IMG/VR virus record: IMGVR_UViG_3300022698_000267
Coordinates: 62,001 to 126,000 of that record
DNA: 64,000 bases
Direction: 5' to 3' (one strand)
Part shown: positions 1 to 64,000 of the stretch, piece after piece
Numbering within the stretch: position 1 is the first letter of the stretch
How the letters are laid out: every line of letters begins with the position of its first letter
Program-made: the position numbers and the translations under genes
Notes under the pieces: model-generated
Databases searched by the model: none
What the model saw: the letters and a program-made list of their open reading frames with translations, nothing else
What the model was told of the DNA's origin: nothing

Positions 1-19
1 CCACATTCCTGAGAAGGAG

Positions 20-1555
20 ATGAAGGACTTTGGAAAGAAAGTTATCTCCCTTATGAATTTGGCCGGTGTGAACACAGGTAGAGCAACTCATTACAATACC
101 AAAGAGGAGAAGGAAGAGATGGAAAAGAAAGTCCATCATGAGATCTTCTCAAAGGACCGTGGGGTCTATGCGGCTGTTCATTGTATGCCAGGGGTAACGG
201 ACTATTCCATACAACGAGCCACAATGGCAATGCTTGGAAATACATGGGAACAGCATAACAAGTCTGCCCTGACTCAGGACGTTGAAACCTTTATATTGAA
301 GAAATTGGTTGCTAATCTTCCTGCAAACAGGATGTTAAATTTGTTTTCCGATATTCGAGAAAATCGAATTAACAACTCAAGGGCGAAGAAAAGGATTATC
401 CTTGAGACCCTGTTGAATGCTAAAGGCATTGATTGGTGGGCTGTTAAATACAGAAACAAAATGCGGAAAGCCCTTGAACATGCCTTGGGAAAGAGAAGAA
501 CCGGAATTTTGAAATCAATTCTTTCTCAGGACAGGATGACTGCCGATGGATTCGCAATCGTCAAGGACTTCATTTTGCAGTATGTAGATTTAGCGGAAAG
601 ACATGTTCTGGTTTTGGACAGTCTACGGTTTATTCTGGGATGTCCAATCGGCGAATCGGAATCAAAACTTTTCAAAGCGTTTAATGACGCCAAGAAAGAT
701 CTCAAAAAAGGTAAGGGTCTTCCAATGGAGGTTTTGGAAGGAATCAGATCAACTTACCATAAAGAGGTTCCTCAGGAAGCTATTCTTGAGCTGACTAAAA
801 AGACCATGACGAATAAGCAGAAACGTCAGGTTCAGAAGAAAGCTCAGAAAGCTGGTGTAGAGGTTAAGTTTGATCCAATGAAGTCCAATACCGTCGACCT
901 TTACATTTATGCTTTTGAAATGGGAATGACTGATGCTGTTGCCAAAGCCTTAAAAGTGAAGGCGGAAAAGATTGCAGCAAGTTTTCCATATTCATTCAAA
1001 CGACTTGGAATTTTGGTGGACGATTCACATAGCATGTCTGGTCATGACACTCAAAAGTTACGACCAATGGCTATCACATTTGCTATCAGAGATGTTCTGA
1101 GAAAAACTGCTGATAAATGTGATATTGAATATGCAACCGGAACCAAACTGAATTTCCATAAGCCAAGGGGAGGAACAGACCTTGCTACTGGTTTGGTTAA
1201 CTTGGCCATGAAAGATCCAGACGCCATTTTTATAATCTCCGATGGTTATGAAAATCAGCCAAGTGGAAGGGTTAATGAAATCCTTATGGCGTTTGAGCGT
1301 GTTGGTTTTAAAAGACCAATTTACCAGATTAACCCTGTGGTTGCATCTGAGACCGGAAAGGGTTTGCGTTCATTAAGTGAATCGATGATTGTAATACCTG
1401 CTTCCAAACCAGAGTCTTTGGTTTCCAATATGTTAATTCCAATGTTGGAAACGGATCCAGTTCGAGCACTTTCCAACATTGTTAACAGTGCCATTAAGTT
1501 GATTGGACAAGGTGATAGAGCTGTGAAAAGATTCTCAGAAGAAGAAATGCTTTAG
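20..1555 (+). CDS. Ro60/TROVE-like helical domain plus C-terminal vWA domain protein
   Basis: C-terminal MIDAS motifs LVDDSHSM, GGTDL, IISDG; basic helical N-terminus with WAVKYR, resembling the conserved KY motif of Ro60/Rsr; SD AAGGAG. Confidence 0.65.
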   Translation: MKDFGKKVISLMNLAGVNTGRATHYNTKEEKEEMEKKVHHEIFSKDRGVYAAVHCMPGVTDYSIQRATMAMLGNTWEQHNKSALTQDVETFILKKLVANLPANRMLNLFSDIRENRINNSRAKKRIILETLLNAKGIDWWAVKYRNKMRKALEHALGKRRTGILKSILSQDRMTADGFAIVKDFILQYVDLAERHVLVLDSLRFILGCPIGESESKLFKAFNDAKKDLKKGKGLPMEVLEGIRSTYHKEVPQEAILELTKKTMTNKQKRQVQKKAQKAGVEVKFDPMKSNTVDLYIYAFEMGMTDAVAKALKVKAEKIAASFPYSFKRLGILVDDSHSMSGHDTQKLRPMAITFAIRDVLRKTADKCDIEYATGTKLNFHKPRGGTDLATGLVNLAMKDPDAIFIISDGYENQPSGRVNEILMAFERVGFKRPIYQINPVVASETGKGLRSLSESMIVIPASKPESLVSNMLIPMLETDPVRALSNIVNSAIKLIGQGDRAVKRFSEEEML

Positions 1556-1570
1556 AAAGGAGGAAATGTA

Positions 1571-2581
1571 ATGAACATTCGAGAAATTTTAAAAGGAACG
1601 ACACCAGGAAAAATTCAGCAAGTCGGGTACATGTCTATCATTCCTGTCCTTCGGGAACCAGAGGATGTGAATGAAAATGTATGTGATCCAACCAAGATTC
1701 TTATCGGTACCAGAAATTATGGTGAAATGGATATGGAAAATCCAACCGATAAAATTGGAATTGTTCCTTTCGGTACTGGAGTATTGACCAAACAGAGAGC
1801 ACAGAATCATGCCACCCCAAAAGCCAAGATTCTGAGATCCAAGGCTTTGGAGAGCATAGACTACGGTGCTTGCATTCAGGAAACTCAAGGTGGATTAATT
1901 TCTAGGGGAGAACATGAATTTACTATTCTTCCTTGGTCTTTGAGAGAAGCCGGAATTCTAACACGTAACAAGAAGGAGTATTCAAAACTTTGGGCGCCAA
2001 TTCGAGAATTCAATAATTCTTTGGGTGTCCGGATAACCGGACACTTGGAAGTTTATTTAGATCATTTTAAGGACGACCTGGATAGTTTTGTTGCGCAGTT
2101 TGAAGTGGTTCCAAATCAAGTCGGTGCCATTATCTTAATGAATGGCTATGTGATGGGGATCGAACTTACCCCAAATTACAGTTACTTCCGGTCCATTTGG
2201 AAACCTTTGATTCGAGAATCTTATGGTTCATTAGTGCTTCAGTACCAGAAACAATTTGGAGAGGATGCTCCTATTCCAAGAACCCGAGTTGCTTTGCAAA
2301 CCAATGTGAAAGACATGAAATCATTGCAAAAGGAATTAGTTCGGACTCAAGAAGCTGAAGATGAAAAGGTTAAAGACGTCATTCGGAAGTTCGTGAATGA
2401 TAAATTTACCTGTACATCGGAAGAGATTGCAGATGGTTACAAAGTTCAGACTGTAACTAATAAGCAATTTATTGGACAGGTGGTAACCAAGGATTCAGAT
2501 GTTCAATATGCTTCTTTGGTAACTTCTGCTAGGGGAATTCGTGAGCAACAGAAGTTCGAAAAGGATGACTTTGTAATCTAA
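1571..2581 (+). CDS. ARPP-like (DUF6569-type) protein, partner of the upstream vWA gene
   Basis: MSIIPV, AQNHA, ACIQETQG, QVGAIILMNG..GIE and W..LIRESYG pattern recalled for the ARPP family; SD AAGGAGG; directly downstream of the vWA gene. Confidence 0.55.
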   Translation: MNIREILKGTTPGKIQQVGYMSIIPVLREPEDVNENVCDPTKILIGTRNYGEMDMENPTDKIGIVPFGTGVLTKQRAQNHATPKAKILRSKALESIDYGACIQETQGGLISRGEHEFTILPWSLREAGILTRNKKEYSKLWAPIREFNNSLGVRITGHLEVYLDHFKDDLDSFVAQFEVVPNQVGAIILMNGYVMGIELTPNYSYFRSIWKPLIRESYGSLVLQYQKQFGEDAPIPRTRVALQTNVKDMKSLQKELVRTQEAEDEKVKDVIRKFVNDKFTCTSEEIADGYKVQTVTNKQFIGQVVTKDSDVQYASLVTSARGIREQQKFEKDDFVI

Positions 2582-2604
2582 ATAACAGCGTAATTTAATA
2601 GAAT

Positions 2605-2643
2605 AAAACCTCTCATTAATACAATTTTAATGAGAGGTTTTTT
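2605..2643 (+). terminator. Intrinsic terminator
   Basis: AAAACCTCTCATTAA / TTAATGAGAGGTTTT inverted repeat followed by T run. Confidence 0.8.
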
Positions 2644-2683
2644 GTTAATTCTCCAAATCTAAAACATTGAATGAAGGGAGGAT

Positions 2684-2956
2684 TTGATTATGAAAAATAT
2701 TTTGAGTATTAAAGTAATCATAAATACCTTGATAGCCGTTTTACTAGGCGGTCTTTTGGGTTGGGGAATTTGGGCTACAGATTCTGCTTATTGTGCAAAT
2801 CAGAATAAAGAGAGGATTCAAGAAAACAAAGAACATATAGAAAGATTACAAGATAGCATCAGTTCCGATCTAAAAGAAATGAAGAAAACACAAAAGCAAG
2901 ATACCGATAGAATAATGGATAAGTTAATGCAGATTCAAAGGGAAATGAAAAAGTAA
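2684..2956 (+). CDS. Small membrane protein (N-terminal TM plus coiled coil)
   Basis: Hydrophobic LIAVLLGGLLGWGIWA then charged heptads; SD GGGAGG. Confidence 0.6.
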   Translation: MIMKNILSIKVIINTLIAVLLGGLLGWGIWATDSAYCANQNKERIQENKEHIERLQDSISSDLKEMKKTQKQDTDRIMDKLMQIQREMKK

Positions 2957-2962
2957 TTTTAG

Positions 2963-3115
2963 ATGGATCAAGATATTAAAGATTTAGTAGTTTCTCCGGC
3001 TGTATCCATTATGATGACTATTGCTATCCCGTTCAGTTTCCTTATGGCGGTTGGCTGGACTTTATGGGAAAAATGGAAGAAACTAGAACCTTTTTTTATG
3101 AGGTTTGTGAGGTAA
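2963..3115 (+). CDS. 50-aa membrane peptide (not in ORF track)
   Basis: MDQDIKDLVVSPAVSIMMTIAIPFSFLMAVGWTLWEKWKKLEPFFMRFVR; fills the gap between neighbours. Confidence 0.5.
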   Translation: MDQDIKDLVVSPAVSIMMTIAIPFSFLMAVGWTLWEKWKKLEPFFMRFVR

Positions 3116-3120
3116 ATATT

Positions 3121-3822
3121 ATGTCTAAATTTAAATTTTCGTTGATTCTAATTGTTTTACTTTTCCCTTTGACTGTTTATTGCACTGAACCAACTTCTCA
3201 GAATTATATGACCAGAACAGAAGTCAAGGATTTGATCAAAGACTACAACACAATCACATGGAAGCAGTACGTTGATGCAAGATTTAAAGAACTGCAAGAT
3301 GAAATAAAACTTAGGTCAGACTCTATAACCAAGTCCACTGAATTGGTTAAAGAAGGAATGGACATTCGATTCTATGCCGTCAAGGAAGCAACTGATAATG
3401 CAAGAGTGGCTATGGAAAAACGTTTGGATGGAATGAATGAATTCAGATCCGCACTTAAAGATCAGGCGGTTCAATTTGTAAACAAAGATGAGTATGCTGC
3501 AAGGGGAACGCAGTACGGAGCAGATATAGCCCGACTCAGGGATCAGATTTCAGGTACAGTTACACAAACAACATTCAAAGCAACTCTGGCACAGAGGGAT
3601 GAAATTAATAAACGGAACACGGACGACATTAAAAGCCTGTTGTTGTCCAGAGCAGAACTTGAAGGGAAAGCAACTCAAACTCAGGCGTTGATCGCTATGG
3701 CAATGGGTTTGGTTGGAACATTACTATCCGGAATCAGCATATTTGTTTCAATAGTTAGACGTTCTCGCAATAATAATCAGTACAGGGCTACAGACAGTAT
3801 AGATAAACAGCGATCTGCATAA
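3121..3822 (+). CDS. Coiled-coil protein with N-terminal signal/TM and C-terminal TM
   Basis: Start moved to ATG 3121 (SD GAGGT); FSLILIVLLFPL and ALIAMAMGLVGTLLSGISIFVSIV hydrophobic segments. Confidence 0.6.
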   Translation: MSKFKFSLILIVLLFPLTVYCTEPTSQNYMTRTEVKDLIKDYNTITWKQYVDARFKELQDEIKLRSDSITKSTELVKEGMDIRFYAVKEATDNARVAMEKRLDGMNEFRSALKDQAVQFVNKDEYAARGTQYGADIARLRDQISGTVTQTTFKATLAQRDEINKRNTDDIKSLLLSRAELEGKATQTQALIAMAMGLVGTLLSGISIFVSIVRRSRNNNQYRATDSIDKQRSA

Positions 3823-3909
3823 TCGATAGAAGATGTATTAGCAATCCTTCCAAATATAACTCTACTATATTTCATTACAATCTACTAAAATTAGTACTAG
3901 AGGTGACTT

Positions 3910-4623
3910 ATGATCTACGTTTGTGGTGACGTTCACGAATTTAAAGACAAAGATAAACTGTCTTCCAAAAATTGGCCTGAAGGAAAACTTCTTTCCAAAG
4001 ATGATTATTTAATAGTTCTTGGAGACATGGGACTAATCTGGGATGCTATATCCTCCCCAAGAGAAAAAAGATTAATTGAATGGTATAATCAAAAATCATG
4101 GACCACTTTATTCATAGATGGTAACCATGAAAACTTTGATCGTCTATTCTCAGATGAGTTTGGCAATGTACCAAAATTTGGATCGACTGTCAAACAAATA
4201 TCCGATTCTATATACTATTTAAAAAGAGGAAATGTATACAAAATAGATAATCGAAAGGTCTTTACCTTTGGAGGTGGGGAATCCATTGATAAAAATAGAA
4301 GATTAACCAGGATTAGTTGGTGGTATCAAGAGATTCCAAATTATCGAGAAATGGATAAAGCTATTGATAAATTGAAAAATTTTGATAATTGTGTCGATTT
4401 TATCCTCACACATGCTTGCTCAAATCTTGCATTTGAGATGTTAATGCAAAGAGCCGACCTAGGATATAAAAGAGATGCTGAAAGGGCATTACGGTCCTTC
4501 TTAGACTGGATAGAAAGGAATGTGCAATTTAAACAATGGCATTTTGGCCATTATCATGATGATTTTAAATTAGATAATAAGCATTTTCTGCATTATGAAA
4601 ATAAACCAATGCGAATTGTTTAA
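3910..4623 (+). CDS. Calcineurin-like metallophosphoesterase
   Basis: GDVH, LGDMG, DGNHE, LTH, FGHYH motifs. Confidence 0.9.
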   Translation: MIYVCGDVHEFKDKDKLSSKNWPEGKLLSKDDYLIVLGDMGLIWDAISSPREKRLIEWYNQKSWTTLFIDGNHENFDRLFSDEFGNVPKFGSTVKQISDSIYYLKRGNVYKIDNRKVFTFGGGESIDKNRRLTRISWWYQEIPNYREMDKAIDKLKNFDNCVDFILTHACSNLAFEMLMQRADLGYKRDAERALRSFLDWIERNVQFKQWHFGHYHDDFKLDNKHFLHYENKPMRIV

Positions 4624-4635
4624 AAAATACTAATA

Positions 4636-6152
4636 ATGTATGAAAGGAATAAGATGGATACAATACCTGAAAAGGGAAAAAGGTACAATATCAAATCTCG
4701 TCCTTGGGACGCAAGCTATCTCGATATTATAGAATCTGAGGAAGGAGATTGGATTTATGATCCTATAAATTCTGAAACAGATTCTGAAACAGAATATGGT
4801 TATGGAAATTGTCCTGATTGTGGATGGTACAAAGAACCACAAGGTTGTAACGTACCAAGAGATAGTCCGGGATGTAATCTAAACAGAACAGAAAGAAAGG
4901 AAGTAAAAAATGAACGACTTCGTTAAAGAAGCTGAAAAGAATTGCGTAAATGTTGCTAAAAATATGTCTGATATGCTCAATGTTATTAAAGCCCTAGAAA
5001 GGTTTGGCAGTAAATTCTTCAGTTATGATAGCATAGAAAAATCCGCTTATCAAAAAGGGGTTAATCTAATAAGGGAAGCTATTTACGCTCGATACATAGA
5101 ATCCATTAGTAATTGTTTTCTATTTGTTGGTGTCGGTGGTGAAGATGCTGCAGCATACTCCAAAGAAAAATTTAAAGAACTGTTTGGAAAAGAAGAAAAT
5201 GCTATTATGCAACTTCTAGACGAACATGGCACTTATCCTTCTTGGTATGAATCTGATAAAGAAGAAAAATTTCGTGAACAAGCAAAGAAGAAATTAGAAG
5301 AAGTGGAAGTTGGAAAAAAGTAAAATGGAACTGAAAGAATTTAAGGCATATTTCAAAAAAAGTCTAGAAGTATTTGAAGAGATATTTCCAGCTGCTACTA
5401 AAAATAAACAACTTGATTTAGCTCTTGATGATTTATTCTTAAAAGTACATACTCCAGTATGTTCCAATTGTGGAATGCTTGTCAGTGAATCTGAAGTTCT
5501 TTGTACAAATTGCGATCCTTATTATTGTGATAGCTGTGGAAAACCTTCAGATTTTCTTAAATGTTCTAAATGTGTCGACAAAATTGTTGAAAGAACAGTT
5601 GCAGATAAAATGAAAGAACATAGAAATATGCAAGCCGATGTGATACATGCAGAAAAGGGTTTATTGGCAGCGCTCAAAAGAAAATATGAGAAGGAGTAAC
5701 TTATGGAAAACACAATTCAATACATTGTATGTAAAAAATGTGGAGAGACCCTAAATCCTGCAGTAAATTATTGTCCCAATTGTGGCCTTTCTGTTCCAAA
5801 GCCTCCAAAGAAGAAATATTCTGGTACTTGTATAGAAGATGGAATTTACGAAGTAACTTTTAGACCTGTTCGTGGTCACTTTAGTACTATGGATGGAGCT
5901 AAAGAAGCTGCTATAAATTCTTGTTGGAATGAAGATGAAGAAATGGCAGAGGGTTTCGAGATTAAAAGAATTCATTCCAATTGTAATATAAAAGTCTTCC
6001 CCTATATCTGCGGAGATTGTTATGATACAGTAGCAAAAAAAGATGAAATTGATGGACATTGCTCTTTTTGTGATGCAATAAACTGGATTGAACGGGATGG
6101 AACAGAGAGTGAAGGAGAAATCCATTACAATTCTAAAAAAGGAAGGTCATAG
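4636..6152 (+). CDS. Four tightly packed hypothetical genes (4636, 4910, 5310, 5703), several with CxxC zinc ribbons
   Basis: Overlapping stop/start junctions; CxxC pairs; 5310..5699 is a paralog of 21724..22029. Confidence 0.6.
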
Positions 6153-6632
6153 ATGTACTTTTTTACGGCAGATGAGCATTATGGACACAAGAACATAATC
6201 AGATTTTGTGACCGCCCATTTTTATCTATCGAAGAAATGGATAGAACCATTATTGATAGAAATAATCAAATGGTTGGCAATAACGATACAGTGGTTCATG
6301 TTGGTGATTTTACATTGAAAAATACATCCATTGCTAAGCGTTACATTTCACAGCTAAATGGAAACCACATTTTTATAAGAGGGAGTCACGATTACTGGTT
6401 GAAAGGGACTCAAAAACTAGTAACCATGTGGGAAAAGAAGATTGAAGGACAGTATATAGTAGCCTGTCATTATGCCATGCGGCATTGGCCCAGATCTTAT
6501 CATGGGAGTTGGCAAGTTCATGGACACGCTCATGGAGGTATGAAGTCTATCGGATTGCAATATGATGTGGGTGTGGATAAAAATAATTTTTATCCAGTAT
6601 CATTTACTAAATTGTGTAGTATACTTGCTTAG
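6153..6632 (+). CDS. Phage metallophosphoesterase
   Basis: TADEHYGH, VGDF, RGSHD, CHY, HGHAHG, DVGVD motifs. Confidence 0.9.
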   Translation: MYFFTADEHYGHKNIIRFCDRPFLSIEEMDRTIIDRNNQMVGNNDTVVHVGDFTLKNTSIAKRYISQLNGNHIFIRGSHDYWLKGTQKLVTMWEKKIEGQYIVACHYAMRHWPRSYHGSWQVHGHAHGGMKSIGLQYDVGVDKNNFYPVSFTKLCSILA

Positions 6633-6820
6633 GAGCGAATCATGCAATGGGTATCAATCAAAGCTGAGTTCACTTACGATAAAGCACAAGAATTAATAAA
6701 ATTCTTGGTGTCTGAAGGTTTCTCAACTGTAGCAAAGGCAAAAGGTAAAGAATGGGAAATCTATGGAATGAAAAATGAGCATTTTCAAATTAATCCTAAT
6801 ACGGCAAATATAGAAAAATT

Positions 6821-7078
6821 GTGAGGAGGATAGTCATGTTAAGAATAATTTTTTCCACTGTTATAGTGGCATTTGTGTTATTGTTTCAAATTTTGTGGTG
6901 GGCTTTTTCAACTTCGTTCACAGCTTCAGTTGCAGTTGCACAAGTTGAAGATGGAATTGTTCAATATTCTTTGGTACAGAAGTTGATTAATACTTCATCT
7001 CCGGCTGCTGTAATTTTGGTAGGAGTTGTCATTCTTGTTTTAATTTGGATTAAACCCTTGATGAAAAAATGGAGGTAG
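6821..7078 (+). CDS. Two-TM membrane protein preceding the SPFH gene
   Basis: Two hydrophobic stretches; adjacent to SPFH gene. Confidence 0.6.
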   Translation: MRRIVMLRIIFSTVIVAFVLLFQILWWAFSTSFTASVAVAQVEDGIVQYSLVQKLINTSSPAAVILVGVVILVLIWIKPLMKKWR

Positions 7079-7084
7079 TAAAAG

Positions 7085-8071
7085 ATGTTGATGTCGATGA
7101 AGAAGTTTATCATTCTGGTATTATTGGTGATGGTGCTTGGTCTTACTGCTTGTGGACCTGCAAAAACAGACAGATTCAAAACAATCAAACCAAATGAGAC
7201 AGCTTTTGTCATTCCAGTTGAAGGAGTAACCAAAGCAGGCCAAAAAGCATTTATGTCCGTTGAATTCCTCAATCAACAAAAGGTCGCTACCAAACGAATT
7301 TATCTGCCCCTTCGTGAAATTAGTACTGGGAGATGGTGGTGGGAGTATGAATGGATTCCTACTGTAGACATCATTACGGTTGATAGATCACCCATTACAC
7401 GAGAATGGACGGGTGATGCAAAAACTGGATCAACAAATAAAAATCAAGCCCTATGGGTTGAATCATCTGATTCAATCGGGTTTGGAGTTGGTGTAAATCT
7501 TACCGCTATGATTCTTGAAGAAGATGCAGCTTTATTTCTTTATAAGTATGCAGGAAAATCACTTTCAGCAATTGTAGATAATAATGTTCGTGGAAGAGTC
7601 AATGCCATTTTAAGTAGAGAATTTGCCAAATATACCCTTGAGGTTGGCAGAGACAAGAAAAATGACATTATCGATAAAGTCGAAAAAGACACAGTGGACT
7701 ACTTCAAGAAGATGGGAGTGACCATTTCCAATGTCGGCCTTTCAGAAGGTCTTGTATATGAAGATAAAGAAATTCAAAACAAGATTAATGAAAATTTTGT
7801 TGCTGAAATGGATATTTCCATTAAGGAGAATCAACGACTTTCACAGGCCAAGACCAATGCTATGAATATTGAGATAGCAGAAGCAGAAGCTGTAGCTGCA
7901 AGTAAATGGGCTGCGGCGGCAGAAGATCGTAAAAAACAAATAGATGTTAAAATTGCACAAATGCTGGCTGAAGCAAAATTGACAATGGCCAAGAAATGGG
8001 ATGGCAAGCTTCCTGCCAATCTAATCCCACAAGACAATCCACTGATTATGGATTTTACAGGAGCCAAATAG
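7085..8071 (+). CDS. SPFH/band-7 domain lipoprotein
   Basis: Lipobox LTAC; GVTISNVG; AEAEA coiled coil; terminal KWDGKLP typical of phage SPFH proteins. Confidence 0.85.
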   Translation: MLMSMKKFIILVLLVMVLGLTACGPAKTDRFKTIKPNETAFVIPVEGVTKAGQKAFMSVEFLNQQKVATKRIYLPLREISTGRWWWEYEWIPTVDIITVDRSPITREWTGDAKTGSTNKNQALWVESSDSIGFGVGVNLTAMILEEDAALFLYKYAGKSLSAIVDNNVRGRVNAILSREFAKYTLEVGRDKKNDIIDKVEKDTVDYFKKMGVTISNVGLSEGLVYEDKEIQNKINENFVAEMDISIKENQRLSQAKTNAMNIEIAEAEAVAASKWAAAAEDRKKQIDVKIAQMLAEAKLTMAKKWDGKLPANLIPQDNPLIMDFTGAK

Positions 8072-8279
8072 AGATGCAAAGATTCCTGGTACCATTATTT
8101 ACTTTTATCTGGTGGAATAGATTGAGCCATGAAAGACAATTATATGATTTTCGGATAAGAGCAAGAGATCATGTGGTTAAAGTAAAAGGATGGAGAACTG
8201 CTCTTATTGATACATTTGGTTCTGGAAGACAAACAGTTTCTTTTTGTTTCTGGTGGTTTAAGTAGTATGGAGGGATACA

Positions 8280-10948
8280 ATGAAAATAGATGAAAGTATG
8301 ATTGCTGATGGTATCAGGGAAAAAATTGCCAGTGATGTCGTCAATTCATTGGATGAAGAGACCAAGGTAAAAATCATTTCAAAATCTGTAGAAGAGCTTA
8401 TTGGTAACTACAAATTCCAAAACGTATTACGAGATGAAATCAATTCGGTAGCCATAAATGATATGCGACAATATTTAAAAAGGGGAGACATTAGAGAGAG
8501 GATCCTCGAAGAAGCAGTAAAGGCTGTCGAATTATATATTCAGACATTACACAAAGGATTACTGCAGGTTTTACTAAAAAGTATTGATGGAAATAAGGGA
8601 TACGATAGACCAGATTTATCTGAAGCAATTAAAAAGATTCTTGGTGATAAATTTTTTGAGGAATAATAGAATGTTGGTGCAAGTCGATTACTACAAAGAT
8701 ACGGGTAAATGGTATTCTGGTGGCAGAGTTGAGATTGATAAAATGCCATGGGAAAGTGGTATAAGAGATGAAATTGAAAAGAATCAAAAAATTCTGTCTT
8801 CTTCTGGACATGATTTTTTCATGGTAGTGTCAGATATTCCAGAATCTGAAAATGATCCAAATTATCGAATGACTTATGCTAGATTGTATCATCCAAAGTA
8901 ACATTAATTGAGGGGAAGGTGGCCTTAAAAGTAGGAATCCTTTAAAGAGTGGCGTTAAATTGAACTGTATGAAAGAAGACAGTTGCCTTTGGTGTAACAA
9001 CACACCCCTCACATTTTAAGGAGAAATAATGGAAAAGATGATCATGTGGCTAGCAGTTGGTGATGAAGGAAAGCATTACTATTGGCCTTCATTATCTGTT
9101 AATAAGATGGATTGCAAAGCAAAGATATACGATGATTTGTATAAACCTTTTGGTGATAAGCCCGATTGGTCAAAAATAGAATTTATAAAGGTTCGGATAT
9201 CACCGGTTGGATGGGAAACCATTACGTATGGAAGTGGAACTCATATAGTGACAAGGAATGATTTTGAAAAGCCTCATTACTATGTGTATGCAGACAAACG
9301 TTATGAAGTATGTAAAGAATTGGAAGCTTGGTTGAATGGTGGACCAGATCCAAGATGGAGATTTAAATTAGTTCGTTGGACGGATGAAAGTGTAAAGGGA
9401 CCGGAAGGAATTCACATTTATACAACTGGACCTTTTATTCTACCACCAGATGATAATGGAGCCTTAAATTGGCAGGTAGATCCAGATAAAAAACAGGAAC
9501 GCATGGCTTTGATTGACAAACTTCTTGAGTGAAGATTTGAAACATATTGAGATTGTAAGATGGAAAAATTATATTACAAAATGTACGAAGATGTTAAAAG
9601 TATTCCTGGTAAATCAGTTGTGATTGAACCAGATCAAATGATTGATGAAATAAATGCTTCTAGGGAATGTGGTTGTGATATGCCTGTTTTTGAACCCGTA
9701 TTCATGACAGAGAGTGAATTTAACGAATTGCCTGAATTTACTGGGTTCTAAAGTTGTAGTAGTTAAGGAGATAGAGAGTGAAGGTTATTAAAACTTCAGG
9801 TCATTGTTACGATGGAATGGGTTGGACAGACTGTGATTTCTGGAAACATGGGGATTCTGAAGAGACTTCCAGTAAATGTACGCTTTTCGGTATAAATGGT
9901 GTGTCAAAGGATGCTAGTAAATCTTTAATACTTTGCGATAGAATCTATGGTTTAGATTATGAAGGAGAAGTGTAGATGGACTTCACCTACAAACAAGCAA
10001 AAGCTCTTCTGGAATTTTTCGGTGGAGATGAAGAAACAGAAGTGACAGTGGTGGAAGTTAAAGAAGGTGAACTAAGTCATTCTGGTCCTGGATTATATGT
10101 TTATTATACTGAGTATCCAGAAGATGGTTCATTTCTTTTACTAGATGGGGTTTAGGTTCCAATGTTTAAATGGAAGAAAAGTGATTTGAAATTGCCCCAT
10201 ATAAAAAACCCATTAACTTGAGCTCGCCGAGAGTTCCTCCACCGCCTCCAAAACGAATAATTCAAGAAGATATTAAATTTGGAAGGAGAAAAGCAATGTC
10301 TTTAGATTGGATTTCAATAGATGATTATCTTCCAGGTTATAAAGTAATGGAGGCTTTGGTTAGATTAGAAAACGGTGAACATAAACTTTGGAAAAGAATA
10401 GAAAAGCAATCCTTAACTGGAGAATGGGTAGTGAAAGATGGAAATGGAATGAATACAATTTCTACAGCAAAGAAATGGATTAGATTAAAGTGAAAAAGGA
10501 AATGGTAAAAAGGATAGTTCAATTGCTTCCAGATTGGATAAAAGATCCTCAACCTGGTCTCGATCCAACAATGTATGGAACAGGAACTTATGAAGGAGAT
10601 TTGGAAGAACACAAGAAAATTTTCAATTTTTTAAGAGAACAGGATTCTAAATTAAATCTTAAAAACATCAAATAAAGTAATTTCAATTTGAGGAATAAAA
10701 TGGGTAGAGGAAAAATCAGAATCTCAGAATCACTTTATAATTCCAGTTTATTTGATAAAAAAGAAATCTTTCGACAGATAGGATTCCTTGAAGAGTCTAT
10801 GGATTTTGAGGAAGGGGTGTATATTTTCACAGGTCAATCTATCCAATTTCTTGATTTAGAAGAAGAACAAGAACTACCCACCTATTTAATTCTTGGCAGA
10901 AAACTTTCTGATGGAGAGATTCGATATTCTGTCAAGTCAATTCTTTAA
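8280..10948 (+). CDS. Run of small hypothetical phage genes, including an unlisted 59-aa ORF at 9976..10155
   Basis: Consecutive + ORFs with GGAG-type SD; no recognisable motifs. Confidence 0.55.
8909..9011 (+). ncRNA. Possible structured (tRNA-like) ncRNA
   Basis: Intergenic; TGAGGGG/CCCCTCA closing stem, GGC/GCC plus AACTGT/ACAGTT hairpin, GTAACA loop before the 3' strand. Confidence 0.35.
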
Positions 10949-11048
10949 AATTCAAAAAATTATTGAAGTTTTTTAATTTTTAATACTAAAATAACTTTAG
11001 ATGTTACTTTGTTATTTGTTTTAAAACCTTGAACTAGGAGAAGCAAAA

Positions 11049-11528
11049 ATGACAGATTACTATAGATTACAGAACGATATGACTGGAAAAGATGAATTAC
11101 ATTACCCAATCGGAGTTTTTATTCATCAGATAGATCTTCCTAAAGAATTTGAAGATAGAATATATGGAAGGCTAACAGATATTCTTGTTTCTGTAATAGA
11201 AACTTATCCAGAAATGAAAGATGGACATTTTGATATCTTTACCCCAAGTCTATATCAGTTACATGATTTTGTAGATCAATTAGATAATGTAAAATTGTCC
11301 TATGTGGATGACATAAAAGATTTTGACTTGAATCCATCTTTGTTAAGTTTTCATGTCTGGGCAACGAAAGATTCTTTAGAAAGCTGTTATAACGTTTACA
11401 GATACGTTACAGATAATTTTGGGTTACATTCCACCTTTGAAGTTCTTGGAACAGAGAAAGACCAGAAGGAGCTAGAAGAGATTGCTAGGAAATATAGACT
11501 TTTACAAAGTACTGGAGCCAATAACTAA
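11049..11528 (+). CDS. Hypothetical protein
   Basis: SD AGGAG; TACTAAA motif upstream. Confidence 0.7.
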   Translation: MTDYYRLQNDMTGKDELHYPIGVFIHQIDLPKEFEDRIYGRLTDILVSVIETYPEMKDGHFDIFTPSLYQLHDFVDQLDNVKLSYVDDIKDFDLNPSLLSFHVWATKDSLESCYNVYRYVTDNFGLHSTFEVLGTEKDQKELEEIARKYRLLQSTGANN

Positions 11529-13245
11529 TGTTGGTCGTTCGAAAGGTACTAAGAAAGTAAGGAAACCAGAAACAAAAGCTCCAAAACAAGGAAGACCACG
11601 AAGGGAAAAGTCAGAACCACCCACCATTTCTCAGAAAGTATCTGGAAAATCTAGATTAATTCCTACGCCGATTTCAACCTCTTCTGGACATGTCCAAAAG
11701 TATTGGGTAGATGTCAATAAAAATCTTAAATCTAAAATTAATACAATAAGAGGTGCTGATAAAGGTAAAGAGGGTCTTCGGGATGCTAGTTCTTCTGGTA
11801 TAAATAATATTGTAAAGCAAGCAAGTAAAGATTTTATTGGGCAGGCAAATATTCCAAAGATTGTTGATTCTCTTAGACCAATACAAGGCAATTACTTTAG
11901 AAGATCGATAAAAGAAGAGCCTGATGTTGAAACATTTAGTAAATCTTGGGCCTATAAACCAGGATCTTCTTACTCTAAAGAGGTTTTTTCTCCTACCGGA
12001 AGGAGATCAGGGGTTACTTCTAAACAGGTTCATGACAAAGTCACTAACAAAACTAAAGCACAGAAGCATGTATATCGATATGAGCATACTTTAGATACTG
12101 GAGAAAGTGTTAAAGAAAGTGCTTTAGAAGTATTTAAAAGACATAATGCCGGAGGAGCAACAGATCAAGAGGTGGAGGCTTATGCAGCTTTAACTTTAAA
12201 TATGGCTAAAGATTTAGGTTGGGGAATGCCTGATGCTATTATAGTTCCTCCAAAGACCCTTACACCTGAAGCTAAAGAGAGAGGAGAATCGTCAAGCCAG
12301 AAGGATTCTCAATCTTTACACATTAGGGTTGCAAAGACTCTTTCAGAAAGAGTTCATATGGCTGTAGATAAAAAGACTGGAAAGCATTATGATGGACTTG
12401 AAGGTCCACAGAAGATTGTTAGTGGTGAAGCTGATCATCGACAGATTGCATTTGATCCAGATTTGTTAGATCCAAAGGATGCGAAAGTTCAAAATATTGC
12501 AGGTTGGGCTCATAAAGATGATGTAATTCCTTGGAGTAAAGATAAAGCAGAAAAATTTGAAAGTAACATGCGACAGAGAAGTAGTAGATACAGAGTTCCA
12601 GCTGCTGAAAATATGTTTCGTCAGGTTATGGGTGTTGGTGGAGTAGATAAAGCTGGAAAACAGAAATTTGATCGTGGAAGTCCAGAAGAGAGAGCAGCTT
12701 TAAAAGATCAACGTGATATGATGGAAATTCAACTTGGTTTGGATGAGAAACAAGGACTGAAGAGTGCTTGGATTTTAAATCATAATTTAGATACGGGAAG
12801 CACATTATTTGCTATGAGTAAAATCATGGAAGAGATGGGCATAAAAACTGAAATCATTGGTTTATTTGATATGAAGAATTCTACAAATAATCTAAAGTCA
12901 GAGTCTACAGAAGCTTTAAGTGGAAAAATTGCACAAGGGAAGGGACAAGCACAAGCTAGAAAGCAGGGAAAGGTGGAATCTAAAGAAGGTACAGATATTT
13001 GGATTACTCAGGATTATTTTAGGAATGTTGAAAAAAGAAATCTTCAAAGAGATGCACTCAAGAAACAAAAAGAACTTCAGCAGAAGGCTGCACAACGTGC
13101 TGTTAAAAAGATAGAACCAAGAGTACAGAGAAAAGTTGCGTCTATAGATAGTGGTGGTGGAGGAGGTGGAATGACTGCTGCACAAAGGCAAAAGTTACAA
13201 AGAAAATTGCAGTTCCAAGAAGACAAAAGAAGACGTGGTTTTTAG
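11482..13245 (+). CDS. Large basic protein with a degenerate phosphoribosyltransferase-like domain (putative virion-packaged protein)
   Basis: DAIIVPP and WILNHNLDTGSTL..M..IMEEMG..TEIIGL resemble type I PRTase core; K/R-rich termini; start uncertain (TTG). Confidence 0.45.
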   Translation: MLGNIDFYKVLEPITNVGRSKGTKKVRKPETKAPKQGRPRREKSEPPTISQKVSGKSRLIPTPISTSSGHVQKYWVDVNKNLKSKINTIRGADKGKEGLRDASSSGINNIVKQASKDFIGQANIPKIVDSLRPIQGNYFRRSIKEEPDVETFSKSWAYKPGSSYSKEVFSPTGRRSGVTSKQVHDKVTNKTKAQKHVYRYEHTLDTGESVKESALEVFKRHNAGGATDQEVEAYAALTLNMAKDLGWGMPDAIIVPPKTLTPEAKERGESSSQKDSQSLHIRVAKTLSERVHMAVDKKTGKHYDGLEGPQKIVSGEADHRQIAFDPDLLDPKDAKVQNIAGWAHKDDVIPWSKDKAEKFESNMRQRSSRYRVPAAENMFRQVMGVGGVDKAGKQKFDRGSPEERAALKDQRDMMEIQLGLDEKQGLKSAWILNHNLDTGSTLFAMSKIMEEMGIKTEIIGLFDMKNSTNNLKSESTEALSGKIAQGKGQAQARKQGKVESKEGTDIWITQDYFRNVEKRNLQRDALKKQKELQQKAAQRAVKKIEPRVQRKVASIDSGGGGGGMTAAQRQKLQRKLQFQEDKRRRGF

Positions 13246-13363
13246 CCATACTGCAAGAAGTGAAAACTCTCCTTTTTAATATCCAAATCTTGTAAACTAC
13301 TAGAGTGAATTTTCAACCTTTTAAAAATCCTCTTTCTACTAATAATATTAAAGGAGGAGTAAA

Positions 13364-13729
13364 ATGGATATCCATATTCAAGGTTTAGTTGTTCGAGTTG
13401 ATGAGAAGAAAAACTCGTACATGGATGGACTTTTCAAAGGATTTCGAGTTAGGGTGGTGGATATAGATCAGGATTTCTTTCAGAAGTTTGGTGTGGATAC
13501 TCCAACTACTGATGATTTCCACTCTTGGTATGCAGATTCTATAATAAGTCCAGCAGAGGCTATTGGAAATTTTGTTTTAAAGATGACTGGAAATCATCAG
13601 TACATTGATAATCATGTAAACCCGGAAGAAGATCCTGATCTGGAGCCATATCATGACGAAGAGGAGGATTCAGATTTAATTGTGATTTCTAAAAATCCAA
13701 GACCAATTAGTGGAAATCCTTTTGAATAA
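13364..13729 (+). CDS. Acidic hypothetical protein
   Basis: SD AAGGAGG; D/E-rich C-terminus. Confidence 0.7.
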   Translation: MDIHIQGLVVRVDEKKNSYMDGLFKGFRVRVVDIDQDFFQKFGVDTPTTDDFHSWYADSIISPAEAIGNFVLKMTGNHQYIDNHVNPEEDPDLEPYHDEEEDSDLIVISKNPRPISGNPFE

Positions 13730-13737
13730 GGAAGGAA

Positions 13738-14160
13738 ATGAAAAAAAGAAAACCAATTCTATGTTTAGATTTCGATGGTGTGATTCATAGTTATACAAGT
13801 GGATGGAAGGGAGCAGATATTATTCCTGATCCTCCAATGGAGGGAGCATTCGAAGCAATAACCGATTATAGTTATAGATTCGATGTTCATATATTTTCAT
13901 CACGTTCACATCAGGAAGGTGGTATTGAGGCTATGAAGAAATGGTTTATTCATTATGGATGGCCAGTCGGCCCGAGTGGAGATCCATTAAATCTTTGGTT
14001 TCCTACATACAAGCCTCCAGCGTCGGTCACACTAGACGATAGAGCCCTGACCTTTGCTGGGACATTCCCAAATACAGAAAATCTAACAGAATTTATCTCA
14101 GCTAAGAAGACAGGAATTTTCGATAAAATTAAAGTCGCTGTTTTAAAGTCGCTGTTTTAA
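13738..14160 (+). CDS. HAD-superfamily phosphatase
   Basis: LCLDFDGVI motif I, SSR motif II, KP..LDDRA motifs III/IV. Confidence 0.85.
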   Translation: MKKRKPILCLDFDGVIHSYTSGWKGADIIPDPPMEGAFEAITDYSYRFDVHIFSSRSHQEGGIEAMKKWFIHYGWPVGPSGDPLNLWFPTYKPPASVTLDDRALTFAGTFPNTENLTEFISAKKTGIFDKIKVAVLKSLF

Positions 14161-14177
14161 AGTCGCTGTTTTAAAGT
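14129..14177 (+). repeat. 14-nt tandem repeat TTAAAGTCGCTGTT x3.5
   Basis: Read directly; spans the HAD stop codon. Confidence 0.95.
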
Positions 14178-14898
14178 ACGAGGTTAATGATGCCTGTCCA
14201 AAAGATGATTGAATTAAATATTAAACTTGTTCGAAGACTTGCAAAGATTATAGGTCCTAGTAGTGCTGCACAGGCTGCTTTGAATAAAGCTGAAGAACTT
14301 GATAATCCTAGATTTTTTAGAAAGGGAGATACTATCATTGTTATTGACTCTTCCATTCTAGAAGAAAATTCTTAGAGGTAGTTTAATGCAATGTACTTGG
14401 AAAGATTGTAAAGAAAAAGCAACAAATCCACAAATTGCCAAAGATGGTGAGCAATGGGCAAATCTTTGTGACAAACATCGTAAACAGTTGGATGATTCAA
14501 TTGGTAAAGATCCTTCTATTATGTTATGGGCTTGGACTAAAGCAGGTGGTGGATCTGAAAAAATGGCAAATCGCATGATGAAAAAGATTGATCTTGTCAT
14601 GCTGGATAGATTATTGAAAAGGTTAAAGAAATGAAATGTCCAGATTGTTTTTCTGAGAAGTATAGTGTTATAGAAACTGATCCAATTATTATGTCTTGTG
14701 ATGATTGTCATTCCTTTCATTCTGTTTCATGGTCTATAGGATTTTGGATCGGTTATTTACAAAAGGGAAATGAACTTTTAACTGCAAAATGTTTTGTCTG
14801 TGGTAAAGAGTTGAAAGTTAAAGTTGAAGATTTTGTATTAGCTGACGCCGGTATAAATCCAATAGCATGTTTTGAACATGCAAATAAGGAAGATATAA

Positions 14899-15156
14899 AT
14901 GAGAGTTAAAACAATTTATAGAAAAAATTTAAAAATGTCGGTTGGTAAGATAGCAGCTCAGGTTGCACATGCTGTTATTGGTTTAGGAATAACTGATCCT
15001 CTTTGTACGATAGTTGTGCTTGGTGTAAGTGATAAGAAGTTCTTTGAAATAACAACGGAAAAGGAGAATGTTTACATTCATAATGACTTTGGTTATACAG
15101 AAGTTAAAGAAGGAGAATTCACCTGTGCTGCATGGGTAGAGGAAGGAGTTTATTGA
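14899..15156 (+). CDS. pth2: Peptidyl-tRNA hydrolase type 2-like protein
   Basis: RKNLKMSVGKIAAQVAHA signature, IVVLGV, and DFGYTEV..G..T (variant of DAGxTqi..GxxT); shorter than cellular Pth2. Confidence 0.75.
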   Translation: MRVKTIYRKNLKMSVGKIAAQVAHAVIGLGITDPLCTIVVLGVSDKKFFEITTEKENVYIHNDFGYTEVKEGEFTCAAWVEEGVY

Positions 15157-15157
15157 A

Positions 15158-17013
15158 ATGGACATATTACCGGTTTCACACGGTGACAGAGATTCAAAAT
15201 TACCGCATTATGCAGTTGTTGACTTGGACAAGTTTCCGGAAGGATCCACTTCTATGTCGGTATTTTGGAAAGTTCCTTTTATAAAACGTGTAAAATTGTT
15301 GTTTACCGGCAACTTGGAAACCAGTTTCCAAGCTAGTTCAGTTCCAAGCATGAGGATTGATACATAAAATGAGAACTTACTACATAGGATTTAATGACTA
15401 TTTCCATACAGCATCAATTCATTTGAGTGAAGTTTCAACTGGTTTGTATTACCTTTACATGCTTACAATGTGGATTTGTGATAAGATTCCAAGTATTCCA
15501 TTTCCAAAATGTATTCCCTGGAAGAGTTCAGAAGGTTGGATGTCAATGAATGAATGGTTTGGTGATTTACAACAATGGTTTCATATGGTTGTTTGTGAAT
15601 CTGTTGCTAATTTTTCTTTTAAACATACCAAGTCCATTATAATTCCTTTACCCTATGGATATTTAGAAGAGTTATTTCCTGAATACTGTCAACATAGTTC
15701 AGAATGGGATGATGACGATAGAATGTTTCGACAGCTATCTAAAGAACTATCTTGGAAACATACAGATGAATTCAAACAATTTTTGAAGAAACTTGGTTAT
15801 GAACACATCAAACAATTATGCGATTCACAAGTTTCTTGGTACGAACGAAAGATGAAAGGATCTTAATGAAAGACTATGAAATGAAGCAATGTAAACTTCG
15901 AAGGGGTGATGTCATCACCACTACTTGGATACCTATTAAATTTGCAATCAAAGGAAAATTTCTAAAATTAAAAGATGAAGGAATATGGACCAATGGTTGG
16001 CAGGTTATATCAGTATATGGACCAACGAAACTGTACAGTGATGTTAAAGAAAGAAGTCAGGAGTACAAACATAATCGTTCTATAACCGATATTTAGATTC
16101 TAAATTCTTAGAAAATACTAATATTAATTATAGTTTGCTAGAATACAAGGAATATGATGATGACTGAAGAAGAACTTATTCTATTGGCCCAAATACGAAA
16201 AAAGGTAAAAGAAAAGCCAGATTTTATCAATGTCATAATGGCTACGGCAACTCAAGGAGTGGTTGATGCAGTGGATCAATATCGTGAGATGGCAGCTGAT
16301 ATGGAAACTCTTGCTTCAACGGCTATATTCATGGCAGGACAAAAAAGAGTTACAAAGAAAACCAAAGAGAAATTTGAACAATTAGCTTTATCCAAATTGA
16401 CTAAGTATGAAGACAAAACTTTCTTTAAATGGGATTGGGCTTTGAAGGATAAAGAATGTTCGAAGGAAGAGTAAAATGTTTGCAAAAGTTTCTACATTTG
16501 AAGAACAGTACGAACAGCTTTCTCAAAAATACAGAGGACTTCGAAAAGAAGATTTAGAGGAATTAAATCCTTCGTATTCTTGTGTTCTATGTAAAAAGTT
16601 TGCAGTGTGTGGAAGGATAGGTCGTGCTTGTTTTGAAGCTGAACCAATGACAGAAGAACAATTTTCTTTGACTTACAATTTCGAGGGGTTTTAATGTGGA
16701 TATACAAGACAAAATAGAGCAATGGCTTGATAGAAACGTGCCTAGATGGACGAAAGAACAATTTAAAGAGCTTGTTTCATTGTTTCGTAGTTGTGAGTCT
16801 AGGACTAAAATAAGAATTTCTGGTCCTATAGTTAAAGAAGAAACTCTGGCTGATATTCTGTTAAATTTGGCTGACTGTTTTCAGAAAGCAGGTGGTGCGA
16901 TTCCATCGCTGGAAGTTCTTAAAGATCAAACAGCATGGGAATTCATTCGTATTATTGCACCTAATGAAATTCGTTTTCATGTAAAGGAAAAGGATCAAGA
17001 AGATAACCAGTAA
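15158..17013 (+). CDS. Run of small hypothetical genes
   Basis: Six closely spaced + ORFs; no recognisable motifs. Confidence 0.55.
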
Positions 17014-17073
17014 TGATCCAGACATTTAAATGTGGTGGATGAATTCACTATGAAAAATAATAAGGAGCATGTT

Positions 17074-17973
17074 ATGGAACTGACAGTTTATGGTTGCAGG
17101 GGCAGCATTCCAACACCGTCAACAAAGGAACATAGCACAATTATATATGGAGGAGACACGACTTGTTTTAAAGTCTCTTTCGAAGGTCTCAAAACTCACC
17201 TTATTCTCGATTGTGGTTCCGGAATGCGTCAATTGGGAAATGATTATATTCCTAGTCATGTTCTACAAGGCAATCCAGTACAAGCAGTCATTTGTTTGAC
17301 TCATTTTCATCACGATCATATTCAGGGAATTCCTTTCTTCGCCCCACTGTATATGAAGCAGAATCATTTCCTTTTTATTGGTCCTGTTTTCGATGGAATT
17401 ATTGGTGAGACAAGGAAACAAGTGCAGGATTATCTGCGACATGAACAACTGCCTCCATTTTTTCCTGTGTATCATGATTGCATGCCCTCCCAGAAAAAAT
17501 ATTTGGATGTTATTCCTGGTGAACAAGTTTTGATTTCACCAGATCTTATGGATTCATTTGATTTCTCATCTTTTCATGATAAAGTCGAGATTACAACCTT
17601 TGCTTTGAATCATCCGAATGGGGCTTGTGGTTATCGAGTAGAGTATCGTGGAAAGGTCATTTGTTTCTGTGGTGATCATGAACATTTAGGCTCTCCTTAT
17701 GTGCTATTTGAAAAATACTGTCAAGATTCTGATCTTTTGGTTATGGATGCTGCATATACTGAAGAGGAGTATATGAATTCAAACAATCCTAAGCAGGGAT
17801 GGGGACATGGAACAATTGGTAGTTGTATTGCTGAAGGGGAGAAATTAAATGCGAAGCAAGTTATGCTTTCACATCATGATCCTTTACATGATGATGTATT
17901 TCTTGCTAATGCTGAGGATAAACTTCCAGAAAATTTCTTCTTTGCAAAACAAGGAATGGTAATAGACATATGA
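17074..17973 (+). CDS. MBL-fold metallo-hydrolase (RNase Z / cyclic-nucleotide phosphodiesterase-like)
   Basis: GCRGSIP, LDCGSG, THFHHDHIQG, HP..ACGYR, GDHE, WGH, SHHDP; start at ATG 17074 with SD AAGGAG. Confidence 0.9.
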   Translation: MELTVYGCRGSIPTPSTKEHSTIIYGGDTTCFKVSFEGLKTHLILDCGSGMRQLGNDYIPSHVLQGNPVQAVICLTHFHHDHIQGIPFFAPLYMKQNHFLFIGPVFDGIIGETRKQVQDYLRHEQLPPFFPVYHDCMPSQKKYLDVIPGEQVLISPDLMDSFDFSSFHDKVEITTFALNHPNGACGYRVEYRGKVICFCGDHEHLGSPYVLFEKYCQDSDLLVMDAAYTEEEYMNSNNPKQGWGHGTIGSCIAEGEKLNAKQVMLSHHDPLHDDVFLANAEDKLPENFFFAKQGMVIDI

Positions 17974-19105
17974 GAGGGCGATATCCACAACTTTTTCCAA
18001 AATTAGAAGATTTATGGTTTCAAATTGCCGTCGTTTACCTAATCTTGGTAGCTTTTGTTTTTATTCTTTTCTTTAGTCTTTCATATGGTTACCGGGCCTA
18101 TCGAACGAAGAAATTCACTGGTAAAGATTGTGATTGGAAAGGCAGGCTTAAAAAGCGTTTCAAATTATCTAAGTTCAGATTCGAATGGGGCAGATGGTGT
18201 TATATCATTCATCCTATTGAAGGTGGAACACATATAACTTGGTGGGAATGGGAGAAGTAAAAGGAGGATACAATGTTTATCGATAATCGAGAAAATCTTA
18301 GAAAAAATATTGAATTGATTCAACGGAGAATGTGTTCTTACGATAATTTTTCATTTGATCCAGAATGTGAACCACCCAGATTTTGTGATTGTAAGTACGG
18401 TGCTAGTGGACGTGGAGAACAAACAGGTTGTCCTGAATTGCGTTGTATGTTGGTTCTTCTTGAAAATATGACGGATGAAGAGTTCTCAGAACTTGTTAAC
18501 AGAGCAAATCCACATATTATATTGAAGGAGTCAGACGATGAAACTTGAAGAATGTCCAGAATGTGAAAGTAGAGTTTTGAATAGGAGATGGTGTTCAGGT
18601 CGTAGATTACAACAATTCTGTGAAACTTGTGGATGGGAGGGTGAAAAAGAAATTCCAGAACAACGAGAAATAGAAACCACCAAAAGAGTAATTGTGAATC
18701 ATCATGGTGGTTTTCAATATACCATTTATGACAAGTATGGACATACTTATATGTATTCTAAATCTTTTGTTGAAAAAGCATTGGCAATAGAGGAATTAGA
18801 AAAGGATTTAAAAATAGGTGAAAATAAAGATTATGGACCTTTTACAGCAGTTCTATGGCCTAGATTTGTAGAGGTACATGGAGAAATTTTTACCAAGACA
18901 GTTCCAAAACCAATTGTGAGAGTACCTCCTCAACCTTACTTTTCTTGCGAAAGAATGAAATTTTGCAATGATAGAAATAGTTCGAATTGTAATGAAGAAT
19001 GTGTCGATTATGTCAAGAATACATATTGATAGATTCTTTGGGTTGAAAGAAATCGGAGAAAGATGCTACATGTCCTGGCTTCATAGACAATGTTCGAGGA
19101 GATAA

Positions 19106-19402
19106 ATGTTGAATAGGCGAGATTTTATAAGAAAGACCATTATAGCTTTGTTAAGTCTTCCTTTTATCACTTTACTTTCAAAGAAAAATGTAAAATTTCA
19201 TACAATAGATGAGAATCTTTCTGTGGGTTTTCCAGAAGCAGAAGGAACTTATTCAATAAGTACTTGGGTAAAACCAGTTAATGGAGATTGGAAACCTATT
19301 GATTTGAAATTTCTATCTGAAAAGAAGAAGACTTATATTCTTCAAAAACTCCTTAAATTCAAAGGACATGTGGATTCTATTACTGTATGGAGGGAGGTAT
19401 AG
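19106..19402 (+). CDS. Protein with twin-arginine (Tat)-like signal
   Basis: MLNRRDFIRK followed by hydrophobic TIIALLSLPFITLL. Confidence 0.55.
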   Translation: MLNRRDFIRKTIIALLSLPFITLLSKKNVKFHTIDENLSVGFPEAEGTYSISTWVKPVNGDWKPIDLKFLSEKKKTYILQKLLKFKGHVDSITVWREV

Positions 19403-19932
19403 AATGTCTTGGTTCTACAGAAGAAGTAATAAAAATGTCTACATTCCCTCTTTTCAGATGGATTGTGACCATGTTCAACATCAATGGTTGAGTCTTCTCC
19501 ATTGGAAAATGCAGACAGTAGTTAATCAAGGCCTCCGTGCTCCAGATACTCATTTCTGTAAGAATATCAAGACTGTCTGTCGATGGATGAGGAGCAATAC
19601 TTTACAAAATGCAGACGAACATCACACTTTTATGTGTAGAAAAGCTGACCTTCCAGACATAGAAGATATTGAAAATGAAATCAATTACTGTTCTGTTCAT
19701 TTTGCTACCCATTTTGTATATGCTTTGGAGATAATTGGTTACAAACATCCTCATGCGGCTGTTAGAGATGTTGCAATGAATTACTATCGAGGTATTGTTT
19801 CTGAGTTATGGCATTTTAATCTTGAAACACCTAAAGAATTGGAAATAAGATTGGCTGATGTTGGAAGAGTTCCAAAGGTTCAGAAATGTCCAGCCAATGA
19901 ACAAGACGACCCTTATTTAAGGAAATAGCATT

Positions 19933-20505
19933 ATGAGAGAGCAATTACCACAATTTGATCTTGGAGCACATATCAATATCCCTAAAGATAAACAAATTTT
20001 TACTGAAGAAGATCTGCCGGCCATCATCCTTACCAATCCGAAGTATCCTCATAATGTTGGAGCTGCTGTTCGTGGAGCATCATGTTATGGTGCTAAAACA
20101 GTAATTTTTACTGGAGATAGACTCCTTACTAGTCTAGCCTTGGTTTCTAAAACCAAGAAGGGTTGGCGACTTCCAAGAGAGGAGCGAATGAAGGGATACA
20201 AAGACGTCAGAATTTTCAATGATGACAAACCATTCAATCGATTTCCAGCAGATACCAGTTTCGTAGCCATTGAGGTTAAACCAAATTCCGAATGGCTCCC
20301 GAATTTTGCACATCCAAATAAAGCAGTTTACATTTTCGGTCCTGAGGATGGTTCAATACCATCAGTTTATTTGCGTCATTGTCATCGATTTGTCATGATT
20401 CCAACTAAGCATTGTTTGAATCTTGCTGTTGCAGTGAATACTGTTCTATACCAAAGGAATTGTTCTTTCGGTGTTGTAACAGCGGATGATATCGATATGA
20501 TCTAA
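19933..20505 (+). CDS. SpoU/TrmH family RNA 2'-O-methyltransferase
   Basis: NPKYPHNVGAAVR, YIFGPEDGSI, IPTKHCLNLAVA SPOUT motifs. Confidence 0.9.
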   Translation: MREQLPQFDLGAHINIPKDKQIFTEEDLPAIILTNPKYPHNVGAAVRGASCYGAKTVIFTGDRLLTSLALVSKTKKGWRLPREERMKGYKDVRIFNDDKPFNRFPADTSFVAIEVKPNSEWLPNFAHPNKAVYIFGPEDGSIPSVYLRHCHRFVMIPTKHCLNLAVAVNTVLYQRNCSFGVVTADDIDMI

Positions 20506-20519
20506 GAAAGGAGATTTTT

Positions 20520-21695
20520 ATGGACAATACAATCGATGTTTGTTTTACCTTTGATACTACTGGATCAATGTACCCTTGTCTAACACAGTTGCGACGATAT
20601 CTTAGTGAGACCTGTGAGCAATTATTTAAAGACATACCTGACCTTCGGATAGCATTCATTGCCCATGGCGACTATGATGATGCACCGTACACGTATGTAA
20701 CCAAGGTCTTTAACTTTTCCAGAGACAAGAATAAGATTGTCAATTTTGTTCGTACAGTTGGTCCGACGGATGGATATGACAGACCAGAATGTTACGAGCT
20801 GGTCTTACATAAGGCTAGGACTGAACTTGATTGGCGATCTGGTCGTTCCAAAGTTTTGGTTATGATTGGTGATGATGTTCCTCATGGTCCAGATTACAGG
20901 AAAAATCGTGATCGTATTGACTGGAGGAATGAATTGGGACTTCTTCTTGAAGCACAAATCAATGTTTATGGTGTGCACTGTATGCCTGGAACCAGATGGC
21001 ATTCTAAACCTTTTTATACAGAGATTGCTAAAAAAACTGGAGGGTTTTACCTGACTTTAGATCAATTCTCTTATATTCGTGATTTGGTTATGTCCATTTG
21101 TTATAAGCAGGAAAGTCCTGAGGCTTTGGATCGTTTTGTAGATGAGATTAAAGTTCAAGGTCGTATGAATCGAAATCTTGCTTTTTCAATCAGTGTCATG
21201 ACCGGAGAAGCTACATATTCGGAAGAGGAGGAAGTGTACGAGGCTCCAACATACAAAAGACCTCCAAGAACAAGGAAGTATGCTTTTGAAAAGGATGGAC
21301 TTATACCTGTTCCATCTGGTCGTTTTCAGGTTCTTCCTGTTGATGATGAATGTACAATCAAAAATTTTATTGCTGAGCAGGGTGTATCATATGAAAAGGG
21401 CCGGGGATTTTATGAACTGATAAGACATGGCAGAAAAAGATACAAAGTACAACCATACAAAGAAATTATCCTTATGGACCGTGAATCTGGTGATCTTTTT
21501 ACTGGTGCAGAACCAAGGAAGATGCTGGGTTTACGTCCTTTCATGGCTAGGAGTGATTACAAAGGAGAAGTATACGATACTTTACCTCCTAATCAATTGC
21601 CAAATTATCGGGTATTCATTCAATCGACATCTTATACCAGGAAACTTGTTCCTGGAAGCAGCTTGTTATATGAAGTGGAGGATTGGAAATACTAA
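20520..21695 (+). CDS. vWA domain protein with conserved C-terminal domain
   Basis: FTFDTTGSM MIDAS, GDYDD, ECYE, IGDDVPH; C-terminal GRGFYE...FIQSTS..RKL. Confidence 0.85.
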   Translation: MDNTIDVCFTFDTTGSMYPCLTQLRRYLSETCEQLFKDIPDLRIAFIAHGDYDDAPYTYVTKVFNFSRDKNKIVNFVRTVGPTDGYDRPECYELVLHKARTELDWRSGRSKVLVMIGDDVPHGPDYRKNRDRIDWRNELGLLLEAQINVYGVHCMPGTRWHSKPFYTEIAKKTGGFYLTLDQFSYIRDLVMSICYKQESPEALDRFVDEIKVQGRMNRNLAFSISVMTGEATYSEEEEVYEAPTYKRPPRTRKYAFEKDGLIPVPSGRFQVLPVDDECTIKNFIAEQGVSYEKGRGFYELIRHGRKRYKVQPYKEIILMDRESGDLFTGAEPRKMLGLRPFMARSDYKGEVYDTLPPNQLPNYRVFIQSTSYTRKLVPGSSLLYEVEDWKY

Positions 21696-21723
21696 TTATA
21701 TCTATAACTATCGGACTAAAGAC

Positions 21724-22029
21724 ATGCAATTTCAAAATGTTACGGATTTTAAAGATTATTTTAAAAGATCTTTTGGAGTGTTTCAAGATCTATATCCACA
21801 CGATATAGATAAGCAGATTGATTTGGCTTTAGATGATACCTTACGGATGGAATTCTTGGGAATCGAGGTTTACTGTACAAGTTGTGGTTGTCCTCAACAA
21901 GCAGATGATATTCTTTGTTATGAATGTCAGGAAACATTACTTGTACCTAAATGTGATTCTTGTAAAGCACTGATTCCAAGATCTTTATGTTGGAATTGTT
22001 TTAAGGTTGAATCTGGAATTCAATCCTAA
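21724..22029 (+). CDS. Zinc-ribbon protein, paralog of 5310..5699
   Basis: FKDYFKRS..F...P....KQIDLALDD shared with 5310; CxxC pairs; start moved to ATG 21724. Confidence 0.65.
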   Translation: MQFQNVTDFKDYFKRSFGVFQDLYPHDIDKQIDLALDDTLRMEFLGIEVYCTSCGCPQQADDILCYECQETLLVPKCDSCKALIPRSLCWNCFKVESGIQS

Positions 22030-22794
22030 AGATTTTGAATCGAAACCTAGAAGGTTTTCTGCTAAAAATACTAAATAATAATTGAATGATTTGCTTTTGT
22101 GTATAAAAGGGGAGGTCGAAGGTGTCTAAATCTACGAAACTTCTTTACTTACGTGAAAGAAAGGAAAAAATTCCTTGTGGAAATGAAGATTGTCCTTTTT
22201 GGTCTTCAGAAGCAGCAACACATTGTGATGATGCTGAGCATGGTGGGGATGCAACATCAGAATGTACTGTGTATTTTCCACAACCGGAAAAATCAAATAT
22301 TTTCAATGCAGAACAAACCGTGACTATTGGAACAATAACATCGGATTCTGCTTTTTCTTTGACCGAGCTTCTGCTGAATAAAGGTTTCTCAATGAATGTT
22401 ACCACTATCAACTCTTTGTGGCATATCGAGGCCTGGAAATAGTGACAAAGGTTATTCCTTTTAAATATGTTCCAAGCCTTTATTATCGGGAATGGATGCA
22501 AGATTGTGGTGCAGGAGTTATGCTTGGTTATGATGTTGTTGAAGCCAAGAACCGGTCGCGTGCAAAAGATTTTCCCGCTTATAATATGTATAATCAAGGG
22601 AAATTCACAAAGATTGTTCGAGTAAAAAACAAACATCGTGCATTATCTGAGGTTCAATTATCTACGATTTATGGAATGAAACCTTACGAAAAAAAGTTAA
22701 AAACAACAGTTCGATTTGCAGAAATAATTGCTTGGATTCTAACTTTCATTATTTTAGGAGTACTTCTCGGACTGATAGGTAAGAATATTTAGAG

Positions 22795-23442
22795 ATGTCC
22801 GGAATTTTATCTGGTCCTCAGGAGCTTGACTATAGACATAAATTGAGTAAAACACCTCCACCTGATAAGACAGTTGAGGAATTAGCGGAAGAGAATCAAT
22901 TAACCCTTATGAACTGTGATAGGAGGAAGTGTAAACTTCTTCCAAAAGCCTGTGCTAGAATTTGGTGGGAGGTTAATAAGTTAAAGAAGAATGGAGGAAA
23001 ATTCAACAGTTGCTATCGATGTTCTGTTGGTCAAAAACTGGCAGATGAACTCGAGGCAGTAAGACTTGTCAATCAACATTTTCTTTGTGTTCAATGTGGA
23101 AATGAACCAGCCATGTTACACCCGGCTACTAAAAGACCTTTTAAGCATGGTCTAGGAAAGGAATGTTTCAAGTTAAGAATGGCTGAGAGAAGGAAGAAAA
23201 AATTGGAGGAAAAAGGGAAAGTGTCTGAGGAAAAAGGGAAAGTGTCTGAGGAAAAAGGGAAAGTGTCTGAGAAAAAAGCTGCAAAAGCTAAGGATAGTGA
23301 TAATATTTTGAATATTGATTTTAACTCCCATCCTTATCTTCTAAGAAAACTACACGAGCAAGCAGTTCTTGAAATGCGAACAGATGAAATGCAAGCTCTC
23401 TGGATTTTAAAGACAGTCCTGGAAGATGTTAACAATGGATGA
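22795..23442 (+). CDS. Cys-rich protein with EEKGKVS repeats and possible C-terminal ribbon-helix-helix
   Basis: CxxC motifs; LLRKLHEQAVLEMRT..MQALWIL is Arc/RHH-like. Confidence 0.45.
   Translation: MSGILSGPQELDYRHKLSKTPPPDKTVEELAEENQLTLMNCDRRKCKLLPKACARIWWEVNKLKKNGGKFNSCYRCSVGQKLADELEAVRLVNQHFLCVQCGNEPAMLHPATKRPFKHGLGKECFKLRMAERRKKKLEEKGKVSEEKGKVSEEKGKVSEKKAAKAKDSDNILNIDFNSHPYLLRKLHEQAVLEMRTDEMQALWILKTVLEDVNNG
23206..23268 (+). repeat. 21-nt in-frame tandem repeat x3 (EEKGKVS)
   Basis: GAGGAAAAAGGGAAAGTGTCT repeated three times. Confidence 0.95.
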
Positions 23443-23879
23443 AAAATATAAAGATATTGGATTCCCTCCAGATCAGCTTATTGAGGAATGCTCAGAAGTA
23501 ATTACTGAATGTTCAAGTCTTATCAAGTTGATTTGTAAAGCCAGGAGGTTTGGTTGGGATTCAAACCATCCAGCTGAGGTTGAGACTAATTTGCAACGGG
23601 TTTCATCTGAGTTAGGTGATTTAGAGATTCGAATTTATGAGTTTCGAAAATGGTTGGAGGAAAAAGGAAATGCACGTTGAATTTACGTCCGATGGATCTT
23701 TATACATAGCTTCTAGTAATTCTATGGAAGATTTTACTTTAGAAGCCTGGTGGGAGCGTTTTCAAGATGGAAAGGTAATATTTGGAATTAGAACTGAAAA
23801 TGATGGACCTCCAAATTCTAGCAAAATTAAGAAGACAGACAGTAAAGGTTTGCACTTTAACAACTAGGAGATTCTTTCT

Positions 23880-24233
23880 ATGAAAAGTTCACTTCCAATT
23901 AATCTAGAAGACTTGAGAGTAGAACATCCTATGTATCCAACTCCCAAAAAAGGAAGTATAGAGGGAGCTTTTTTGATCCCATATGCTGATACAGATTTAA
24001 GGATTCTTTCTGGTTGTGGAGATGGATGGGATCATGTTTCCGTTTCTGTTGCACATCGTTGTCCAACTTGGAATGAGATGTGTTTCGTCAAAAATTTGTT
24101 TTTTGAAAAAGAAGAATTGGTTTTACAATTTCATCCACCAGAAAGCAAATATAAAAATTGTCATCCCTATGTTTTGCATCTTTGGAGACCATGGAATCAA
24201 AAAATTCAACTTCCACCAGCAAATATGATTTAA
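23880..24233 (+). CDS. Conserved phage protein (WDHVSVS..CPTW.EM family)
   Basis: WDHVSVS, CPTWNEM, QFHPP, HPYVLHLWRP pattern recalled from phage hypothetical proteins. Confidence 0.7.
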   Translation: MKSSLPINLEDLRVEHPMYPTPKKGSIEGAFLIPYADTDLRILSGCGDGWDHVSVSVAHRCPTWNEMCFVKNLFFEKEELVLQFHPPESKYKNCHPYVLHLWRPWNQKIQLPPANMI

Positions 24234-25924
24234 AATGACAACAGAGTCAGAATCAATAGAACACAGAATACATAAGGAATATGATAGGGTCTATCAACTT
24301 CTAGGACAAAATCCAACCATTTTATTTCTTGGAAGAAAAGAGATGTACGAATTTCGACAATTTGTATCTAATCTACCTGTAAAGCATAATGAGGATGAGA
24401 TAGAAATGTTTCTTGGTATGACAATTCGTTTTTTAGGTCATAAACTCTCACATCTTGAGGCAGCTTTTTAAGGGGGTATAAATGAAGAATAGATTTAGCA
24501 ACAATGTTTTGATGATATTTTTGGGAGTTGCAATAGTATACCTTGTAGTCTTGTATTTAATTAACTGAGAAAGGTAGATAAAATGGCTACATTGCTTGTA
24601 GTAATGTTGATTTTTCAGATTATTATTTGTGCAAGTCATGGGGGTGTACCAACTAACGGCTACGATTTTATCGAACCAGATAATGAAGATACTATAAGGA
24701 AACGTAATCCTGAAATGTCTGATGAAGAAATTGAGTACTGTTTACAAGAAGAGGCCAATTACTTTATGGTTGATATTGATTCTTTAAGGAAATAAAATGT
24801 CTAAACGATACGGTCGAAATCAGAAAAGGCGACATCGAGAAAAAATTGCAAAATTACAGGATGATTTAAAGGTATGTGAACAGACTTTAGATGCATCTAA
24901 AAGAATTATTAATGACACTGCTTGGCATCTTCGTGAACTTACTCAAACCATTGAAAAATTCTGTATTAATTCTATATTACTACCTCCAAAAAAGATTAAA
25001 CTTTCTATAATTCCTGAAAGGGTCCAATTGGAACTAATGAATCCTTTTGATCTAAACTTCGATCCAGATAACTTTGCTCCAAATGCATCTATAGAAATTA
25101 TAGATCTACTTAGTTTGGAAGTATTTATGGAATCCAAGTACGATTTTCTTAAACATCAAGTTCATGTAATAGTGGAGGCCGGTAAGGGAAGAACATCTTA
25201 TGCCATATCTCAAGAAGGTTTAGTAAATTACCCAATCGATTATCTTGTACGAAATTTGGCTCCAGATATTGCATTAAAACTAGCAAAAATCCTGAAGATG
25301 GAATTGAAATGAAATTTTGTGATAATGAGAAATGTTTTTGTCATCGAGAAGTTGATAAAAATACTAATAATAATATGACACTTACCTTTAATGGGATAAA
25401 AAGAAAGATAGCTAGATACGAATATATCATGGATGGCAAATGCAAATTCTTCTGTGAAATTTGTAAGAATGCTATTGATATGTTTGGTGAGGATTAAAAT
25501 GCTGAAGGTTAAGCAAATAAGAAACGATATATACTCCATACTTAATGGCAAGGGAAGTATTCGCCGTGAATATGGAGAAACTCCTGCTGGAAATGCTATG
25601 AATGGTCGATGGGTTTTTCGTGATGAAAATGGTAGAATGATTGACTATGACCAATATCGACACGATTTGTTTGAAAGACATGATATAGAGGAGGATCATG
25701 GCAGCAACTAATCTTCAAAAGATGAGTTGTGGAGCTTGTGGAGTATCCAAATTCATGATTTATAAGAAAAAGGATGCTGAAGAGTTACATGTAGAATGTC
25801 AGGGATGCAAAAGCACATCTATAATTTCTTGTTCGAAACCTGCCTTACGGATTGATTGGGGTGAGAAATCTGATGGTTTGTTGGTAGTATTTCCAGAAAA
25901 CCTTTAATCTAGGAGGACCTACAA

Positions 25925-27244
25925 ATGAAACAAGTGGCAAAGACTTTAAAGGAAATGAAAGATGATTCAGTAATGGGTCAGGTTCTTGATCGGACAATGC
26001 TTCTAAGTGATGATGTGATCGATGAAATTTTGGGTTGGTGGTCATTCGATCTGTTGAAAAGAAAAGCCGGCTTGGCATTGGACGGAATTGCTTATGGATT
26101 GGATTTATCCACTGTTCTATATGAATTTGCAAAAAGGAAAATGGTTGTAAATTTTCCAACGTATCATAGTATGAGAGGATCTACCATTACGGAAGGACAG
26201 AACGTTGTGTCTAAGGAGAACCGTCATGGTCCCATTCTACGGTTGAATGCAAATAAGGATATGTTCTCCTTCAGTGTCTTGACAAATGACGCAAATGTAA
26301 TGGGTACAGACAGTGTTGGAGCATTCAGGTCTTTTGCTGTTGTAGGTTTGACCGGAGAATTCGATGCCACATGGGAAAGAATCGAATTTATGCCTCCAAA
26401 AGATATCAAAGACCATTTTAATGATGAAGGTCTTGGAAATCACATTACCGTTAAGCATTTTGTTCATCCGGCTAGGAGATCACAGGTTTATGGTCAATAT
26501 TATGTGAAAACAAGGGCTGCATATCAAAGGTTGCAAGAGGAACTTGAACACCTGTCATTTTTGAAAAAACGTTTCGAGCATGAGGGAATAGTTCGTGATG
26601 AGGGTGAGAAAAAAGAGTGGCCCAAATCCACTACGGATTACAGCACAACCAAGAAGGTTTCTGTTCCGGCCTTTGAAATGATACTACATATTCCGAATAT
26701 GCTTCCACATCCGGTGGCAAAATTTGTGGGCAAGCAGAAGTCACCCTCACAATGGGAGAAGTTTAAAGGAAAACAACATGCTTCCAGATGGGATGAATGG
26801 GTTGATAAAAGGAATAAGTTGATGGATGCCTTTTCTGACGTTCCTTGGTTTCCAGAGCTTGATGCAAATGACCTGGATTTTATTGAAGATCGCATTAAAT
26901 ACTTGCGATATGATTTGCTTCCTACCCTGAATTTTTTGCTTCGGTCAGCAGAGCTTGCCTTTTGCAAATATGGTAAGGGTGCAACTGCTGACCCAGTAAT
27001 GCCTCCTTGGATTAAAACAACAAGGGTCAGGGATGCATGGAATCCTGGTTTTACTATACCAGCACTTGATCGTGAAATTGAAGGCTTCAAATCTACAAAA
27101 CCAAAAGTTTCGTGGGATAGATTAGTTCTATTTCAGGATAAGATTGGTGAGTACGGAACCTCATTGCTGAAGAGGACTTTTGAGAAGAATCAAACAGTGA
27201 ATGTCAATTACGATTTCACATACCCAGAATGGTTTCGGGGTTAA
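25925..27244 (+). CDS. 439-aa hypothetical protein
   Basis: Long ORF with SD AGGAGG; no motif recognised. Confidence 0.8.
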   Translation: MKQVAKTLKEMKDDSVMGQVLDRTMLLSDDVIDEILGWWSFDLLKRKAGLALDGIAYGLDLSTVLYEFAKRKMVVNFPTYHSMRGSTITEGQNVVSKENRHGPILRLNANKDMFSFSVLTNDANVMGTDSVGAFRSFAVVGLTGEFDATWERIEFMPPKDIKDHFNDEGLGNHITVKHFVHPARRSQVYGQYYVKTRAAYQRLQEELEHLSFLKKRFEHEGIVRDEGEKKEWPKSTTDYSTTKKVSVPAFEMILHIPNMLPHPVAKFVGKQKSPSQWEKFKGKQHASRWDEWVDKRNKLMDAFSDVPWFPELDANDLDFIEDRIKYLRYDLLPTLNFLLRSAELAFCKYGKGATADPVMPPWIKTTRVRDAWNPGFTIPALDREIEGFKSTKPKVSWDRLVLFQDKIGEYGTSLLKRTFEKNQTVNVNYDFTYPEWFRG

Positions 27245-28108
27245 TATTCAGCGATACTGAAAATGATAGTTCATCCTTGCGACACGTATCCAACTTGTGA
27301 TACGTGTCCAACATATACAAGTACTACTGAAGCAACAGATTCAGTACGAATATATGTTGGAAATTCATTCGTTAGTGAAACTAAACGTGATGAAGAAAAG
27401 GCATTCAAGGATTATAAAGAATTACAACATTTAATGCATGTTGCAGAAAGGCATGCAGAACAAAAAGCATGGTGGTATGCTGGTTTTGGAAAAGTTCATC
27501 TTTACGACGTTAAACCAAAAAGTCATTTAATTCATAGACGAATGATGTCCTGTAATAGATTTGATTAAGAAGCAGAATTTTAAAGTGAAAAGGGAATTAG
27601 AATGCCAATCGTAATTATTCATGAAGAAGTTTTTAGTTCCAAAGACGCTAACCCAGGTTTATATGGATCAGTTGACTTTCCTGGGGAAATGTTAATCAAA
27701 ACTCATTCAGGATTATGGTTTAATACTGCAGGTACGGAATTAAATCCCAAAGAAATTTTTCTTACTAATGTCTACACAGATCCTGATGAAGAAGAGATAA
27801 ATCCAAGTGGAGAGAAGTATAAAGAAACAAGTCTAACAGATTGTAAGCATGATTTTTTCATGGCTGTTTGTAAGAAATGTAAACAAGTTGTTCCACTTTA
27901 AAATGATAGAACCCATTATACATAAACAAGGTAGGGAAACTGCTACAAAATATGTAGGGTTTGGTCAGTACGAAGAGATAAAAGCTCCTCTATGTGTGGG
28001 TGCCAAAATGTTGTATAAGGGTTTCTCTTATTATATACATAGAAACTGGAAGTATGTGACATGTAAACATTGTTTGAAGAAAAAGAGGATTAGAAAGTGA
28101 TTAAAAAT

Positions 28109-28246
28109 AGCTGGCAGCGGCGCTGGAGCGAAAGCGCACCGTATCGAGCACGGGAGTAATTGGGTGGATGTCCAGGGCTCGACCGATGGGGTACTAAACG
28201 ATCCGTCAAATTGCTCATAGCCGGGGTAGCGTCCGGTCTGCCAGTT
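28109..28246 (+). ncRNA. tRNA-like structured ncRNA with very long variable arm
   Basis: GC-rich intergenic island; CTGGCAG/CTGCCAG acceptor-like stem, GCGC D-like stem, CCGT/ACGG stem with 7-nt loop, 15-bp variable-arm helix, GCCGGG-GTAGCG-TCCGGT T-like arm; no CCA. Confidence 0.75.
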
Positions 28247-29795
28247 AAAATAACTACTAGAAGTGAAATACAGGGATAATTGAATGAGACGTTGCTATTT
28301 TTGTAAAGAACCAATCTCATTACTAGCAACTTATTATATAGTAAAGGTTCCTACGAAACCAAAAGGTGTGTCAAATAGATGGAAACAAATTGGAGTTGCT
28401 TGTGAAAGATGTCAGGATAAGACACCTATAAAGGATAAAAGGAAAGATAATGACAAATATAGTCTGTACTCGGACTGAATGTTTTTACAATATACTGTGT
28501 GTAGGTTATTTTGGATGTAAAGCAACTGCTATTGGAATTACTGAGAAAGGATGCGATACTTATTTTAATTACTCTGAAACTCTAAAAGAAATTGAAGAGG
28601 AATTTCAAGTTGCTTCAGATTCTGAAAAGGTCGATTGATGAACATTGAAAAAGCTCGTAAGATTATAGGAAAAACTGAATATTTTCGTTCATACTTTCGG
28701 AAAGATATAGTTGATGCAATTAATTGGGTACTTGACACTTATCCGAATTGTGACAATTCCATATGCAGCAAACACCTATATCATGAATCAGGATGTAAAC
28801 TTTGCGAAGCAATTACTGTGGCTGAGTTAATCATAATTGATAAGAGAGGAGAGACAATGAAAGATACTAATATAAGGGAAAAATTAAAGAAGGAATCAGC
28901 CCGTCTAGAGAGTCTGAAGAAGTCTATAGACGCTGTTCTGGCAGAACCCATAGAGGAATCAGAACCATCGGATGTTAGTATAACTCTGGTTGGAAATCCC
29001 GAATGGTTACAAAAGCTTCAAGAACTTCATGAGCTTCATGAAGAGTTGGTTGCGGAGGCTATTGTCAAATGAAATTAGAAGATTACATCGAGAAGGCTAA
29101 AAAAGAATTAGATGATCTACAAAACCAATTTGTGGAAAGCAATAAGAAAGATCCTGATATGTGGCCTTTGGAAATGGAAGAGACTGATTGGGGCGATCAG
29201 GAATTGGCCGCAAGGTTTGGACAGATTTAAATTATGAGTAGTGCAATCGATATAAATGATTTTTTAAAATCTACAGAATCTAATGTCTGTATGGGTCATT
29301 TCATGGATATGCCAGATTGTCCTGGTAAAATTGATAGTAAACTCCCTATCTGTAAAGATTGTGTTGCTCAAGCAATGGAAGCAATGGAGCAGTCAATATG
29401 GCAACAATAAGTCCAGCAATTAAAGAAATTTCTGAGTTGATTATCAAAGAGGGAAATATCAGATCCAATACTGACCAATACCAAAATACTAATTCTGCTA
29501 TTCATTCTGTATTAATGGATCTGGTTCCAATATTATGTGGAACTATGGAAAAGAATGTTAAAAGAAAAAAGAAAACTGGAAGCAATGATGAAATTGCGAA
29601 CTGTTTGTGAAAGAGAAATATGGTCTGGTTTCTTTGGAATAGATGAATATGGTACTCAGCCTGAATGTGGACAAGAGATTGAAATAGAAGTAGAAGAGGA
29701 TTGTATAATCAATGACAAATATGGAATTCGACCCTCATTTTCAGTGGAATGTCCAAAATGTCATGGAACTATAGCATGGCCTCAACAGTGGGAAG

Positions 29796-30779
29796 TTGTG
29801 GAGAATGATAATGATAATAAATGAAAAACTAACAGTTAATGAAAAAATAATAGTGTATATGATCTTTGGTTCTCATCTATATGGAACTAACACACCTGAT
29901 TCTGACACAGATTACAAAGGGGTTTTCTTTCCAACTAAAGAACAGATATTTCTTGGAAGAATCCCAAAATCTTATTCCACCAGCCCAAAGAAAACAGGAC
30001 AGGGACAAAAAAATACCTCTGATGATACTGATATAGAAATCTATTCTCTCCACTACTTTTTAAAATTAGCATGTGAAGGACAAACTGTTGCTATAGACAT
30101 GCTTCACGCTCCAAGTCATATGCTTTTGGAATCTTCTGAGATTTGGGATTTCATTGTAGGAAATAAACATAGATTCTACAGCAGAGATATGGATTCTTTT
30201 ATTCGCTATGCTAGGAAACAGGCGGCTAAATATGGAATAAAAGGTAGTCGTTTAGCCGTAACCAAAGAATTTATAGATTTACTAAATTCTGTTCCAGATG
30301 ATACAAGACTTTCTGAGTTATGGAATAAACTTCCAGATGGTGAACATTGTTATTTTGTGGAAGATGACCCAAAAGGAATTGCTCAATATCAAATCTGTGG
30401 AAAAAAGTTTCAAGCTACTAGTAAAGCATTGTATGTTAAGAAAATAGTTCAAAGTTTCTATGATCGTTATGGTGAACGTGCTAAACAGGCTGAATTAAAT
30501 CAAGGGATTGATTGGAAAGCAGTTTCACATGCTTTAAGAGCCGCTTATCAAACCAGGCAAATTTTAACAGAAGGAACCATAACTTATCCTCTAAAAGAAT
30601 CTGGTTTTCTACGGGATGTGAAGCAGGGTTATTTTCACTACACTAAATACGTTGGTCCTGTTTTAGAAGCTCTTATGGATGAACTTGAAGAGCTTTCTAA
30701 AAATAGTGATCTTCCTGCAACAGCCGATAGAAAGTACTGGGATACCTTCCTCATAGATCTCATCGATGCAACTCTTTAA
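29796..30779 (+). CDS. Pol-beta superfamily nucleotidyltransferase (T4 NrdC.11 / RlaP-like)
   Basis: FGSHLYGTNTPDSDTDYKGV and DWKAVSHALR. Confidence 0.85.
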   Translation: MWRMIMIINEKLTVNEKIIVYMIFGSHLYGTNTPDSDTDYKGVFFPTKEQIFLGRIPKSYSTSPKKTGQGQKNTSDDTDIEIYSLHYFLKLACEGQTVAIDMLHAPSHMLLESSEIWDFIVGNKHRFYSRDMDSFIRYARKQAAKYGIKGSRLAVTKEFIDLLNSVPDDTRLSELWNKLPDGEHCYFVEDDPKGIAQYQICGKKFQATSKALYVKKIVQSFYDRYGERAKQAELNQGIDWKAVSHALRAAYQTRQILTEGTITYPLKESGFLRDVKQGYFHYTKYVGPVLEALMDELEELSKNSDLPATADRKYWDTFLIDLIDATL

Positions 30780-31136
30780 TTTCTAAAACATTTGTAGACG
30801 TAAAGATTATTTTTATGATAGGTCTACAAATGTATTGGATTTCTGAAGAAGCTTTACAACAAGTTGATGAATTAATCAAATCCTATAATCAACAACCAGG
30901 GTTACAGGAATTTGTAGTTGAGGATGATCATGAAATCTCAAGCGATACTAGAAATAAAACAGGCACTACTGGAAGAGGCAGGACGTAGATATAAACAATC
31001 AAAACATTCATATTTCGGAGCTGCAGTTTATTCTACATTTCTTGATTTAGGAGAAGAGCTTCATAATTTAATGTTTGGAACTCCATCGGAAAGAAAGAAA
31101 TTCGAGAAAGAAAATTCATAAGACTTAGGGATCAGA

Positions 31137-31688
31137 ATGTTGCTACGTTTAATAAAATCAATTTTAGATTACTTAAAGGAAAGCATAAATCTTATAACCT
31201 CTCATTTCATGCAACACCCTCATTCTATTGAAAGGAGTATATCATTGTCTAGAAATATTAACAAAGCAGGTTTGGAATTGATAAAAGATTTCGAGGGTTT
31301 TTATGCCGAAGCTTATATTTGTCCAGCTGGAGTTTGGACTATTGGATATGGACATACCAAAGATGTGCATAAAGGACAATGGGTTTCAAGACAACAGGCA
31401 GAGGAACTTCTACAAGAGGATCTGGAGGAAGCACAAGAGGCAGTAGAAAGGTATATAGAGGTTCCTTTGACAGACAATCAGTTTGCTGCATTGGTAAGTT
31501 TTACCTTTAATCTTGGTGCTGGAAATTTAAAGACCAGCACACTCCTGAGAAAATTAAATGCAGGTGATTATGATGCTGTCCCTTCCGAATTGGCTCGTTG
31601 GATTAAGGCTGGTGGAAAAACGCTGACGGGATTAGTCAGACGACGTGCTGCCGAAACTGAACTGTTTATGCAACCAGATGAAGTTTAG
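31137..31688 (+). CDS. Endolysin, GH24 phage lysozyme
   Basis: IKDFEG..AYICPAGVWTIGYGHT, QFAALVSFTFNLG, GLVRRRAAE; alternative in-frame TTG at 31245 with SD AAGGAG. Confidence 0.95.
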   Translation: MLLRLIKSILDYLKESINLITSHFMQHPHSIERSISLSRNINKAGLELIKDFEGFYAEAYICPAGVWTIGYGHTKDVHKGQWVSRQQAEELLQEDLEEAQEAVERYIEVPLTDNQFAALVSFTFNLGAGNLKTSTLLRKLNAGDYDAVPSELARWIKAGGKTLTGLVRRRAAETELFMQPDEV

Positions 31689-31714
31689 CCAATTCTATAA
31701 GTGAAGCAACTAGG

Positions 31715-31816
31715 ATGAAAAAATTAAGCAAATTAAAAACTCTACTGTTAGTTCTCAGCTACATTTTACCGATTATAATAGCTTTGGCTCTTATTTATTA
31801 TATCAAACATTCTTAA
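31715..31816 (+). CDS. 33-aa single-TM peptide in lysis cluster (not in ORF track)
   Basis: MKKLSKLKTLLLVLSYILPIIIALALIYYIKHS. Confidence 0.45.
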   Translation: MKKLSKLKTLLLVLSYILPIIIALALIYYIKHS

Positions 31817-31870
31817 AAACCTTATTAAAAACTTTAGTAATAATTTAACTTTATTTGCAGGAGGTCGGTC

Positions 31871-32368
31871 ATGAGAAAATTTTTTCTGTTTTTAATCGTT
31901 AGTGCAGTCTTGGCAATGCTTGCCGGATGTGCTGGAACTCCAACACCTTGGAATCAACCTTGTACGATTTATGATGACGTCGGAGCAACTCCGGAAAATA
32001 GTGTGATCGCAAAGTTGATTAAAAATCCTTGCGTTGCCCAAAAAATGCTTGTAACAGCAGCCAAGGCTCCATACCTCTGGAAGAAACAAGAATATATTGA
32101 TATGTTCAATAAATGGGAAACCTACATTGAAGAAATTGTTAGAGGGGGTGTAACATATTCCCAATTACAAACGATTGTTATTGCTCAAGTTTCAAAGTTA
32201 AATGAGGAGGCTGGTGTTGTTCTGCTTATACTATCGGATGGAATTTTTGTTTTCAATGGAGAAACCGCTTTAATTAGTGAAATCGATCAGACACTAATTT
32301 TAATGTCGTTGGAAGATTTGAAAACAAATGTCAATCAGTTGACGTTGATTGGTCGACAGCTGGAATAA
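31871..32368 (+). CDS. Lipoprotein (spanin candidate)
   Basis: Signal peptide with lipobox LAGC; SD AGGAGGT; next to endolysin. Confidence 0.65.
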   Translation: MRKFFLFLIVSAVLAMLAGCAGTPTPWNQPCTIYDDVGATPENSVIAKLIKNPCVAQKMLVTAAKAPYLWKKQEYIDMFNKWETYIEEIVRGGVTYSQLQTIVIAQVSKLNEEAGVVLLILSDGIFVFNGETALISEIDQTLILMSLEDLKTNVNQLTLIGRQLE

Positions 32369-32393
32369 AAGTATAGTACAATTGTTTAATTAG

Positions 32394-32432
32394 AAAAGAG
32401 GGTGTCAAATCATAAAATTGACACCCTCTTTT
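32394..32432 (+). terminator. Intrinsic terminator
   Basis: AAAAGAGGGTGTCAA / TTGACACCCTCTTTT perfect 15-bp inverted repeat. Confidence 0.85.
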
Positions 32433-32498
32433 AGTTTAACTACGTAATTTCTTCACAAATCACTTTTCTTTAAAATTTTAAACTATTTCTAGAATAAA

Positions 32499-32507
32499 TA
32501 CTAAATA
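32499..32507 (+). promoter_or_regulatory. Candidate late promoter TACTAAATA (motif also + at 3883, 10984, 13337, 16116, 22069, 37886)
   Basis: TACTAA(A/T) in AT-rich gaps upstream of operon-leading ORFs, no -35. Confidence 0.55.
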
Positions 32508-32774
32508 ATAGGAATGGAGTGAGAATAATATGAAAGTAAAAAAAGTCAAAGGCTACTTTTACACTTATCGTGGAAATGGATATGGTCCGTTTATTAGTAA
32601 AGAGATTTGTACTGTTGAAATAGTAAATAGAATGTATAGTGATACTTCGGATATTGGAAGGAGTCTACTATTGAAGTACCAAGAAGGTAGATACAAACCT
32701 AGGATTTACTTTGGAACAGTACGTGTCAGTGGAGCTAAAGAGTTACTAAAATCTACATTAAAGGTTGTGCTAAA

Positions 32775-33308
32775 ATGAAATTGATGAGTGAAGGAACAAA
32801 ATCGTATCTGTTTGGATGTCATCATTTTATTCTACATCCTTACTCAGTTTTGAAAGCGTGGAGAAAAGAATATAAATCCTGGCCTACTTGGTGGGAACTA
32901 ATTTGCATTCTCCTTCATGATATTGGGATTTGTGGAAGGGAATATTTATCTGATGGTAAAGCCAAACGAGGGCACTGGGAAAAGGGAGCAGATTTATCTT
33001 TTAATGTAATTCTTCTCTTGGCTCCACGAAGAAGGCAATTTTATCTGGCTTATAGGGCTTATATATTCTGTGCTGGACATTGTCCAAGTGAGTCTGATTA
33101 TACAATGAGTAGATTGTATAGAGCAGATAAAAAATCTTGGTTGGAAGCTCCAATGTGGTGGTTAAGGAGTAATGCCAGAATAGAAAAGTTTGTAATCTCT
33201 GCAGAAGAATGGGTTGCAATTGTTAGAAAACAATTAGAACATAAAGGTTACAATGGAGATGGTGCACATTCAATGTATATGAATATCAGGAGTTTAAAGA
33301 ATGAGTGA
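32775..33308 (+). CDS. HD-domain-like protein
   Basis: H..LLHDIG, HWEKG, GH, ADK pattern. Confidence 0.55.
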   Translation: MKLMSEGTKSYLFGCHHFILHPYSVLKAWRKEYKSWPTWWELICILLHDIGICGREYLSDGKAKRGHWEKGADLSFNVILLLAPRRRQFYLAYRAYIFCAGHCPSESDYTMSRLYRADKKSWLEAPMWWLRSNARIEKFVISAEEWVAIVRKQLEHKGYNGDGAHSMYMNIRSLKNE

Positions 33309-33530
33309 TGTAGAAATCGATTTGGAACTTATACGAAAAAGTCCTGCAGCGTATTTAGTTTCAGATGGTGAAATAGAAGAGTGGTTACCAAAATCTCAGG
33401 TAGAAGTAGATTCTAATGACGATTTAGAAGAAGGACAAACTTATCTTTTCATTATTCCTGAATGGTTGGCATTTAACAAGGGTTTCGTATAATTTCTTAA
33501 AGAAGTGCACAGCAATAAAATCCTTTCTTT

Positions 33531-33866
33531 TTATATCTTTATCTTCATAACTTTCATTTTAATTCTAAGACCATAACCATCTTCAACATCATCAGGTAGC
33601 CATACTTGCACTTCTTGTTTAATTTCTTGAATGATATTTTTTTCATCTACAACAACAGTAACTCTCCATCTTTGGGAATCAACAGTTAGTGCAGTACCAG
33701 GTGTAATTACTCGAATCATATTAGGTCGTAGAGCATGAACAAAACCCAAAGCAGTAGAATCCCATTCTAATCCTTTTAGAAATTCTAATACTGGAATACT
33801 AGTACTACCAAAACGAATACTTTCTGGCATATAGGTTTTCCCTTGCATACTTCTATAATCTTTCAT
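33531..33866 (-). CDS. Hypothetical protein with potato-inhibitor-I / I78-like motif
   Basis: RVITPGTALTVDSQRWRVTVVVDEKNIIQEI. Confidence 0.4.
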   Translation of the reverse strand: MKDYRSMQGKTYMPESIRFGSTSIPVLEFLKGLEWDSTALGFVHALRPNMIRVITPGTALTVDSQRWRVTVVVDEKNIIQEIKQEVQVWLPDDVEDGYGLRIKMKVMKIKI

Positions 33867-34580
33867 TTACTTCTCTCCTTTATTTATCACAAACCATTTG
33901 CTATTTTTACCTCTTTTATCATTTTTTCAAGGGCAAACACATCAACTCGGCCTCCCCAATCGGCAATGGTTTGTTTATCTTCTTTTGAAACATATCCACT
34001 TACAATAGATGCTCGTAATTGTAATTCCCCATTCACTTCTACAGTACCAATACCTAAAGTTCCTCTGGCTCCACTAACCCATGTAACATCTTTAAGAATT
34101 GTAGACATTACCACCTCCTTATGAAGAAATAATTAAAATTGGTTTTACATCATGAATAGGATTGTTGCAGAATTTTCCTTTTTCCTTAGTCCAACCACAT
34201 GAACATTTTTCCCAACAATCGCACTCCTCCATTTTAGCACCACACTTTACACAATGAACACTTTTATCAATTAATTTATCAAGCAATGTATCCATTTTAA
34301 TCCTTTTTAGGGTATAGAACAGATTGTTGCAAGGCCAGTGAATTCTCTAGCCATTTTTCAAGCATCAACCACTCAGTATTTTTGCCTTTTCTTTTTACAA
34401 CTTGCATTGTAGAGCGACATAGTTCATTTGCTGATTTGAGAGTTTTTTCAAGTTTATCTATTCTTTCCTGCATTAATTCAATGTACTCACATCTTGAATT
34501 AATTTTAGTTGTTTCTGAACGCATATTTTTGATAATAGTTTCTGTATTTTCTTTAGACACTTCCATTTTCAAATCATCCT

Positions 34581-35030
34581 TTAACTCAAAGTTCTACGTT
34601 TTTTAGATCTTTCACCCATGAATTCCCGTTTGTGTTTCTTTAGAAGACGAATAACATTTCCTTTAGTAGTTTCACATTTCTCAGCTATTTGTTTTATTGT
34701 CATATCCCGCATTTTTTTAGGAGGTATCTGCAAAAAGTTCTCTTGCTTTACTCCAGGATGTATAGAAAATCTTCTTCCACCCCTTGGTTTCTGTACAAAG
34801 ATGTTTATCTCTTTTAGATACCGTGTAACTCCATGTGGTGAAAGTCCCAATTTTCTTGCTAGAGGTCTTACATAAAACTCGCATTCTTTATAGAGATCAG
34901 CAATCCATTCCTCTGCCGTTTTGTAATTGGTTTTATTCCAAGTGTTGTAAGTGTCTTTAAAACTTTCCCAATCTATACGAGTATACACATTAATCCTCCG
35001 TTTTAGTAGTAACTGGTTCCCAACAATCAC
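34581..35030 (-). CDS. Putative double HTH DNA-binding protein
   Basis: VRPLARKLGLSPHGVTRYL and TIKQIAEKCETTKGNVIRLL. Confidence 0.55.
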   Translation of the reverse strand: MIVGNQLLLKRRINVYTRIDWESFKDTYNTWNKTNYKTAEEWIADLYKECEFYVRPLARKLGLSPHGVTRYLKEINIFVQKPRGGRRFSIHPGVKQENFLQIPPKKMRDMTIKQIAEKCETTKGNVIRLLKKHKREFMGERSKKRRTLS

Positions 35031-35212
35031 ATTGCTTTACAGGAGCAAATTGGTCGTCTCGTTGAACAATATATCCCATTTTTCTTTTGATTGGAGCAGG
35101 TAGTGGATAACGACAAATACCATCTCTAGTAAATTTTTCGGGGTTTAATTCGGAAATAACTGTTTTCCATTCTGACCAGATTGGTTCCCATTTACAAGTC
35201 AGACACTTAAAC

Positions 35213-36022
35213 TCAATTTGATTCTTCGATGATTGGGTCTTCTCCATTGAAAATAACTCCTACTCTATTGGTTACTTTAGAAAATACAGGCATATCTAGT
35301 CTTCTAACTTCTGTTCTTTCAATTTCTAGATCAGGATTCTCTCTTGCTTCATGTTTTGGTGGAAGTTTTTCAATTTCTTTAGTATCAAACTTCCTAAGGA
35401 CTGTTCTTTTTTGGAAGTACATTCCTCGTTTAAAATTAGCAGGATAATCATTCCAGTTCACACCTTTTTCAAATAACATTTCCTGCATATCTTTTCCATT
35501 TTTCTTGTGTAATTGTTTGTGGGAATAGTATACTCTTGCTGCCATTGAAATACTATTTTTGGTAGCATCAAATTCTCTCCACAAAATAACATTGGCTGCT
35601 TCTTGTTTAGTCGGGACTTCCCATGCTCTACAATCGAATAGAGCAACTCTGTGTGCTTTTTCAGGAATCATCTTACTTAAATAAGCATTAAAGGTTGCAG
35701 TGGTCACAGAAGTTAAAACAGAAACCATTTTCAATATTTTTCTATCAAAAAATATTTGGCTTTTCAAATTGTCACTGTAATATACCAGACTAATTTCATC
35801 TGATTGTGTATGACCAATACAGGCATTAGTTTCTTTAACAAGAGTATCAACAACAATACCCATTAATTCTGATAGTCTTACATCATAAGGACGTTCTAAT
35901 CCTTTTGTAAATTGACTGAAATTTTTACCATCAATTCGTACACAGATTGGAACCATAGGAAGAAACTTTCGTTTACTTTCACGTCCTTCATACATTTTCA
36001 TTCTGTCGCCTAAATCATCCAT
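35213..36022 (-). CDS. thg1: Thg1-like 3'-5' nucleotidyltransferase (tRNA-His guanylyltransferase family), intact active site
   Basis: DRMKMYE, RIDGKNF, QSDEISL, FDCR, WR..DA.KNSI, GVNWNDYP..FKRG. Confidence 0.93.
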   Translation of the reverse strand: MDDLGDRMKMYEGRESKRKFLPMVPICVRIDGKNFSQFTKGLERPYDVRLSELMGIVVDTLVKETNACIGHTQSDEISLVYYSDNLKSQIFFDRKILKMVSVLTSVTTATFNAYLSKMIPEKAHRVALFDCRAWEVPTKQEAANVILWREFDATKNSISMAARVYYSHKQLHKKNGKDMQEMLFEKGVNWNDYPANFKRGMYFQKRTVLRKFDTKEIEKLPPKHEARENPDLEIERTEVRRLDMPVFSKVTNRVGVIFNGEDPIIEESN

Positions 36023-36036
36023 TTATCATTTCCCTC

Positions 36037-36855
36037 TTATTTTGTATCAACAATTGGGTCTTCTCCATTGAAAATAACTCCTACTCTATTGATTACTTCG
36101 GAAAATGGAGGCATGTCTAATCTTCTGACTTCCGTTCTTTCAAATTTCAGATCAGGATCTTTTCTTGCTATGTGTTTTGGTGGAAGATCTGTAATTTCCT
36201 CTTTATTGAACTTTTTGGAAACTTTTCTTCTTTGGAAAAAAGTTCCTCGTTGAAAACTAACAGGATAATCGTTTTTCCAATCCATATCTTTTTCAAGTAA
36301 CATTGCTAATCTATCTTCTTCATTCTTTCCCAACAATTGTTTATGTGAGTAATATTGTCTTGCTGCTATTGAAATACTTTTTTCAATTGCGACAGTTTCT
36401 TCCCATAGAATAATATTGGCTGCCTCTTCCAATGTTGGGACTCCCCAAGCTTTGCAAGAAAACACAGCAACACGGTGTGCTTTTTCTGGTATTACTTCTG
36501 GAAGGTATCTATTAAATGTTGCAGTAGTTACAGAAGAGATGACAGAAATCATTTTCATTATTTTTCTATCGAAAAATATTTGACCCTTCAAATCGTCATT
36601 GTAATAAATCAGATTGATTTCATTTGATTGTATATACCCAATGCAAGCATTAGTTTCTTTGACAATGGCTTCAGTAACAATCCACATCAAATCTCGCATT
36701 CGTGTATCGAAGGGTTTATCTAATCCTTTTGTAACTCGCTTCCAATCTATACCAGTAACTTGTATACAAATTGGAATCAAGGGCATAAATCTTCGATTAC
36801 TTTCACTACCTTTGTAAAGTCTCGTTCTTTCAAATAAATCGTCTAATTTGTTCAT
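36037..36855 (-). CDS. Thg1-like paralog lacking catalytic residues
   Basis: Collinear with 35213..36022 but QVTG for RIDG, QSNE for QSDE, FSCK for FDCR. Confidence 0.88.
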   Translation of the reverse strand: MNKLDDLFERTRLYKGSESNRRFMPLIPICIQVTGIDWKRVTKGLDKPFDTRMRDLMWIVTEAIVKETNACIGYIQSNEINLIYYNDDLKGQIFFDRKIMKMISVISSVTTATFNRYLPEVIPEKAHRVAVFSCKAWGVPTLEEAANIILWEETVAIEKSISIAARQYYSHKQLLGKNEEDRLAMLLEKDMDWKNDYPVSFQRGTFFQRRKVSKKFNKEEITDLPPKHIARKDPDLKFERTEVRRLDMPPFSEVINRVGVIFNGEDPIVDTK

Positions 36856-37110
36856 TTTAATCTCCTATAAAATGTCTTTATTCCAGCCGGGTTTTGTGTT
36901 ATCAAGTCTTTTATACCAATCTTGATTGGCTAAGGTTATTGATGTACTCTTATTTTCATTCTGATCTTTCATGAAAGTCAAAGCTCGTAGAACGTAAAGA
37001 TCTTTTTCTAGATATTCTTGTGCTACGTCAAGATGACAATGCTTTTTTACTACTTCCCTCATTGTCATAGAAACTAATAGTCCGTCAATGATTTGTGAAG
37101 CATCCATTTA

Positions 37111-37596
37111 TCATTTCCTTTCTTTCCAATCAGTTATTTTAAAGGCTCTATCTTCGGTTATGTGAACAGAAAATAATTTATCAAAACCTTCATTCATACT
37201 TGGTATTTCTAATCTTTGATAGCTGGCTATTACAGCTACTTTTGGAAGATTTTTATCAAGTCGTTTTTCATTTCTTTTTATACAGATATCTAAATTTGCC
37301 TGAAAATAAAAACCAATAATCGGCATTTTTACTTTCTTCAATAAGGGAAAGTATTTTTCTCTTTCTTTTTTAGAGGGATTGGTATTATCGATAACCATTG
37401 GTTGTTCTGTTTCAATACAAAATTGAATTAATTTTGATTCTCGATTTCTGGTTTTCAACATATCCAGATTGACTCTTATATGCGTATCTGCAAAGTTCTT
37501 CTGATAGAAGGTTGATTTTCCGGTGGCTGGGATTCCAATAAAAATTATGTTATTCCTTTTCCAAGAAGCTGTTGACTTGTTTGAACTGCTTTCCAT
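37111..37596 (-). CDS. P-loop polynucleotide-kinase-like protein (AAA_33 type)
   Basis: GIPATGKST Walker A, VNLDML, VIDNTN...R, RN..R, EGFD. Confidence 0.88.
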   Translation of the reverse strand: MESSSNKSTASWKRNNIIFIGIPATGKSTFYQKNFADTHIRVNLDMLKTRNRESKLIQFCIETEQPMVIDNTNPSKKEREKYFPLLKKVKMPIIGFYFQANLDICIKRNEKRLDKNLPKVAVIASYQRLEIPSMNEGFDKLFSVHITEDRAFKITDWKERK

Positions 37597-37865
37597 TTTA
37601 TATCAAACCCTCCATCTTTAACAAAAATTGACAAGCTTTTAATCTAGTTTTAAATCCATCAGTCCCATTAAGAGGATGAGGTTTTCTCCACACAGCAGAC
37701 CATCCAGAATATTTACCTAAATTAAAAACCTGTCCAATTAACTTGCCCCCAATGTAGAAAGCATAATGACTATTTTGTAACTTCTTAAAACCATAGTCCT
37801 CAACTTTTCCATTTACATTTAAAGAATACTTCGACATTTTTTCTCCAATAAAATCTTAAACTAAT

Positions 37866-37872
37866 TTTAGTA
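37866..37872 (-). promoter_or_regulatory. Candidate late promoter TACTAAA for the kinase/Thg1 operon (motif also - at 41112, 42769, 49646)
   Basis: TTTAGTA on + strand upstream of minus-strand starts. Confidence 0.55.
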
Positions 37873-38205
37873 TATTTTCAGGAAATACTAAAAATAATCG
37901 AACTTAAATTTTAGGGATGCAACCAGGTAAAAAATTATATAGGTTTTGAAGATGCTGTTGCTGAACAATTCATAGAAGGTGCTTAAAGATGAAAGACTGG
38001 TTGTGGTTATATTTTACAGGTATTATTCTTGGAATTTATGCTTTTTTAATTATAACCCTTCGGATTTTGAAACGATATCGTGAAAAGAAATTGGAAAATT
38101 GTCCCATGTGGATAAGAACCAATATTCCCAAATGGAATACTGGCAACAAGAAGAAAGATAAATACAAGAAGTGGAATCTAAAGTGATGTAAATGGAGAAT
38201 TCAAA

Positions 38206-38376
38206 TCACTTCTTCTTTGGCTTCAATTTTGTTTTTGTTTCACCAGAATAGGTCTTCCCACCCTTTGAACAAAATTTCCTGTACTGATTTTTCTTCAAAC
38301 CGAACTTTTTGTTTGGTCCAGTAACAGTCCAAATCTTACCACCATCGGAAATGCATTTCATAAAATCAGCTGGCAT
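38206..38376 (-). CDS. 56-aa basic protein (not in ORF track)
   Basis: MPADFMKCISDGGKIWTVTG...GETKTKLKPKKK with SD AGGAGG. Confidence 0.65.
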   Translation of the reverse strand: MPADFMKCISDGGKIWTVTGPNKKFGLKKNQYRKFCSKGGKTYSGETKTKLKPKKK

Positions 38377-38725
38377 AGTAAAACCTCCTCATATAACCAA
38401 GGTTTTCTAAATAAAACAAAAACCTCTGAATAAAAGGATAGAAAAATGATAACTATAAACCCACTTTTATACTTTGTAGTGCTCTTGTTAATCGTTGTAC
38501 TAATTGCAATACATCTTAGCAAAAAATTCCATATGAAAATTCAAAAGTCGTTAGAGAACGTCCAAACCACAAACGTTAGAATCCTTGGAGTCGTGGAAGA
38601 CACCCTAGCTGGTATTGAGTATCTAAGAGAAGATATTAGAACACAATTCCATAAATGACAGATAAAAATTTAAGGACGCTGGAAGAAATTAAGTTCCTGA
38701 TGGAAAATCCAGAAGAGGATTAAAA

Positions 38726-39322
38726 ATGAAACTTAAAGCACCAAGAGCCCTAATAGAATTAACCGGCCACATTTACTTCCACAAACTTCCCGGTTTTATA
38801 CTATACAGGCCTCATATGCATAAAGTAAGAGGTGAGGACGTACGAAAAGTTTTAGATGTAGTAGAAACCGGTGACATACTACTAAGACGATTCGATGGAT
38901 ACCTCAACACAATTCTAACTCCTGGATTCTGGGGACATGCTGGAACCTACATAGGAGAAAACGATGTTGTCCATTCATTAAGCCAAGGAGTAACTCAAGA
39001 AGACATTCTAAACTTCTGTAGAGCCGATGCAATATCAATCCTTAGACCACTCAATGGTCCAATCCCAAACGTAAGAGAAATTGCTATAGCCCTTGCAGAT
39101 GAACACGTCCCATACGATTACGACTTCTGCTCAGGCAATAAAGCCTACTATTGCACAGAACTGGTCGACTACTTATCAGGATGGATATTCAAAAACGATT
39201 ACCAAATGATAGGAGGAAATTTGATACTAACTCCGGATGGGATTTTCAATAGCACACAAGCATATAAAAAACTAACGATTAACTACAGGAATCCTTCTAG
39301 AAGTCTTATTTCAACTTATTAA
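38726..39322 (+). CDS. Permuted papain-like (YiiX/YebB-type NlpC/P60) amidase
   Basis: GDILLR, WGHAG (His before Cys), PYDYDF, YYCTELV, TPDG. Confidence 0.85.
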   Translation: MKLKAPRALIELTGHIYFHKLPGFILYRPHMHKVRGEDVRKVLDVVETGDILLRRFDGYLNTILTPGFWGHAGTYIGENDVVHSLSQGVTQEDILNFCRADAISILRPLNGPIPNVREIAIALADEHVPYDYDFCSGNKAYYCTELVDYLSGWIFKNDYQMIGGNLILTPDGIFNSTQAYKKLTINYRNPSRSLISTY

Positions 39323-39906
39323 AACTGTCTTTTCAACCTCCAAGAATTTTGTATATTCGAGTATAATAGAAATTCGTCCTCAATTAAATCTTGCAAAGAA
39401 GATTTCAAAGTAGCATCAAAATCTTCAACACTAATATCCCACCCCATCTTTGCCAGAGCATAAGAAACTCCATTAAAAGTTAAGGAACCTCTCTCCTGCT
39501 CAAAAATCTTCTTCAAATCTTTTTTCAAAGCCTTGTAAGGAGGTTCCTTAAATTCTACCAACTTCCAAACCATTTGAATATTAGAATACGATAAATAACC
39601 TTCATCAACCAAGGCAAGTAGATTACGCCGAATCTCACGTTCGAAATCCTTTCTGTCATGAATCGTCCAACCACTCCTAAGCAAGATCGTCACCAAATCA
39701 GTAGTATACAAAGGTCTCAACTCAGACTTAAAAATTTCAAGCAAAACATCTTTTAAATTCGGATCTTCAACAGGATCTTCAACAGGATCTTCAGCTAATC
39801 CTAACAAATCAGACATTTCATCAAGACTTTTTCGAATGGAATTCAAAGAACGACGAAAAATTTTACTAACTTCCTTGTCCATAATCCTCTCCTCATACGA
39901 TTGCAT
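39319..39906 (-). CDS. Two-repeat winged-helix-like protein (paralog family)
   Basis: Repeated IF..E...L.....L...GW.I....F...I...L..L..EG.L.YS unit. Confidence 0.55.
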   Translation of the reverse strand: MQSYEERIMDKEVSKIFRRSLNSIRKSLDEMSDLLGLAEDPVEDPVEDPNLKDVLLEIFKSELRPLYTTDLVTILLRSGWTIHDRKDFEREIRRNLLALVDEGYLSYSNIQMVWKLVEFKEPPYKALKKDLKKIFEQERGSLTFNGVSYALAKMGWDISVEDFDATLKSSLQDLIEDEFLLYSNIQNSWRLKRQF

Positions 39907-40531
39907 AAGTCAAAACATTTCCCTTACTAGAGTAAGTCAAAAATCCTTCTCCAACCAAAATGGATAAAGTATTACTAACTTTACGTTTAAAATTGGCATT
40001 GTCAACCAACCACCCCTCTTCAGCCAAAATCTTTATCAAATCTTCGAAATGTATAATTCCCGGTCCCTCCTTAAAAATTCTAATCAAATTCTTTTTCAAC
40101 GCTCTATAAGGAGCAACATCTTCGGCCCCACGAAACTTCCAAACATCCTTGGAATTAGTAGTGATTTTATTTGAGCAATCGAAATACTCCAAAATCCCGT
40201 CCTCAACCAAGCTGGACAAAGCAGTACGAATATTCTTCTTAAATCCAGCATTACTAATCGGCCACCCCTGCTCAAACAAAATCACCAGCAAATCATTAAA
40301 CGATAAAGTACCCTGTTCCCTTTTAAAAATCGTAATCAAATTCCTCCTTACCGTACTAACAGGAACAAGAATAGACGTCATCTTCTTGCCCTCCTCCCTC
40401 TCTTCCTCCTCCATCTTCTTATGCTCCTCAACTACCATACTCCACTCAAGCCAACCAACTACTTCATCAAGACTTTTTTGCATCGAAACCAAAGAAGAAC
40501 GAATCTTTTCAACATCTTTTCCACTAATCAT
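39893..40531 (-). CDS. Two-repeat winged-helix-like protein (paralog family)
   Basis: Same repeated unit; N-terminal SL.S..KSLDE helix shared. Confidence 0.55.
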   Translation of the reverse strand: MISGKDVEKIRSSLVSMQKSLDEVVGWLEWSMVVEEHKKMEEEEREEGKKMTSILVPVSTVRRNLITIFKREQGTLSFNDLLVILFEQGWPISNAGFKKNIRTALSSLVEDGILEYFDCSNKITTNSKDVWKFRGAEDVAPYRALKKNLIRIFKEGPGIIHFEDLIKILAEEGWLVDNANFKRKVSNTLSILVGEGFLTYSSKGNVLTYAIV

Positions 40532-40809
40532 GACTTATCTCCTCTCTCCAACCACGTACGAATCCTCTGTTTAAAATTCTTCCCATGAATATCCCATCCC
40601 CTCCTAGCAAGAAGAATCATCAAATCCTCAAACGTCAAAGGCTCATCCTCCTCATGAAAAATCTCCTTCAAATCTTTATGCAACGCCTTATAAGGAAGAC
40701 ACTTACCCACCTCAAAAGAAACCCCTCTCTCCTCTGCAACCACATCAATCACAGCATCAAGACTATTTCTAACAGAAACCAAACAAGAATGCAAAACTTC
40801 CAAATCCAT
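40528..40809 (-). CDS. Single-repeat member of the same family
   Basis: PYKALHKDLKEIF..E...LTFEDL..LL...GWDI; start at MDLEVL with SD GGGAGG. Confidence 0.55.
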   Translation of the reverse strand: MDLEVLHSCLVSVRNSLDAVIDVVAEERGVSFEVGKCLPYKALHKDLKEIFHEEDEPLTFEDLMILLARRGWDIHGKNFKQRIRTWLERGDKS

Positions 40810-40822
40810 AAAAATACCTCCC

Positions 40823-41074
40823 CTACTGAACCGGTAAAGTAACAGGAGGAATATCCATACCACCTTCCAACCTGTCAGCACACTCCCTCAAAGCAGTTAC
40901 CATATCACCACGCTCAGCATTCGAAATATAGTTACTAACACCAGGCCTACCAAAATCAAAAACCAACAAAGCAAATCCCATCTCCCCAACAGTCTGATTT
41001 ATAACCTCCTCAATAGACAAACCCAAAATCTTCATAAATTCTTCTGTCTTCCTCTGCTTCTCAATATCATCCAA
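40823..41074 (-). CDS. Conserved small hypothetical protein
   Basis: GFALLVFDFG...NYISNAER.DM..ALRE pattern; SD GGAGG, TTG start. Confidence 0.6.
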   Translation of the reverse strand: MDDIEKQRKTEEFMKILGLSIEEVINQTVGEMGFALLVFDFGRPGVSNYISNAERGDMVTALRECADRLEGGMDIPPVTLPVQ

Positions 41075-41099
41075 AACAAATCCTCCAAAAATATTCAGT

Positions 41100-41770
41100 A
41101 GTAAATCATAGTTTAGTAGATTTTCGACACAAGTTACAGACCGAAATCAAGACGATCCAAAAAAATCCTGAAGAAAAGAAAGTAGAATTTCGACAAAAGA
41201 AGAAGAACGAGTCTTAACCAAAAAAACAGAAAAGAAGAAAAAGAAACCTTACCTAAAGAAAAAATTCTAAAACAAAAAGAAAGTAAAGAAAAAGAAACCT
41301 AATAAGGAAAGGTAAACAAAAAGAAAGGAAGTACCTTATTTGAAAGTAAGGAAAGGGGTAGTCTAGAAGGACTGTATTGATTAGAAGAGAAAGTCTATAA
41401 AGTTTGTTCTAGATATTTTTATAGGTAGAATAGGAGATTTACTTGTATTGTAGGCAGAAAAAACCTCTAGTTTTGTGTAGTGGATGTATTCTAGATGTTT
41501 TTCTAGGAAGTAATGAGGCATTACTTGTATTGTAGGCAGAAAAAGTCTATAGAGTTTACTCTAGATGTTTTTATAGGAAGTAATGAGGGTATTCTACTGT
41601 TTATTGACAGAAAAAACCTCTATTTTAGGAAGACTCATCGAAAAAATTAAAAGTTGCTAAAACCCCATACTGCGGCTTCAAACAATCCCTTCCTCATTTA
41701 TAAGAAGAAATCTGCTATAAAGGCTCTGGAAGTGGACATGAAAATTCTAGAGTCGTTCTAGAAGGAGTCT
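41100..41770. repeat. Non-coding block: A-rich tract then imperfect direct repeats (origin or terminus candidate)
   Basis: TTACTTGTATTGTAGGCAGAAAAA at 41439 and 41521; TCTAGATRTTTTTMTAGG at 41408, 41490, 41560; C/G skew flips here. Confidence 0.7.
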
Positions 41771-42430
41771 AAAGTCATTCTAGAATTTCTGATAGTACTT
41801 CCCAAAAAGATTTTTTAACACTATACTAACGTAAAGTCCCTCAGAGAAGGTGGCAGAGGATTTGGCAAGTTCGTATATAACGAAGGCACATATTACGAAG
41901 GGTAGAAGCAATGCTGTAAAGAATTTTTCCATAGCTTCTGCAACTAAAGGATTATTCCTCACGAAATTCTTTAATAAAAGTTTCATCGTGGGAATTTCCT
42001 TTCCACAGGTTCGAATCTTTTACAATCGAACTTCTTTACTTTACCAGTTGAGAGGTACGTTGTCCCCATATAGTCTGGACATTTCTTTGGATCTATCTGG
42101 TAATTCTTATTTTTATTCTTTCTACATCGTTCACAAAGATCATTTTCATCAAACATACTTTAATCCTCCTTTAACGATGTTTTTCTATTTCGATTCGAAA
42201 GATAAACAATCGAAGTGGAAGATTCCATTTCTTTCGTAACTCTTTTCCTTACATTTTGGGCAGTTTTGTGGAGTGAGTGTATAAAGACCCTTTTTATTAT
42301 GCTTACATTCTGGGCAGACTTCGTTTACTATTTGATTAACTTCCATTTTATACATCCTTTCTTCTAAATGAGGGATTTATTCGCAGTATGTAGGCTAATG
42401 AAGATGCTTCCCAATACCCTTATATACCTT

Positions 42431-42745
42431 TTACCCTTCATTAGCCTGTACATCAGTCTTACTAAATGTAACGCCGTCTTTTTCATTTATATGTTCTCGC
42501 AATTGTTCGATTGCAGATTTATAACCATAAATTGTATCGATAACATCATTAACTTCTTGTTCTGGATATCCTTCATCGATGAGTATTTGTCTAGTCATTT
42601 CAAGAAAGACCTTTGCCTCTTTACTGTTAAAAGCTTTAAGGAAAGCTAGTGTGGATAGAGTACCAGTGGTTTCAGTTAAGATTTGTTGTCTAACTGAAGG
42701 AGTGACTGTTTTGTTTTCAAATAGATTTTTAAGAAGATTTTTCAT
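42431..42745 (-). CDS. Hypothetical protein
   Basis: SD GGAGGT; TACTAAA upstream. Confidence 0.7.
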   Translation of the reverse strand: MKNLLKNLFENKTVTPSVRQQILTETTGTLSTLAFLKAFNSKEAKVFLEMTRQILIDEGYPEQEVNDVIDTIYGYKSAIEQLREHINEKDGVTFSKTDVQANEG

Positions 42746-42780
42746 TGCTACCTCCTCTTCTTCTTTAGTTTAGTATCTTC

Positions 42781-43025
42781 TTTCGATAATTAGTAACTTG
42801 CGTTAACTTAATGCTCAAAGCGACCGCAGGTTACTACGTAACCTGTATATAGAAGATTTCTTCTTTGTCTTTCGAAAATGCGAAAGCTGCGTTAACTATA
42901 TTTCCAAGGCTTTCGAAAATGCGAAAGCTGCGTTAACTAGGTAGAACAAAACTCGGACGAACACTTCGACCGTAAGTTACTACGTAACTTATATATAGGC
43001 GAAAATGAGATAACTGCGTTAACTT
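42781..43025. repeat. Non-coding block with iteron-like repeats and two covarying palindromes
   Basis: 30-nt perfect repeat at 42869 and 42910; TGCGTTAACT x4; CAGGTTAC-TAC-GTAACCTG and TAAGTTAC-TAC-GTAACTTA. Confidence 0.85.
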
Positions 43026-43178
43026 AGGAGAGACAATCTTCTTTATGCCAGACAACAATCTTCTTGCTTTCTCTCAGGTACCTTTCTTTTTCTTCTTCAG
43101 CTTTGTGATGCTCGATTATTGCAAGGATGATTAAAGTTGTACAGATGATGGCAGCAATTATTGTAAAAGTGATGAACA

Positions 43179-43805
43179 TTACCGAACCCTCCTGGAACTA
43201 GCAAGTGAAGATCTTATTAGGTATGAACTTGCGACTAACACATCTAGCGCTTGTAATGCTCGATACGTTTTAAATGGCAGTTTAGTGTATTGATAACTAG
43301 TCTTTATTTTTGTTCCATCTGAAATTTCTTGTTTGATTTTTAGACGATTTCCTTCCATAACCATGGTTTGTGAACCAATACCTCTTCTACCATCTTCGAG
43401 AATTAGTTCAATGGAACCAATAGGTTTATACGTTAACTGTATTGTGTTTGAATTCGTTAACAATTCCTCTTTATATAGTTTTGTTGTTGTATCAATTCCT
43501 AAATCCCCAGCTTTTCTGGCTTTGTTTAATGTTGTTAGTATTCGAATCATGTAGTCAGATTTTTTACTTTCTTTCTCATCGAATATTTTTTGTACAGCAG
43601 CACTGAACCCACTTACAAAACAATCGTTAAAAGCATTATTTGTTCTTAATCTATACTTTGTGATGTTTTGTTCTGTATTGAGTTTTGAAATCAATTGTTT
43701 TATTTTGGGTTCTTGCTCTGTTCCATTCCAATTTGCAAGTAAGAATTCCCACCATATTTCTGCACTTTGAATTTTGGTAGGCATTACAAAATCTACTTCA
43801 GCCAT
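43179..43805 (-). CDS. Hypothetical protein
   Basis: SD AAGGAG; 208 aa. Confidence 0.7.
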   Translation of the reverse strand: MAEVDFVMPTKIQSAEIWWEFLLANWNGTEQEPKIKQLISKLNTEQNITKYRLRTNNAFNDCFVSGFSAAVQKIFDEKESKKSDYMIRILTTLNKARKAGDLGIDTTTKLYKEELLTNSNTIQLTYKPIGSIELILEDGRRGIGSQTMVMEGNRLKIKQEISDGTKIKTSYQYTKLPFKTYRALQALDVLVASSYLIRSSLASSRRVR

Positions 43806-43865
43806 GATTTTCTCCTTTCATTTCTTATGTTTTAATATTTTTTAAGAATAATGTCAAAAACTCTC

Positions 43866-43894
43866 TTGACTTTCCATTACAAAACCTATATAAT
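43866..43894 (+). promoter_or_regulatory. Early sigma70-type promoter
   Basis: TTGACT-17-TATAAT. Confidence 0.8.
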
Positions 43895-44243
43895 ATTCGT
43901 AAGTTAAATATAATTTAAATAGTAGCAAGAGGAGGTGAAAATGATACATGATTAATGCTAATCTGGCAGCTCTAATTTCTAGTGGACTTACAACTCTACT
44001 TTCTAAAAACATAGATAATGGGGAAGTCATAGATTCTCAGACCCAAGGATGTACACAGGGATGGAATAAACCCAAGTCAAAATCTAAGGGACGACCTGGA
44101 ACATGGGCCTACGTCGAGAAAGAAGCTCTTGCAGATTTGGATAGAAGCAATGCTCTCAGTGATGAAGAGATGGAAGAAATCTATGCTGCAGCTCGTGCTA
44201 GGGGATATGAACTCTAATTGAATGTGAAGGAGGTAACTAGTGT

Positions 44244-44702
44244 ATGCCAGATGTCTATGTGGAGTACTTAACTAACTACAAGAAGAAAGAATGGGGACCT
44301 TTAACTTATGCCAAACCCGGTGACGCTTGTTTTGATCTTCGTGCTGCCATTAAGAATTCGCAAGTTTTAATGAAGGACCAAGTTGCTGTAATTTCTACGG
44401 GTGTAAAGTTTGCTATTCCGGAGGGTTATGAAATACAAATCCGTCCCAGGTCTGGCTTTGCATCTAAGAATAGTGTCATTATTGTTAACTCGCCTGGAAC
44501 CATTGACAGTGGTTATCGAGGTGAAGTAAAAGTGGCTCTACTTTCTTGCTCCCGTTCGGGGGTTGTTATACAACCTGGTGCCAGAATTGCTCAGGCGAAA
44601 TTGGCAGAAGTTCTTCAACTCAATTTTATTGAGACCAATGATGTTGCCACATCATTTGAGTCTGAAAGAGGTGAAGGGGGATTTGGATCAACTGGTAACT
44701 AA
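44244..44702 (+). CDS. dut: Trimeric dUTPase
   Basis: ACFDL, RPRSG, GTIDSGYRGEV, RIAQ, RGEGGFGSTG. Confidence 0.97.
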   Translation: MPDVYVEYLTNYKKKEWGPLTYAKPGDACFDLRAAIKNSQVLMKDQVAVISTGVKFAIPEGYEIQIRPRSGFASKNSVIIVNSPGTIDSGYRGEVKVALLSCSRSGVVIQPGARIAQAKLAEVLQLNFIETNDVATSFESERGEGGFGSTGN

Positions 44703-44722
44703 CTAAACCGGGAGATAACTAA

Positions 44723-45754
44723 ATGACTTCGGATTTAACTATAATAGCAAATGACAGTTTGGTTCTAGAAAAGAAGATGTTGGGTTTTTTAAAGCATACC
44801 AGATTATTCTTCGAGAACATCATCACTTATCTAAAAGGAAAACGGTTAACTAAAAGCAATTTTCGTATTGAAGACACTTCAGTTGTTCCTAACTACATAA
44901 CTGACATTGAAGAAATTTTGGATAGAGGTGAAGAACTTGTTGTTCTGGAGCATATTGTTAACGAACTTCATCCAAAAAGATGTTTCCTTTTTGATATGAT
45001 GCAGGAGCTAATGAAGAGTGAAGTTCTTTCTGATGAAGAGAGAAACAAGGCTAAATCCATTTGTGATGATTATTTACAGAAAGTTGTTTGGAGACTTTGT
45101 AACTCAGAATTATCTTTGGTAAAGAAAAAAGCTGGAAGTATTGCTCGTGGAGTAACTAGTGTTTCTTTCCAGGATAAAGTGGGTTATGGTTATGAAGGAT
45201 TGTTAAAGGCAGCTCATAAATTTGATTTCGAAAAGGGGATCAAATTTAATACCTATGCTTCTTGGTGGATTTGGGAAAGTATTTTGAATGGATGTAACAA
45301 TGAAATGTACTTTTTGAAGGTTGAAAGTCCAAAACAACAGAAGTACATAAAATTTCTATCATCCAGTCGAAAAAGAGATGGAAAAGAATCCACTCATTTG
45401 TCTTCATCTGAACTATTAGAGATTTATGCAGCATGTAACATTGCTTCTGTATATGGCGAAGATGGTGAAGACCATTCTGATTTGAAGATCGATGATAGTA
45501 ATTCAGAAGTTTTCTACCATAGTAATCCCGAAAACATTTTAAATATTTCTCAGAATCCCAGATCAATGTTAGAAGATACAATAAATACTAAATTGAATAA
45601 GGATGAGAGAAAGATTTTAACTCATTACTATGGTATTTTGGATTGTAGAAAACGATCAGAGAGTCAATTATGTCGTTCCTTTGGTTTTACGATAACACAA
45701 TTGAGAGATAAAATTCAGGAAATTCTCTCTAAGATAAGGGAAGACATGATATAA
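44723..45754 (+). CDS. Phage-encoded sigma70-family RNA polymerase sigma factor
   Basis: Region 2 GLLKAAHKFDFEKGIKFNTYASWWI; degenerate region 4 (L...ERKIL..YYG...IL.KIR). Confidence 0.88.
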   Translation: MTSDLTIIANDSLVLEKKMLGFLKHTRLFFENIITYLKGKRLTKSNFRIEDTSVVPNYITDIEEILDRGEELVVLEHIVNELHPKRCFLFDMMQELMKSEVLSDEERNKAKSICDDYLQKVVWRLCNSELSLVKKKAGSIARGVTSVSFQDKVGYGYEGLLKAAHKFDFEKGIKFNTYASWWIWESILNGCNNEMYFLKVESPKQQKYIKFLSSSRKRDGKESTHLSSSELLEIYAACNIASVYGEDGEDHSDLKIDDSNSEVFYHSNPENILNISQNPRSMLEDTINTKLNKDERKILTHYYGILDCRKRSESQLCRSFGFTITQLRDKIQEILSKIREDMI

Positions 45755-46439
45755 CTACGTGGAGGACACTATGGAAGAAACAAGTAACCCCGCATTCTTT
45801 GTCCCGGTTAATTTTTTGGGTTTTGTAACTATGATGGGAAAAGGAACGGAAGAGGAAAGAGATTCTTTAACAAAATCTCTTACAGAAGTTAGGAAGTCAG
45901 AGGAAGTTCAACGTAAATTCTTCGAAATTTCCAAATTTATATCCGAAAGGTTTGGAATAAATTTCCTTATGGTTCCTAGGTTCTTAGAAATTAGTGATAA
46001 AAATGAACATAAGGACCATATATCTAGCTTTTTAGCCTTTCTTGCAGAGGCAGAAGGTTCTTATGAGGAAGATGATGAAGCAAGTTTGATTCCAAAATGA
46101 CAGATTTAACTAACTCAGATTCTAATCTTCCCGCCACTACTAACTCGGATTCCGAATTAAGTACCGAGTTTTCAGAATCCCTTTCTTATGTTAAGAAAGA
46201 ACTTCTAGATACTCTAGAATATATTGATGGCCAATTGGACGACATCGCAGAGAAGACAAAAGGTGTAACTAGGTTTTCTCGAAATATTTTTGAAATGAAG
46301 AAACTATTTGTTGAGCAGAGATTAAATTTATTGAAACAACTGTCAAGTTTAGCAGTTGATAAGAAGCGTAATGAAAAAGAAGGGGATAAAGATTTACCTA
46401 ATATTTCTGAAATTTTAGGTGCAAAGTAGGAGGTGAGAT

Positions 46440-46904
46440 ATGGCTGATGCCCATCGTTATGAAGATGTAACTCCAGATGTTGTGGAGTTAGTAAATGTAG
46501 TATTAGAAGAGCATTTTGATGAGTTAATTGGAGCTAAAATAAAACCAATTTTCGATACCAAGAAAAGGACTCACGGGGGACGTGTTGTTCTTGGTAGAAT
46601 GCAGAAATGCAACGAGTTGGTAAAGTTTCTAACTAATGATCAAGCAATTTCTCCAGAGGGTTTCGACTTTTTCTTGTATCTCGACAAAAACATTTACCAA
46701 GCAATGCATGAAGAACAGAGAAAAGAATTGGTTTTTCATGAACTTTGTCATTGTGGCGTCGATTTTGATCGAAGCGATCCTTATTATGTAGTACCACACG
46801 ACGTGGAAACGTTCTACAAAGAGATTGAATTTCACGCAGATGATCCACGGTGGTACGAGAAGTTGTCGGTTATAGCGGAGGCCGTTTATGTTGAAACGGA
46901 CTAA
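46440..46904 (+). CDS. Putative phage metallopeptidase
   Basis: LVFHELCHC (HExxH) followed by PHDVE.F. Confidence 0.8.
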   Translation: MADAHRYEDVTPDVVELVNVVLEEHFDELIGAKIKPIFDTKKRTHGGRVVLGRMQKCNELVKFLTNDQAISPEGFDFFLYLDKNIYQAMHEEQRKELVFHELCHCGVDFDRSDPYYVVPHDVETFYKEIEFHADDPRWYEKLSVIAEAVYVETD

Positions 46905-47145
46905 TTTATGCAACTAAAGATTATACCTGTGGAAAACATTAAATCTTTGGATACAGTACTTCTATTTACTGAAGACAAACCGGAAGACTACGTTTTTTCA
47001 CACCTACTATCTTTGGTTGTAGACAAGGAAGATGAAAATGATTTCTTACAGAAGTCATACAAGACTCTTCCAGATTCTACTTTGGTAACTGAAAGAGGTT
47101 GCCATTTTCAAATTGACACTTTAAGTTTATTGGGAGGTTTTACAG

Positions 47146-47454
47146 ATGAAGGACAAGAACAGTTTTTCAGAGGAGTTGTTTAGAAGAATCGAAGAAAAGT
47201 ATCCATCCATGGCCACCAATTTTACAAAAAAGGACGCTGCAACATTGACGAATGAATTCATCGATTGTTTGAAGGACGTCATCAAAGATGGGGAGCCCAT
47301 TCGGTTTCATGGTTTTGGTATTTTTGAATTGTACGCTTCTAAACGAAGAAAGGGGCGAAATCCCCAAACCGGCGAATCGATTGATATTCCGCCAAGAAAG
47401 AAAGTTAAGTTTCGTACATCCAAAAGCTTTGCTGATCAAGTTATCAATCTCTAA
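47146..47454 (+). CDS. hup: HU/IHF family DNA-binding protein
   Basis: GFGIF, RKGRNPQTGESIDIP, VKFRTSK. Confidence 0.95.
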   Translation: MKDKNSFSEELFRRIEEKYPSMATNFTKKDAATLTNEFIDCLKDVIKDGEPIRFHGFGIFELYASKRRKGRNPQTGESIDIPPRKKVKFRTSKSFADQVINL

Positions 47455-47485
47455 CAGAGTTTCCATTTTCCCCTTCCTATTTAAT

Positions 47486-47513
47486 CCCCTGGTAAGCATC
47501 TCCAGGGGTTTTT
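47486..47513 (+). terminator. Intrinsic terminator after hup
   Basis: CCCCTGG/CCAGGGG stem plus TTTTT. Confidence 0.7.
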
Positions 47514-47537
47514 ATATTCCCCCTTAACTTGGTTCAT

Positions 47538-47566
47538 ATTATATAGTCTTGTACATTTTTTGTCAA
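47538..47566 (-). promoter_or_regulatory. Early-type promoter pointing antisense into hup
   Basis: Minus strand AAATAGTTC-TTGACA-17 nt-TATAAT. Confidence 0.8.
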
Positions 47567-47596
47567 GAACTATTTGTATATTTTTTCATAAAATAC

Positions 47597-47625
47597 TTGA
47601 CTTTTCTACACCTTTATTATATATT
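47597..47625 (+). promoter_or_regulatory. Early sigma70-type promoter
   Basis: TTGACT-17-TATATT. Confidence 0.7.
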
Positions 47626-47825
47626 AGTTTACATTTGGAAATCAGAGAGGTTAATTTACTAATGAAAGAAAAGAAACCATCATTGGCACCAGAGACAAAA
47701 GAGTATATACGAAATAAGGTTAAGGAGCTTGGTTCATTGGCAGCAGTTAAGAGATTGTACAAAGAAGACTGTTTGGTTGATAACTTTGCTAACAATTTTG
47801 CCAAACGTTTTTATAAGGATGAAGA

Positions 47826-48179
47826 ATGAAATGTCTACAGTGTGGTCGATGTTGTTTCTATGCTGTAATCATTATTAAGCCAGAATCTATATCAGAAGAT
47901 CTTGATATGGACTGTTTAACTGATGATGACTTAATGGCTTTGGATGGTACAGAGAAATGTCCTCATTTAACTTGGGAAGGACGTAAAGCTTTTTGTAACA
48001 TTCATCATTACGATTGGTTTCCAGATACACCTTGTGGACAGTTTACACAGATCGAAGCATCACCTCATAGTTTTTGTCGTATTGGGAAGAATATGTTAGA
48101 TCCAAAGAATGAAGATTTATGGCGAAGGATTACTTTTAGAACCTGGGAAGATGAAATAGAGGAGACAAATGAAAAATAA
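47826..48179 (+). CDS. YkgJ-like CxxCxxCC cysteine-cluster protein
   Basis: CLQCGRCC, CPHL, CNIH, PC. Confidence 0.7.
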   Translation: MKCLQCGRCCFYAVIIIKPESISEDLDMDCLTDDDLMALDGTEKCPHLTWEGRKAFCNIHHYDWFPDTPCGQFTQIEASPHSFCRIGKNMLDPKNEDLWRRITFRTWEDEIEETNEK

Positions 48180-49080
48180 ATATCAGTCTTTAACTAAAGA
48201 AGAAAGATTTAAGGGATCTTTGGTTGGTTTGGCAACAGGAGACGCATTGGGTGCTTCTCTAGAGTTTATACATACGATACCAAATCCTCCTTTAACTGAA
48301 ATGACAGATGGTTATTGGACTGATGATACATCTATGGCTCTTTGCACTGTTCATAGTCTTATCGACAGAAGGACTTTTGATTTAAGAAATCAAATGGAAA
48401 ATTTTGTCAGTTGGTACACCAGAGGCTTTCTTAGCAGCAGAGGTTACTGTTTTGATATTGGCAACAGAACAAGAGAAGCTTTAGAAGATTACATGTTGCT
48501 TGATCAAATAACTGAAGGAGTAGATCCCCATGATGACAATTTGAGCAATGGTTCATTGATGCGATTGGCTCCAGTACCTTTATTTTATTACAATAATGTA
48601 GAATTAGCAGCAAAGAGAAGTAAACAGCATACATTACTAACTCATCCTAGTCAAATGTGTGTTGATGCGTCTGCATGTCTTTCAACTTTCATAACTTGTT
48701 GTTTTCATGATCATCTAGGGAAACATGCTTTGGTAGAAGATGTTGCTAACTATCGTAACGACCTTTTTCCAAGTTTAAGTAACTGGTTTGATGATTACTT
48801 ACTTAATCCAAGGAAACCAGATACCAGCAAACATGTTGGTTACGTAATGACATCTTTAGAGATGGCCTTGTGGGCTTTTTTAACTACACCTAACTTTGAG
48901 GAAGGATGTATATTATGTGTTAACAATGGTGGTGATACTGATACCTATGCAGCTATATATGGACAGTTAGCTGGTGCCTACTATGGTTACAAAAGTATAC
49001 CAGAGAGGTGGACAAAGAAACTTATTCAACACAAGATTATTTGTGATTATGCTAAGATTCTTTGTGATATAACTGCTTAA
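48169..49080 (+). CDS. ADP-ribosylglycohydrolase (DraG/ARH family)
   Basis: GDALGA, WTDDT, FDIG, NGSLMRLAP, TH, GGDTDT.AAI.GQLAGA.YG. Confidence 0.95.
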   Translation: MKNKYQSLTKEERFKGSLVGLATGDALGASLEFIHTIPNPPLTEMTDGYWTDDTSMALCTVHSLIDRRTFDLRNQMENFVSWYTRGFLSSRGYCFDIGNRTREALEDYMLLDQITEGVDPHDDNLSNGSLMRLAPVPLFYYNNVELAAKRSKQHTLLTHPSQMCVDASACLSTFITCCFHDHLGKHALVEDVANYRNDLFPSLSNWFDDYLLNPRKPDTSKHVGYVMTSLEMALWAFLTTPNFEEGCILCVNNGGDTDTYAAIYGQLAGAYYGYKSIPERWTKKLIQHKIICDYAKILCDITA

Positions 49081-49622
49081 AATATTTGAAATATAACTTC
49101 TGATATGAATTCAATTCTAACTACGTTCTTTGGTAAGTTATCATGTGTATTCCATTCAGGATGATTAATTAGAAAAACTTTTTCCATCCCTTCACTACAT
49201 TGCAAAGCAACATCGATTCTATCATCCGTCCAGAATTTGATGTTGTTTTTCATTAGATACTCAAACTTCTCATGATTGTCTTTCAGAACTAATGCAACAT
49301 CATCACCAAATTGCTTATTACACCATTTCTGTGTAACTTCTTGTAACCCTGGGTACCTAGCAGTAACTATTGGAACAGGTTGACTTGTTAACTTTCGAAT
49401 GGTTTTGATGGCTGTTTTAACTTCTATTTCAGGTTCCAAGTGATTTTTGGTAAGATGTGTTAAAGCATCCCTGATTTCTTGTTTAATCTCCTCCTCAGAA
49501 ACTCCTGGAATAACTATTCTTTCGATAGGACTTTTTATTTCATAGCCCAATCGATTCTTTAACTCAATTTTCATGTAGTCATATGTGTTGACTATTGTAT
49601 CGTCCAAATCAAAAGCAATCAT
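49077..49622 (-). CDS. HAD 5'(3')-deoxyribonucleotidase-like phosphatase
   Basis: IAFDLDDT, IVTAR, K, DDR, WN. Confidence 0.85.
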   Translation of the reverse strand: MIAFDLDDTIVNTYDYMKIELKNRLGYEIKSPIERIVIPGVSEEEIKQEIRDALTHLTKNHLEPEIEVKTAIKTIRKLTSQPVPIVTARYPGLQEVTQKWCNKQFGDDVALVLKDNHEKFEYLMKNNIKFWTDDRIDVALQCSEGMEKVFLINHPEWNTHDNLPKNVVRIEFISEVIFQIF

Positions 49623-49674
49623 AAAACCTCCATTTTTATTAATATTTTAGTATATAAAAATATTCAAATAGTAC

Positions 49675-49703
49675 TTGACTTTTCACCTAATATACTATAT
49701 AAT
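49675..49703 (+). promoter_or_regulatory. Early sigma70-type promoter
   Basis: TTCAAATAGTAC-TTGACT-17-TATAAT. Confidence 0.88.
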
Positions 49704-49731
49704 GGTTTAAATTTAAAAGGGAGGTAGCAAA

Positions 49732-49860
49732 ATGGTCGACAAAGGTAAGGTCTGGTTGAGGTGTATGGAGTGTGGTAATAAGTTTTCACGATCACTTTCC
49801 AAAAGTCTTTACAATGTCAAATGTCCCAAATGTAAATCCTATGATGTGGAGGTGGACTGA
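49732..49860 (+). CDS. 42-aa zinc-ribbon protein (not in ORF track)
   Basis: CMECG...CPKCKS; SD GGGAGGT; first gene behind promoter 49675. Confidence 0.75.
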   Translation: MVDKGKVWLRCMECGNKFSRSLSKSLYNVKCPKCKSYDVEVD

Positions 49861-50076
49861 TGAGAGACCCAAATAGAACAGCATTTTTTATTTTGGACGA
49901 AAGAGAAGAACGTCGAGTTGCCAATCGGGGCATTGCCGCTAGAAACCGGGATTATCGAGAAACCCTCCGGCTTACCGGAGACCGGCGTGCTGCCACCAGA
50001 GCGTACTGTGCCGGTAACAAATGGCTCATGGAGAATGCACGAGCCTGTGGAAATCTTCCCTAACATCCCCTCCCCC

Positions 50077-50104
50077 TACGGGCTCCCGGAAACGGGGGTC
50101 CGTA
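50077..50104 (+). terminator. GC hairpin with GAAA tetraloop
   Basis: TACGGGCTCCCG-GAAA-CGGGGGTCCGTA. Confidence 0.65.
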
Positions 50105-50232
50105 CCCCTCTAAAGTACCTCTATTTTTCCTCATATGAACCTCATTCTATATGCTCTAAGACACAACGACGCATATTTTATCGTCTGTCTTTTCTTTCGC
50201 AAAATAAAGCAGAAATTTTCTTCAAATAATAC

Positions 50233-50261
50233 TTGACTTTTAGTTCAACACCTTATATAAT
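50233..50261 (+). promoter_or_regulatory. Early sigma70-type promoter
   Basis: TTGACT-17-TATAAT. Confidence 0.88.
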
Positions 50262-50288
50262 ATAGGAAATTTAAAAGGGAGGTAGTAA

Positions 50289-50498
50289 ATGGGAGATACA
50301 TCGTATCAGGAAAAAGATTTTGGTGATGAGGAAATATGGGCCAAATGTGAAACCTTGGAACAGTTTGAAGATTGGTGCATCGATGGTTTCTGGGAGGATC
50401 CAGAGGATTTTGAAAGTGATACTGGAATCACATTCGAGGATATCGAAGGCAGATGGTTCCAGTTTGTTCATGATCGGGTCTATATTAAGACAGATTAA
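50289..50498 (+). CDS. Highly acidic early protein
   Basis: 22 D/E vs 5 K/R in 69 aa; SD GGGAGGT. Confidence 0.75.
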   Translation: MGDTSYQEKDFGDEEIWAKCETLEQFEDWCIDGFWEDPEDFESDTGITFEDIEGRWFQFVHDRVYIKTD

Positions 50499-50985
50499 GG
50501 AGGATTAAATGCGACATCTCACAGCAAAAAACAAAGATAATTTTTTCTCTCGTTTGAAAGTTGGTGACAAGTTTACATCTTCTCCAGATGACTTTATTGG
50601 TAAAGATGTTCATCGACTTGCTAAACAGCAGGGCGTTCTGGTTCGGTATTTTCGGCCGGGAACACTAGAATACAAAGAATTTGGCTGCTTCACTTATCAA
50701 GTTACAAGTTACTTGTGTTCCTTGCAGAAACTTAAAGGGTTAACGGTGGATTGTGTACGTGGCATTCGTACTGATCAGAGAATTAAGAGTGGATTTTCAC
50801 CACAATACATTCTATTTACGGATGAGAAAACGTACATGGCATTGGAGGAACAAGATTATTATACTTATCATGATTGTAATTTCAATGCACGTTGCCTTCG
50901 AATAGAAGAAGATGAACGTATGTGGAAAATAATTAAGGAAGATTTGAAACGTTACCCGGAAGCAGACATCGATTAGAGGTTAACT

Positions 50986-51486
50986 ATGGATTATACCATT
51001 GGTCCTGTGAAAAAATGCGTGGGTTGTGGGTTCTGTTGCATGCAAGCACCATGTGCTGCTTCTGTCAGGCTTTACCCTGGAGCTAAGATTTGTCCTCAAC
51101 TTATCTGGGATGAAGCATTGGAGAGGTATTTATGTGGTCTTATGCAACTTCCTGGTTCGGTTGGCCTGGCTTACAAACAGGAGTTGTATGCGGGAGCTGG
51201 TTGCTGTAGCAACTTGAATTCTTGGAGAAGGAACGTAAAGAATAGACATCCAGTTGACAAGAAGGATAAGCTGTTAACTATAGATCCAATGTTTCAACTG
51301 TTTCTTAACTGCCTTGGACGTGAGTGGATAAGCAGTGATGTATTGGTATTAACAGTTTCGGCTTTCATGTTGAAATTAGTTAATCATATGGATATGACTG
51401 AAGATGAAGCACAGAGGTACGGTGAGCTGGTTACCCATTATATGAAAGATAATACACCAAGTTACCTGAAAGAATTTATGGGATAA
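50986..51486 (+). CDS. CxxCxxCC cysteine-cluster protein
   Basis: CVGCGFCC..APC, CPQL, CGL, GCC. Confidence 0.65.
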   Translation: MDYTIGPVKKCVGCGFCCMQAPCAASVRLYPGAKICPQLIWDEALERYLCGLMQLPGSVGLAYKQELYAGAGCCSNLNSWRRNVKNRHPVDKKDKLLTIDPMFQLFLNCLGREWISSDVLVLTVSAFMLKLVNHMDMTEDEAQRYGELVTHYMKDNTPSYLKEFMG

Positions 51487-51500
51487 TATTCAAAAAGTAC

Positions 51501-51529
51501 TTGACATTTTCAAATTTATACTATATAAT
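51501..51529 (+). promoter_or_regulatory. Early sigma70-type promoter
   Basis: TTGACA-17-TATAAT. Confidence 0.9.
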
Positions 51530-51584
51530 ATGAACAAGTGGTTGGGGATAGGGTAAATGTAAATTTTAGAAAAGGAGAAAGGCT

Positions 51585-51869
51585 ATGCTGTTAGATGAAT
51601 TGACTGCGTATTTCGATCTTAAAGCTCAGGCCGAAGAGATTAAGAAACAGATGACTGAGATTCGGGCGTCTATTCAATCTCAATTACCGGGAAATTCCAC
51701 CAAAACGTTGGTTCATACAGAGGATGGTTTAGTGACACTGCAGACGAGATCCCGTCTTAACAGAAAATGTAAGTGGGATGCTTTTGCAGTAGCAAACCCG
51801 GAACTTTACAACCAGGTGGTCACTGAATCTGAAACCACGTATTTCACCATTTCCAAAAAGCAACATTAA
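51585..51869 (+). CDS. Early hypothetical protein (coiled-coil N-terminus)
   Basis: SD AAGGAG; own promoter. Confidence 0.7.
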   Translation: MLLDELTAYFDLKAQAEEIKKQMTEIRASIQSQLPGNSTKTLVHTEDGLVTLQTRSRLNRKCKWDAFAVANPELYNQVVTESETTYFTISKKQH

Positions 51870-51881
51870 AAGGAAGGAGAT

Positions 51882-51899
51882 TAGGGGCTTCGGCCCCTA
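51882..51899 (+). terminator. GGGGC-TTCG-GCCCC hairpin (family also at 52890, 54104, 54865, 55303, 59266)
   Basis: cUUCGg or cUUCAg loop hairpins right after stop codons. Confidence 0.75.
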
Positions 51900-51927
51900 T
51901 TTCTATGTAAAAATATTCAAATAGTAC

Positions 51928-51956
51928 TTGACATTTTTATCAAATTCTGTTATACT
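51928..51956 (+). promoter_or_regulatory. Early sigma70-type promoter
   Basis: TTGACA-17-TATACT with extended -10 TG. Confidence 0.9.
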
Positions 51957-51999
51957 ATAGTTAATGGTTAAGGAGAAAGTTTTAAGAAGGAGATAACAG

Positions 52000-52347
52000 A
52001 TGGAACCAAATATGATTAATGTTGATGAAATTACTCCAACGGCAAAAGATGTCGAAAGAGCAGAAGGTCTTCGATGGCAGCGGAATACTTTCCATGGAGA
52101 TAATTCTCCGTTCAGGGGTCAGGCTGCTAAGATGGCGAAGTTAATCAGGGACCCAAAGAAGCTTGTGCGTAGAGCTAAGGCAGTCTATAACTTATATGGG
52201 TGCAATGATTATTTTGGCGACTTACCCCCTGGACAATGGATAGATCCGGAGTGGAAAGCAACGAAGGATGCTTGGAGACCATTTGCTAATGCTTTGAAGA
52301 AAATGGGATTCTCCTGGACGCAGATCAGGTCCATTTGCAATCGATAA
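52000..52347 (+). CDS. Early hypothetical protein
   Basis: SD AAGGAG; own promoter. Confidence 0.7.
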   Translation: MEPNMINVDEITPTAKDVERAEGLRWQRNTFHGDNSPFRGQAAKMAKLIRDPKKLVRRAKAVYNLYGCNDYFGDLPPGQWIDPEWKATKDAWRPFANALKKMGFSWTQIRSICNR

Positions 52348-52372
52348 TTTTTAAAAAATCTTCATAAAGTAC

Positions 52373-52401
52373 TTGACATTTTATTAAAATTTTGTTATAC
52401 T
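52373..52401 (+). promoter_or_regulatory. Early sigma70-type promoter
   Basis: TTGACA-17-TATACT with TG. Confidence 0.9.
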
Positions 52402-52455
52402 ACTTTTAAGTGGTTAGGGAAATTAAACGTTAATTTTAAAGAGGGAGGTAACAAA

Positions 52456-52884
52456 ATGGTTTTAAATGAAATGTCTGTTCAGGCCCTGAAGAAGTTCCAG
52501 GAGAAGAAAACCAGCAACAAAGATGTGGACAAGCGGTTTGAAGCAATGGGTGAGCTGGTCCAAGAATTGTCGGAGGTTTATGAGATTGCTTGTCCTCGGC
52601 TTCGTATGAAAGATATCGACGGTTCCTATTCCGGTGGGTCTACGTTCGATCCTGATGAGAATATCATCACCATGCGTGGAAAACTCTCCATTATAACCCT
52701 TCTTCATGAATTTGCTCATGCTTTGCTGCATTCTTCTGCACCGGATTTGCATGATACCAACCGCCGGGATTCAGAAGGGTTCTGCCGAATTTGGAGCGTT
52801 CTCCTTTTCAAAACCGTCTACCCCGAACAATTTGCCAAGCTTTACTATAATGGTGGAAGTTACATTCGCCAGAGAGCAGCTTAA
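52456..52884 (+). CDS. Zincin-like HExxH metallopeptidase domain protein
   Basis: TLLHEFAHAL and downstream E. Confidence 0.65.
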   Translation: MVLNEMSVQALKKFQEKKTSNKDVDKRFEAMGELVQELSEVYEIACPRLRMKDIDGSYSGGSTFDPDENIITMRGKLSIITLLHEFAHALLHSSAPDLHDTNRRDSEGFCRIWSVLLFKTVYPEQFAKLYYNGGSYIRQRAA

Positions 52885-52919
52885 CTTTATGGGGGCTTCG
52901 GCCCCCAATGGAGACAACA

Positions 52920-53573
52920 ATGCTACTGAATATTGATGAAGCAAGAAAAAAAGCGGCAAGTAAACTGTTGTCGTTGTCCTCTTTGAATGAATCCTTTACC
53001 TGTGATGTTTGTGGAGCCCCTTACAAAAGAAAGATTGCAGCCATTAAACATCTTTACAGGGAACATCCAGATGTGATACAACGACTTACTGAAACGGTGA
53101 TGCGAGAACATGCAGAACAACAAAGAGATAATTTTATTCGGGAACTTGCAATGCTTCCCTCTAGGGCCATTGAGAAGTATGAAAAAGACAAAAAAGATTT
53201 TATCGATAAGGTTAAAGATGATTACACCTTTATCTATTACGCTCGCCAGAGACTAGAAAAACTTATAAAGTTGGAAGCAACAGTTGCATTACACAAAGAA
53301 ACCTCCGAATTTATTCGAAATGCTCATTGTTCCTGGAGAGAATTGTTGGCAGATCTGGAGGCAGAGAGAGACAAAAAAATATATGAACTCATCATCTTTC
53401 CAGCGGAGCACAATTCCACTTCGGCGATCAGTAATGTTATAGAAATGTGGAGGTACAAAGCACAATGTAACTTCTACAAGAAAGATGTTTCCAGTGCAAT
53501 GGGAGATTACATTCATACTCTGAGAAAGATAATTGAAGCAGATTCCTTCTTAGCTTTCGCCCCTGTCCAATAA
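52920..53573 (+). CDS. C2H2 zinc-finger-containing protein
   Basis: FTCDVCGAPYKRKIAAIKHLYREH. Confidence 0.65.
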   Translation: MLLNIDEARKKAASKLLSLSSLNESFTCDVCGAPYKRKIAAIKHLYREHPDVIQRLTETVMREHAEQQRDNFIRELAMLPSRAIEKYEKDKKDFIDKVKDDYTFIYYARQRLEKLIKLEATVALHKETSEFIRNAHCSWRELLADLEAERDKKIYELIIFPAEHNSTSAISNVIEMWRYKAQCNFYKKDVSSAMGDYIHTLRKIIEADSFLAFAPVQ

Positions 53574-53590
53574 TAATCAGGAGGTAACAA

Positions 53591-56300
53591 ATGGATTTAA
53601 TAATTGAATTAGAAAGAAACGATGACTTTTCGATTAATGATTGGGGATCAGCTCAGTATTGTGGAGCCAAAGCATTTTTCGATTTACTCGATAAATATCG
53701 TAAAGATTCTTCTTTGGATGATTTGTTAGCGGAGTTTGGAATCGTTGTTGGTTATGACCATAAACTTCCGTTCGAACAAGTTAAGATGGAAATTCGTACG
53801 TCGTTTGATTTCGATGATCCCACAATTCAGGATATTCGTAATGCTGAGACCATTGAGGATATTTTCGAAGCTTTAAAGGATGCAAGTTGGGATCTTTGGT
53901 CGGCTGCTTCCTTCGTAGCACAACATTGTTTTCTTAACTTAACTGTAACTGGTGTTCCAACAGCACATAGTGTTGGTCCTGTTGGCAACCAAATGGTGCA
54001 ATCTGAAAATTATCTCACTGGTCTTTACTGTGCTCTTCTAGTCGAGTTTGAGTACGTAACTGATTCCAGTTGTTTCGCTAATTTCGATACCTAGAACTCA
54101 AGGATAGGGGCTTCAGCCCCTATTTCTATGTAAAAATATTCAAATAGTACTTGACAAATCCTCCAAATTCTGTTATACTATGTTTAAGTGGTTGGGAGAA
54201 CCTTTTACAGGAGGGTACTATGGAAGATTGGAAACTGGAGAAAATGATCGAGCTTTCAGACATTCTCGAGACACCTGATGGTTTTCGTCGGGAAGAGGAT
54301 TTTGGATGTGATAATTCTAAGAATCCTTGGATGTCGGAACCACCTTCGATCAAATTTTTTGCAGAAGATGGCAGTGTCGAGGTGTTTTTTCGTTTCGATT
54401 TCAGCGATTACGATAGAAAACAGGAGCTGACGATTTGTGGGACGACGAATTTCGTGATGCCGAATGGCAAGCGATTCACCTTCGATCGGCGCGGAATCAG
54501 CGATTCTTTTTATTTTGGCACACAATCGTACAATGAGCCGCTCAGTTCTGCTAATAAAATTTTGGCAGAGCAGATTGAATTGGCGCGGGATGGCATCATT
54601 CGCAGAGCAGACGCTGAAGACGTTCCTGGTCTTCAAGGTTTCAACATCACTCAGGAGAAGAAGAAGAGGATGACAGAGGAGTTGAAAGCGGGAAGAGTCG
54701 TTCAACTTGCCCCTGGAGGTATGGGAATTGGTTATCATCTTTCGAAACTGAAGAGCAATTTGAATCCTGGTCGATGGGGTGCTAGAAAGGCTGCTGACGC
54801 GATGGCAAAATTTTTCAATTGTACGACTCTCTGGATTGAGGAATTTGATCACGATTAAAATTTAAGGGGCTTCGGCCCCTATTTCTATGTAAAAATATTC
54901 AAAAAGTACTTGACAAAACGAACAAAATCTGTTATACTATATTTAAGTGGTTGGGGAGAACATTTAAATAGGGGGTACTAAAATGGGAGTTAATATCGAA
55001 GTTAAATTTACTGGTGAAAATGGTTTGGATTTGGTGGTACCAGTATCTGGTCCCGGCAATTGGAAGCTTCGTACCCAGACCGATTTTGGTTACGTGCTTC
55101 AAGGATACAATATGCACCGAGAACTTTTTATCCTTCTCAATGTTGACGATTGGAGAGTTAATATTGTTACCACCATTGTTGCCCACGGAGAGGGTATTTT
55201 CAGCAGAGGTGTAGACTTGGATCCCGAAGCAGATGATTTTGATGATAATTACTCCAATGTCGTGAATGAGATGCTCGCTAATTTGCCCTATGTTTAAGAT
55301 TAGGGCTTCAGCCCCATCTAAAGGAGGAGTAAACAGATGAGAGGAACCGTAAACGTTACCACAACTATTGGTTGGAGAGTAGTTGAGCACAAAAGTAAAG
55401 CTGGTGGGTTTGTTGGGTATATCGACGCAACTTACGATCGGTTGATTGAGCTTCTGGGTAAACCAAAGGGTTCCAATCCTTTTGGTAAAGTGAAAGCCGA
55501 GTGGGTTGTTCGTTTTACTACGGGAGACGAGTTTTACATTTACGATTTTAAAAGTAACAAAGAACCAGAGGATAGAACTTACTGGCATGTTGGTGGTAGT
55601 CGAAAGGCTGCTGAATGGTTTTTCAATAGTCTGGGAATTACAATGTATCGGGATCGATAAAATATTCAAATAGTACTTGACAAAACGAACAAAATCTGTT
55701 ATACTACATTTAAGAGGTTAGGGGAAAATACATAATAAAGGGAGGTAGCAAATGAGAAGAGAATGGAATGGAACGATGAACGTTGGAAATATGGAGCAGA
55801 AGATAATTTTCCTTACGGAGATGCAGGGTCAGTTGTCGGATGGTATGTGGGAGAATACAGAACCTTTTGACCATTGGCATCCGTGGTGTTCGTTGAATTG
55901 GGATACAGTCCACGTTGAACCCAATAACACAGGTGTAACCGGAAACCTTACTGCTGCTCGCAAACGGGGTTATCGATTTAACAGTACTGAGCTGTTGGAG
56001 ATTGTGGGCGAACGCATCATCGTCAAGATCAACCTGTGGAAGAAGCTTGGCGATAAATTCCTGGAGATTCTGGAAAAGAATCATTGGCTTATTCCGGATG
56101 ACGGCCGGCTTCCAACATCCAAAGATGAATATTGGACCAAGAAACGAGAAAAGTTGATCGAGCTTGGATTGACTGAAGAAGTAATGAGGGACGCCCTGGA
56201 AAATGGATCTTATACCATGAAGGATCTTCGAAATGACTGTGCTGCGTTAACTAAGGTTCTCAAAGCTAATGCAAAGGAACCTGCACAAGAAGCTGCTTAA
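53591..56300 (+). CDS. Early hypothetical genes (53591, 54220, 54983, 55337, 55752)
   Basis: Each with a strong SD; most behind their own promoter; ORF 54151 should start at ATG 54220. Confidence 0.65.
54151..54179 (+). promoter_or_regulatory. Early sigma70-type promoter
   Basis: TTGACA-17-TATACT with TG. Confidence 0.9.
54910..54938 (+). promoter_or_regulatory. Early sigma70-type promoter
   Basis: TTGACA-17-TATACT with TG. Confidence 0.9.
55677..55705 (+). promoter_or_regulatory. Early sigma70-type promoter
   Basis: TTGACA-17-TATACT with TG. Confidence 0.9.
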
Positions 56301-56376
56301 CCTCCCTCAAGGGGTGGCCTCCCCAGCCACCCCTCCTTCCTTCCACTTAAAAAATTCAAAAATATTCAAAAAGTAC

Positions 56377-56405
56377 TTGACAAAACGAACAAAATCTGTT
56401 ATACT
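56377..56405 (+). promoter_or_regulatory. Early sigma70-type promoter
   Basis: TTGACA-17-TATACT with TG. Confidence 0.9.
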
Positions 56406-56458
56406 ATATTTAAGTGGTTGGGGAGAGACCACAAATAAAATAAACGGGGGTAGAAATC

Positions 56459-57502
56459 ATGTGTTGGTTATATTTAAGGACGACGCAAAAAACAAGGCCA
56501 GTATCGAACCATTATTTAAGGAAGTTTTACAGTAAGGGTGGGGACCTTAACCCGGATGGTTGGGGAATCACCTCTTATATGGCAAAAGCCAAAGACTTCA
56601 CTCTGATGAAAGAGCCCACTAATGCTTCCGATAGCATGGTAGCCCATGCAGTTTCGGTTCAAAGTGGACTTCCAAAGACCAGAGCGGTCATTGCTCATGT
56701 TCGGAAAAAATCATGTGGCAAAGTTTCTTATCGGAATACACAGCCCATGTTGAAGAGAAGTGAAGTTACCGGAGAGATGTGGGCTTTTGCACATAATGGT
56801 AGTGCAACTCAGGAACAGATTGATGAGTTGAAAGAAGATGTAAAGGAAAATTGCTCTTACAAACCTGTTACACAGCTGGACAGTGAACTCCTTTTCATTG
56901 AATTTATGGATTGCATAGATAGGATAATGAAACCCAAAGATGAGAGTCGAGAAACCTTCAAGGTGATTCATGAATTTCTCAAAACCCTTAATGAGTATAC
57001 CAAAATGTGTGTGGTTGCTACAAACGGCGAGCTGTGCTTTGCTTACAGGGATATGAAGGGACAAAGATTCCTTCATTTACTCAAAGATAAGGTAGGCTAT
57101 GTAACCAGCACCCAACCACTTACCAGTGGTCCTTGGAAATCATTGTCACCTGGACAGATGTTGGTTTTTAAACGTGGAAAATTGATTTACAATAGCCATT
57201 ACAAACAAGATGCAGGAAAGAAGGTTGTTGCACAATCATCAAGGTCTGGTGGATATCAGTTATCTCCATACAAACAATCTTCTTACAAATATGATTTTGC
57301 CTTTCCCAAAGACGAGTATCTTATGGGTCGTGATAATTTTCATGATGAAGCAGAGGAGATGGGTCTTTGGGATGATTTGGATCAGGCAACCCGTTCCGAT
57401 GGGCGACGAGATTATGATGCCGTTCTGCTGGAAGATGGTCAGGATGGTCATTCGTTTACAACGATCGGTGAACATGTAGCAAATAAGTTTTCTGAATTCT
57501 AA
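56459..57502 (+). CDS. Class II glutamine amidotransferase (YafJ/EgtC-like Ntn hydrolase)
   Basis: N-terminal MC nucleophile, NPDGWG, AHVR, NTQP, FAHNG, DSE. Confidence 0.85.
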   Translation: MCWLYLRTTQKTRPVSNHYLRKFYSKGGDLNPDGWGITSYMAKAKDFTLMKEPTNASDSMVAHAVSVQSGLPKTRAVIAHVRKKSCGKVSYRNTQPMLKRSEVTGEMWAFAHNGSATQEQIDELKEDVKENCSYKPVTQLDSELLFIEFMDCIDRIMKPKDESRETFKVIHEFLKTLNEYTKMCVVATNGELCFAYRDMKGQRFLHLLKDKVGYVTSTQPLTSGPWKSLSPGQMLVFKRGKLIYNSHYKQDAGKKVVAQSSRSGGYQLSPYKQSSYKYDFAFPKDEYLMGRDNFHDEAEEMGLWDDLDQATRSDGRRDYDAVLLEDGQDGHSFTTIGEHVANKFSEF

Positions 57503-57600
57503 TCTAACCTCCCAACAACCCCCGACTGATGTAGCGGCTTCCCCCGGCCGCTACATCTATGTAATAACAGAAGATTTTTATATAATTATTCAAATAGTAC

Positions 57601-57629
57601 TTGACTTTTTAGTTCGTAGCCTATATAAT
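57601..57629 (+). promoter_or_regulatory. Early sigma70-type promoter
   Basis: TTGACT-17-TATAAT. Confidence 0.88.
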
Positions 57630-57675
57630 ACGTTTAAGTGGTTGGGGAAATGGATACGAAAAATTGGAGGTACTT

Positions 57676-57957
57676 ATGGAAGCAAATGAATTCGAAAGAG
57701 AGGAAATTTTAAATCAGGCTTACAACTTCGAGAAATTTGCAGTGAGGGATGGTGTGGTTGTTATTAAACATCCAGATGGTCGGATCCGGCTTACGGAAGA
57801 GGCTGGTCTTGGGCTTATACTTATTACTTCCTTTCCAGATGATGATACAGAGGGAGTTAAGACTTTTTGGATGAACATAAGCTCACTTCATGATTTGGGT
57901 AATAAATTGCGTGTTTCTGATCAAAGGAGAGTTTCACCAGATACAATTTGGATATAA
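57676..57957 (+). CDS. Early hypothetical protein, paralog of 62934..63236
   Basis: REEILN.A.NFEKFAV and FW.N.SS...LG.KLR shared. Confidence 0.7.
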   Translation: MEANEFEREEILNQAYNFEKFAVRDGVVVIKHPDGRIRLTEEAGLGLILITSFPDDDTEGVKTFWMNISSLHDLGNKLRVSDQRRVSPDTIWI

Positions 57958-58247
57958 TTTTTGGAGGATAATGTTATGGAAGCTTTAGAGATAGCTGATA
58001 AATGTGTTCGAATTGCAAAATCTTGTTGTCACAATGAACAAGTTGATGTTGCTAAGAATTTTTTTAATCGGGCTATCACAAAATTAGAGGCTAGTGATGT
58101 TCCGGGAAAGATGGAAGCTATAGACATCATAATCACAGCGTGGAATAAACTTTTGAATGATAGGGAACAGGGTGTCTTAGGTACTGGTTTCGAACATATT
58201 GATTCACAAACTATTTTAAATTAAGAACATTTTTCTTCAAATAGTAC

Positions 58248-58276
58248 TTGACTTTTTAGTTCGTAGCCTATATAAT
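58248..58276 (+). promoter_or_regulatory. Early sigma70-type promoter
   Basis: TTGACT-17-TATAAT, spacer identical to the 57601 copy. Confidence 0.88.
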
Positions 58277-58327
58277 ACAAATAAGAGGTTGAGGAATTAA
58301 GAACTTAAATTAAGAAAGGAGATAAAA

Positions 58328-59251
58328 ATGGAGGCAATGGAAACAAGTTTACAGACGATGAATGATGAATCAGTGAATCCTTTTTACGAAGTGGGTCGAT
58401 TCCCACTGGTGGCAAAAACTCGCACACCAGATGGACACTTTGGTCCCACCGTTGAGGCCGGATATGATCTTTTGGTCAATATGGAGGATCATTCCCCAGT
58501 CGGTCTTATCAGCCCTGGTTACAATCTGGTTACCAACAGGGAATTGGATGTGATGATTCAGGAGGCGACAGATGGAATTTCAATTCATTCCATTCAGGAT
58601 CATATGAATGCGAATGGAAGCGCCTGGATTCGGCGAATGATCTTCGATGCGGATAATATGACTTTTGATGTCACCGGCAACAATGACATTGTCAAGATCA
58701 TGCTGGAAATTTCCAATTCCTACAACGGACAGTCTTCCCTGGAAATGAACATGAAATTGTGGCGGAAGATTTGTGTCAATGGTTTAATGGGTTGGACTGA
58801 TTACCAACAACTTCGGTTCAAACATCTGGTGCAGGGAATTGTCGAAAGATTGAAAGATCTGTTTCGATTGAATGTGGATCGTGCAAGTGCTCAGGTAAAC
58901 GTTTGGAGCGATTGGGCCGAGATTACATTTCCACAGCAGATGTTCAATGATTTTATTGACATGCACAAAGTTCCGCTCACCGATGAAGAAGCAGAGACCA
59001 AATCACCGGTTCCCAGAATGTTGAGTGATCGACAGGCCGGATTCATCAAGGACCGTTACGAGCCGATCATGAACGAATATGGTGAGAACGAAACCAAATG
59101 GGGTGCGTACAACGTTCTTACGGCTATTGCAACCCATGATATCAAGACGCGCAAACCTGGGACCTCCCCTCTTTTTACTGCGGCATATGCAAGGATGGAG
59201 AAGTTGATTGGATCCTTCTACAATAACCAACCGGAAAATTTGCTTAACTAA
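58328..59251 (+). CDS. DUF932-like phage/plasmid protein
   Basis: Y.LVTN.E, NSYNGQSS, R.ICVNGL, TKWGAYN.LT..ATH. Confidence 0.75.
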   Translation: MEAMETSLQTMNDESVNPFYEVGRFPLVAKTRTPDGHFGPTVEAGYDLLVNMEDHSPVGLISPGYNLVTNRELDVMIQEATDGISIHSIQDHMNANGSAWIRRMIFDADNMTFDVTGNNDIVKIMLEISNSYNGQSSLEMNMKLWRKICVNGLMGWTDYQQLRFKHLVQGIVERLKDLFRLNVDRASAQVNVWSDWAEITFPQQMFNDFIDMHKVPLTDEEAETKSPVPRMLSDRQAGFIKDRYEPIMNEYGENETKWGAYNVLTAIATHDIKTRKPGTSPLFTAAYARMEKLIGSFYNNQPENLLN

Positions 59252-59298
59252 TAACCCACATAACTAGGGGGCTTCGGCCCCCTTGAAGGAGAGCAATC

Positions 59299-60018
59299 AT
59301 GTTAAACCATCTTATTTCAACAGAAGATAATTCTATTTCTATTTGGCGCCCAGACAATGGTCCTCATCTCATAAAAATCTTGACTTATGTGACTGAAGAA
59401 GGTCCCAGATATACATTCGAATACTTGGGACATTATTTTCCTGAAGATGGTTCAATTGTATGTCCCCGTACCTGGAATGAAAATTGTCCCATATGTGATT
59501 TCATTGAAATCAGTTGCAAAGGTTCTGGTATGGATTTTCTTGACTTTCGTTTTATACGAGCCAAGAAGCGGAGTCTCTACAATGTTGTTGTTTTGGATAC
59601 CAAGAAAGAAGAAAAACTTGGCGTTCAGATACTTGACATTTCAAGTTGGTTTGCAGAACGAAACCTTCTTGATCTTTTTAAAGAACTTATCCAAAGTGAA
59701 CCTCCTGAATTTGATTCACTCACTCCTGAATTAGAAGAAGTATACAATTACATTTCAGATTATGTTGCTTATACTTTAAAAGCAAAAGAAGTGGCTGACC
59801 CTATTCAAATTCTACAAGAAAATTATGTGCGGTTTTATGTTCGAGGAAAACGAACTTTTACTATGCAGATGGATCATTGGGGATTGGAACCTGATGAACG
59901 GAAATGCAAATGTAATGAACTTGTCCCTCATAACTTGGAGAATCTGTTGGTAAAATCAACGTTCGAAGAAGTTTATGCTAAACTCCGGAATTATTTCAAG
60001 AAAGATTGTAAATGTTAG
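59299..60018 (+). CDS. T4 gp32-like single-stranded DNA-binding core, divergent
   Basis: IWRP, HY...CPRTW.E.CPICD, K.R.LYNVVV, terminal KSTFEEV. Confidence 0.55.
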   Translation: MLNHLISTEDNSISIWRPDNGPHLIKILTYVTEEGPRYTFEYLGHYFPEDGSIVCPRTWNENCPICDFIEISCKGSGMDFLDFRFIRAKKRSLYNVVVLDTKKEEKLGVQILDISSWFAERNLLDLFKELIQSEPPEFDSLTPELEEVYNYISDYVAYTLKAKEVADPIQILQENYVRFYVRGKRTFTMQMDHWGLEPDERKCKCNELVPHNLENLLVKSTFEEVYAKLRNYFKKDCKC

Positions 60019-60037
60019 TAAAAAGTTCAAAAAGTAC

Positions 60038-60066
60038 TTGACAAATCCTTCAAATTCTGTTATACT
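60038..60066 (+). promoter_or_regulatory. Early sigma70-type promoter
   Basis: TTGACA-17-TATACT with TG. Confidence 0.9.
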
Positions 60067-60468
60067 ATGTTTAAGTGGTTGGGGAGAACATTTAAATAGG
60101 GGGAAGCAAAATGGGAGCAACGAATTTTTATTGTGAAGCAGTTGGAAAAACAGTGCAGGAAGCCTTTAATCGGGCCATCGAAGATGCGAGGCATGAGTAC
60201 GGTCATCGAAGCTATACTGGTTCGATTGCTGAAAAAGCAGGGCATGGCTTTCGAAAGGCTAATTTCCCAAAACGGCCGACCAAGAAGAATTTTGGCGATC
60301 AGGTCTATGAACTTTCAGACAAGTCGGACAAATATGGTCCGGCCCTTTATCATGAATTTACCGGCGTTATGCGTACCGAAGCCTGTCGTCGCCACGGCGT
60401 TAAAAAAGGTTCTCGGTCTAAGGTCTTTGCGTTCTTCGGTATAGCGTCTTGTTAAAGGGGGTCTAAAA

Positions 60469-60972
60469 ATGAAAAAGAAAATAACAACCAACATTTTTGT
60501 CTACGGAACATTGCGAAAGGGTTTTGGGAATAATAGGTTGCTGAAAGATTCCAGGTTCGTTGGAGATGCTGTTACGGTAAGAAGATATGGAATGTATGCA
60601 TCTGGAATCCCTTACGTTCATGAAGACGAAGCCTTTTGCACTGTAGTTGGAGAGGTTTACGAAGTTGACATTGATACTCTTCTGAAGCTGGACAGGTTGG
60701 AAGGACACCCGAATTTTTACCGGCGAAAGACTGTCGACGTTTGTTTGGCCACCGGCAATTCTATCCGAGCCGATATTTACTTCCATCAAGGAGGTGTTGG
60801 GGACCATATGCATAAAGTTGTAAATGGTGATTACAAATACCAGGAGAAAGAGGAGATTGAGAAAGTCTCTACACCTACGGTCTGGGAACCAAAAATTTGG
60901 ACATCGAAATCATACGTTTCACCAGTTAAGAAATCTCTTCTTGCAGCCTTCCGGGCTAGAGTATTTAATTAA
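60469..60972 (+). CDS. Gamma-glutamylcyclotransferase family protein
   Basis: FVYGTLRKG, P, V.GEVY.V, LDRLEG...Y.R. Confidence 0.9.
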   Translation: MKKKITTNIFVYGTLRKGFGNNRLLKDSRFVGDAVTVRRYGMYASGIPYVHEDEAFCTVVGEVYEVDIDTLLKLDRLEGHPNFYRRKTVDVCLATGNSIRADIYFHQGGVGDHMHKVVNGDYKYQEKEEIEKVSTPTVWEPKIWTSKSYVSPVKKSLLAAFRARVFN

Positions 60973-60991
60973 TAATTTCTTCAAATAGTAC

Positions 60992-61020
60992 TTGACAAAT
61001 CCTCCAAAATCTGTTATACT
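60992..61020 (+). promoter_or_regulatory. Early sigma70-type promoter
   Basis: TTGACA-17-TATACT with TG. Confidence 0.9.
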
Positions 61021-61061
61021 ATGTTTAAGTGGTTAGGGGAAATAGAATATAGGGGGAACAA

Positions 61062-62642
61062 ATGGGGACAAAGACGAGAAGTTACTTAGGGGTTGAGGGT
61101 CGTCACATGAAACCTACGCCCAGTCATCGTCCGGCGATTTGGGAATGTATGCTGGGCACGGTTTATGCATTGAACGATAAGGGTAAGGTTAGATATTTCG
61201 ATTTTGATTATGATGCAGCCAAAGAGTTTGCTGGAATTGATGAGAAACGGGATTTGAGAATCTGGAAGAATAAACGTTGGGTTCGTTGGGGTAATGGTGG
61301 TTCCTGCGAGCAGCCGAGAATGAACCAATTGGTTCTTTGGATCAAGGAGGCCGCATAATGTTCGATAAAGATGAGATTGAAGAATTGAATCGAAGATTTC
61401 CTCCTGAGATGACTGATGATCAATTCAAGGAATTGAGGCAAGAGATTATTGATGCCATAAACAGATTGAACTATCTGCAACGAATTCATTATCGAGAAGA
61501 AGGAAAATCTTATAAACCTTTCATATAATACTTGACAAAATCTTTAAAATCTGTTATAATGTATTTAGATTTGAGGAGGGAACATGAAAAATTCAGAGAA
61601 ACGAGATTTGGTCAGGCGTTTGATGCGAGTAAGTGTGTTTGAGAAATTTGATGGTCCTTATTCACATCACAATAGGGTTACAGCAAGGTTTCAAGAGAAT
61701 TCAGCCGTTGTGGTAACCAGAACCTTAGAAGCTTTATTTCCCAAGAATAAAGTTACTTGTCAACCCACCAGAGTTTGGGGAAGACTTTCTGTTCTTCGTC
61801 GGGTCACTATTTACATTCCAGTCAAGGAGTAACAAAATGAAACCAGGAATTTTTGGATGGTCTTATCCACCGGGGGTAACTTCGGTTCCCGGTGATTATG
61901 ATGAACCTTGTGAAGTTTGTGGTGGGATGCCTGATGATGATTGTATATGCCCTGAATGCCCTGAATGTGGGGCTTACGGCGATCCCTTTTGTTATGAAAA
62001 CCATGGTATGATAAAGACCCAAATGCAAAAGGATTATCTGGCGGTCAAAGAGAAAGAATGGGAAGAAGCTGCTAGGGCAATGGAAAAGGACATGGAAGAA
62101 GCCTATGGCGAAGCAGATTCTATCTTGGAGGAAGACTAATGCAAAGCCCCTACTATATTCAGAGAATGAAAAGAGTTGAAAACCCATCAGAGAACCCGTC
62201 TGTCGATGACCTTTATCGAATGGACTATATGGGTTCGGCAGAGTTTGAGTTTGGAGCTCTGCCCAAGTCATTGAAACGTATGACCAAAGTTTTCGATGAG
62301 CTTGTGGTTCAGATATCAGTAATCAAGGATTTCAAAAAGAAACCTCTTTACCTGCTTGGAACAGCAAAAAATGTTCATGAATATCAAAATTTTATTCCAG
62401 AATTGTTTTATGAAAAGATTCATTTGAAAGAAAGGCTGGAGCATACGTATGCTTGGAAAGGTAAAGGTGGTTATGGTATTACCAAGTATCCTTTCAAAGA
62501 GTTTTATCATCCAACGGCCTGGTGGGACATTGACAATGATGTGATGTTCACTTTCGGAAAGAAGCACGCTGAAAATTTGCGAAAAGCTATTGGTGTCGTT
62601 CGGGACAAGAAGATGGCACAAGGGAAATCCGAATGGTACTAA
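61062..62642 (+). CDS. Early hypothetical genes (61062, 61358, 61584, 61837, 62139)
   Basis: SD sites and promoter cassettes; 61837 is Cys-rich and acidic; 62139 has DYMGSAEFEFGALP. Confidence 0.65.
61532..61560 (+). promoter_or_regulatory. Early sigma70-type promoter
   Basis: TTGACA-17-TATAAT with TG. Confidence 0.9.
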
Positions 62643-62753
62643 TTGTATTTCTTCAACACCTCCCCCCCAACACCTTTCTCATGAGAGGTGAGGTCCCCTC
62701 CCTCACCTCTCCCTACCTATCACATAAATTATTCTGAAAAGTTCAAATAGTAC

Positions 62754-62782
62754 TTGACATTTCTATCAAATTCTGTTATACT
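62754..62782 (+). promoter_or_regulatory. Early sigma70-type promoter
   Basis: TTGACA-17-TATACT with TG. Confidence 0.9.
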
Positions 62783-62826
62783 ATGTTTAAGTGGTTAGGG
62801 GAAATAGAATAAAGGGGGGATAGCAA

Positions 62827-62934
62827 ATGATGAATGAAGCCGAATATGATTTTTACATGGAAGCACAGAGACAGGCGTGGGAAGTAGAGCAAGAGCTGGA
62901 AAAAGAAGAAGCGGAAGAGGAGGTGATAGAATAA
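62827..62934 (+). CDS. 35-aa very acidic peptide (not in ORF track)
   Basis: MMNEAEYDFYMEAQRQAWEVEQELEKEEAEEEVIE; first ORF behind promoter 62754; TAATG overlap with next gene. Confidence 0.7.
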   Translation: MMNEAEYDFYMEAQRQAWEVEQELEKEEAEEEVIE

Positions 62935-63236
62935 TGGAAATGGCTTTCGAATGGCAGCGGGAAGAGATTTTGAATAAGGCTAACAATTTTGAGAAGTTTG
63001 CAGTAAAGGGAAAGACAGTCACTCTTATCTGTTCGGATTGTACAATTGTCCTTCAAGTTGGAGTTGTACAAAGGGTGGAATTGGTTTTTGTTTACTACTT
63101 CCCAAAGGCTGCAGATGAGAAACCTTTGGAATTTTGGATCAATAAATCGTCTATGTCACAGTTGGGTGATAAGCTTCGAAGTTCTGCTTTTAAACGGGTC
63201 CCATGGACTGAAGTTCCAGTACTGAAGTTCCAGTAA
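62934..63236 (+). CDS. Early hypothetical protein, paralog of 57676..57957
   Basis: Start moved to ATG 62934 (SD GGAGGT). Confidence 0.7.
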   Translation: MEMAFEWQREEILNKANNFEKFAVKGKTVTLICSDCTIVLQVGVVQRVELVFVYYFPKAADEKPLEFWINKSSMSQLGDKLRSSAFKRVPWTEVPVLKFQ

Positions 63237-63300
63237 AAACTATTCCTTTACTTAGATTAAAACCTTTTTAAAATCATTTGAATCTACGTAGAGGACATTG

Positions 63301-64000
63301 ATGGGAAAGAGTAGGTTAAAACCCAAGGTTAAGAAAGAAATTGCAGTTGTTCCACATTCTCGTGTGGATCCTAAGAAGGGAGTTGAAGAAGTTGAAGGAC
63401 ATCAACGTAGTATGGATGTTAATGCTGCTGTTTCTGATGTACATAAATCGAAGGAAAATGCAGCAAATCCTGATAGACAAAGACGAGAGTTTGTGGATGA
63501 TATGAATCAGAAGTTTTCTGAGATGAATAGTAGGGAAGAAACACATGATGACTTTAGAAAAAAGACTGGACAAAGAGAACAAGCAAAGCGTCTTACCAGT
63601 GAAGAAATAGGAACTATTGATAAGTACACAGAGGAAGTTGGATTCAATGAAAAGTTGCGAAAGTCTATCAAGGATGGACATACCAATGATCCAGACGTAA
63701 AGCTTCTGGATTCTGTGGTTTCTAAAGCAGAACCACTAGCAAATGATACGTTAGTAGTTAGAGGATCCAGAAGAGATTTTCATAAAACCATTGGTAGAGA
63801 GTTGAAAGTTGGTGAAGTCATCACAGACCATGGATTTATGTCTACCACTACACAACCGGATGTAGCTTCTAATTTCATGTGGAAGCAGAATAAAGATACC
63901 GGAAAGATCAAGATGGGAACCTTCTATCAAATAAGTTTGCCGAAAGGAACGAAAGCATTTCCTATAAATGCTAAGGAGCATGAATATCTTCTTTCCAGAA
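63301..64000 (+). CDS. ADP-ribosyltransferase, R-S-E (VIP2/C3/Alt-like) class; truncated by window end, not in ORF track
   Basis: Manual translation: KYT...N.KLR, LVVRG, GFMSTT, I.LPKG.KA, KEHEYLLSR. Confidence 0.88.
   Translation, partial: MGKSRLKPKVKKEIAVVPHSRVDPKKGVEEVEGHQRSMDVNAAVSDVHKSKENAANPDRQRREFVDDMNQKFSEMNSREETHDDFRKKTGQREQAKRLTSEEIGTIDKYTEEVGFNEKLRKSIKDGHTNDPDVKLLDSVVSKAEPLANDTLVVRGSRRDFHKTIGRELKVGEVITDHGFMSTTTQPDVASNFMWKQNKDTGKIKMGTFYQISLPKGTKAFPINAKEHEYLLSR

What the first reader, a model, noticed from the sequence alone, without database searches (positions are those of the whole stretch)
20..2581. Divergent Ro60/TROVE-vWA protein coupled to an ARPP-like gene
Seen: a basic helical N-terminus with WAVKYR, a C-terminal vWA with intact MIDAS, then a 336-aa gene and a shared terminator. 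Known: Ro60/Rsr has this architecture, binds Y RNAs and damaged RNA; ARPP domains were described as associated with ADP-ribosylglycohydrolases in conflict systems. Inference: a phage RNA-surveillance/repair RNP, possibly using the tRNA-like RNA at 28109 and linked to the ARG at 48169.
Basis: partly seen in the sequence, partly recalled or inferred. Interest (0 to 1): 0.7.

Follow-up and report, generated by a model that had tools for sequence, protein, structure and literature searches.

The report
Hidden Ro60-like RNP with ARPP partner
A jumbo phage carries a very diverged relative of the RNA-quality-control protein Ro60, fixed in an operon with an orphan predicted enzyme (ARPP) and preceded by six tRNA-mimicking Y-like RNA genes; the same three-part module, undescribed in the literature searched, recurs in many bacteria, often inside large tRNA gene arrays.

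Summary

New findings:
- The pair is conserved: ARPP is adjacent in 58 of 60 loci across at least six phyla and phages.
- The two proteins are predicted to dock through the MIDAS face (ipSAE 0.69, best control 0.00).
- Six Y-RNA-like genes lie 1–2 kb upstream, just outside the window. Each has a closing stem, a conserved box and a tRNA-like body.
- Box-bearing RNAs with strong covariation sit directly upstream of the gene in bacteria, and many loci lie in same-strand tRNA arrays (478 of 478 tRNAs).

The ARG gene is real but 45 kb away and was not adjacent in the six annotated neighbourhoods checked.

Best reading: a Ro60/Y-RNA-type RNP whose effector is ARPP and which acts on tRNA-like RNAs. 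The biochemistry is untested. I rate it a new variant of a known kind, of high interest.

The parts
1..1555 (+). Ro60-like protein gene. This is the in-window part; the true start is 50 nt upstream and the full product is 534 aa (P0001). Predicted HEAT-repeat ring (about residues 20-345) plus C-terminal vWA domain (about 346-520). NOTE: a further part of the system lies OUTSIDE the window and cannot be given window coordinates. It is the array of six Y-RNA-like genes at G000:C1:59955-60960 (= L005 9955-10960, plus strand), which lies 1,040-2,045 nt upstream of window base 1.
   Evidence: Gene. Upstream RNA array: sub-threshold but full-length Rfam YrlA hits at 37.3 and 34.3 bits; folds; model R1 at 69-85 bits; box GBKRTTACAG 5 times against 0.20 expected, 0 of 200 shuffles reaching 5; promoter-like TTGACA-17-AATAAT at L005 9874-9902.
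437..454 (+). WAVKYR motif (residues 163-168), part of an invariant basic helix (W163, K166, Y167, K170, H177).
1019..1255 (+). MIDAS residues of the vWA domain: D357-x-S359-x-S361 (1019-1033), T409 (1175-1177), D431-GYEN (1241-1255). This is the predicted docking face for ARPP.
1571..2581 (+). ARPP gene (336 aa). The invariant C101 (1871-1873) with Q78, H80 and Q106 forms the putative active site. The invariant E178 (2102-2104) and Q16 lie in the predicted interface with the MIDAS face.
2605..2641 (+). Intrinsic terminator shared by both genes (15-bp stem followed by a T-run; symmetrical on both strands).

Best explanation
The two genes encode the protein parts of a Ro60/Y-RNA-type ribonucleoprotein that sequence models had not recognised.

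SHOWN by computation:
- ORF1 is predicted to fold as a Ro60-like HEAT ring closed by a vWA domain with an intact MIDAS.
- ORF2 is an ARPP with an invariant Cys/Gln/His cluster.
- The pair is a fixed operon in phages and in at least six bacterial phyla.
- Small RNAs lie directly upstream on the same strand. They share a closing stem and a conserved box (GRACU..GUY..CAG; in the phage, GUUAUUACAG) and have bodies that mimic tRNA.
- Many bacterial copies sit inside same-strand tRNA arrays.

INFERRED mechanism:
- The basic ring binds the stem and box of the Y-like RNAs, as Ro60 binds the Y RNA stem.
- ARPP is held on the MIDAS face, probably through its invariant Glu178, and serves as the enzymatic effector. 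It would take the place that PNPase or RtcB occupy in canonical Ro60 systems.
- The tRNA-like body directs the particle to tRNAs or tRNA-recognising factors, or acts as a bait for them.
- Elsewhere ARPP travels with ADP-ribose-processing enzymes and a 3'-end-binding HIRAN domain. Its likely chemistry is therefore on a ribose or ADP-ribose-type moiety at damaged or modified RNA ends.
- In the phage this would protect or restore the tRNA pool against host tRNA-targeting defences. In bacteria it would be the maintenance module of mobile tRNA arrays.
For: - ARPP: 69 bits, invariant C101/Q78/H80/Q106, TM 0.77-0.84 to the ARPP cluster.
- Coupling: ARPP adjacent in 58 of 60 loci.
- Complex: ipSAE 0.69 against a best control of 0.00. 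The mark was reached by 58 of 80 solved complexes and 2 of 110 mismatched pairs. Runs agree in >=92% of contacts and the partner's pLDDT is >=86. The interface is the MIDAS residues with ARPP Q16 and 175-181.
- RNAs: YrlA hits. 38 free permuted modules, 28 of them within 1.5 kb upstream. Structure 93.2% paired against 65.7% in shuffles (0 of 500) and 44-52% when slid; the closing stem is compensatory at 6 of 6 pairs. Box density is 0.80/kb upstream against 0.019/kb elsewhere and 0.010/kb on the other strand.
- tRNAs: 478 of 478 on the gene strand, and 20 loci have >=10 tRNAs.
- A canonical Ro60 lies in the same Minicystis array.
Against: - There is no sequence-level TROVE signal. Pfam TROVE and vWA_Ro60 are silent and a PDB profile search finds nothing. 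hhalign aligns only the vWA part, at 39% probability.
- The YrlA hits are below Rfam's gathering score, and the canonical GNCGAA motif is present in only 1 of 28 units.
- No expression or binding data exist; no RNA run was listed.
- 15 of 54 loci with upstream sequence show neither the box nor a tRNA.
- In the phage, three small ORFs separate the array from the gene.
- The loci are related to one another, so the enrichment statistics overstate independence.
- ARPP has no characterised relative, so its chemistry is a guess.
- The complex is a prediction only.
Confidence: 0.6

Rival explanations
1. It is a sensor-effector immune module (abortive infection or exclusion). The tRNA-like RNAs are baits with diversifying anticodon loops that detect an invader's tRNA-cleaving or tRNA-modifying enzyme. 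The Ro-like ring senses the altered bait and releases or activates ARPP as a toxic effector. The phage copy would serve superinfection exclusion or act as a decoy against host anticodon nucleases.
For: In Pirellulales the box-preceded tRNA-like body is about 90% conserved, but its anticodon differs between close relatives: ctt, ttt, atg, tag, att, acg, cgt, ctg. These include A34 anticodons that are unusual for decoding tRNAs. Some loci lie in island-like contexts with transposases, Band_7, EndoV and a HIT-helicase. ARPP was described in conflict systems (PMC9503650).
Against: PADLOC has no hit. The module is embedded in what look like functional tRNA arrays on the same strand, which suits maintenance better than suicide. 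The fold gives no evidence of toxicity.
Confidence: 0.2
2. It is an ordinary Ro60 function: Y-RNA-tethered PNPase or other exonuclease degrading misfolded RNA. ARPP would be an accessory or regulatory subunit rather than the effector.
For: Phage phiLo Ro60 binds Yrl RNAs encoded upstream of its gene and recruits host PNPase (PMC12135203). The fold and the RNA arrangement here are analogous.
Against: ARPP adjacency is almost invariant (58 of 60), and ARPP carries a conserved catalytic-looking residue set. The Ro-binding motif of canonical Y RNAs is replaced by a different box. Minicystis keeps a canonical Ro60 alongside this module, which suggests the two functions do not overlap.
Confidence: 0.12
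3. It is a protein-directed vWA chaperone plus ARPP pair with no RNA role. On this view the nearness to tRNAs only reflects mobile elements inserting at tRNA genes.
For: vWA domains are usually peptide-binding, and PMC9503650 treats vWA as a chaperone in ARG systems. Some loci lack any detectable upstream RNA.
Against: The match to Ro60 covers the whole RNA-binding ring, not just the vWA domain. The upstream RNAs are not genuine tRNAs: they are a covarying family with a box found almost only there, on the same strand. All 478 tRNAs share the gene strand, which integration-site preference would not predict.
Confidence: 0.06

Closest known systems
Bacterial Ro60 (Rsr) with YrlA/YrlB Y RNAs (Deinococcus, Salmonella and Mycobacterium; the RYPER complex with PNPase; the rsr-yrlBA-rtcBA operon)
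   Same: A ring plus vWA protein with MIDAS. Small RNAs are encoded within a few kb on the same strand. Each has a closing stem and a tRNA-like module with the order T-arm, capped acceptor, D-arm. Some loci also have a short second RNA resembling YrlB (PMC4201824).
   Different: No TROVE sequence signal. The RNA carries a different conserved box in place of GNCGAA. The obligatory partner gene is ARPP, not RtcB/RtcA or PNPase. There are up to six RNA genes per locus, some with unpermuted tRNA-like bodies and hypervariable anticodons. Many loci are embedded in tRNA arrays.
Thermus phage phiLo Ro60 with Yrl1/Yrl2 (PDB 9KOP, 9L5Y; PMC12135203)
   Different: phiLo Ro60 is a recognisable TROVE protein, its RNAs carry CGAA motifs, and it has no ARPP partner.
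ARG-centred ADP-ribose systems containing ARPP (PMC9503650)
   Same: The same ARPP family, with the conserved Cys and Gln.
   Different: That paper lists ARPP with ARG systems and with HIRAN, WYL or a deacetylase. A Ro60-like partner is not listed in its main text. Here no ARG is adjacent.
[quoted passage not shown]
   Same: Dense same-strand tRNA clusters that are horizontally mobile, with RNA-processing and translation genes nearby.
   Different: The passages of those papers that I searched mention no Ro60-like/ARPP/Y-like RNA module. The phage copy is not inside its own tRNA arrays.

Membership tests
Ro60 / Rsr (TROVE + vWA) | TROVE domain recognisable by sequence (Pfam PF05731; vWA_Ro60 PF25045) | tested here: not met
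   No hit at E<=1. None anywhere in the phage genome, while the controls ring. A PDB profile search gives 0 hits. hhalign aligns only the vWA part, at 39% probability.
Ro60 / Rsr (TROVE + vWA) | HEAT-repeat toroid followed by a vWA domain (fold) | tested here: met
Ro60 / Rsr (TROVE + vWA) | Intact MIDAS in the vWA domain | tested here: met
   D357xS359xS361, T409 and D431 are invariant or nearly so.
Ro60 / Rsr (TROVE + vWA) | Y RNA gene(s) on the same strand within about 4 kb | tested here: met
   Six units 1.0-2.0 kb upstream in the phage. Free modules or box RNAs lie 50-700 nt upstream in many bacteria.
Ro60 / Rsr (TROVE + vWA) | Binds Y RNA and misfolded RNA ends | not testable with these tools
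   Needs RIP/CLIP or EMSA. No RNA run was listed.
YrlA (Rfam RF02553) | Score at or above Rfam's gathering threshold (69 bits) | tested here: not met
   Best scores 37.3 and 34.3 bits, as full-length matches.
YrlA (Rfam RF02553) | Closing stem enclosing T-arm, capped acceptor-like hairpin and D-arm | tested here: met
   Folds. Covariation across 20 sequences: 93.2% paired, 0 of 500 shuffles reach it.
YrlA (Rfam RF02553) | GNCGAAN0-1G motif near the 5' end | tested here: not met
   Present in 1 of 28 units, replaced by the GRACU..GUY..CAG box.
ARPP (PF20208 / PF22549) | Pfam match above cut-off and ARPP fold | tested here: met
   69.1 and 38.3 bits against a cut-off of 27. TM 0.77/0.84 to the AFDB ARPP cluster.
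ARPP (PF20208 / PF22549) | Absolutely conserved Cys and Gln | tested here: met
   C101, Q16, Q78, Q106 and Q183 are invariant in 43 sequences.
ARPP (PF20208 / PF22549) | Neighbourhood with ARG / rhodanese-phosphatase | tested here: not met
   None adjacent in the six annotated neighbourhoods. The phage's ARG is 45 kb away.
tRNA array unit (>=20 tRNA genes, >=2 per kb) | The locus lies in such an array | tested here: inconclusive
   Met in several bacteria, for example 47 tRNAs in 13.5 kb in Minicystis; 20 loci have >=10 tRNAs. Not met at the phage locus, whose ordinary tRNA arrays lie 68-80 kb away.

The most novel reading that the evidence does not exclude
A large unrecognised branch of the Ro60 family (at least 552 clusters at 50% identity) forms, with ARPP and its own family of tRNA-mimicking Y RNAs, a dedicated particle that guards or repairs the tRNA pool of mobile tRNA arrays and jumbo phages. 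ARPP would be a new RNA-end (ribose or ADP-ribose) processing enzyme. The hypervariable anticodons of the tRNA-like RNAs would record an arms race with anticodon nucleases.
Probability: 0.3. Interest if true: 0.88.

Novelty: new variant of a known kind. Interest (0 to 1): 0.76.

Why it matters
It would extend the Ro60/Y RNA system to hundreds of bacterial and phage lineages where sequence searches see only a 'VWA domain protein'. The published YrlA survey looked only near annotated TROVE genes.

It gives the orphan ARPP domain a concrete, testable partner and a substrate class (RNA).

It supplies a candidate protein-RNA machine for the long tRNA arrays whose biology is poorly understood.

It also offers cultured organisms in which to test all this: Stieleria, Rhodopirellula, Roseiconus and Minicystis.

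Tried and rejected
- **Family libraries:** PHROGs, PADLOC and NCBIfam gave nothing useful for either protein.
- **Nucleotide search:** the phage collection held no match. Only one GenBank phage, LR756500, carries the family.
no ARAGORN, Rfam (E<=1) or R1 hit, so I rejected it as a tRNA-like partner. It does fold stably.
- **Link to ARG at 48169:** the gene is confirmed, but the linkage is rejected (and the neighbourhood calls).
- **Sequence homology to TROVE:** hhalign against single sequences gave about 3% probability. Against a shallow 20-sequence alignment it gave 39%, in the vWA part only. The TROVE alignment was not diverse, because the search returned only relatives of 67% identity or more.
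- **ARPP fold against the PDB:** nothing.
- **R1 model hits:** 77 of 150 were junctions between tandem tRNAs and were discarded. Weaker R1 hits at 129-141 kb in the phage lie in ordinary tRNA arrays.
- **Expression:** one DNA run holding 8% of the words, and no RNA run listed.
- **Supplement of PMC9503650:** not held.
- **Model coordinates:** not available to scripts, so conserved residues could not be mapped onto the ring cavity.
- **Report coordinates:** The array is therefore described under the ORF1 part.
Full report
**What is in the sequence**

The window is bases 62001-126000 of a 273,563-bp IMG/VR virus record that CheckV rates 97% complete, so it is a jumbo phage. The only run found to hold any of it is a wetland metagenome.

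ORF1 is cut by the window edge. The database copy P0001 has 534 aa. It starts at L005 11951, 50 nt before window base 1, behind an AGGAGG ribosome-binding site. The two genes are 15 nt apart. A 15-bp hairpin with a T-run at 2605-2641 follows ORF2 by 24 nt.

The WAVKYR motif sits at residues 163-168 of the full protein. The MIDAS residues are D357xS359xS361, T409 and D431. All are invariant or nearly so in 52 homologues. The N-terminal domain is helical with net charge +18.

**ORF1 is a Ro60-fold protein that sequence methods miss**

- Pfam gives only a marginal VWA_2 hit, with no TROVE or vWA_Ro60 match.
- PHROGs, PADLOC and NCBIfam give nothing useful.
- The TROVE model finds nothing in the whole phage, although it rings in the control genomes.
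- A family profile finds no PDB sequence even at E<=10.

In AFDB the two nearest clusters are unnamed members of this same family, followed by TROVE and DUF7788 clusters. In the viral library the best named match is a Gordonia phage 'Ro-like RNA binding protein', and no member of this clade is present.

Profile-profile comparison with a TROVE alignment aligns only the vWA part (39% probability, E 3e-4). That alignment was shallow. Membership in the Ro60 superfamily therefore rests on predicted structure and genomic context, not on sequence.

**ORF2 is an ARPP**

ORF2 scores 69 bits on ARPP-1 and 38 bits on ARPP-2. Its model (pLDDT 93.1) matches AFDB ARPP clusters at TM 0.77-0.84, including a HIRAN-fused one. 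It matches nothing in the PDB. C101, Q16, Q78, H80, Q106, E178, E198 and R215 are invariant in 43 sequences. This fits the only description of the domain, which notes a conserved Cys and Gln and proposes action on ribose moieties (PMC9503650).

**The pair is a fixed module**

The ORF1 family has at least 552 clusters at 50% identity. I examined 64 non-redundant loci:
- 58 from one-genome-per-species contigs, covering Planctomycetota, Myxococcota, Bacteroidota, Desulfobacterota, Gemmatimonadota, Gammaproteobacteria and CPR;
- further phage-like and bacterial contigs.

ARPP lies immediately downstream on the same strand in 58 of the 60 loci with at least 1.2 kb of downstream sequence. The two exceptions are very distant vWA-only relatives.

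The complex predictor places ARPP on the MIDAS face. The score was 0.69 against a best control of 0.00. The mark was reached by 58 of 80 solved complexes and by 2 of 110 mismatched pairs. The runs agree in at least 92% of contacts and the partner's pLDDT is at least 86. The contacts are residues 359-361, 406-410 and 433-453 of the Ro-like protein with ARPP 14-19, 175-181 and 239-263. These include the invariant Q16 and E178. An acidic ligand residue completing a MIDAS is the classical vWA binding mode; that statement is established knowledge, not something tested here.

**The RNA partners**

The stretch 1.0-2.0 kb upstream of ORF1, just outside the window, holds an array instead. Rfam's YrlA model matches it full-length at 37.3 and 34.3 bits, below the gathering score of 69. 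Reading and folding the sequence shows six units:
- Five have a closing stem enclosing a T-arm, a capped acceptor-like hairpin and a D-arm. Two of these also keep an anticodon arm.
- The sixth is what ARAGORN calls tRNA-Leu(CAA). It is class-I shaped with two acceptor mismatches and sits inside a 13-bp closing stem (z -4.1). The phage's genuine 88-nt tRNA-Leu(CAA) lies elsewhere.

All but one unit carry the box GBKRTTACAG, which matches five times in L005, all within the array. Chance expects 0.20, and 0 of 200 shuffles reach five. The 64-kb window has one match against 0.82 expected. A near-consensus promoter precedes the array.

**The RNAs are conserved with the gene**

A covariance model of the permuted core (R1) found 163 hits in the loci. 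Of the best 150, I discarded 77 as junctions between tandem tRNAs, following the practice of the YrlA paper (PMC4201824). That left 38 free modules, and 28 of them end within 1.5 kb upstream of the gene. They include loci with no ordinary tRNA at all (L027, L057).

A 20-sequence alignment spanning phages and four phyla gives a consensus of closing stem, T-arm and acceptor hairpin, with compensatory changes in 16 of 18 pairs.
- 93.2% of cells are paired, against 65.7% in shuffles (0 of 500) and 44-52% when the partners are slid.
- The covariation score is 0.752 against 0.15-0.18.
- All six closing-stem pairs show compensatory changes.

The flanks carry a conserved box, GRACU-N3-9-GUY-N-CAG. It occurs 60 times in the 74.8 kb of upstream zones. 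Elsewhere on the same strand there are 12 in 646 kb, and on the other strand 7 in 721 kb. It comes in arrays of up to five copies. The canonical GNCGAA motif is present in only 1 of 28 units.

In Pirellulales the upstream block holds three elements:
- a tRNA-Cys;
- a box-preceded, stem-enclosed tRNA-like RNA, whose anticodon varies among close relatives (ctt, ttt, atg, tag, att, acg, cgt, ctg) while the rest is about 90% conserved;
- a short box RNA with two hairpins and a T-run, reminiscent of YrlB.

**tRNA arrays**

The 64 loci hold 478 ARAGORN tRNAs in 721 kb, and all of them are on the gene strand. Twenty loci have at least 10, with up to 47 in 13.5 kb in Minicystis rosea. Of the 54 loci with upstream sequence, 39 have a box RNA and/or a same-strand tRNA within 1.5 kb.

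In Minicystis a canonical Ro60 (TROVE 148 bits, vWA_Ro60 217 bits) lies about 4 kb upstream in the same array. The two Ro types therefore coexist.

Other contexts:
- L078 carries the module alone beside an IS110 transposase.
- The huge phage LR756500 places it among PNK3P, NADAR, CYTH and Macro genes.
- This phage has an unlinked RtcB, no Rnl2 and a single ARPP.

**Interpretation and limits**

The best-supported reading is a Ro60/Y-RNA-type particle with ARPP as the MIDAS-docked effector and tRNA-like RNAs as adaptors or baits. It would act on tRNAs or tRNA-directed factors.

What is shown: the fold prediction, gene coupling, RNA conservation and covariation, and positional enrichment.

What is inferred: RNA binding, the complex, ARPP's chemistry and the biological role.

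The loci are phylogenetically related, so the p-values overstate independence. No expression data could be obtained.

The papers I could search describe canonical TROVE proteins with tRNA-like partners in some jumbo phages (PMC7824862). They describe ARPP with ARG, HIRAN, WYL or a deacetylase, and L-arrays with no mention of Ro60, TROVE or vWA. I found no description of this three-part module. I therefore rate it a new variant of a known kind.

Noticed in passing
window 28108-28247: A GC-rich intergenic element in an AT-rich phage. It folds into a closed multi-hairpin structure (-58.5 kcal/mol, z -3.0) and matches no Rfam family even at E<=1. It is an unexplained candidate structured RNA, not tRNA-like.
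   Followed up: partly
window 48169-49080: A genuine ADP-ribosylglycohydrolase (PF03747, E 8e-60). It is 45 kb from ARPP and no linkage was found.
   Followed up: partly
window 3910-4623: A calcineurin-like phosphoesterase (Metallophos, E 1e-8) 1.3 kb downstream of ARPP. Such phosphatases accompany ARPP/ARG systems in PMC9503650, but I did not test whether this one is conserved with the module.
   Followed up: no
L013 5560-5900; A8 alignment of L001, L013, L014, L016, L020, L028, L039: In Pirellulales the tRNA-like RNA upstream of the Ro-like gene has a hypervariable anticodon, including the A34 anticodons atg and att, within an otherwise nearly invariant sequence. The neighbouring tRNA-Cys is constant.
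   Followed up: partly
L072 1378-3075 (Minicystis rosea CP016211, about 8.2568-8.2579 Mb): A canonical Ro60 (TROVE plus vWA_Ro60) flanked by 11 tRNA genes lies in the same array as the Ro-like/ARPP pair. NCBI names it 'Prophage Clp protease-like protein', which looks like a misannotation.
   Followed up: partly
G000:C1 about 129.6-132.5 kb and 139.7-141.5 kb (L069, L070): Ordinary phage tRNA arrays (at least 12 tRNAs) lie downstream of the window, separate from the Y-like RNA array.
   Followed up: partly
L076 3729-3797; L077 17562-17637: Related phage contigs carry a tRNA with anticodon CTA, which ARAGORN calls 'tRNA-Pyl'. It is a possible amber suppressor and hints at stop-codon recoding in those phages.
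   Followed up: no
L005 8010-9032 (G000 58010-59032): An MreB/actin-like protein (PF06723, E 4e-20) is encoded about 1 kb upstream of the RNA array.
   Followed up: no
G000:C1:220472-221554: An RtcB RNA ligase (251 bits) is encoded in the phage, 158 kb from the module.
   Followed up: no
window 2020-2049: A 13-bp terminator-like hairpin lies inside the ARPP coding sequence. Its T-tail is weak and it is probably not functional.
   Followed up: no
window about 34000-44000: GC skew turns negative over about 10 kb, suggesting a block of genes on the minus strand within the otherwise plus-strand region.
   Followed up: no
L001 5056-7414 and 11148-17227 (Stieleria chromosome): The module's island also holds Band_7, Endonuclease V, a HIT-DEAD helicase fusion, an EF-Tu copy, RlaP and two 23S rRNA-IVP proteins beside 14 tRNAs. 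This looks like a possible translation/RNA-maintenance island.
   Followed up: no

What the first reader, a model, noticed from the sequence alone, without database searches (positions are those of the whole stretch)
3883..49652. TACTAA(A/T) motif marks operon starts on both strands: candidate promoter for a phage sigma factor
Seen on + at 3883, 10984, 13337, 16116, 22069, 32499, 37886 and on - at 37866, 41112, 42769, 49646, always in AT-rich gaps and oriented with the downstream gene, including a back-to-back pair at the 37.87 kb strand switch. Known: T4 late promoters are a -10-only TATAAATA. The sigma at 44723 has a good region 2 and a degenerate region 4, consistent with -10-only recognition (another sigma outside the window is also possible).
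Basis: partly seen in the sequence, partly recalled or inferred. Interest (0 to 1): 0.6.

Follow-up and report, generated by a model that had tools for sequence, protein, structure and literature searches.

The report
Middle-gene promoter motif of jumbo phage
TACTAA(A/T) is a real, strand-specific promoter-like signal in front of DNA-replication-type genes of an uncultivated 274-kb T4-related phage, probably read by the phage's own sigma factor; it is one of three promoter classes, a familiar phage design with a new sequence.

Summary
The window has 45 TACTAAW against 23 expected. Across the 273.5-kb phage genome, intergenic DNA between co-directional genes has 46 copies in gene orientation and 7 in the opposite orientation, against 8-12 expected for each. 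Coding DNA is at chance.

The consensus is AAWA-TACTAAA-A with no -35 element. It sits mostly 17-60 nt before start codons and has a purine 8 nt past the 7-mer. TACTAAA is invariant upstream of an orthologous gene in five diverged relatives.

It is one of three oriented classes:
- **E:** strong host-type TTGACA-N17-TATAAT promoters.
- **M:** TACTAAW, before helicases, topoisomerase, primase, ligase and exonuclease genes.
- **L:** a newly seen (T)AAAACAT(T/A), before terminase and large virion genes.

The phage has a T4-type gp23 capsid and no detectable RNA polymerase, gp55, MotA or AsiA. It has a single RpoD-like sigma, whose operon carries a conserved E-type promoter.

The best reading is host sigma, then phage sigma, then M (middle) genes. 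This parallels what was predicted in silico for jumbo phage CBB. The sigma-to-M link is inferred, because the sigma might read L instead. M is not a T4-late analogue. It is a new member of a known kind.

The parts
3883..3889 (+). M site, 20 nt before gene 3910-4623 (calcineurin-like phosphoesterase). Forms a near-palindrome with a minus-strand copy at 3890-3896.
4628..4634 (+).
10984..10990 (+). M site in an AT-rich gap, 58 nt before ORF 11049-11528, upstream of the 587-aa gene 11482-13245.
13337..13343 (+). M site, 20 nt before gene 13364-13729.
16116..16122 (+). M site, 34 nt before gene 16157-16474.
22069..22075 (+). M site, 46 nt before gene 22122-22442.
32499..32505 (+). M site, 24 nt before gene 32530-32778. 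A terminator-like hairpin at 32398-32436 precedes it.
37866..37872 (-). M site, 28 nt before gene 37598-37837. Heads the minus-strand operon 37837 to 33531 (polynucleotide-kinase-like protein, two Thg1-like enzymes, a two-HTH protein).
37886..37892 (+). M site back-to-back with 37866. The downstream plus-strand target is uncertain (ORF 37989-38186, or genes from 38446).
41112..41118 (-). M site, 37 nt before gene 40823-41074.
42769..42795 (-). Two tandem M sites (42769-42775 and 42789-42795), 23 and 43 nt before gene 42431-42745.
49646..49652 (-). M site, 23 nt before the lone minus-strand gene 49077-49622. TACTAAA is invariant here in five relatives. Back-to-back with the E promoter at 49675-49703.
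44723..45754 (+). The only detectable sigma-70-family gene of the genome (343 aa): region 2 present, regions 2.4 and 3.0 altered, C-terminal region-4-like HTH.
43866..43894 (+). Host-type (E) promoter TTGACT-N17-TATAAT of the operon 43948-49080 (small ORF, dUTPase, sigma, metallopeptidase, HU-like protein, ADP-ribosylglycohydrolase). Conserved in relatives.
47597..62782 (+). Array of 16 near-identical E promoters (TTCAAAwAGTACTTGACw-N17-TATAAT or TATACT, often followed by AAGTGGTTGGGGA) before short genes. It is part of an array of about 45 that continues to genome position 157 kb.
43827..43833 (-). L-class site AAAACAT, 21 nt before gene 43179-43805. Conserved before the orthologous or positionally equivalent divergent gene in L017 and L019, and present in the same divergent position in L190. 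Other intergenic L sites in the window: 2661(+) and 30785(+).

Best explanation
TACTAA(A/T), in full AAWA-TACTAAA-A, is the core of a -35-independent promoter class that drives the middle genes (DNA replication, recombination, RNA repair and many small genes) of an uncultivated 273.5-kb T4-related jumbo phage.

Proposed chain:
1. Host RNA polymerase with the host primary sigma reads the strong TTGACA-N17-TATAAT early promoters. One of these heads the operon that encodes the phage's single RpoD-like sigma.
2. That sigma replaces the host sigma on the host core enzyme and recognises TACTAAW through its altered regions 2.4 and 3.0, without using a -35 contact.
3. Transcription starts about 5-9 nt past the 7-mer. 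If the start is the conserved purine at +15, the motif reads T-15 A-14 C-13 T-12 A-11 A-10. That makes it an extended -10-like element with TAC in place of TGn.
4. Structural genes use a third signal, AAAACATW, read by an unidentified factor.

Shown: the motif's enrichment, strand specificity, position, conservation and gene classes; the single sigma and its early-type promoter.

For: Strand and position:
- 46 sense against 7 antisense in co-directional intergenic DNA, with 8-12 expected. Chance level in coding DNA.
- 59% of sites lie 17-60 nt before start codons, against 22% expected.

Architecture:
- No information upstream of -5 and no TTGAC in any of 46 upstream windows.
- Leaders as short as 17-23 nt leave room only for a -10-type element.
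- Purine at +15 in 37 of 44 sites, with T favoured at +14.

Conservation and context:
- The lone minus-strand gene 49077-49622 must be transcribed from its 109-nt upstream gap. On its strand the only blocks conserved across five genomes (sigma 50-56% identical) are TACTAAA and the RBS.
- One site lies 14 nt before a tRNA-Ser gene, which argues against a translation signal.
- Both sides of the divergent gaps at genome 179.0-179.3 kb (5'-3' exonuclease, topoisomerase) and 237.1-237.4 kb carry the motif.

Downstream genes: Hel308-type helicase, both topoisomerase II subunits, primase with DnaB helicase, NAD-dependent ligase, 5'-3' exonuclease, PDDEXK nuclease, SbcC-like ATPase.

Transcription machinery:
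- One Sigma70_r2 gene. No Rpb2 domain. The only Rpb1-like hit is a helicase. No gp55, AsiA, MotA or second region 4.
- The sigma operon has a TTGACw-N17-TATAAT promoter in the window and in five relatives, and an E-like TTGACA promoter precedes the sigma gene in a sixth, more distant one.
- Against SigA, the sigma keeps the Y..WW melting residues but changes RQ..T to WE..L in region 2.4, PVHMVE to ESPKQQ in region 3.0, and the region 4.2 recognition helix.

Precedent: in jumbo phage CBB, an RpoD-like sigma lies in the early region and a second motif precedes DNA-synthesis genes (PMC5259590). Jumbo phages with a gp23 capsid lack an RNA polymerase and carry sigma factors (PMC7824862).
Against: - No transcript 5' ends are available; no run was listed.
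- There are two non-host classes (M and L) but only one detectable sigma, so the pairing is ambiguous.
- A 2.7-kb contig from a more distant relative (sigma 35% identical, region 2 nearly the same) shows E and L sites but no intergenic M site. It is too short to weigh much.
- No reading frame of the motif gives both a conserved A-11 and a conserved T-7. In the frame set by the +15 purine, T at -7 is only 44%.
- In one relative the Shine-Dalgarno sequence starts at +15, so the start there must lie closer to the motif.
- The sigma has a folded region-4-like domain, so '-10-only because region 4 is degenerate' does not follow.
- Absence of other factors rests on profile searches that can miss fast-evolving small proteins.
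Confidence: 0.5

Rival explanations
1. TACTAAW is a middle promoter, but the window's sigma is the late factor that reads AAAACATW. In this view M sites are read by host sigma redirected by an unrecognised phage factor, or by a second, undetected sigma.
For: - AAAACAT allows a frame with A-11 and T-7 (AAACAT) and has a purine 6 nt downstream in 24 of 27 sites.
- L and E sites, but no intergenic M site, are seen on the short contig of the most distant sigma relative.
- In T4 the phage sigma serves late genes.
- The M core overlaps the host-type -10 variant TATACTA used by half of the E promoters.
Against: - No MotA, AsiA or gp55 homologue was found.
- M sites lack A at the would-be -11 in 38% of cases if read as a TATACT-type -10.
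- The sigma is under an early promoter, so the next temporal class, replication genes, is the expected target, as proposed for CBB.
Confidence: 0.25
2. The single phage sigma reads both M and L. The two share an A-rich core (TACTAAAA and TAAAACAT) and differ in flanks or in a need for a co-factor, which would set the timing.
For: - Composite sites TACTAAAACAT(A/T) occur four times in the genome and once in a relative.
- 6 of 13 AAAACAT sites in co-directional gaps are preceded by CT.
- Only one sigma is detectable.
Against: - When anchored on the presumed starts, the invariant positions differ: C-13 and T-12 in M against A and A in L.
- M conservation falls off after A5, whereas L needs four A's followed by CAT.
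Confidence: 0.1
3. The motif acts in RNA, not DNA, as a 5'-leader signal such as a processing site or the binding site of a translational regulator.
For: Strand specificity and a fixed distance to start codons fit an RNA element as well.
Against: - One site lies 14 nt before a tRNA gene.
- The motif occurs on both strands of divergent gaps that hold no other conserved promoter-like block.
- It has no associated structure and no Rfam match.
- Leaders of 17-23 nt leave no room for a promoter further downstream.
Confidence: 0.05
4. Chance: an A/T-rich word that is common in A/T-rich gaps.
For: Intergenic DNA is about 65% A+T. Some listed matches are clearly fortuitous, for example those overlapping an RBS or ATG.
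Against: Excess of 4- to 6-fold in one orientation only, Poisson p about 1e-18. Invariant in orthologous gaps of five genomes.
Confidence: 0.01

Closest known systems
Three-class promoter scheme predicted for RaK2-like jumbo phages CBB and GAP32 (PMC5259590)
   Same: - T4-type capsid and no phage RNA polymerase.
- Strong host-type early promoters with an upstream A/T element, clustered before short ORFs and before an RpoD-like phage sigma.
- A second motif before DNA-synthesis genes and a third before structural genes.
   Different: - The CBB middle motif is bipartite (TGAAACG at -35 plus TATA). Here there is no -35 and the core is TACTAAW.
- The CBB late motif is T4-like ATAAATA and a gp55-like sigma is present. 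Here the late-type motif is AAAACATW and no gp55 is detectable.
Phage T4 late promoters (TATAAATA read by gp55 with gp33 and the gp45 clamp)
   Same: A short -10-region element with no -35, read by host core enzyme with a phage factor.
   Different: - TATAAATA is not enriched (3 sense, 1 antisense).
- No gp55.
- The genes served are replication genes, not virion genes.
- The sigma here is full-length and RpoD-like.
Bacillus phage SPO1 cascade (early gene 28 sigma reads middle promoters; gp33/34 read late promoters)
   Same: A sigma encoded in a host-sigma-dependent early unit redirects host core enzyme to the next temporal class. There are three classes in all.
   Different: SPO1 middle promoters are bipartite with a -35 element (from my own knowledge). 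The SPO1 sigmas are small and highly diverged, whereas this one aligns with SigA from region 1.2/2 through region 4.
Extended -10 (TGn) promoters of sigma-70-family holoenzymes
   Same: Independence from a -35 element. If the +15 purine is the start, the invariant TAC sits at -15 to -13 next to T-12 A-11.
   Different: The triplet is TAC rather than TGn, T-7 is weak, and the region 3.0 residues that read TG (H and E in PVHMVE) are P and Q in this sigma.
Phage T4 middle promoters (MotA box with AsiA-remodelled host sigma)
   Same: The same functional class of genes (replication, nucleotide metabolism).
   Different: No MotA or AsiA. The motif lies too close to the start codon to be a -30 box.

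Membership tests
sigma-70 family sigma factor (protein 44723-45754) | Region 2 (core binding, -10 recognition and melting) | tested here: met
   Pfam Sigma70_r2, E = 1.2e-7, above the cut-off. Genome scan 34.3 bits. The Y..WW motif aligns with SigA. Foldseek top hits are SigA chains.
sigma-70 family sigma factor (protein 44723-45754) | Region 4 helix-turn-helix | tested here: inconclusive
   No Pfam region 4 hit at E <= 1. However, TIGR02937 spans residues 136-340 above its cut-off, phmmer aligns residues to 339 with SigA region 4.2, and the AF2 model has helices at 280-342 with pLDDT 76-93. The recognition residues differ.
sigma-70 family sigma factor (protein 44723-45754) | Binds bacterial core RNA polymerase and directs initiation | not testable with these tools
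   Needs biochemistry.
T4-type late transcription (gp55, gp33, gp45; TATAAATA) | gp55-family sigma present | tested here: not met
   T4 gp55, phrog_234 and phrog_12791 give no match in the genome at E <= 10. hhalign of gp55 against the sigma alignment gives probability 0.6%.
T4-type late transcription (gp55, gp33, gp45; TATAAATA) | TATAAATA enriched before late genes | tested here: not met
   3 sense against 1 antisense in intergenic DNA.
T4-type late transcription (gp55, gp33, gp45; TATAAATA) | Serves virion genes | tested here: not met
   Genes behind TACTAAW are replication and recombination genes. The terminase-portal gap has no TACTAAW.
T4-type middle transcription (MotA/AsiA sigma appropriation) | MotA and AsiA homologues | tested here: not met
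   PF09114 and PF09010 give no match at E <= 10.
T4-type middle transcription (MotA/AsiA sigma appropriation) | Box centred near -30 plus a host -10 element downstream | tested here: not met
   Only 17-23 nt separate the motif from the ATG at many sites, and no conserved TAnnnT lies downstream.
Group 2 jumbo phages (gp23 capsid, sigma, no RNA polymerase; PMC7824862) | gp23-type major capsid protein | tested here: met
   PF07068, E = 7e-38, in ORF 8466-9569(-) of the genome.
Group 2 jumbo phages (gp23 capsid, sigma, no RNA polymerase; PMC7824862) | No phage RNA polymerase, with a phage sigma present | tested here: met
   No Rpb2_6 domain. The weak Rpb1_2 hit is a Hel308 helicase. One sigma gene. 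The T7-type search was uninformative because its control rang nowhere.
Group 2 jumbo phages (gp23 capsid, sigma, no RNA polymerase; PMC7824862) | gp33 orthologue, family B DNA polymerase, UvsW-type helicase | not tested
Bacterial-type promoter (for the TACTAAW element) | Primary transcript 5' end a few nt downstream | not testable with these tools
   No sequencing run was listed. The only indirect sign is the purine at +15 in 37 of 44 sites.
Extended -10 promoter | TGn at -15 to -13 | tested here: not met
   The triplet is an invariant TAC in the frame set by the +15 purine.

The most novel reading that the evidence does not exclude
An RpoD-derived phage sigma has re-specified the upstream edge of the -10 readout. 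Regions 2.4 and 3.0 would read TAC-TAA in place of TGn-TAT, giving a strict 7-12 bp, -35-independent promoter code shared by a clade of uncultivated T4-related jumbo phages. The same phages would run their late genes from a further code, AAAACATW, through a factor unrelated to gp55, possibly the small two-HTH protein at 34581-35030 in an M-driven operon.
Probability: 0.3. Interest if true: 0.55.

Novelty: new member of a known kind. Interest (0 to 1): 0.38.

Why it matters
The result gives a testable regulatory map for a clade of large environmental phages known only from metagenomes: early, middle and late signals, and one sigma factor.

If the sigma does read TACTAAW, it would be a compact orthogonal sigma-promoter pair with no -35 requirement. 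It would also be a natural example of how regions 2.4 and 3.0 of an RpoD-like sigma can be retuned.

The motifs also help annotation, because they mark gene starts, transcription units and temporal classes in these genomes. The design itself, a phage sigma switching host polymerase to a new promoter class, is textbook.

Tried and rejected
- **DNA similarity:** megablast of 40-50 kb against GenBank phages found no match.
- **Close relatives of the sigma:** none in IMG/VR. The alignment-based scan returned only generic sigma factors at 30% identity or less.
- **Metagenome scan:** my single scan used the topoisomerase subunit and returned unrelated gyrB/parE-type loci. The best, L102, has no motif.
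- **Phages sharing the VWA protein** (63-71% identity, L182-L185) lack both the TACTAAW and ACTTGAC signals. The code is therefore limited to the narrower clade that shares the sigma.
- **Candidate phage RNA polymerase:** the weak Rpb1_2 hit at genome 50.4 kb is a Hel308/Ski2-type helicase.
- **A -35 partner:** none at any spacing.
- **T4 TATAAATA:** not enriched. The copy just before the capsid gene abuts the RBS.
- **TAG recoding,** prompted by a tRNA with anticodon CUA: TAG ends 72 of 361 called genes and read-through mostly just merges neighbouring genes, so there is no sign of recoding.
- **Rfam:** nothing in the window, and only tRNAs in 126-166 kb.
- **Sequencing runs:** none was listed.
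- **Methods:** my simulation of Markov shuffles timed out and was replaced by analytic expectations. One family scan failed because I cut genes at locus borders. My gene caller missed the capsid gene.
- **Literature:** no paper in the library holds TACTAAA together with 'phage' and 'sigma factor'.

Full report
**1. What the sequence is.** The window is bases 62,001-126,000 of a single 273,563-bp virus record with 36% G+C, estimated 97% complete. It encodes a T4-type gp23 major capsid protein (PF07068, E = 7e-38; ORF at genome 8466-9569 on the minus strand). It also encodes a large terminase and a portal protein at 20.7-24.6 kb, replication genes at about 158-230 kb, and 19 tRNAs at 127.9-143.0 kb. 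No part of 40-50 kb matches a GenBank phage at the DNA level. By the scheme of Iyer et al. (PMC7824862) it looks like a 'group 2' jumbo phage: gp23 capsid, no RNA polymerase, phage sigma factor. The host is unknown.

**2. The observation.** All eleven sites are present as described.
- The window holds 45 TACTAAW against 23.2 +/- 4.9 expected.
- Genome-wide, 73 of 199 copies are intergenic, 2.1 per kb against 0.53 per kb in coding DNA.
- The cleanest control for A/T richness is strand. In gaps between co-directional genes there are 46 copies in gene orientation and 7 in the other. Markov models of order 0-2 predict 8-12 and 5-10.
- Coding DNA is at the level of codon-shuffled genes.
- An unbiased count of oriented k-mers ranks ATACTAA/TACTAAA second only to the early-promoter word TACTTGAC.
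- One-mismatch variants carry no strand bias of their own.
- Sites cluster 17-60 nt before start codons: 59% against 22% expected.
- The aligned sites extend the consensus to AAWA-TACTAAA-A, with no information from -25 to -5. None of 46 upstream windows contains TTGAC.

**3. Conservation.** The sigma has six relatives at 50-56% identity on metagenomic contigs, with the same operon order: small ORF, dUTPase, sigma, two ORFs, metallopeptidase, HU-like protein and, on most of these contigs, an ADP-ribosylglycohydrolase.
- These contigs carry TACTAAW before minus-strand genes next to that operon.
- Gene 49077-49622 is a lone minus-strand gene between plus-strand genes, so it needs its own promoter within a 109-nt gap. 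Upstream of its orthologue, or of the gene in the equivalent position, TACTAAA is invariant in five genomes, while spacing to the RBS varies from 12 to about 55 nt. The only other conserved block is the divergent early promoter (alignment A2).
- Phages that share only the VWA protein (63-71% identity) lack the motif. The code therefore belongs to the narrower sigma-bearing clade.

**4. Three promoter-like classes.**
- **E.** About 45 nearly identical TTCAAAwAGTACTTGACw-N17-TATAAT or TGTTATACT units, all on the plus strand between genome 109.6 and 157 kb (window 47.6 kb onward). They precede short ORFs and are often followed by AAGTGGTTGGGGA. These are canonical primary-sigma promoters.
- **M.** TACTAAW.
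- **L.** Gibbs sampling of the 19 sides of divergent gaps that have neither E nor M returned AAAAC(A/C)T. AAAACAT is 13 sense against 1 antisense in co-directional gaps. There are 27 gene-oriented sites in all, with a purine 6 nt past the T in 24 of 27. It precedes the terminase operon, which also holds the capsid gene, several large genes next to the head genes, and gene 43179-43805. It is kept before the gene in the same divergent position in L017, L019 and L190.
- TACTAAW is absent from the terminase-portal gap and from most other gaps in the virion-gene region.

**5. What lies behind M sites.** Hel308-type helicase (three sites upstream), topoisomerase II large subunit, the operon with the other topoisomerase subunit, primase followed by DnaB-type helicase, NAD-dependent ligase, 5'-3' exonuclease, PDDEXK nuclease, an SbcC-like ATPase and a caspase-like peptidase. 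In the window: a metallophosphoesterase, and the operon with a kinase-like protein and two Thg1-like enzymes. This is a middle or delayed-early gene set, not a late one. One site lies 14 nt before tRNA-Ser (genome 138,269 against 138,290).

**6. Geometry.** Many sites leave only 17-23 nt to the ATG, with the RBS starting 8-12 nt after the 7-mer. The start must therefore lie within about 9 nt, and the motif must be a -10-region element rather than a -30 box. Position +15, which is 8 nt past the 7-mer, is a purine in 37 of 44 sites, and this includes sites with long leaders where the RBS cannot explain it. T is favoured at +14. If +15 is the start, the element is T-15 A-14 C-13 T-12 A-11 A-10 W-9 A-8 (T)-7, an extended -10-like layout. 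In L021 the Shine-Dalgarno sequence begins at +15, so the start may be nearer there. The frame remains open.

**7. The machinery.**
- One Sigma70_r2 gene exists in the genome.
- There is no Rpb2 domain, and the lone weak Rpb1 hit is a helicase.
- There is no gp55 family member, AsiA or MotA.
- There is no second region 4. The single weak hit is a two-HTH protein at 34581-35030.
- The sigma aligns with SigA from residue 98 to 339. It keeps the Y..WW of region 2.3. It has WE..L for RQ..T in region 2.4, ESPKQQ for PVHMVE in region 3.0, and a changed 4.2 recognition helix.
- AF2 gives a confident sigma-2 domain, a disordered stretch at 193-277 and a confident C-terminal HTH. Foldseek returns SigA chains.
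- The sigma operon carries a TTGACw-N17-TATAAT promoter in the window and five relatives, and the most distant relative has an E-like TTGACA promoter before its sigma gene.

**8. Interpretation.** The chain from host sigma (E) through the phage sigma to M genes, with L genes then served by an unknown factor, fits the timing logic. It also fits the in-silico picture published for phage CBB, where an RpoD-like sigma sits in the early region and a second motif precedes DNA-synthesis genes (PMC5259590). With two non-host classes and one sigma the pairing is not settled. My odds are about 0.5 for M, 0.25 for L, 0.1 for both, and the rest for other readers. That TACTAAW is a promoter element I put at about 0.85.

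**9. Novelty.** No paper in the library pairs TACTAAA with a phage sigma. The principle is well known from T4, SPO1 and RaK2-like phages. This is a new member of a known kind with a distinct, strict, -35-less sequence.

Noticed in passing
window 2661, 30785, 43827(-); genome-wide 27 sites, e.g. G000 22797(-), 53922/53941, 246581: A third oriented motif, (T)AAAACAT(T/A), lies 20-55 nt before terminase and large virion genes. It is 13 sense against 1 antisense in co-directional gaps, has a purine 6 nt downstream, and is conserved in relatives. It is a candidate late promoter with no detectable gp55.
   Followed up: partly
window 47597-62782 and on to G000 157 kb: About 45 nearly identical early promoter cassettes (TTCAAAwAGTACTTGACw-N17-TATAAT or TGTTATACT). 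Many are followed by a conserved leader AAGTGGTTGGGGA (19 sense, 1 antisense) before a second Shine-Dalgarno sequence. The function of the leader is unknown.
   Followed up: partly
window 34581-35030 (-): A small basic protein with two helix-turn-helix motifs (weak hits to HTH_24, MarR and Sigma70_r4_2) sits in the M-driven minus-strand operon. It is a candidate regulator, possibly of the late class.
   Followed up: partly
L006:1867-1944 (G000 127,867-127,944, just past the window): A tRNA with anticodon CUA (amber suppressor type, labelled Pyl by ARAGORN) among 19 phage tRNAs. TAG still ends 72 of 361 called genes and I saw no sign of recoding.
   Followed up: partly
window 35213-36022 and 36037-36855 (-), 37111-37596 (-): Two tandem Thg1-like tRNA-His guanylyltransferase paralogues next to a polynucleotide-kinase/ATPase-like gene. 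This looks like an RNA-repair module under an M site.
   Followed up: no
window 3883-3896; G000 179071-179084: Palindromic double sites (TACTAAAATTAGTA and TACTAAATTTAGTA) place the motif on both strands. At 179 kb both orientations face genes. At 3890 the minus-strand copy faces none.
   Followed up: no
G000 127091, 144048, 157512, 175099; L015 12957: Composite TACTAAAACA(T/C) sites carry the M core, and all but the one at 175099 also carry the full L core. Some genes may be served in two temporal classes.
   Followed up: no
window 1571-2581, 20520-21695, 48169-49080: An ARPP-1/ARPP-2 domain protein; a VWA protein with hundreds of homologues in large phages and Bacillota; and an ADP-ribosylglycohydrolase in the sigma operon.
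   Followed up: no
G000 12234-19934(-), 30826-38154(-), 254936-265798(+): Three giant ORFs of 2566, 2442 and 3620 aa. The two that were scanned have no PHROG match. The 3620-aa ORF has LamG-like relatives on contig L014.
   Followed up: no
G000 ends (1-8 and 273556-273563) and 266-273 kb: The contig starts and ends with the same 8 bases (AGTAAGTT), and both ends encode serine-rich or LamG-like repeats. This may be an assembly wrap-around. Gene calling is poor in 266-273 kb.
   Followed up: no
L021 1950 and 2948 (-); G000 142373, 144048: M sites followed by G+C-rich, structured-looking sequence with no ORF and no Rfam match. These may be small RNAs.
   Followed up: no

What the first reader, a model, noticed from the sequence alone, without database searches (positions are those of the whole stretch)
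14899..37596. Dispersed tRNA-repair / translation-rescue toolkit
Seen in one window: Pth2-type hydrolase (minimal, 85 aa), RNase Z-fold MBL, SpoU/TrmH methylase, RlaP/NrdC.11-like nucleotidyltransferase, PNK-like kinase, two Thg1 genes, HAD and calcineurin-like phosphatases, Ro60-like protein and a tRNA-like RNA. Known: phages counter anticodon nucleases with end-healing and sealing enzymes. Inference: a multi-layer counter-defence against tRNA-targeting immunity using 5' re-synthesis, 2'-O-methyl protection and decoy RNA.
Basis: partly seen in the sequence, partly recalled or inferred. Interest (0 to 1): 0.65.

Follow-up and report, generated by a model that had tools for sequence, protein, structure and literature searches.

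The report
Jumbo-phage tRNA repair genes, one dead paralog
A 273-kb phage carries a scattered set of RNA-end repair and tRNA-maintenance genes of a kind already described for jumbo phages; its one unusual part is a small operon joining an RNA 5'-kinase to a working reverse (3'-5') tRNA polymerase and a tandem copy that has lost its catalytic residues.

Summary
The window is bases 62,001-126,000 of a 273,563-bp IMG/VR phage. Most listed genes are real:
- a conserved 85-aa mini-Pth2
- an MBL whose nearest solved folds are RNase Z
- an intact SpoU methylase
- an RlaP/NrdC.11 nucleotidyltransferase
- a PNK-type kinase
- two Thg1-like (TLP) genes

The two metallophosphoesterases and two weak HAD-like proteins lie outside the stated coordinates.

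Two items fail. The genome has no TROVE/Ro60 domain, only a phage vWA protein. No tRNA-like RNA was found in the window.

Elsewhere the genome has 20 tRNA calls and an HD-RtcB pair. It has no Rnl1/Rnl2 ligase and no CCA-adding enzyme.

Only 79aa-kinase-80aa-TLPb-TLPa is an operon; the rest are scattered among about 60 unrelated small ORFs. Reading such genes as counter-defence against tRNA nucleases was published for jumbo phages in 2021 (PMC7824862).

Two points are new:
- TLPb is a lineage-specific, fast-evolving tandem copy. It has lost E12, R29, D31, D75 and the WRExDAxKN motif but keeps the fold-defining residues. It is unique among 66 homologs and 86 phage loci.
- The kinase sits with the TLPs in a genome that has no ATP-dependent ligase.

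The "2'-O-methyl protection" and "decoy RNA" layers have no support.

The parts
14899..15156 (+). Minimal Pth2-type peptidyl-tRNA hydrolase (85 aa)
   Evidence: PTH2 at 33.6 bits. Conserved 80-85-aa family of 83 homologs with K17, Q21, H24, D63, G65 and T75 invariant. Profile against PDB Pth2 at 1.4e-9. AF2 pLDDT 93.6; top ten fold hits are all Pth2, TMq 0.64-0.75.
17032..17973 (+). Metallo-beta-lactamase-fold phosphodiesterase of the RNase Z/ElaC/YhfI/PhnP clade; substrate open
   Evidence: Lactamase_B_2. HxHxDH and the other metal ligands are invariant. Profile against RNase Z 1y44 at 2.9e-18. AF2 pLDDT 90.6; VIA Z 28.4 to 2cbn, 26 to YhfI, 20 to Apyc1. RNase Z equivalog score 49.5 against a cut-off of 293. 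Bacterial homologs lie next to GAF-SpoIIE genes.
19933..20505 (+). SpoU-class (SPOUT) RNA 2'-O-methyltransferase; target unknown
   Evidence: SpoU_methylase at 58.5 bits. Motifs N-x-G-x3-R, FGPEDG and IP..LNLAVA are present. Only weak, sub-threshold matches to TrmJ, RlmB and TrmL. Found in only 2 GenBank phage records.
20520..21695 (+).
   Evidence: VWA at residues 6-189. Nearest Atlas clusters are viral vWA proteins. No TROVE domain in the genome.
29796..30779 (+). RlaP/NrdC.11 Pol-beta nucleotidyltransferase (adds nucleotides to RNA 3' ends)
   Evidence: RlaP at 50.3 bits. phrog_388 at 7.9e-94. 46% identity to NrdC.11 of T4-like phages. GS...DxD motif present. Family biochemistry: bioRxiv 10.64898/2025.12.29.696909.
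35213..36022 (-). TLPa: Thg1-like 3'-5' RNA polymerase with an intact active site
   Evidence: Thg1 at 101.9 bits. BtTLP 4kgk at 1.3e-41, against eukaryotic Thg1 at 1e-7 to 1e-13. RIDG, SDE and WREFDATKNS motifs are intact.
36037..36855 (-). TLPb: tandem paralog of TLPa with a degenerate active site (putative pseudoenzyme subunit)
   Evidence: 62% identical to TLPa. QVTG, SNE and WEETVAIEKS replace the catalytic motifs, uniquely among 66 homologs. 13 of 42 conserved columns are lost, against a mean of 0.72 in the other homologs. Sister to TLPa on a branch 2.6 times longer. Heterodimer model scores 0.86 against 0.00 for the best control.
36865..37107 (-). 80-aa ORF between the kinase and TLPb; unknown
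   Evidence: Tightly packed in the operon, 3-nt and 9-nt from its neighbours. No Pfam or PHROG match.
37111..37596 (-). Stand-alone PNK-type polynucleotide 5'-kinase (161 aa, no phosphatase domain)
   Evidence: AAA_33 at 46.5 bits. Mammalian PNKP kinase domain at 5.5e-10; CthPnkp kinase domain (own knowledge of PDB 4gp6) at 2e-3. PSTK and PNK NCBIfam matches. GIPATGKST, NLD and VIDNTN motifs present.
37598..37837 (-). 79-aa ORF at the head of the operon; unknown
   Evidence: Ends 1 nt before the kinase start. Only one faint PHROG hit.
3910..4623 (+). Calcineurin-like metallophosphoesterase (outside the finding's range)
   Evidence: Metallophos at 35.9 bits. phrog_1649 at 1.4e-26.
6153..6632 (+). 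Second small metallophosphoesterase
   Evidence: Metallophos at 16.8 bits. phrog_547 at 5.7e-39.
13738..14160 (+). HAD-motif small protein (DFDGV)
   Evidence: Motif scan. phrog_1238 at 3.9e-14. No Pfam hit.
49077..49622 (-). HAD-motif small protein (DLDDT), faintly like the PNK phosphatase family
   Evidence: Motif scan. HAD_2 at 12-14 bits, below cut-off. phrog_420 at 4.5e-10 and phrog_415 'polynucleotide kinase' at 4e-4.

Best explanation
The window is an accessory-gene region of a 273-kb jumbo phage. It holds real but physically scattered RNA-end repair and translation-maintenance genes of the kind already catalogued for jumbo phages.

The only co-transcribed unit is 79aa-kinase-80aa-TLPb-TLPa on the minus strand. 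The proposed mechanism below is inferred, not shown.
1. A tRNA that has lost nucleotides from its 5' end and carries a 5'-OH is phosphorylated by the PNK-type kinase.
2. The TLP activates the 5'-phosphate with ATP or GTP. It then refills the acceptor stem 3'-to-5', using the 3' strand as template.
3. TLPb, which has lost its metal- and NTP-binding residues but keeps its fold, serves as a non-catalytic subunit in mixed TLPa/TLPb oligomers.

Other genes would act alongside this unit:
- RlaP restores one or two 3' nucleotides.
- RtcB, 121 kb away beside an HD phosphohydrolase, seals 3'-P/5'-OH breaks.
- The mini-Pth2 frees peptidyl-tRNA from stalled complexes.
- The phage's own tRNA genes (20 ARAGORN calls) replace lost host tRNAs.

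The SpoU methylase, the RNase Z-like MBL and the small phosphatases may act on RNA, but they cannot be assigned to this pathway.
For: - Gene identities and intact catalytic motifs.
- The operon is tightly packed.
- TLPa is much closer to the 5'-repair enzyme BtTLP (1.3e-41) than to eukaryotic Thg1.
- TLPs need a 5'-monophosphate, which is then adenylylated (PMC3701042).
- The genome has RtcB but no Rnl1 or Rnl2. RtcB joins 5'-OH ends without prior phosphorylation (own knowledge), so the kinase has no ligase to serve. In jumbo phages, PNK presence normally tracks the ATP-grasp ligases (PMC7824862).
- The phage has no tRNA-His gene. The 19 tRNAs of the array have paired acceptor stems, which argues against G-1 addition or 5' editing of phage tRNAs.
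- In 44 other phage records, ligase, kinase and RlaP genes lie within 3 kb of the TLP 10 times against 2.3 expected (P about 1.5e-4).
- Explicit repair islands exist in L065, L087, L083 and L008.
- TLPb's losses fall mainly on charged active-site residues while Pro, Gly and aromatic residues are kept.
- The heterodimer model scores 0.86 against a best control of 0.00. That mark was reached by 51 of 78 solved complexes and 2 of 108 mismatched pairs. The runs agree in at least 99% of contacts and the partner's pLDDT is at least 88.
Against: - No activity, expression or host is known, and no sequencing run was listed.
- The kinase-TLP adjacency is seen with this kinase only in this genome. It has 0 of 86 phmmer matches in other TLP loci. 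Pfam-level kinase proximity alone is not significant (2 against 0.72 expected within 3 kb).
- The distance statistics are not corrected for relatedness among the records.
- TLPb is a singleton, so it could simply be a decaying duplicate.
- The complex score may only reflect memory of solved Thg1 homodimers.
- No host defence is known to me that trims tRNA 5' ends (own knowledge).
- Most of the listed genes are dispersed with no linkage to one another.
Confidence: 0.55

Rival explanations
1. Thematic over-grouping. The listed genes are independent accessory genes in a hypervariable region. Only a few act on tRNA (TLPa, RlaP, Pth2 and RtcB elsewhere). The MBL degrades cyclic or other nucleotides, in an anti-signalling role like Apyc1. 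The SpoU methylates rRNA or phage RNA. The HAD and MPE proteins belong to nucleotide metabolism. TLPb is a dying duplicate.
For: - The genes are spread over 23 kb among about 60 unrelated ORFs, including a lysozyme at 31137-31688.
- Bacterial MBL homologs lie in a STAS-Mla-GAF/SpoIIE row in 3 of 3 look-ups.
- The MBL has a weak match to a cyclic-nucleotide phosphodiesterase model, and its fold matches Apyc1 at Z 20.
- The SpoU protein reaches no tRNA-specific equivalog.
- The HAD-like proteins match only weakly.
- TLPb is a singleton.
Against: - The MBL's closest solved folds and profile hits are RNase Z, not Apyc1.
- TLPb keeps a full-length open frame, 62% identity and 29 of 42 conserved positions, which is not the pattern of a random pseudogene.
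- TLP genes cluster with repair genes in other phages.
Confidence: 0.3
2. The TLP pair matures tRNAs rather than repairing damage. It would add G-1 to tRNA-His, or edit mismatched 5' ends of phage tRNAs, as the TLPs of amoebal mitochondria do.
For: - The Thg1 family's classic role is G-1 addition.
- The phage encodes many tRNAs.
- One odd 76-nt tRNA-like gene at genome 60124-60199 has two acceptor-stem mismatches.
Against: - The phage has no tRNA-His gene.
- The 19 array tRNAs have paired acceptor stems.
- TLPa groups with the repair-type BtTLP.
- Bacterial tRNA-His gets its G-1 from the gene itself (PMC3061083 abstract).
- Phage TLPs lie next to ligase, RlaP and kinase genes.
Confidence: 0.1
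3. The kinase is not an RNA 5'-kinase. It phosphorylates a nucleotide, a small molecule or a tRNA-bound residue (as PSTK does), and its position next to the TLPs is fortuitous.
For: - AAA_33 is a broad kinase family.
- The best NCBIfam hit is PSTK, at 47.8 bits and far below its cut-off.
- No homolog of this kinase lies beside other TLPs.
Against: - PDB hits to the PNKP and CthPnkp kinase domains cover residues 15-144.
- The VIDNTN motif is shared with mammalian PNKP (motif identity from own knowledge).
- PHROG matches are to 'polynucleotide kinase' and 'RNA ligase' families.
- The gene lies 3 nt from the next ORF in the same operon as the TLPs.
Confidence: 0.15

Closest known systems
Jumbo-phage RNA-repair and ribosome-rescue gene complement (Iyer, Anantharaman, Krishnan, Burroughs, Aravind 2021, PMC7824862, section 3.4.9)
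   Same: The same gene types are read the same way: phage tRNAs, RtcB, PNK, HAD, calcineurin and HD phosphatases, RlaP, Thg1 and PTH2, all as answers to host attacks on tRNA.
   Different: - This genome has a PNK kinase without any ATP-grasp ligase.
- It has no CCA-adding enzyme and no TROVE protein.
- It has a tandem TLP pair with one dead copy.
- It has a SpoU methylase and an RNase Z-like MBL, neither of which that paper mentions ('RNase Z' occurs 0 times; the single 'SpoU' hit is inside 'Spounavirinae' in the reference list).
Phage T4 Pnkp plus Rnl1 healing and sealing of PrrC-cut tRNA-Lys
   Same: A phage-encoded 5'-kinase acting on broken tRNA as counter-defence (own knowledge; reviewed in PMC2610378 abstract).
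   Different: - The kinase here has no fused 3'-phosphatase (PNK3P absent).
- There is no Rnl1 or Rnl2.
- The kinase is linked to TLPs rather than to a ligase.
Bacterial and archaeal Thg1-like proteins (BtTLP, MaTLP): tRNA 5'-end repair
   Same: TLPa matches BtTLP at 1.3e-41 with D31, D75, E76, R29 and E12 conserved. The expected chemistry is templated 3'-5' addition to 5'-truncated tRNA.
   Different: It is phage-encoded, duplicated in tandem with a catalytically degenerate copy, and next to a PNK kinase. No activity has been tested.
Bacterial Pnkp/Hen1 RNA repair (2'-O-methylation makes the repaired junction immune to re-cleavage)
   Different: Hen1 is a Rossmann-fold methylase that works with Pnkp (own knowledge). 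The gene here is a SPOUT/SpoU enzyme, 17 kb from the kinase and not linked to it. No Hen1 search was run.
Rsr (Ro60)/Y RNA/RtcB ribonucleoprotein repair systems
   Same: RtcB is present in the genome, and a vWA protein is present in the window.
   Different: There is no TROVE domain and no Y RNA or tRNA-like RNA. The vWA protein has a different architecture and lies far from RtcB.

Membership tests
Thg1/TLP (PF04446): TLPa, 35213-36022(-) | Thg1 palm domain scoring above the Pfam cut-off | tested here: met
   101.9 bits against a cut-off of 29.2; phrog_4717 at 1.3e-81.
Thg1/TLP: TLPa | Metal-binding carboxylates and NTP-binding residues (BtTLP D30, D75, E76, R28, E12) | tested here: met
   RIDG, SDE and WREFDATKNS are all present. 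Residue roles are taken from PMC3701042.
Thg1/TLP: TLPa | 3'-5' nucleotide addition activity | not testable with these tools
   Needs an enzyme assay.
Thg1/TLP: TLPb, 36037-36855(-) | Thg1 palm domain scoring above the Pfam cut-off | tested here: met
   73.9 bits; 4kgk at 5.9e-25.
Thg1/TLP: TLPb | Metal-binding carboxylates and NTP-binding residues | tested here: not met
   E12K, R29Q, D31T, D75N, R149E, D152V and N156K. It is the only one of 66 homologs with these changes.
PTH2 (PF01981): 14899-15156 | Pth2 fold and conserved N-terminal K..Q..H and D-x-G-x-T motifs | tested here: met
   Top ten fold hits are all Pth2. K17, Q21, H24, D63 and G65 are invariant in the family; T67 is at least 90% conserved.
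PTH2 | Full-length match to the family model or equivalog cut-off | tested here: not met
   The Pfam match covers only profile positions 6-28 of 115. NCBIfam gives 34.1 bits against a cut-off of 126. The protein is about 30 aa shorter than Pth2.
PTH2 | Peptidyl-tRNA hydrolase activity | not testable with these tools
   Needs an assay, or complementation of a pth mutant.
RNase Z (tRNA 3' endonuclease): 17032-17973 | MBL fold with HxHxDH and nearest structural neighbours RNase Z | tested here: met
   H91, H93, D95 and H96 are invariant. 2cbn at Z 28.4 and 4gcw at Z 27.8. 1y44 at 2.9e-18.
RNase Z | Equivalog-level sequence match | tested here: not met
   TIGR02651 gives 49.5 bits against a cut-off of 292.95, over the N-terminal half only.
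RNase Z | Flexible arm (exosite) that holds the tRNA | tested here: inconclusive
   Residues 119-185 of the model form an insert with one low-confidence loop. It was not compared with the RNase Z arm residue by residue.
SpoU/TrmH 2'-O-methyltransferases: 19933-20505 | SpoU_methylase domain above cut-off with the three SPOUT motifs | tested here: met
   58.5 bits against a cut-off of 29.7; motifs read.
SpoU/TrmH | Assignment to a tRNA-specific subfamily (TrmH, TrmJ or TrmL) | tested here: not met
   All matches score 17-32 bits against cut-offs of 160-366.
RlaP (PF10127): 29796-30779 | RlaP domain above cut-off and the Pol-beta GS...DxD motif | tested here: met
   50.3 bits against a cut-off of 23; phrog_388; motif read.
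RlaP | Genomic association with an RNA ligase | tested here: not met
   The genome has no Rnl1 or Rnl2. RtcB lies about 128 kb away.
Polynucleotide 5'-kinase (PNK/PNKP/Pnkp kinase domain): 37111-37596 | P-loop, catalytic Asp and similarity to solved PNK kinase domains | tested here: met
T4-type healing-and-sealing system | 3'-phosphatase domain and ATP-dependent RNA ligase | tested here: not met
   PNK3P, RNA_ligase and RNA_lig_T4_1 are all absent from the genome.
Ro60/Rsr RNP | TROVE domain protein | tested here: not met
   There were 0 matches at E<=1 in the genome, while the control genomes were detected.
Ro60/Rsr RNP | Y RNA or tRNA-like partner RNA | tested here: not met

The most novel reading that the evidence does not exclude
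The operon encodes a ligase-independent tRNA 5'-end repair machine. A dedicated 5'-kinase feeds a heteromeric reverse polymerase built from one catalytic TLP subunit and one pseudoenzyme TLP subunit specialised for holding tRNA. Its presence in a phage would imply a still undescribed host defence that removes nucleotides from tRNA 5' ends and leaves a 5'-OH. It would also give bacterial and phage TLPs their first physiological substrate.
Probability: 0.2. Interest if true: 0.7.

Novelty: new variant of a known kind. Interest (0 to 1): 0.4.

Why it matters
What TLP 3'-5' polymerases do in bacteria and phages is still an open question. Their tRNA 5'-repair activity is known in vitro, but no natural source of 5'-truncated tRNA is known (own knowledge).

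This locus offers two things to test directly:
- a compact operon pairing a PNK-type kinase with a TLP, in a genome that lacks the ligase such kinases usually serve
- a natural active/dead TLP pair, which can be used to ask how TLP oligomers divide catalysis and tRNA binding between subunits

At least 558 IMG/VR contigs encode a TLP. In other phages the gene lies near RNA ligase, RlaP and kinase genes more often than chance predicts. This gives numerical support to the published idea that phage Thg1 genes belong to RNA repair. The rest of the 'toolkit' is ordinary for a jumbo phage.

Tried and rejected
- **Ro60.** The TROVE search of the whole genome was empty. The 439-aa ORF at 25925-27244 has no Pfam, PHROG, NCBIfam or Atlas match.
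- **tRNA-like RNA.** ARAGORN and Rfam found nothing. A relaxed ARAGORN candidate at 41438-41515 folds no better than shuffled sequence (z 0.01) and lies in a repeat-rich intergenic gap.
- **Alternative genetic code.** A CUA-anticodon tRNA exists, but TAG ends 83 of 390 ORFs and recoding it gives no clear gain. Table 11 was kept.
- **Close relatives of the window.** There is no nucleotide match in GenBank phages. Close-relative patterns for TLPb found nothing in IMG/VR.
- **Kinase next to the TLP elsewhere.** tblastn and phmmer with this kinase found nothing in 86 loci. Longer TLP homologs (313-422 aa) are not kinase fusions.
- **Second TLP copy elsewhere.** None in 86 loci.
- **MBL as Apyc1.** Apyc1 ranks below RNase Z, YhfI and PhnP (Z 20 against 28). 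The viral fold library gave only generic MBL hits.
- **Promoter and terminator scan of the operon.** No more sites than in shuffled sequence.
- **Sequencing runs.** None was listed.
- **Not done.** The big representative protein search was not used, because family scans had already settled the proteins. The host was not identified.

Full report
**Setting.** The window is G000:C1:62001-126000 of a single 273,563-bp IMG/VR virus record, 97% complete by CheckV. GC content is about 36%. A simple ORF tiling under table 11 covers 91% of the genome. TAG ends 83 of 390 ORFs, and recoding any stop codon brings no clear gain, so the standard code was kept. No nucleotide relative exists in GenBank phages.

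**Checking the observation.** Pfam, PHROG, NCBIfam, PDB sequence searches and two structure predictions gave the following.

1. *Mini-Pth2, 14899-15156(+).*
   - The 85-aa protein matches PTH2 only over profile positions 6-28 (33.6 bits).
   - It belongs to a well-conserved family of 80-85-aa proteins: 83 homologs at 51-96% identity.
   - K17, Q21, H24, D63, G65 and T75 are invariant.
   - The family profile aligns to archaeal Pth2 structures over nearly its whole length (1rlk, 1.4e-9).
   - The AF2 model (pLDDT 93.6) finds only Pth2 structures in its top ten (TMq 0.64-0.75).
   - The "minimal Pth2" claim is therefore sound.

2. *MBL, 17032-17973(+).*
   - It is a Lactamase_B_2 metallo-hydrolase with an invariant HxHxDH motif.
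   - The family profile hits RNase Z best (1y44, 2.9e-18).
   - The AF2 model (pLDDT 90.6) is nearest E. coli and B. subtilis RNase Z (Z 28.4 and 27.8). YhfI and the ElaC homolog follow at Z 26, PhnP-family proteins at 25.5 and Apyc1 at 20.
   - It falls far short of the RNase Z equivalog score (49.5 against 293).
   - Its bacterial homologs (35-39% identity) sat in a conserved STAS-MlaE-ABC-MlaD-GAF/SpoIIE/HATPase_c_2-MBL row in all three look-ups. That is a signalling context, not a tRNA context.
   - "RNase Z-fold" is right. "RNase Z" is not shown.

3. *SpoU, 19933-20505(+).* This is an intact SpoU-class methylase. It matches no subfamily model above cut-off and occurs in only two GenBank phage records.

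4. *RlaP, 29796-30779(+).* This is RlaP/NrdC.11. Members of the family add one or two nucleotides to the 3'-OH of damaged RNA in vitro (bioRxiv 10.64898/2025.12.29.696909).

5. *Kinase, 37111-37596(-).*
   - This is a 161-aa stand-alone PNK-type kinase. It hits the mammalian PNKP kinase domain (5.5e-10) and, more weakly, chains that I recognise as the CthPnkp kinase domain (2e-3).
   - GIPATGKST, NLD and VIDNTN motifs are present.

6. *Two Thg1-like genes, 35213-36022(-) and 36037-36855(-)*. See below.

7. *Phosphatases.* Two metallophosphoesterases (3910-4623, 6153-6632) and two HAD-motif proteins (13738-14160, 49077-49622) exist. All lie outside the stated coordinates, and the HAD calls rest on motif I plus weak matches.

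8. *Ro60.* No TROVE domain occurs anywhere in the genome. The vWA protein at 20520-21695 belongs to a phage vWA family.

9. *tRNA-like RNA.* None was found in the window.

**The rest of the genome.**
- ARAGORN finds 20 tRNAs. One odd 76-nt gene lies at 60124. An array of 19 lies at 127867-143033, starting 1.9 kb after the window. There is no tRNA-His.
- The 19 array tRNAs have paired acceptor stems and nearly all carry an encoded CCA.
- RtcB is present at 220472-221554, directly after an HD-domain protein.
- Rnl2-type and Rnl1-type ligases, the CCA-adding enzyme and the PNK 3'-phosphatase are absent.

**The one real unit.** On the minus strand, 79aa-kinase-80aa-TLPb-TLPa (37837 to 35213) is packed with gaps of 1-14 nt.

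TLPa has every catalytic motif and matches the 5'-repair enzyme BtTLP at 1.3e-41. Eukaryotic Thg1 matches only at 1e-7 to 1e-13.

TLPb shows the pattern of a pseudoenzyme that keeps its fold:
- It is 62% identical to TLPa.
- Among 66 homologs it is the only one in which the three invariant motifs are changed: RxDG to QVTG, SDE to SNE, and WRExDAxKNS to WEETVAIEKS.
- In BtTLP these positions include the two Mg-binding aspartates, the GTP-binding arginine and E12 (PMC3701042).
- TLPb deviates at 13 of 42 columns that are at least 95% conserved. The other 65 homologs deviate at a mean of 0.72 and a maximum of 5. Most of the lost residues are charged and include the known active-site positions. 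The Pro, Gly and aromatic positions are kept.
- In a maximum-likelihood tree TLPb is sister to TLPa (UFboot 90) inside a 99%-supported clade. Its branch is 2.6 times as long.
- So it is a lineage-specific tandem duplicate that then evolved quickly. None of 86 other phage TLP loci holds a second copy within 6 kb.

A complex prediction for TLPa with TLPb scored 0.86 against a best control of 0.00. That mark was reached by 51 of 78 solved complexes and 2 of 108 mismatched pairs. The runs agree in at least 99% of contacts and the partner's pLDDT is at least 88. The predicted interface is symmetric, using equivalent segments of both chains, as expected for a Thg1-type dimer. Because Thg1 and TLP homo-oligomers are solved, this shows likeness and does not prove that this copy binds.

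**Do phage TLPs belong to RNA repair?**
- At least 558 IMG/VR contigs encode a TLP.
- Some carry explicit repair islands:
  - L065: RlaP ... metallophosphoesterase-Rnl2-type ligase ... TLP-AAA_33 kinase
  - L087: TLP-x-ligase ... RlaP-x-kinase
  - L083: TLP near a convergent AAA_33 kinase
  - L008/L009, the closest relative (TLP 70% identical): TLP directly followed by RlaP
- Over 44 records I compared Pfam positions of RNA_ligase, AAA_33 and RlaP with a uniform expectation:

| Distance from TLP | Gene class | Observed | Expected | P |
|---|---|---|---|---|
| within 3 kb | RNA ligase | 7 of 37 | 1.18 | 2e-4 |
| within 3 kb | AAA_33 kinase | 2 of 28 | 0.72 | 0.16 |
| within 3 kb | RlaP | 1 of 12 | 0.42 | 0.34 |
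| within 3 kb | all three | 10 | 2.3 | 1.5e-4 |
| within 6 kb | all three | 14 | 4.6 | 3e-4 |

- These numbers are not corrected for relatedness among the records. The kinase and RlaP are not significant on their own.

**Mechanism (inferred).** TLPs act on a 5'-monophosphate that they first adenylylate. RtcB joins 5'-OH ends directly and needs no kinase (own knowledge). In jumbo phages, PNK normally tracks the ATP-grasp ligases, and this genome lacks those ligases. The simplest role for a kinase sitting in the TLP operon is to phosphorylate the 5'-OH of a truncated tRNA so that the TLP can refill the acceptor stem. TLPb would then be a non-catalytic partner. RlaP, HD-RtcB, the mini-Pth2 and the tRNA array fit the published repair-and-rescue scheme. 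The SpoU methylase, the MBL and the small phosphatases cannot be placed in it.

**Comparison with what is known.** The idea of a dispersed phage toolkit against tRNA-targeting immunity is the explicit subject of section 3.4.9 of Iyer et al. 2021 (PMC7824862). That section lists tRNAs, RtcB and Rnl ligases, PNK, HAD, calcineurin and HD phosphatases, RlaP, the CCA enzyme, Thg1, PTH2 and TROVE. So the finding as written is a new member of a known kind. The variant features are the dead TLP paralog and the kinase-TLP linkage without a ligase. I found no paper on either among the searches run, which is not an exhaustive check. The "decoy RNA" has no object in the sequence.

**Limits.** No host, expression data or activity is known. 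No sequencing run was listed and read laying was not used. No sequence was taken for human.

Noticed in passing
window 40882-41849 (repeats at 41386-41626): A non-coding, purine-rich gap of about 1 kb at a divergent strand switch. It holds three copies of a 71-82-nt direct repeat (80-86% identity) plus A/G-rich short repeats. It may be a promoter or regulatory array. It is not tRNA-like.
   Followed up: partly
genome 127867-143033 (starts 1.9 kb after the window end): An array of 19 tRNA genes headed by a tRNA with a CUA anticodon (amber suppressor). TAG nevertheless ends 83 of 390 ORFs, and recoding it does not clearly lengthen ORFs.
   Followed up: partly
genome 60124-60199 (1.8 kb before the window start): A 76-nt 'tRNA-Leu(CAA)' call with no long variable arm, two acceptor-stem mismatches and no CCA. 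It may be a degenerate or tRNA-like element.
   Followed up: no
window 1571-2581 and 48169-49080: An ARPP-1 domain protein and an ADP-ribosylglycohydrolase. These two domains were linked in ADP-ribose conflict systems by PMC9503650.
   Followed up: partly
genome 219838-221575 (L004 867-2604): An HD-domain phosphohydrolase (160 aa) lies directly upstream of RtcB. This is a likely healing-and-sealing pair, far from the window.
   Followed up: partly
window 31137-32368: A phage lysozyme (174.8 bits) followed by a 165-aa protein with a lipobox-like signal (LAGC). This part of a lysis cassette lies inside the finding's range and is unrelated to RNA.
   Followed up: no
L094, L095, L096 (bacterial contigs): Bacterial homologs of the window's MBL lie in a conserved row, STAS-MlaE-ABC-MlaD-GAF/SpoIIE/HATPase_c_2-MBL. 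This suggests a signalling-linked phosphodiesterase family with no published role that I know of.
   Followed up: partly
window 25925-27244: A 439-aa ORF with no match in Pfam, PHROGs, NCBIfam or the ESM Atlas feature search.
   Followed up: partly
window 44244-45754, 7085-8071, 56459-57502: Other accessory genes: dUTPase, a sigma-70 region-2 protein (343 aa), an SPFH/Band-7 protein and a class-II glutamine amidotransferase.
   Followed up: no
L065 (IMGVR_UViG_3300048597_000634), record 184178-184660: The Rnl2-type RNA ligase frame in this TLP repair island contains one in-frame TAG. In table 11 the ORF is called as only 259 aa. This could be a broken gene or stop-codon readthrough.
   Followed up: no

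What the first reader, a model, noticed from the sequence alone, without database searches (positions are those of the whole stretch)
28109..28246. GC-rich tRNA-mimic ncRNA with a giant variable arm and non-canonical T loop
Seen: cloverleaf order is kept: 7-9 bp acceptor-like stem (28109-28117/28238-28246), 2-nt linker, GCGC D-like stem with GG in the loop, 4-bp stem with 7-nt loop ATCGAGC, a ~63-nt arm (GAGTAATT/AATTGCTC then GGTGGAT/ATCCGTC), and a T-like arm whose loop is GTAGCG rather than TTCRA. No U8, no U33, no CCA, so unlikely to decode. Inference: decoy for tRNA nucleases, a Y-RNA analogue for the Ro60-like protein (though the canonical bulged Ro helix is not evident), or a Thg1 substrate.
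Basis: partly seen in the sequence, partly recalled or inferred. Interest (0 to 1): 0.8.

Follow-up and report, generated by a model that had tools for sequence, protein, structure and literature searches.

The report
Orphan cloverleaf-shaped phage RNA element
A 140-base GC-rich stretch between two small genes of an uncultured jumbo phage folds into a very well-defined five-helix, cloverleaf-ordered RNA; it is not a tRNA or any catalogued RNA family, has no detectable relative, and so remains a real but unexplained singleton.

Summary
Window 28108-28247 (+) is one of two strong GC islands in 64 kb. Against 1000 dinucleotide shuffles, stability, fold definition and topology each fall in the best 0.4-0.8%. 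Eight G.U pairs of 48 point to a plus-strand RNA.

It is not a tRNA. ARAGORN finds nothing, even with lowered thresholds and a shortened long arm, and Rfam finds nothing.

No homologue turned up in related loci, IMG/VR or GTDB pattern scans, phage or plasmid records. The closest relative lacks the whole 2.55-kb small-ORF block that holds the element. No RNA-seq run was listed.

However, it has its own partners: five YrlA-like permuted-tRNA units just upstream of the window, and one more in a relative. A model built from those units does not hit this element.

Best reading: an orphan, non-decoding, tRNA-shaped structured RNA. Its function is inferred only. Interest is moderate.

The parts
28108..28247 (+). 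Whole structured element: a five-helix junction of 140 nt
   Evidence: The MFE fold equals the centroid at -58.5 kcal/mol. Model R1 hits only this copy in the window. The identical copy is present in a second sample, L156.
28108..28117 (+).
   Evidence: It pairs with 28238-28247 over 10 bp, including one G.U. The inverted 8-mers are unique in the window.
28120..28137 (+). Hairpin 1: 5-bp stem, 8-nt loop GGAGCGAA (D-like, or V-like in the permuted reading)
   Evidence: The loop holds GG and AGCGAAAG. The latter is a 7-of-8 near-match to the YrlA Ro60-binding motif GNCGAAN0-1G quoted in PMC4201824, but it sits in a loop rather than in the terminal stem.
28139..28153 (+). Hairpin 2: 4-bp stem, 7-nt loop AUCGAGC (anticodon-like, with U at position 2 and nominal anticodon CGA; UCGA also resembles a T loop)
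   Evidence: Loop bases 28144-28149 are complementary to 28177-28182 at the apex of the long arm (-8.7 kcal/mol).
28154..28216 (+). Hairpin 3: 63-nt long arm (8 bp, bulge, 9 bp, internal loops, weak apical hairpin)
   Evidence: It starts with no linker after hairpin 2. It contains 5 of the 8 G.U pairs.
28220..28237 (+). Hairpin 4: 6-bp stem, 6-nt loop GUAGCG (T-like by position; D-like in the permuted reading, where it is preceded by UA and its loop holds GGUAG)
   Evidence: There is no UUCRA T-loop consensus. ARAGORN rejects it.
28238..28247 (+). Closing stem, 3' strand
   Evidence: It is followed by UAAAAUAAC, with no encoded CCA and no U-run terminator.
28101..28109 (.). Left copy of a near-direct repeat, TTAAAAATA, flanking the GC island. 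The right copy, TTAAAATAA, is at 28246-28254.
   Evidence: Read directly. It is the basis of the insertion (TIR+TSD) rival explanation.

Best explanation
The element is a genuine structure at the RNA level on the plus strand. It is a 140-nt five-helix junction with the helix order and junction spacing of a class II tRNA, or equally of a permuted YrlA-type Y RNA.

It lies in a lineage-specific block of small early-type genes in a 273-kb jumbo phage, 1.55 kb upstream of an RlaP RNA-repair nucleotidyltransferase gene.

I think it is most likely transcribed by read-through with its neighbours, trimmed to a stable small RNA, and used as a non-decoding, protein-binding tRNA-shaped RNA. That would make it a scaffold or decoy within this phage's unusually rich tRNA-repair and RNA-surveillance set: a Ro60-like protein with YrlA-like RNAs, two Thg1-like enzymes, RlaP, and a PNK/PSTK-like kinase.

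Shown here: the fold, its strand specificity, its statistical distinctness, its single-copy orphan status, and its non-membership of tRNA and Rfam families.

Inferred only: transcription, processing, trans action, and any partner.
For: - The fold is stable and well defined, and it is cloverleaf-ordered far beyond shuffles.
- It is plus-strand specific: 8 of 48 pairs are G.U, and the minus strand folds 14 kcal/mol worse.
- It is a GC island exactly filling a 183-nt intergenic gap in an AT-rich genome, as structural RNAs do.
- The linker lengths 2, 1, 0, 3, 0 compare with 2, 1, 1, 1, 0 in class II tRNA. They also match the order closing-V-T-AS-D of unit U6 of the phage's own YrlA-like RNAs.
- The RlaP gene downstream sits within 3 kb of tRNA genes in 10 of 37 related loci. 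In the loci with large arrays it sits at their 3' edge.
- The window encodes two Thg1-like proteins, a PNK/PSTK-like kinase, a SpoU methylase, an MBL-fold protein with weak RNase Z similarity, and a Ro60-fold protein.
- T4 keeps two stable non-tRNA RNAs of similar size, RNA C and RNA D, in its tRNA region. Their roles are unknown, and RNA C folds with a canonical T arm.
Against: - There is no homologue anywhere, so there is no covariation support.
- The nearest relative, L155, lacks the element and the whole 2.55-kb block.
- No RNA run was listed, so transcription is unshown.
- No promoter or terminator consensus flanks it.
- The tRNA tertiary-interaction nucleotides (U8, A14, T54-Psi55-C56, A58) are not in place.
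- Neither Rfam tRNA nor YrlA, nor the phage-specific YrlA-like model R2, detects it.
- The shuffle z-score of -2.7 is good but not extreme.
Confidence: 0.4

Rival explanations
1. It is a cis-acting mRNA element. The structure stays within the polycistronic transcript and acts as a processing site, a 3'-exonuclease barrier, or a spacer that uncouples the upstream 65-aa ORF from the downstream 64-aa ORF. It has no trans function.
For: - It starts 8 nt after the upstream stop codon and ends 37 nt before the next start, all on the same strand.
- There is no own promoter or terminator consensus. By contrast, the phage's YrlA-like cluster has an 11/12 sigma-70-like promoter.
- It is specific to this lineage's small-ORF block.
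Against: - A simple hairpin would do for stabilisation or processing. A well-defined four-hairpin junction with tRNA-like spacing is more elaborate than needed.
- The downstream ribosome-binding site is not sequestered by the fold.
Confidence: 0.25
2. It is a relic of inserted foreign or mobile DNA, such as a MITE-like GC-rich mini-element. On this view the apparent RNA structure follows from terminal and internal inverted repeats and has no RNA function.
For: - GC is 58-61% against 36.7% for the window.
- It has 8-10-bp terminal inverted repeats and flanking near-direct repeats TTAAAAATA / TTAAAATAA.
- It lies in a hyperplastic block that the closest relative lacks.
- A second GC-rich foreign-looking island exists at about 49.9-50.1 kb.
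Against: - It is single copy. The two-loop and stem-loop patterns hit the 273-kb contig only once, and nothing related turned up elsewhere in IMG/VR, GTDB genomes, plasmids or phages.
- Eight G.U pairs make the structure strand-specific, which DNA palindromes are not.
- The fold is a multi-branch junction rather than the long hairpin typical of MITEs.
Confidence: 0.2
3. It is an additional, highly divergent Y RNA for the phage's Ro60-like protein, read in the permuted order: closing stem = Ro-binding/anticodon-like stem, then V, T, acceptor-like and D hairpins.
For: - The 20..1555 protein has a Ro60 fold.
- The element has the same five-helix order and similar linkers as unit U6.
- Hairpin 2's loop, xUCGAGx, resembles the YrlA T-loop consensus.
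- The linker UA followed by GC, and GGUAG in hairpin 4, resemble a D arm.
- AGCGAAAG is a near-match to the Ro60-binding motif.
- Bacteria can have several Y RNAs (PMC4201824).
Against: - Rfam YrlA does not hit it even at E<=10.
- Model R2, built from the phage's own units, gives nothing at the element with filters off.
- Local alignment to the cluster is not above shuffles.
- It lies 26.5 kb from the gene, whereas known YrlA genes and this phage's units are adjacent to it.
- The near-motif lies in a loop.
- The relative L184 keeps the adjacent units. Whether it has this element is unknown, because its contig is only 7.6 kb.
Confidence: 0.1
4. It is a functional decoding tRNA-Ser(CGA) with an expanded variable arm.
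For: - The 7-nt loop has U at position 2 and the triplet CGA.
- It has a long extra arm, as in class II tRNAs.
- A relative, L002, has a tRNA-Ser(CGA) upstream of its RlaP gene.
Against: - ARAGORN finds nothing at any threshold, with introns allowed, or after shortening or removing the arm.
- The Rfam tRNA and tRNA-Sec models find nothing at E<=10.
- The anticodon-like stem has 4 bp and there is no T-loop consensus.
- There is no U8 or A14, and no G73 or CCA.
- UCG is only 6.4% of Ser codons.
Confidence: 0.02

Closest known systems
Class II tRNA (Ser/Leu/Tyr/Sec, and allo-tRNAs with 8/4 or 9/3 acceptor/T arrangement, PMC5389517)
   Same: The five helices run in the order closing stem, hairpin, 7-nt-loop hairpin, long extra arm, hairpin. 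The linkers are 2 and 1 nt at the first two junctions and 0 nt before the closing strand. It is GC-rich within an AT-rich phage genome, and it sits where relatives keep tRNA arrays upstream of RlaP.
   Different: The extra arm is 63 nt rather than about 13-25 nt. The closing and last stems are 8-10 + 6 bp rather than a 12-13 bp total. The anticodon-like stem has 4 bp. There is no U8, A14, T-loop UUCRA or CCA. No tRNA detector or model sees it.
YrlA-type bacterial/phage Y RNAs (Rfam RF02553; Chen et al. 2014, PMC4201824), including the five units next to this phage's own Ro60-like gene
   Same: The size is 130-150 nt. A closing stem encloses four hairpins with junction spacing 1 / 0 / 2-3. It is encoded by a phage that has a Ro60-fold protein.
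   Different: It has none of the strongly conserved T-arm (GGUUCGAnUCC) or D-arm (UAGCUCAAUUGGUAGAGC) sequence. It is not adjacent to the Ro60-like gene. Neither RF02553 nor a model of the phage's own units detects it.
T4 RNA C / RNA D (species 1 and 2 stable RNAs of the T4 tRNA region)
   Same: These are phage-encoded non-tRNA RNAs of 139 and 119 nt, associated with a tRNA gene region. Their function is still unknown (PMC3014915, PMC9697503). RNA C folds with tRNA-like parts plus large extra arms.
   Different: RNA C keeps a canonical T arm and lies directly after tRNA genes in a processed precursor. There is no sequence similarity to the element, and the element has no tRNA gene within the 64-kb window.
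tmRNA tRNA-like domain and viral 3' tRNA-like structures
   Same: They use a tRNA shape for a non-decoding purpose.
   Different: Those keep the T loop, the acceptor end and the CCA, and they are aminoacylated. ARAGORN's tmRNA search and the Rfam tmRNA models are negative here.

Membership tests
tRNA (RF00005 / ARAGORN) | Detected by tRNA covariance model or ARAGORN | tested here: not met
   ARAGORN finds 0 genes in the window. It also finds 0 with lowered thresholds, with introns allowed, and with the long arm removed or cut to 3-8 bp. No RF00005 or tRNA-Sec match appears at E<=10 in 27900-28450.
tRNA (RF00005 / ARAGORN) | Cloverleaf helix order with 2-nt and 1-nt linkers and coaxial last stem/closing stem | tested here: met
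   In the MFE fold, which equals the centroid, the linkers are 2, 1, 0, 3, 0.
tRNA (RF00005 / ARAGORN) | Conserved tertiary nucleotides U8, A14, G18G19, T54-Psi55-C56, A58; 5-bp anticodon stem; 7-nt T loop | tested here: not met
   Read. Position 8 is C. The last hairpin's loop is GUAGCG, which is 6 nt. The anticodon-like stem has 4 bp. Only GG in the first loop and U at loop position 2 are present.
tRNA (RF00005 / ARAGORN) | Aminoacylation and decoding | not testable with these tools
   Indirect evidence only: the cognate UCG codon is 6.4% of Ser codons and 0.4% of all codons in 44 window ORFs.
YrlA / bacterial Y RNA (RF02553) | Match to the YrlA covariance model (conserved T and D arms around an acceptor-like hairpin) | tested here: not met
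   There is no RF02553 match at E<=10. Model R2 of this phage's own five units scores 68-84 bits on them and 53 bits on a relative's unit. It finds nothing at 28108-28247 with filters off.
YrlA / bacterial Y RNA (RF02553) | Encoded next to a Ro60/TROVE gene | tested here: not met
   The Ro60-fold gene is at window 20..1555. The element is 26.5 kb away. The YrlA-like units are 1-2 kb upstream of the gene.
YrlA / bacterial Y RNA (RF02553) | Ro60-binding motif GNCGAAN0-1G on the 5' strand of the terminal stem (PMC4201824) | tested here: not met
   Only AGCGAAAG is present, a 7/8 match. It is located in the loop and 3' strand of hairpin 1, not in the closing stem.
YrlA / bacterial Y RNA (RF02553) | Physical binding to Ro60 | not testable with these tools
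   This needs immunoprecipitation from infected cells.
tmRNA | tRNA-like domain plus tag reading frame | tested here: not met
   ARAGORN's tmRNA mode and the Rfam tmRNA models are negative.
Miniature inverted-repeat mobile element | Terminal inverted repeats and target-site duplication | tested here: inconclusive
   There are 8-10-bp inverted termini and the flanking repeats TTAAAAATA / TTAAAATAA. In a 63% AT genome the short repeat could be chance.
Miniature inverted-repeat mobile element | Multiple copies in the same or the host genome | tested here: not met
   There is one R1 hit in the window. The pattern scans hit the 273-kb contig once each. No related copy was found among 77 GTDB pattern hits, plasmids or phages. 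The host genome is unknown.
Any conserved structured RNA family | Homologues with compensatory base changes | tested here: not met
   No homologue was found, so covariation could not be assessed. The only second copy, L156, is identical.

The most novel reading that the evidence does not exclude
The element would be the founding member of a third kind of tRNA-shaped RNA in phages, beside true tRNAs and YrlA-type Y RNAs. It would be a non-decoding class-II-like cloverleaf with a 63-nt rod. The rod's apex can pair with the anticodon-like loop. The RNA would serve as a decoy for host tRNA-targeting nucleases, or as a scaffold or substrate for the phage's own Thg1-like, RlaP and kinase repair enzymes.
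Probability: 0.15. Interest if true: 0.7.

Novelty: new variant of a known kind. Interest (0 to 1): 0.4.

Why it matters
Phages carry tRNAs and tRNA-like RNAs partly to survive host defences that cut tRNAs, and partly to steer RNA repair and surveillance. This jumbo phage combines a Ro60-like protein with a battery of YrlA-like RNAs, two Thg1-like enzymes, RlaP and an RNA kinase.

An extra tRNA-shaped RNA that cannot decode would be a cheap and testable candidate for a decoy or scaffold in that conflict. T4's RNA C and RNA D show that such phage RNAs can stay unexplained for 50 years.

As it stands, the element is a single sequence with no conservation or expression data. Its value is as a lead, not a result.

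Tried and rejected
1. Ordinary, intron-containing or long-arm tRNA, and tmRNA. Rejected by ARAGORN and Rfam.

2. Any Rfam 15 family. No hit at gathering threshold in 64 kb, and only noise at E<=10 locally.

3. Homologue hunting, all negative:
- blastn against phages and plasmids;
- blastn and nhmmer against 13 IMG/VR RlaP loci;
- single-sequence model R1 against 57 RlaP loci, 32 IMG/VR pattern loci, 77 GTDB pattern loci, and the contigs of homologues of neighbouring proteins;
- three IMG/VR pattern scans and one GTDB pattern scan.

4. Neighbour-guided search.
- Homologues of the 439-aa upstream gene led to L155, which lacks the block.
- The 64-aa downstream ORF is an orphan.
- RlaP homologues led to tRNA- and RtcB-linked loci without the element.

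5. Expression. No RNA run was listed. The one DNA run holds only a 190-bp contig beside the element.

6. Homology to T4 RNA C. It has a similar size and context, but it keeps a canonical T arm and shares no sequence with the element.

7. Homology to the phage's own YrlA-like units. Model R2 and Smith-Waterman alignment were both negative. The similarity AGCUGGCAGC / AGCUUGGCAGC of the closing strands is not above chance.

8. Protein-coding reading. Only a 79-aa TTG ORF on the opposite strand and ORFs of 20-39 aa on the plus strand were found, with no support.

9. A shared promoter motif with the YrlA-like cluster. Absent from the window.

10. Sequence-level TROVE assignment of the 20..1555 protein. 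It failed in Pfam, PHROGs, NCBIfam and PDB sequence or profile searches. Only the fold comparison succeeded.

Full report
**Source and setting**

The window is bases 62001-126000 of IMGVR_UViG_3300022698_000267, a 273.5-kb uncultured jumbo-phage contig. Overall GC is 36.7%. The finding lies in a 183-nt gap between two plus-strand small ORFs, 27903..28100 and 28284..28478.

**Observation**

The minimum-free-energy structure is identical to the centroid.
- A 10-bp closing stem, 28108-28117 with 28238-28247.
- A 2-nt linker.
- Hairpin 1: 5 bp, loop GGAGCGAA.
- A 1-nt linker.
- Hairpin 2: 4 bp, 7-nt loop AUCGAGC.
- A 63-nt long arm that follows with no linker.
- The linker AUA.
- Hairpin 4: 6 bp, loop GUAGCG, stacked directly on the closing stem.

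Against 1000 dinucleotide-preserving shuffles:
- the energy has z = -2.73 (0.8% of shuffles as good);
- ensemble diversity is 7.4 against a mean of 31.6 (0.7%);
- a spanning closing stem of at least 7 bp with at least four branches occurs in 0.4%.

The 100-nt GC maximum of 0.61 is more than 4 sd above the window mean. Only one other island is comparable.

The reverse strand folds 14 kcal/mol worse, with a different and ill-defined structure. 8 of the 48 pairs are G.U. The structure is therefore a property of the plus-strand RNA, not of the DNA.

One detail is wrong. The 7-nt loop has U at position 2, so a U33 equivalent exists and the nominal anticodon is CGA.

**What it is not**

*Not a tRNA or a known family.*
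- ARAGORN finds no tRNA or tmRNA in the 64 kb.
- It still finds none with lowered thresholds, with introns allowed, or after I removed the long arm or shortened it to 3-8 bp.
- Rfam 15 gives no hit at gathering threshold in the window.
- In a local permissive search (E<=10) it gives only three noise hits. None is to tRNA, tRNA-Sec, tmRNA or YrlA.
- The conserved tertiary nucleotides of tRNA are not in place, the anticodon-like stem has 4 bp, and the last loop has 6 nt.

*Not a useful decoder.* UCG, the codon a CGA anticodon would read, is 6.4% of Ser codons in 44 window ORFs.

*Not protein-coding.* The coding readings are unconvincing.

**Search for relatives**

Nothing related was found by any of these:
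- blastn against 50,697 phage records or 72,556 plasmids;
- blastn or nhmmer against related loci;
- a single-sequence covariance model, R1, searched over 57 RlaP loci, all pattern-hit loci, and the contigs of homologues of neighbouring proteins;
- three degenerate-pattern scans of IMG/VR and one of 185,579 GTDB genomes, which returned only chance hits in coding or GC-rich DNA.

The only other copy is the identical sequence in a second sample (3300022701), locus L156.

The closest relative I could find is L155. Its 439-aa gene and its RlaP gene are each about 73% identical to those of the window. In L155 those two genes are separated by a single 66-aa ORF. The 2.55-kb block 27245-29795, which holds ten small ORFs plus the element, is absent. 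The 64-aa ORF next to the element is itself an orphan.

The consequences are these:
- The element is lineage-specific and sits in a hyperplastic region.
- Covariation cannot be assessed.
- No RNA-seq run was listed, and the one DNA run was uninformative, so transcription is untested.
- No sigma-70-like promoter or intrinsic terminator flanks the element, which suggests read-through transcription.

**Context**

*The RlaP gene.* The gene 1.55 kb downstream (29811..30779) is an RlaP-family nucleotidyltransferase. This family is predicted to restore lost nucleotides during RNA repair (PMC7824862).
- In 10 of 37 related loci with enough flank, a tRNA gene lies within 3 kb upstream of RlaP.
- In the relatives with large arrays (L002, L004/L029, L021, L025), RlaP sits within about 1.4 kb of the 3' end of arrays of 14-30 tRNAs.
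- In L162, RlaP follows RtcB among tRNAs.
- The element therefore sits where some relatives keep tRNA genes. No other neighbouring gene is shared with those loci.

*Other RNA enzymes in the window:*
- two tandem Thg1-like genes and a PNK/PSTK-like kinase;
- a SpoU methylase;
- an MBL-fold protein with weak RNase Z similarity;
- an ARPP-1 protein.

**The Ro60 question**

Sequence methods do not recognise the 20..1555 protein as TROVE. Three results nevertheless support a Ro60-like protein:
- The language-model atlas placed it next to TROVE clusters.
- An AlphaFold model built on 34 homologues is confident (pLDDT 90.5, pTM 0.87).
- The model's nine best PDB matches are all Ro60/TROVE structures, aligned over their full length. 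They include a Thermus phage Ro60 (E 1e-5 to 5e-4, TM up to 0.57).

Fetching the DNA upstream of the window (L183) changes the picture for the RNA, however. At 1-2 kb upstream of that gene lies a cluster of five permuted-tRNA / YrlA-like units and one canonical-order tRNA.
- Each unit has a canonical T arm, an acceptor-like hairpin whose loop holds NCCA, and a canonical D arm.
- Rfam scores are 27-37 bits for YrlA (below the gathering score of 69, E down to 2.6e-6) and 41-57 bits for tRNA.
- The units form a repeat family with compensatory stem changes.
- A strong sigma-70-like promoter precedes the cluster.
- A relative, L184, has a Ro60-like gene at 59% identity followed by ARPP-1. It has one such unit and a tRNA in the gap upstream of the gene.

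These units are the expected Y-RNA partners. A covariance model of their T-acceptor-D core (R2) scores 68-84 bits on the units. It finds nothing at the 28.1-kb element with filters off. Local alignment of the element to the cluster is not above shuffles.

**Two readings of the fold**

The five helices fit a class II tRNA in normal order: acceptor, D, anticodon, variable, T. The linkers are 2, 1, 0, 3, 0, against 2, 1, 1, 1, 0 in a class II tRNA.

They fit the permuted YrlA order about as well: closing stem, V, T, acceptor-like, D. In that order they match unit U6 of the phage's own cluster at the inner linkers 1 / 0 / 2-3.

In the permuted reading, three features are reminiscent of T and D arms: the loop xUCGAGx of hairpin 2, the UA-GC start of hairpin 4, and GGUAG in hairpin 4's loop. 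The models do not support homology, so I cannot choose between the two readings.

Loop bases 28144-28149 are complementary to 28177-28182 at the apex of the long arm (-8.7 kcal/mol). This could be a loop-loop contact, or it could be chance.

**Explanation and rivals**

My best reading, at confidence 0.4, is a real but orphan, non-decoding, tRNA-shaped RNA. It would be made by read-through and trimming, and it would act as a protein-binding scaffold or decoy within this phage's RNA-repair and surveillance set. Only the structure, strand, uniqueness and non-membership are shown. Everything about function is inference.

The rivals are:
- a purely cis-acting mRNA structure (0.25);
- a relic of a GC-rich inserted or mobile element, suggested by the inverted termini and the flanking repeats TTAAAAATA / TTAAAATAA, but opposed by the G.U asymmetry and single-copy status (0.2);
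- a very divergent extra Y RNA for the Ro60-like protein (0.1);
- a decoding tRNA-Ser (0.02).

**Comparison with known RNAs and novelty**

The nearest analogues are class II tRNAs and allo-tRNAs, YrlA Y RNAs, and T4 RNA C and RNA D. The T4 RNAs are 139 and 119 nt, lie in the tRNA region, and still have no known function.

The element fails the membership tests for tRNA, YrlA and tmRNA. I rate it a new variant of a known kind, namely phage tRNA-shaped non-coding RNAs. This rests on a single sequence, and interest is moderate.

The most notable by-product is the Ro60-like + YrlA-like + ARPP module just outside the window.

Noticed in passing
L183:5930-6950 (own contig, 1-2 kb upstream of window position 1; window pos = L183 pos - 7981): A cluster of five permuted-tRNA / YrlA-like RNAs plus one canonical-order tRNA (ARAGORN calls it Leu-CAA, 6105-6180). 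Each unit runs T arm, then an acceptor-like hairpin with NCCA in its loop, then a D arm. Two units continue into an anticodon-like hairpin. The cluster lies behind an 11/12 sigma-70-like promoter and directly upstream of the Ro60-like gene. Rfam YrlA scores are 27-37 bits, below gathering. The units show compensatory stem changes.
   Followed up: partly
window 20-1555 (+); the ORF really starts at L183:7932, 50 nt before the window: This protein has no Pfam, PHROG, NCBIfam or PDB sequence hit to TROVE. Its AlphaFold model (pLDDT 90.5) nevertheless matches Ro60/TROVE structures as its top nine PDB hits, and it has a C-terminal vWA domain with a DxSxS motif. The family has 552 clusters at E<=1e-3 in the representative library.
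   Followed up: yes
L184:2586-3227 and 3228-5811: A relative (Ro60-like 59% identical, followed by an ARPP-1/ARPP-2 protein as in window 1571-2581) has one YrlA-like unit (R2 53 bits, 2764-2828) and a tRNA (2917-2988) in the gap upstream. The module of Ro60-like gene, ARPP and permuted tRNA-like RNA is therefore conserved.
   Followed up: partly
window 35213-37596 (-): Two tandem Thg1-like genes (269 and 272 aa), followed by an AAA_33 kinase. The kinase's best NCBIfam matches are L-seryl-tRNA(Sec) kinase and polynucleotide kinases, all below cut-off.
   Followed up: no
window 27245-29795 versus L155:11327-11524: The 2.55-kb block of ten small ORFs, many with CxxC pairs, that holds the element is replaced by a single 66-aa ORF in the closest relative. 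There the flanking 439-aa and RlaP genes are each about 73% identical to those of the window.
   Followed up: yes
window 49860-50140: This is the second strong GC island (0.62). It holds a GC-rich 67-aa ORF (49860..50063), followed by a GC-rich hairpin. It looks foreign to this AT-rich genome and is unrelated to the element.
   Followed up: no
L004:2698-2786, L029:2813-2901, L025:3269-3361: ARAGORN calls tRNA-Ile(TAT) genes of 89-93 nt with a long variable arm. That is a class II shape with an Ile-type anticodon, reminiscent of allo-tRNAs. They occur in phage tRNA arrays upstream of RlaP.
   Followed up: no
L162:6293-9385; L002, L004, L021, L025, L029: RlaP genes sit at the 3' edge of large phage tRNA arrays (14-30 genes), or directly after RtcB. 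In L162, RtcB appears split, with a faint LAGLIDADG hit. 10 of 37 loci have a tRNA within 3 kb upstream.
   Followed up: partly
window 17032-17973 (+) and 19933-20505 (+): An MBL-fold protein whose best NCBIfam match is ribonuclease Z, far below cut-off, and a SpoU-family 2'-O-methyltransferase. These are further possible tRNA/rRNA-acting enzymes.
   Followed up: no
L157:14688-15193: A 507-nt gene-free gap directly upstream of an RtcB gene in a distant relative. No tRNA, Rfam or R1 hit was found there, and it was not examined further.
   Followed up: no
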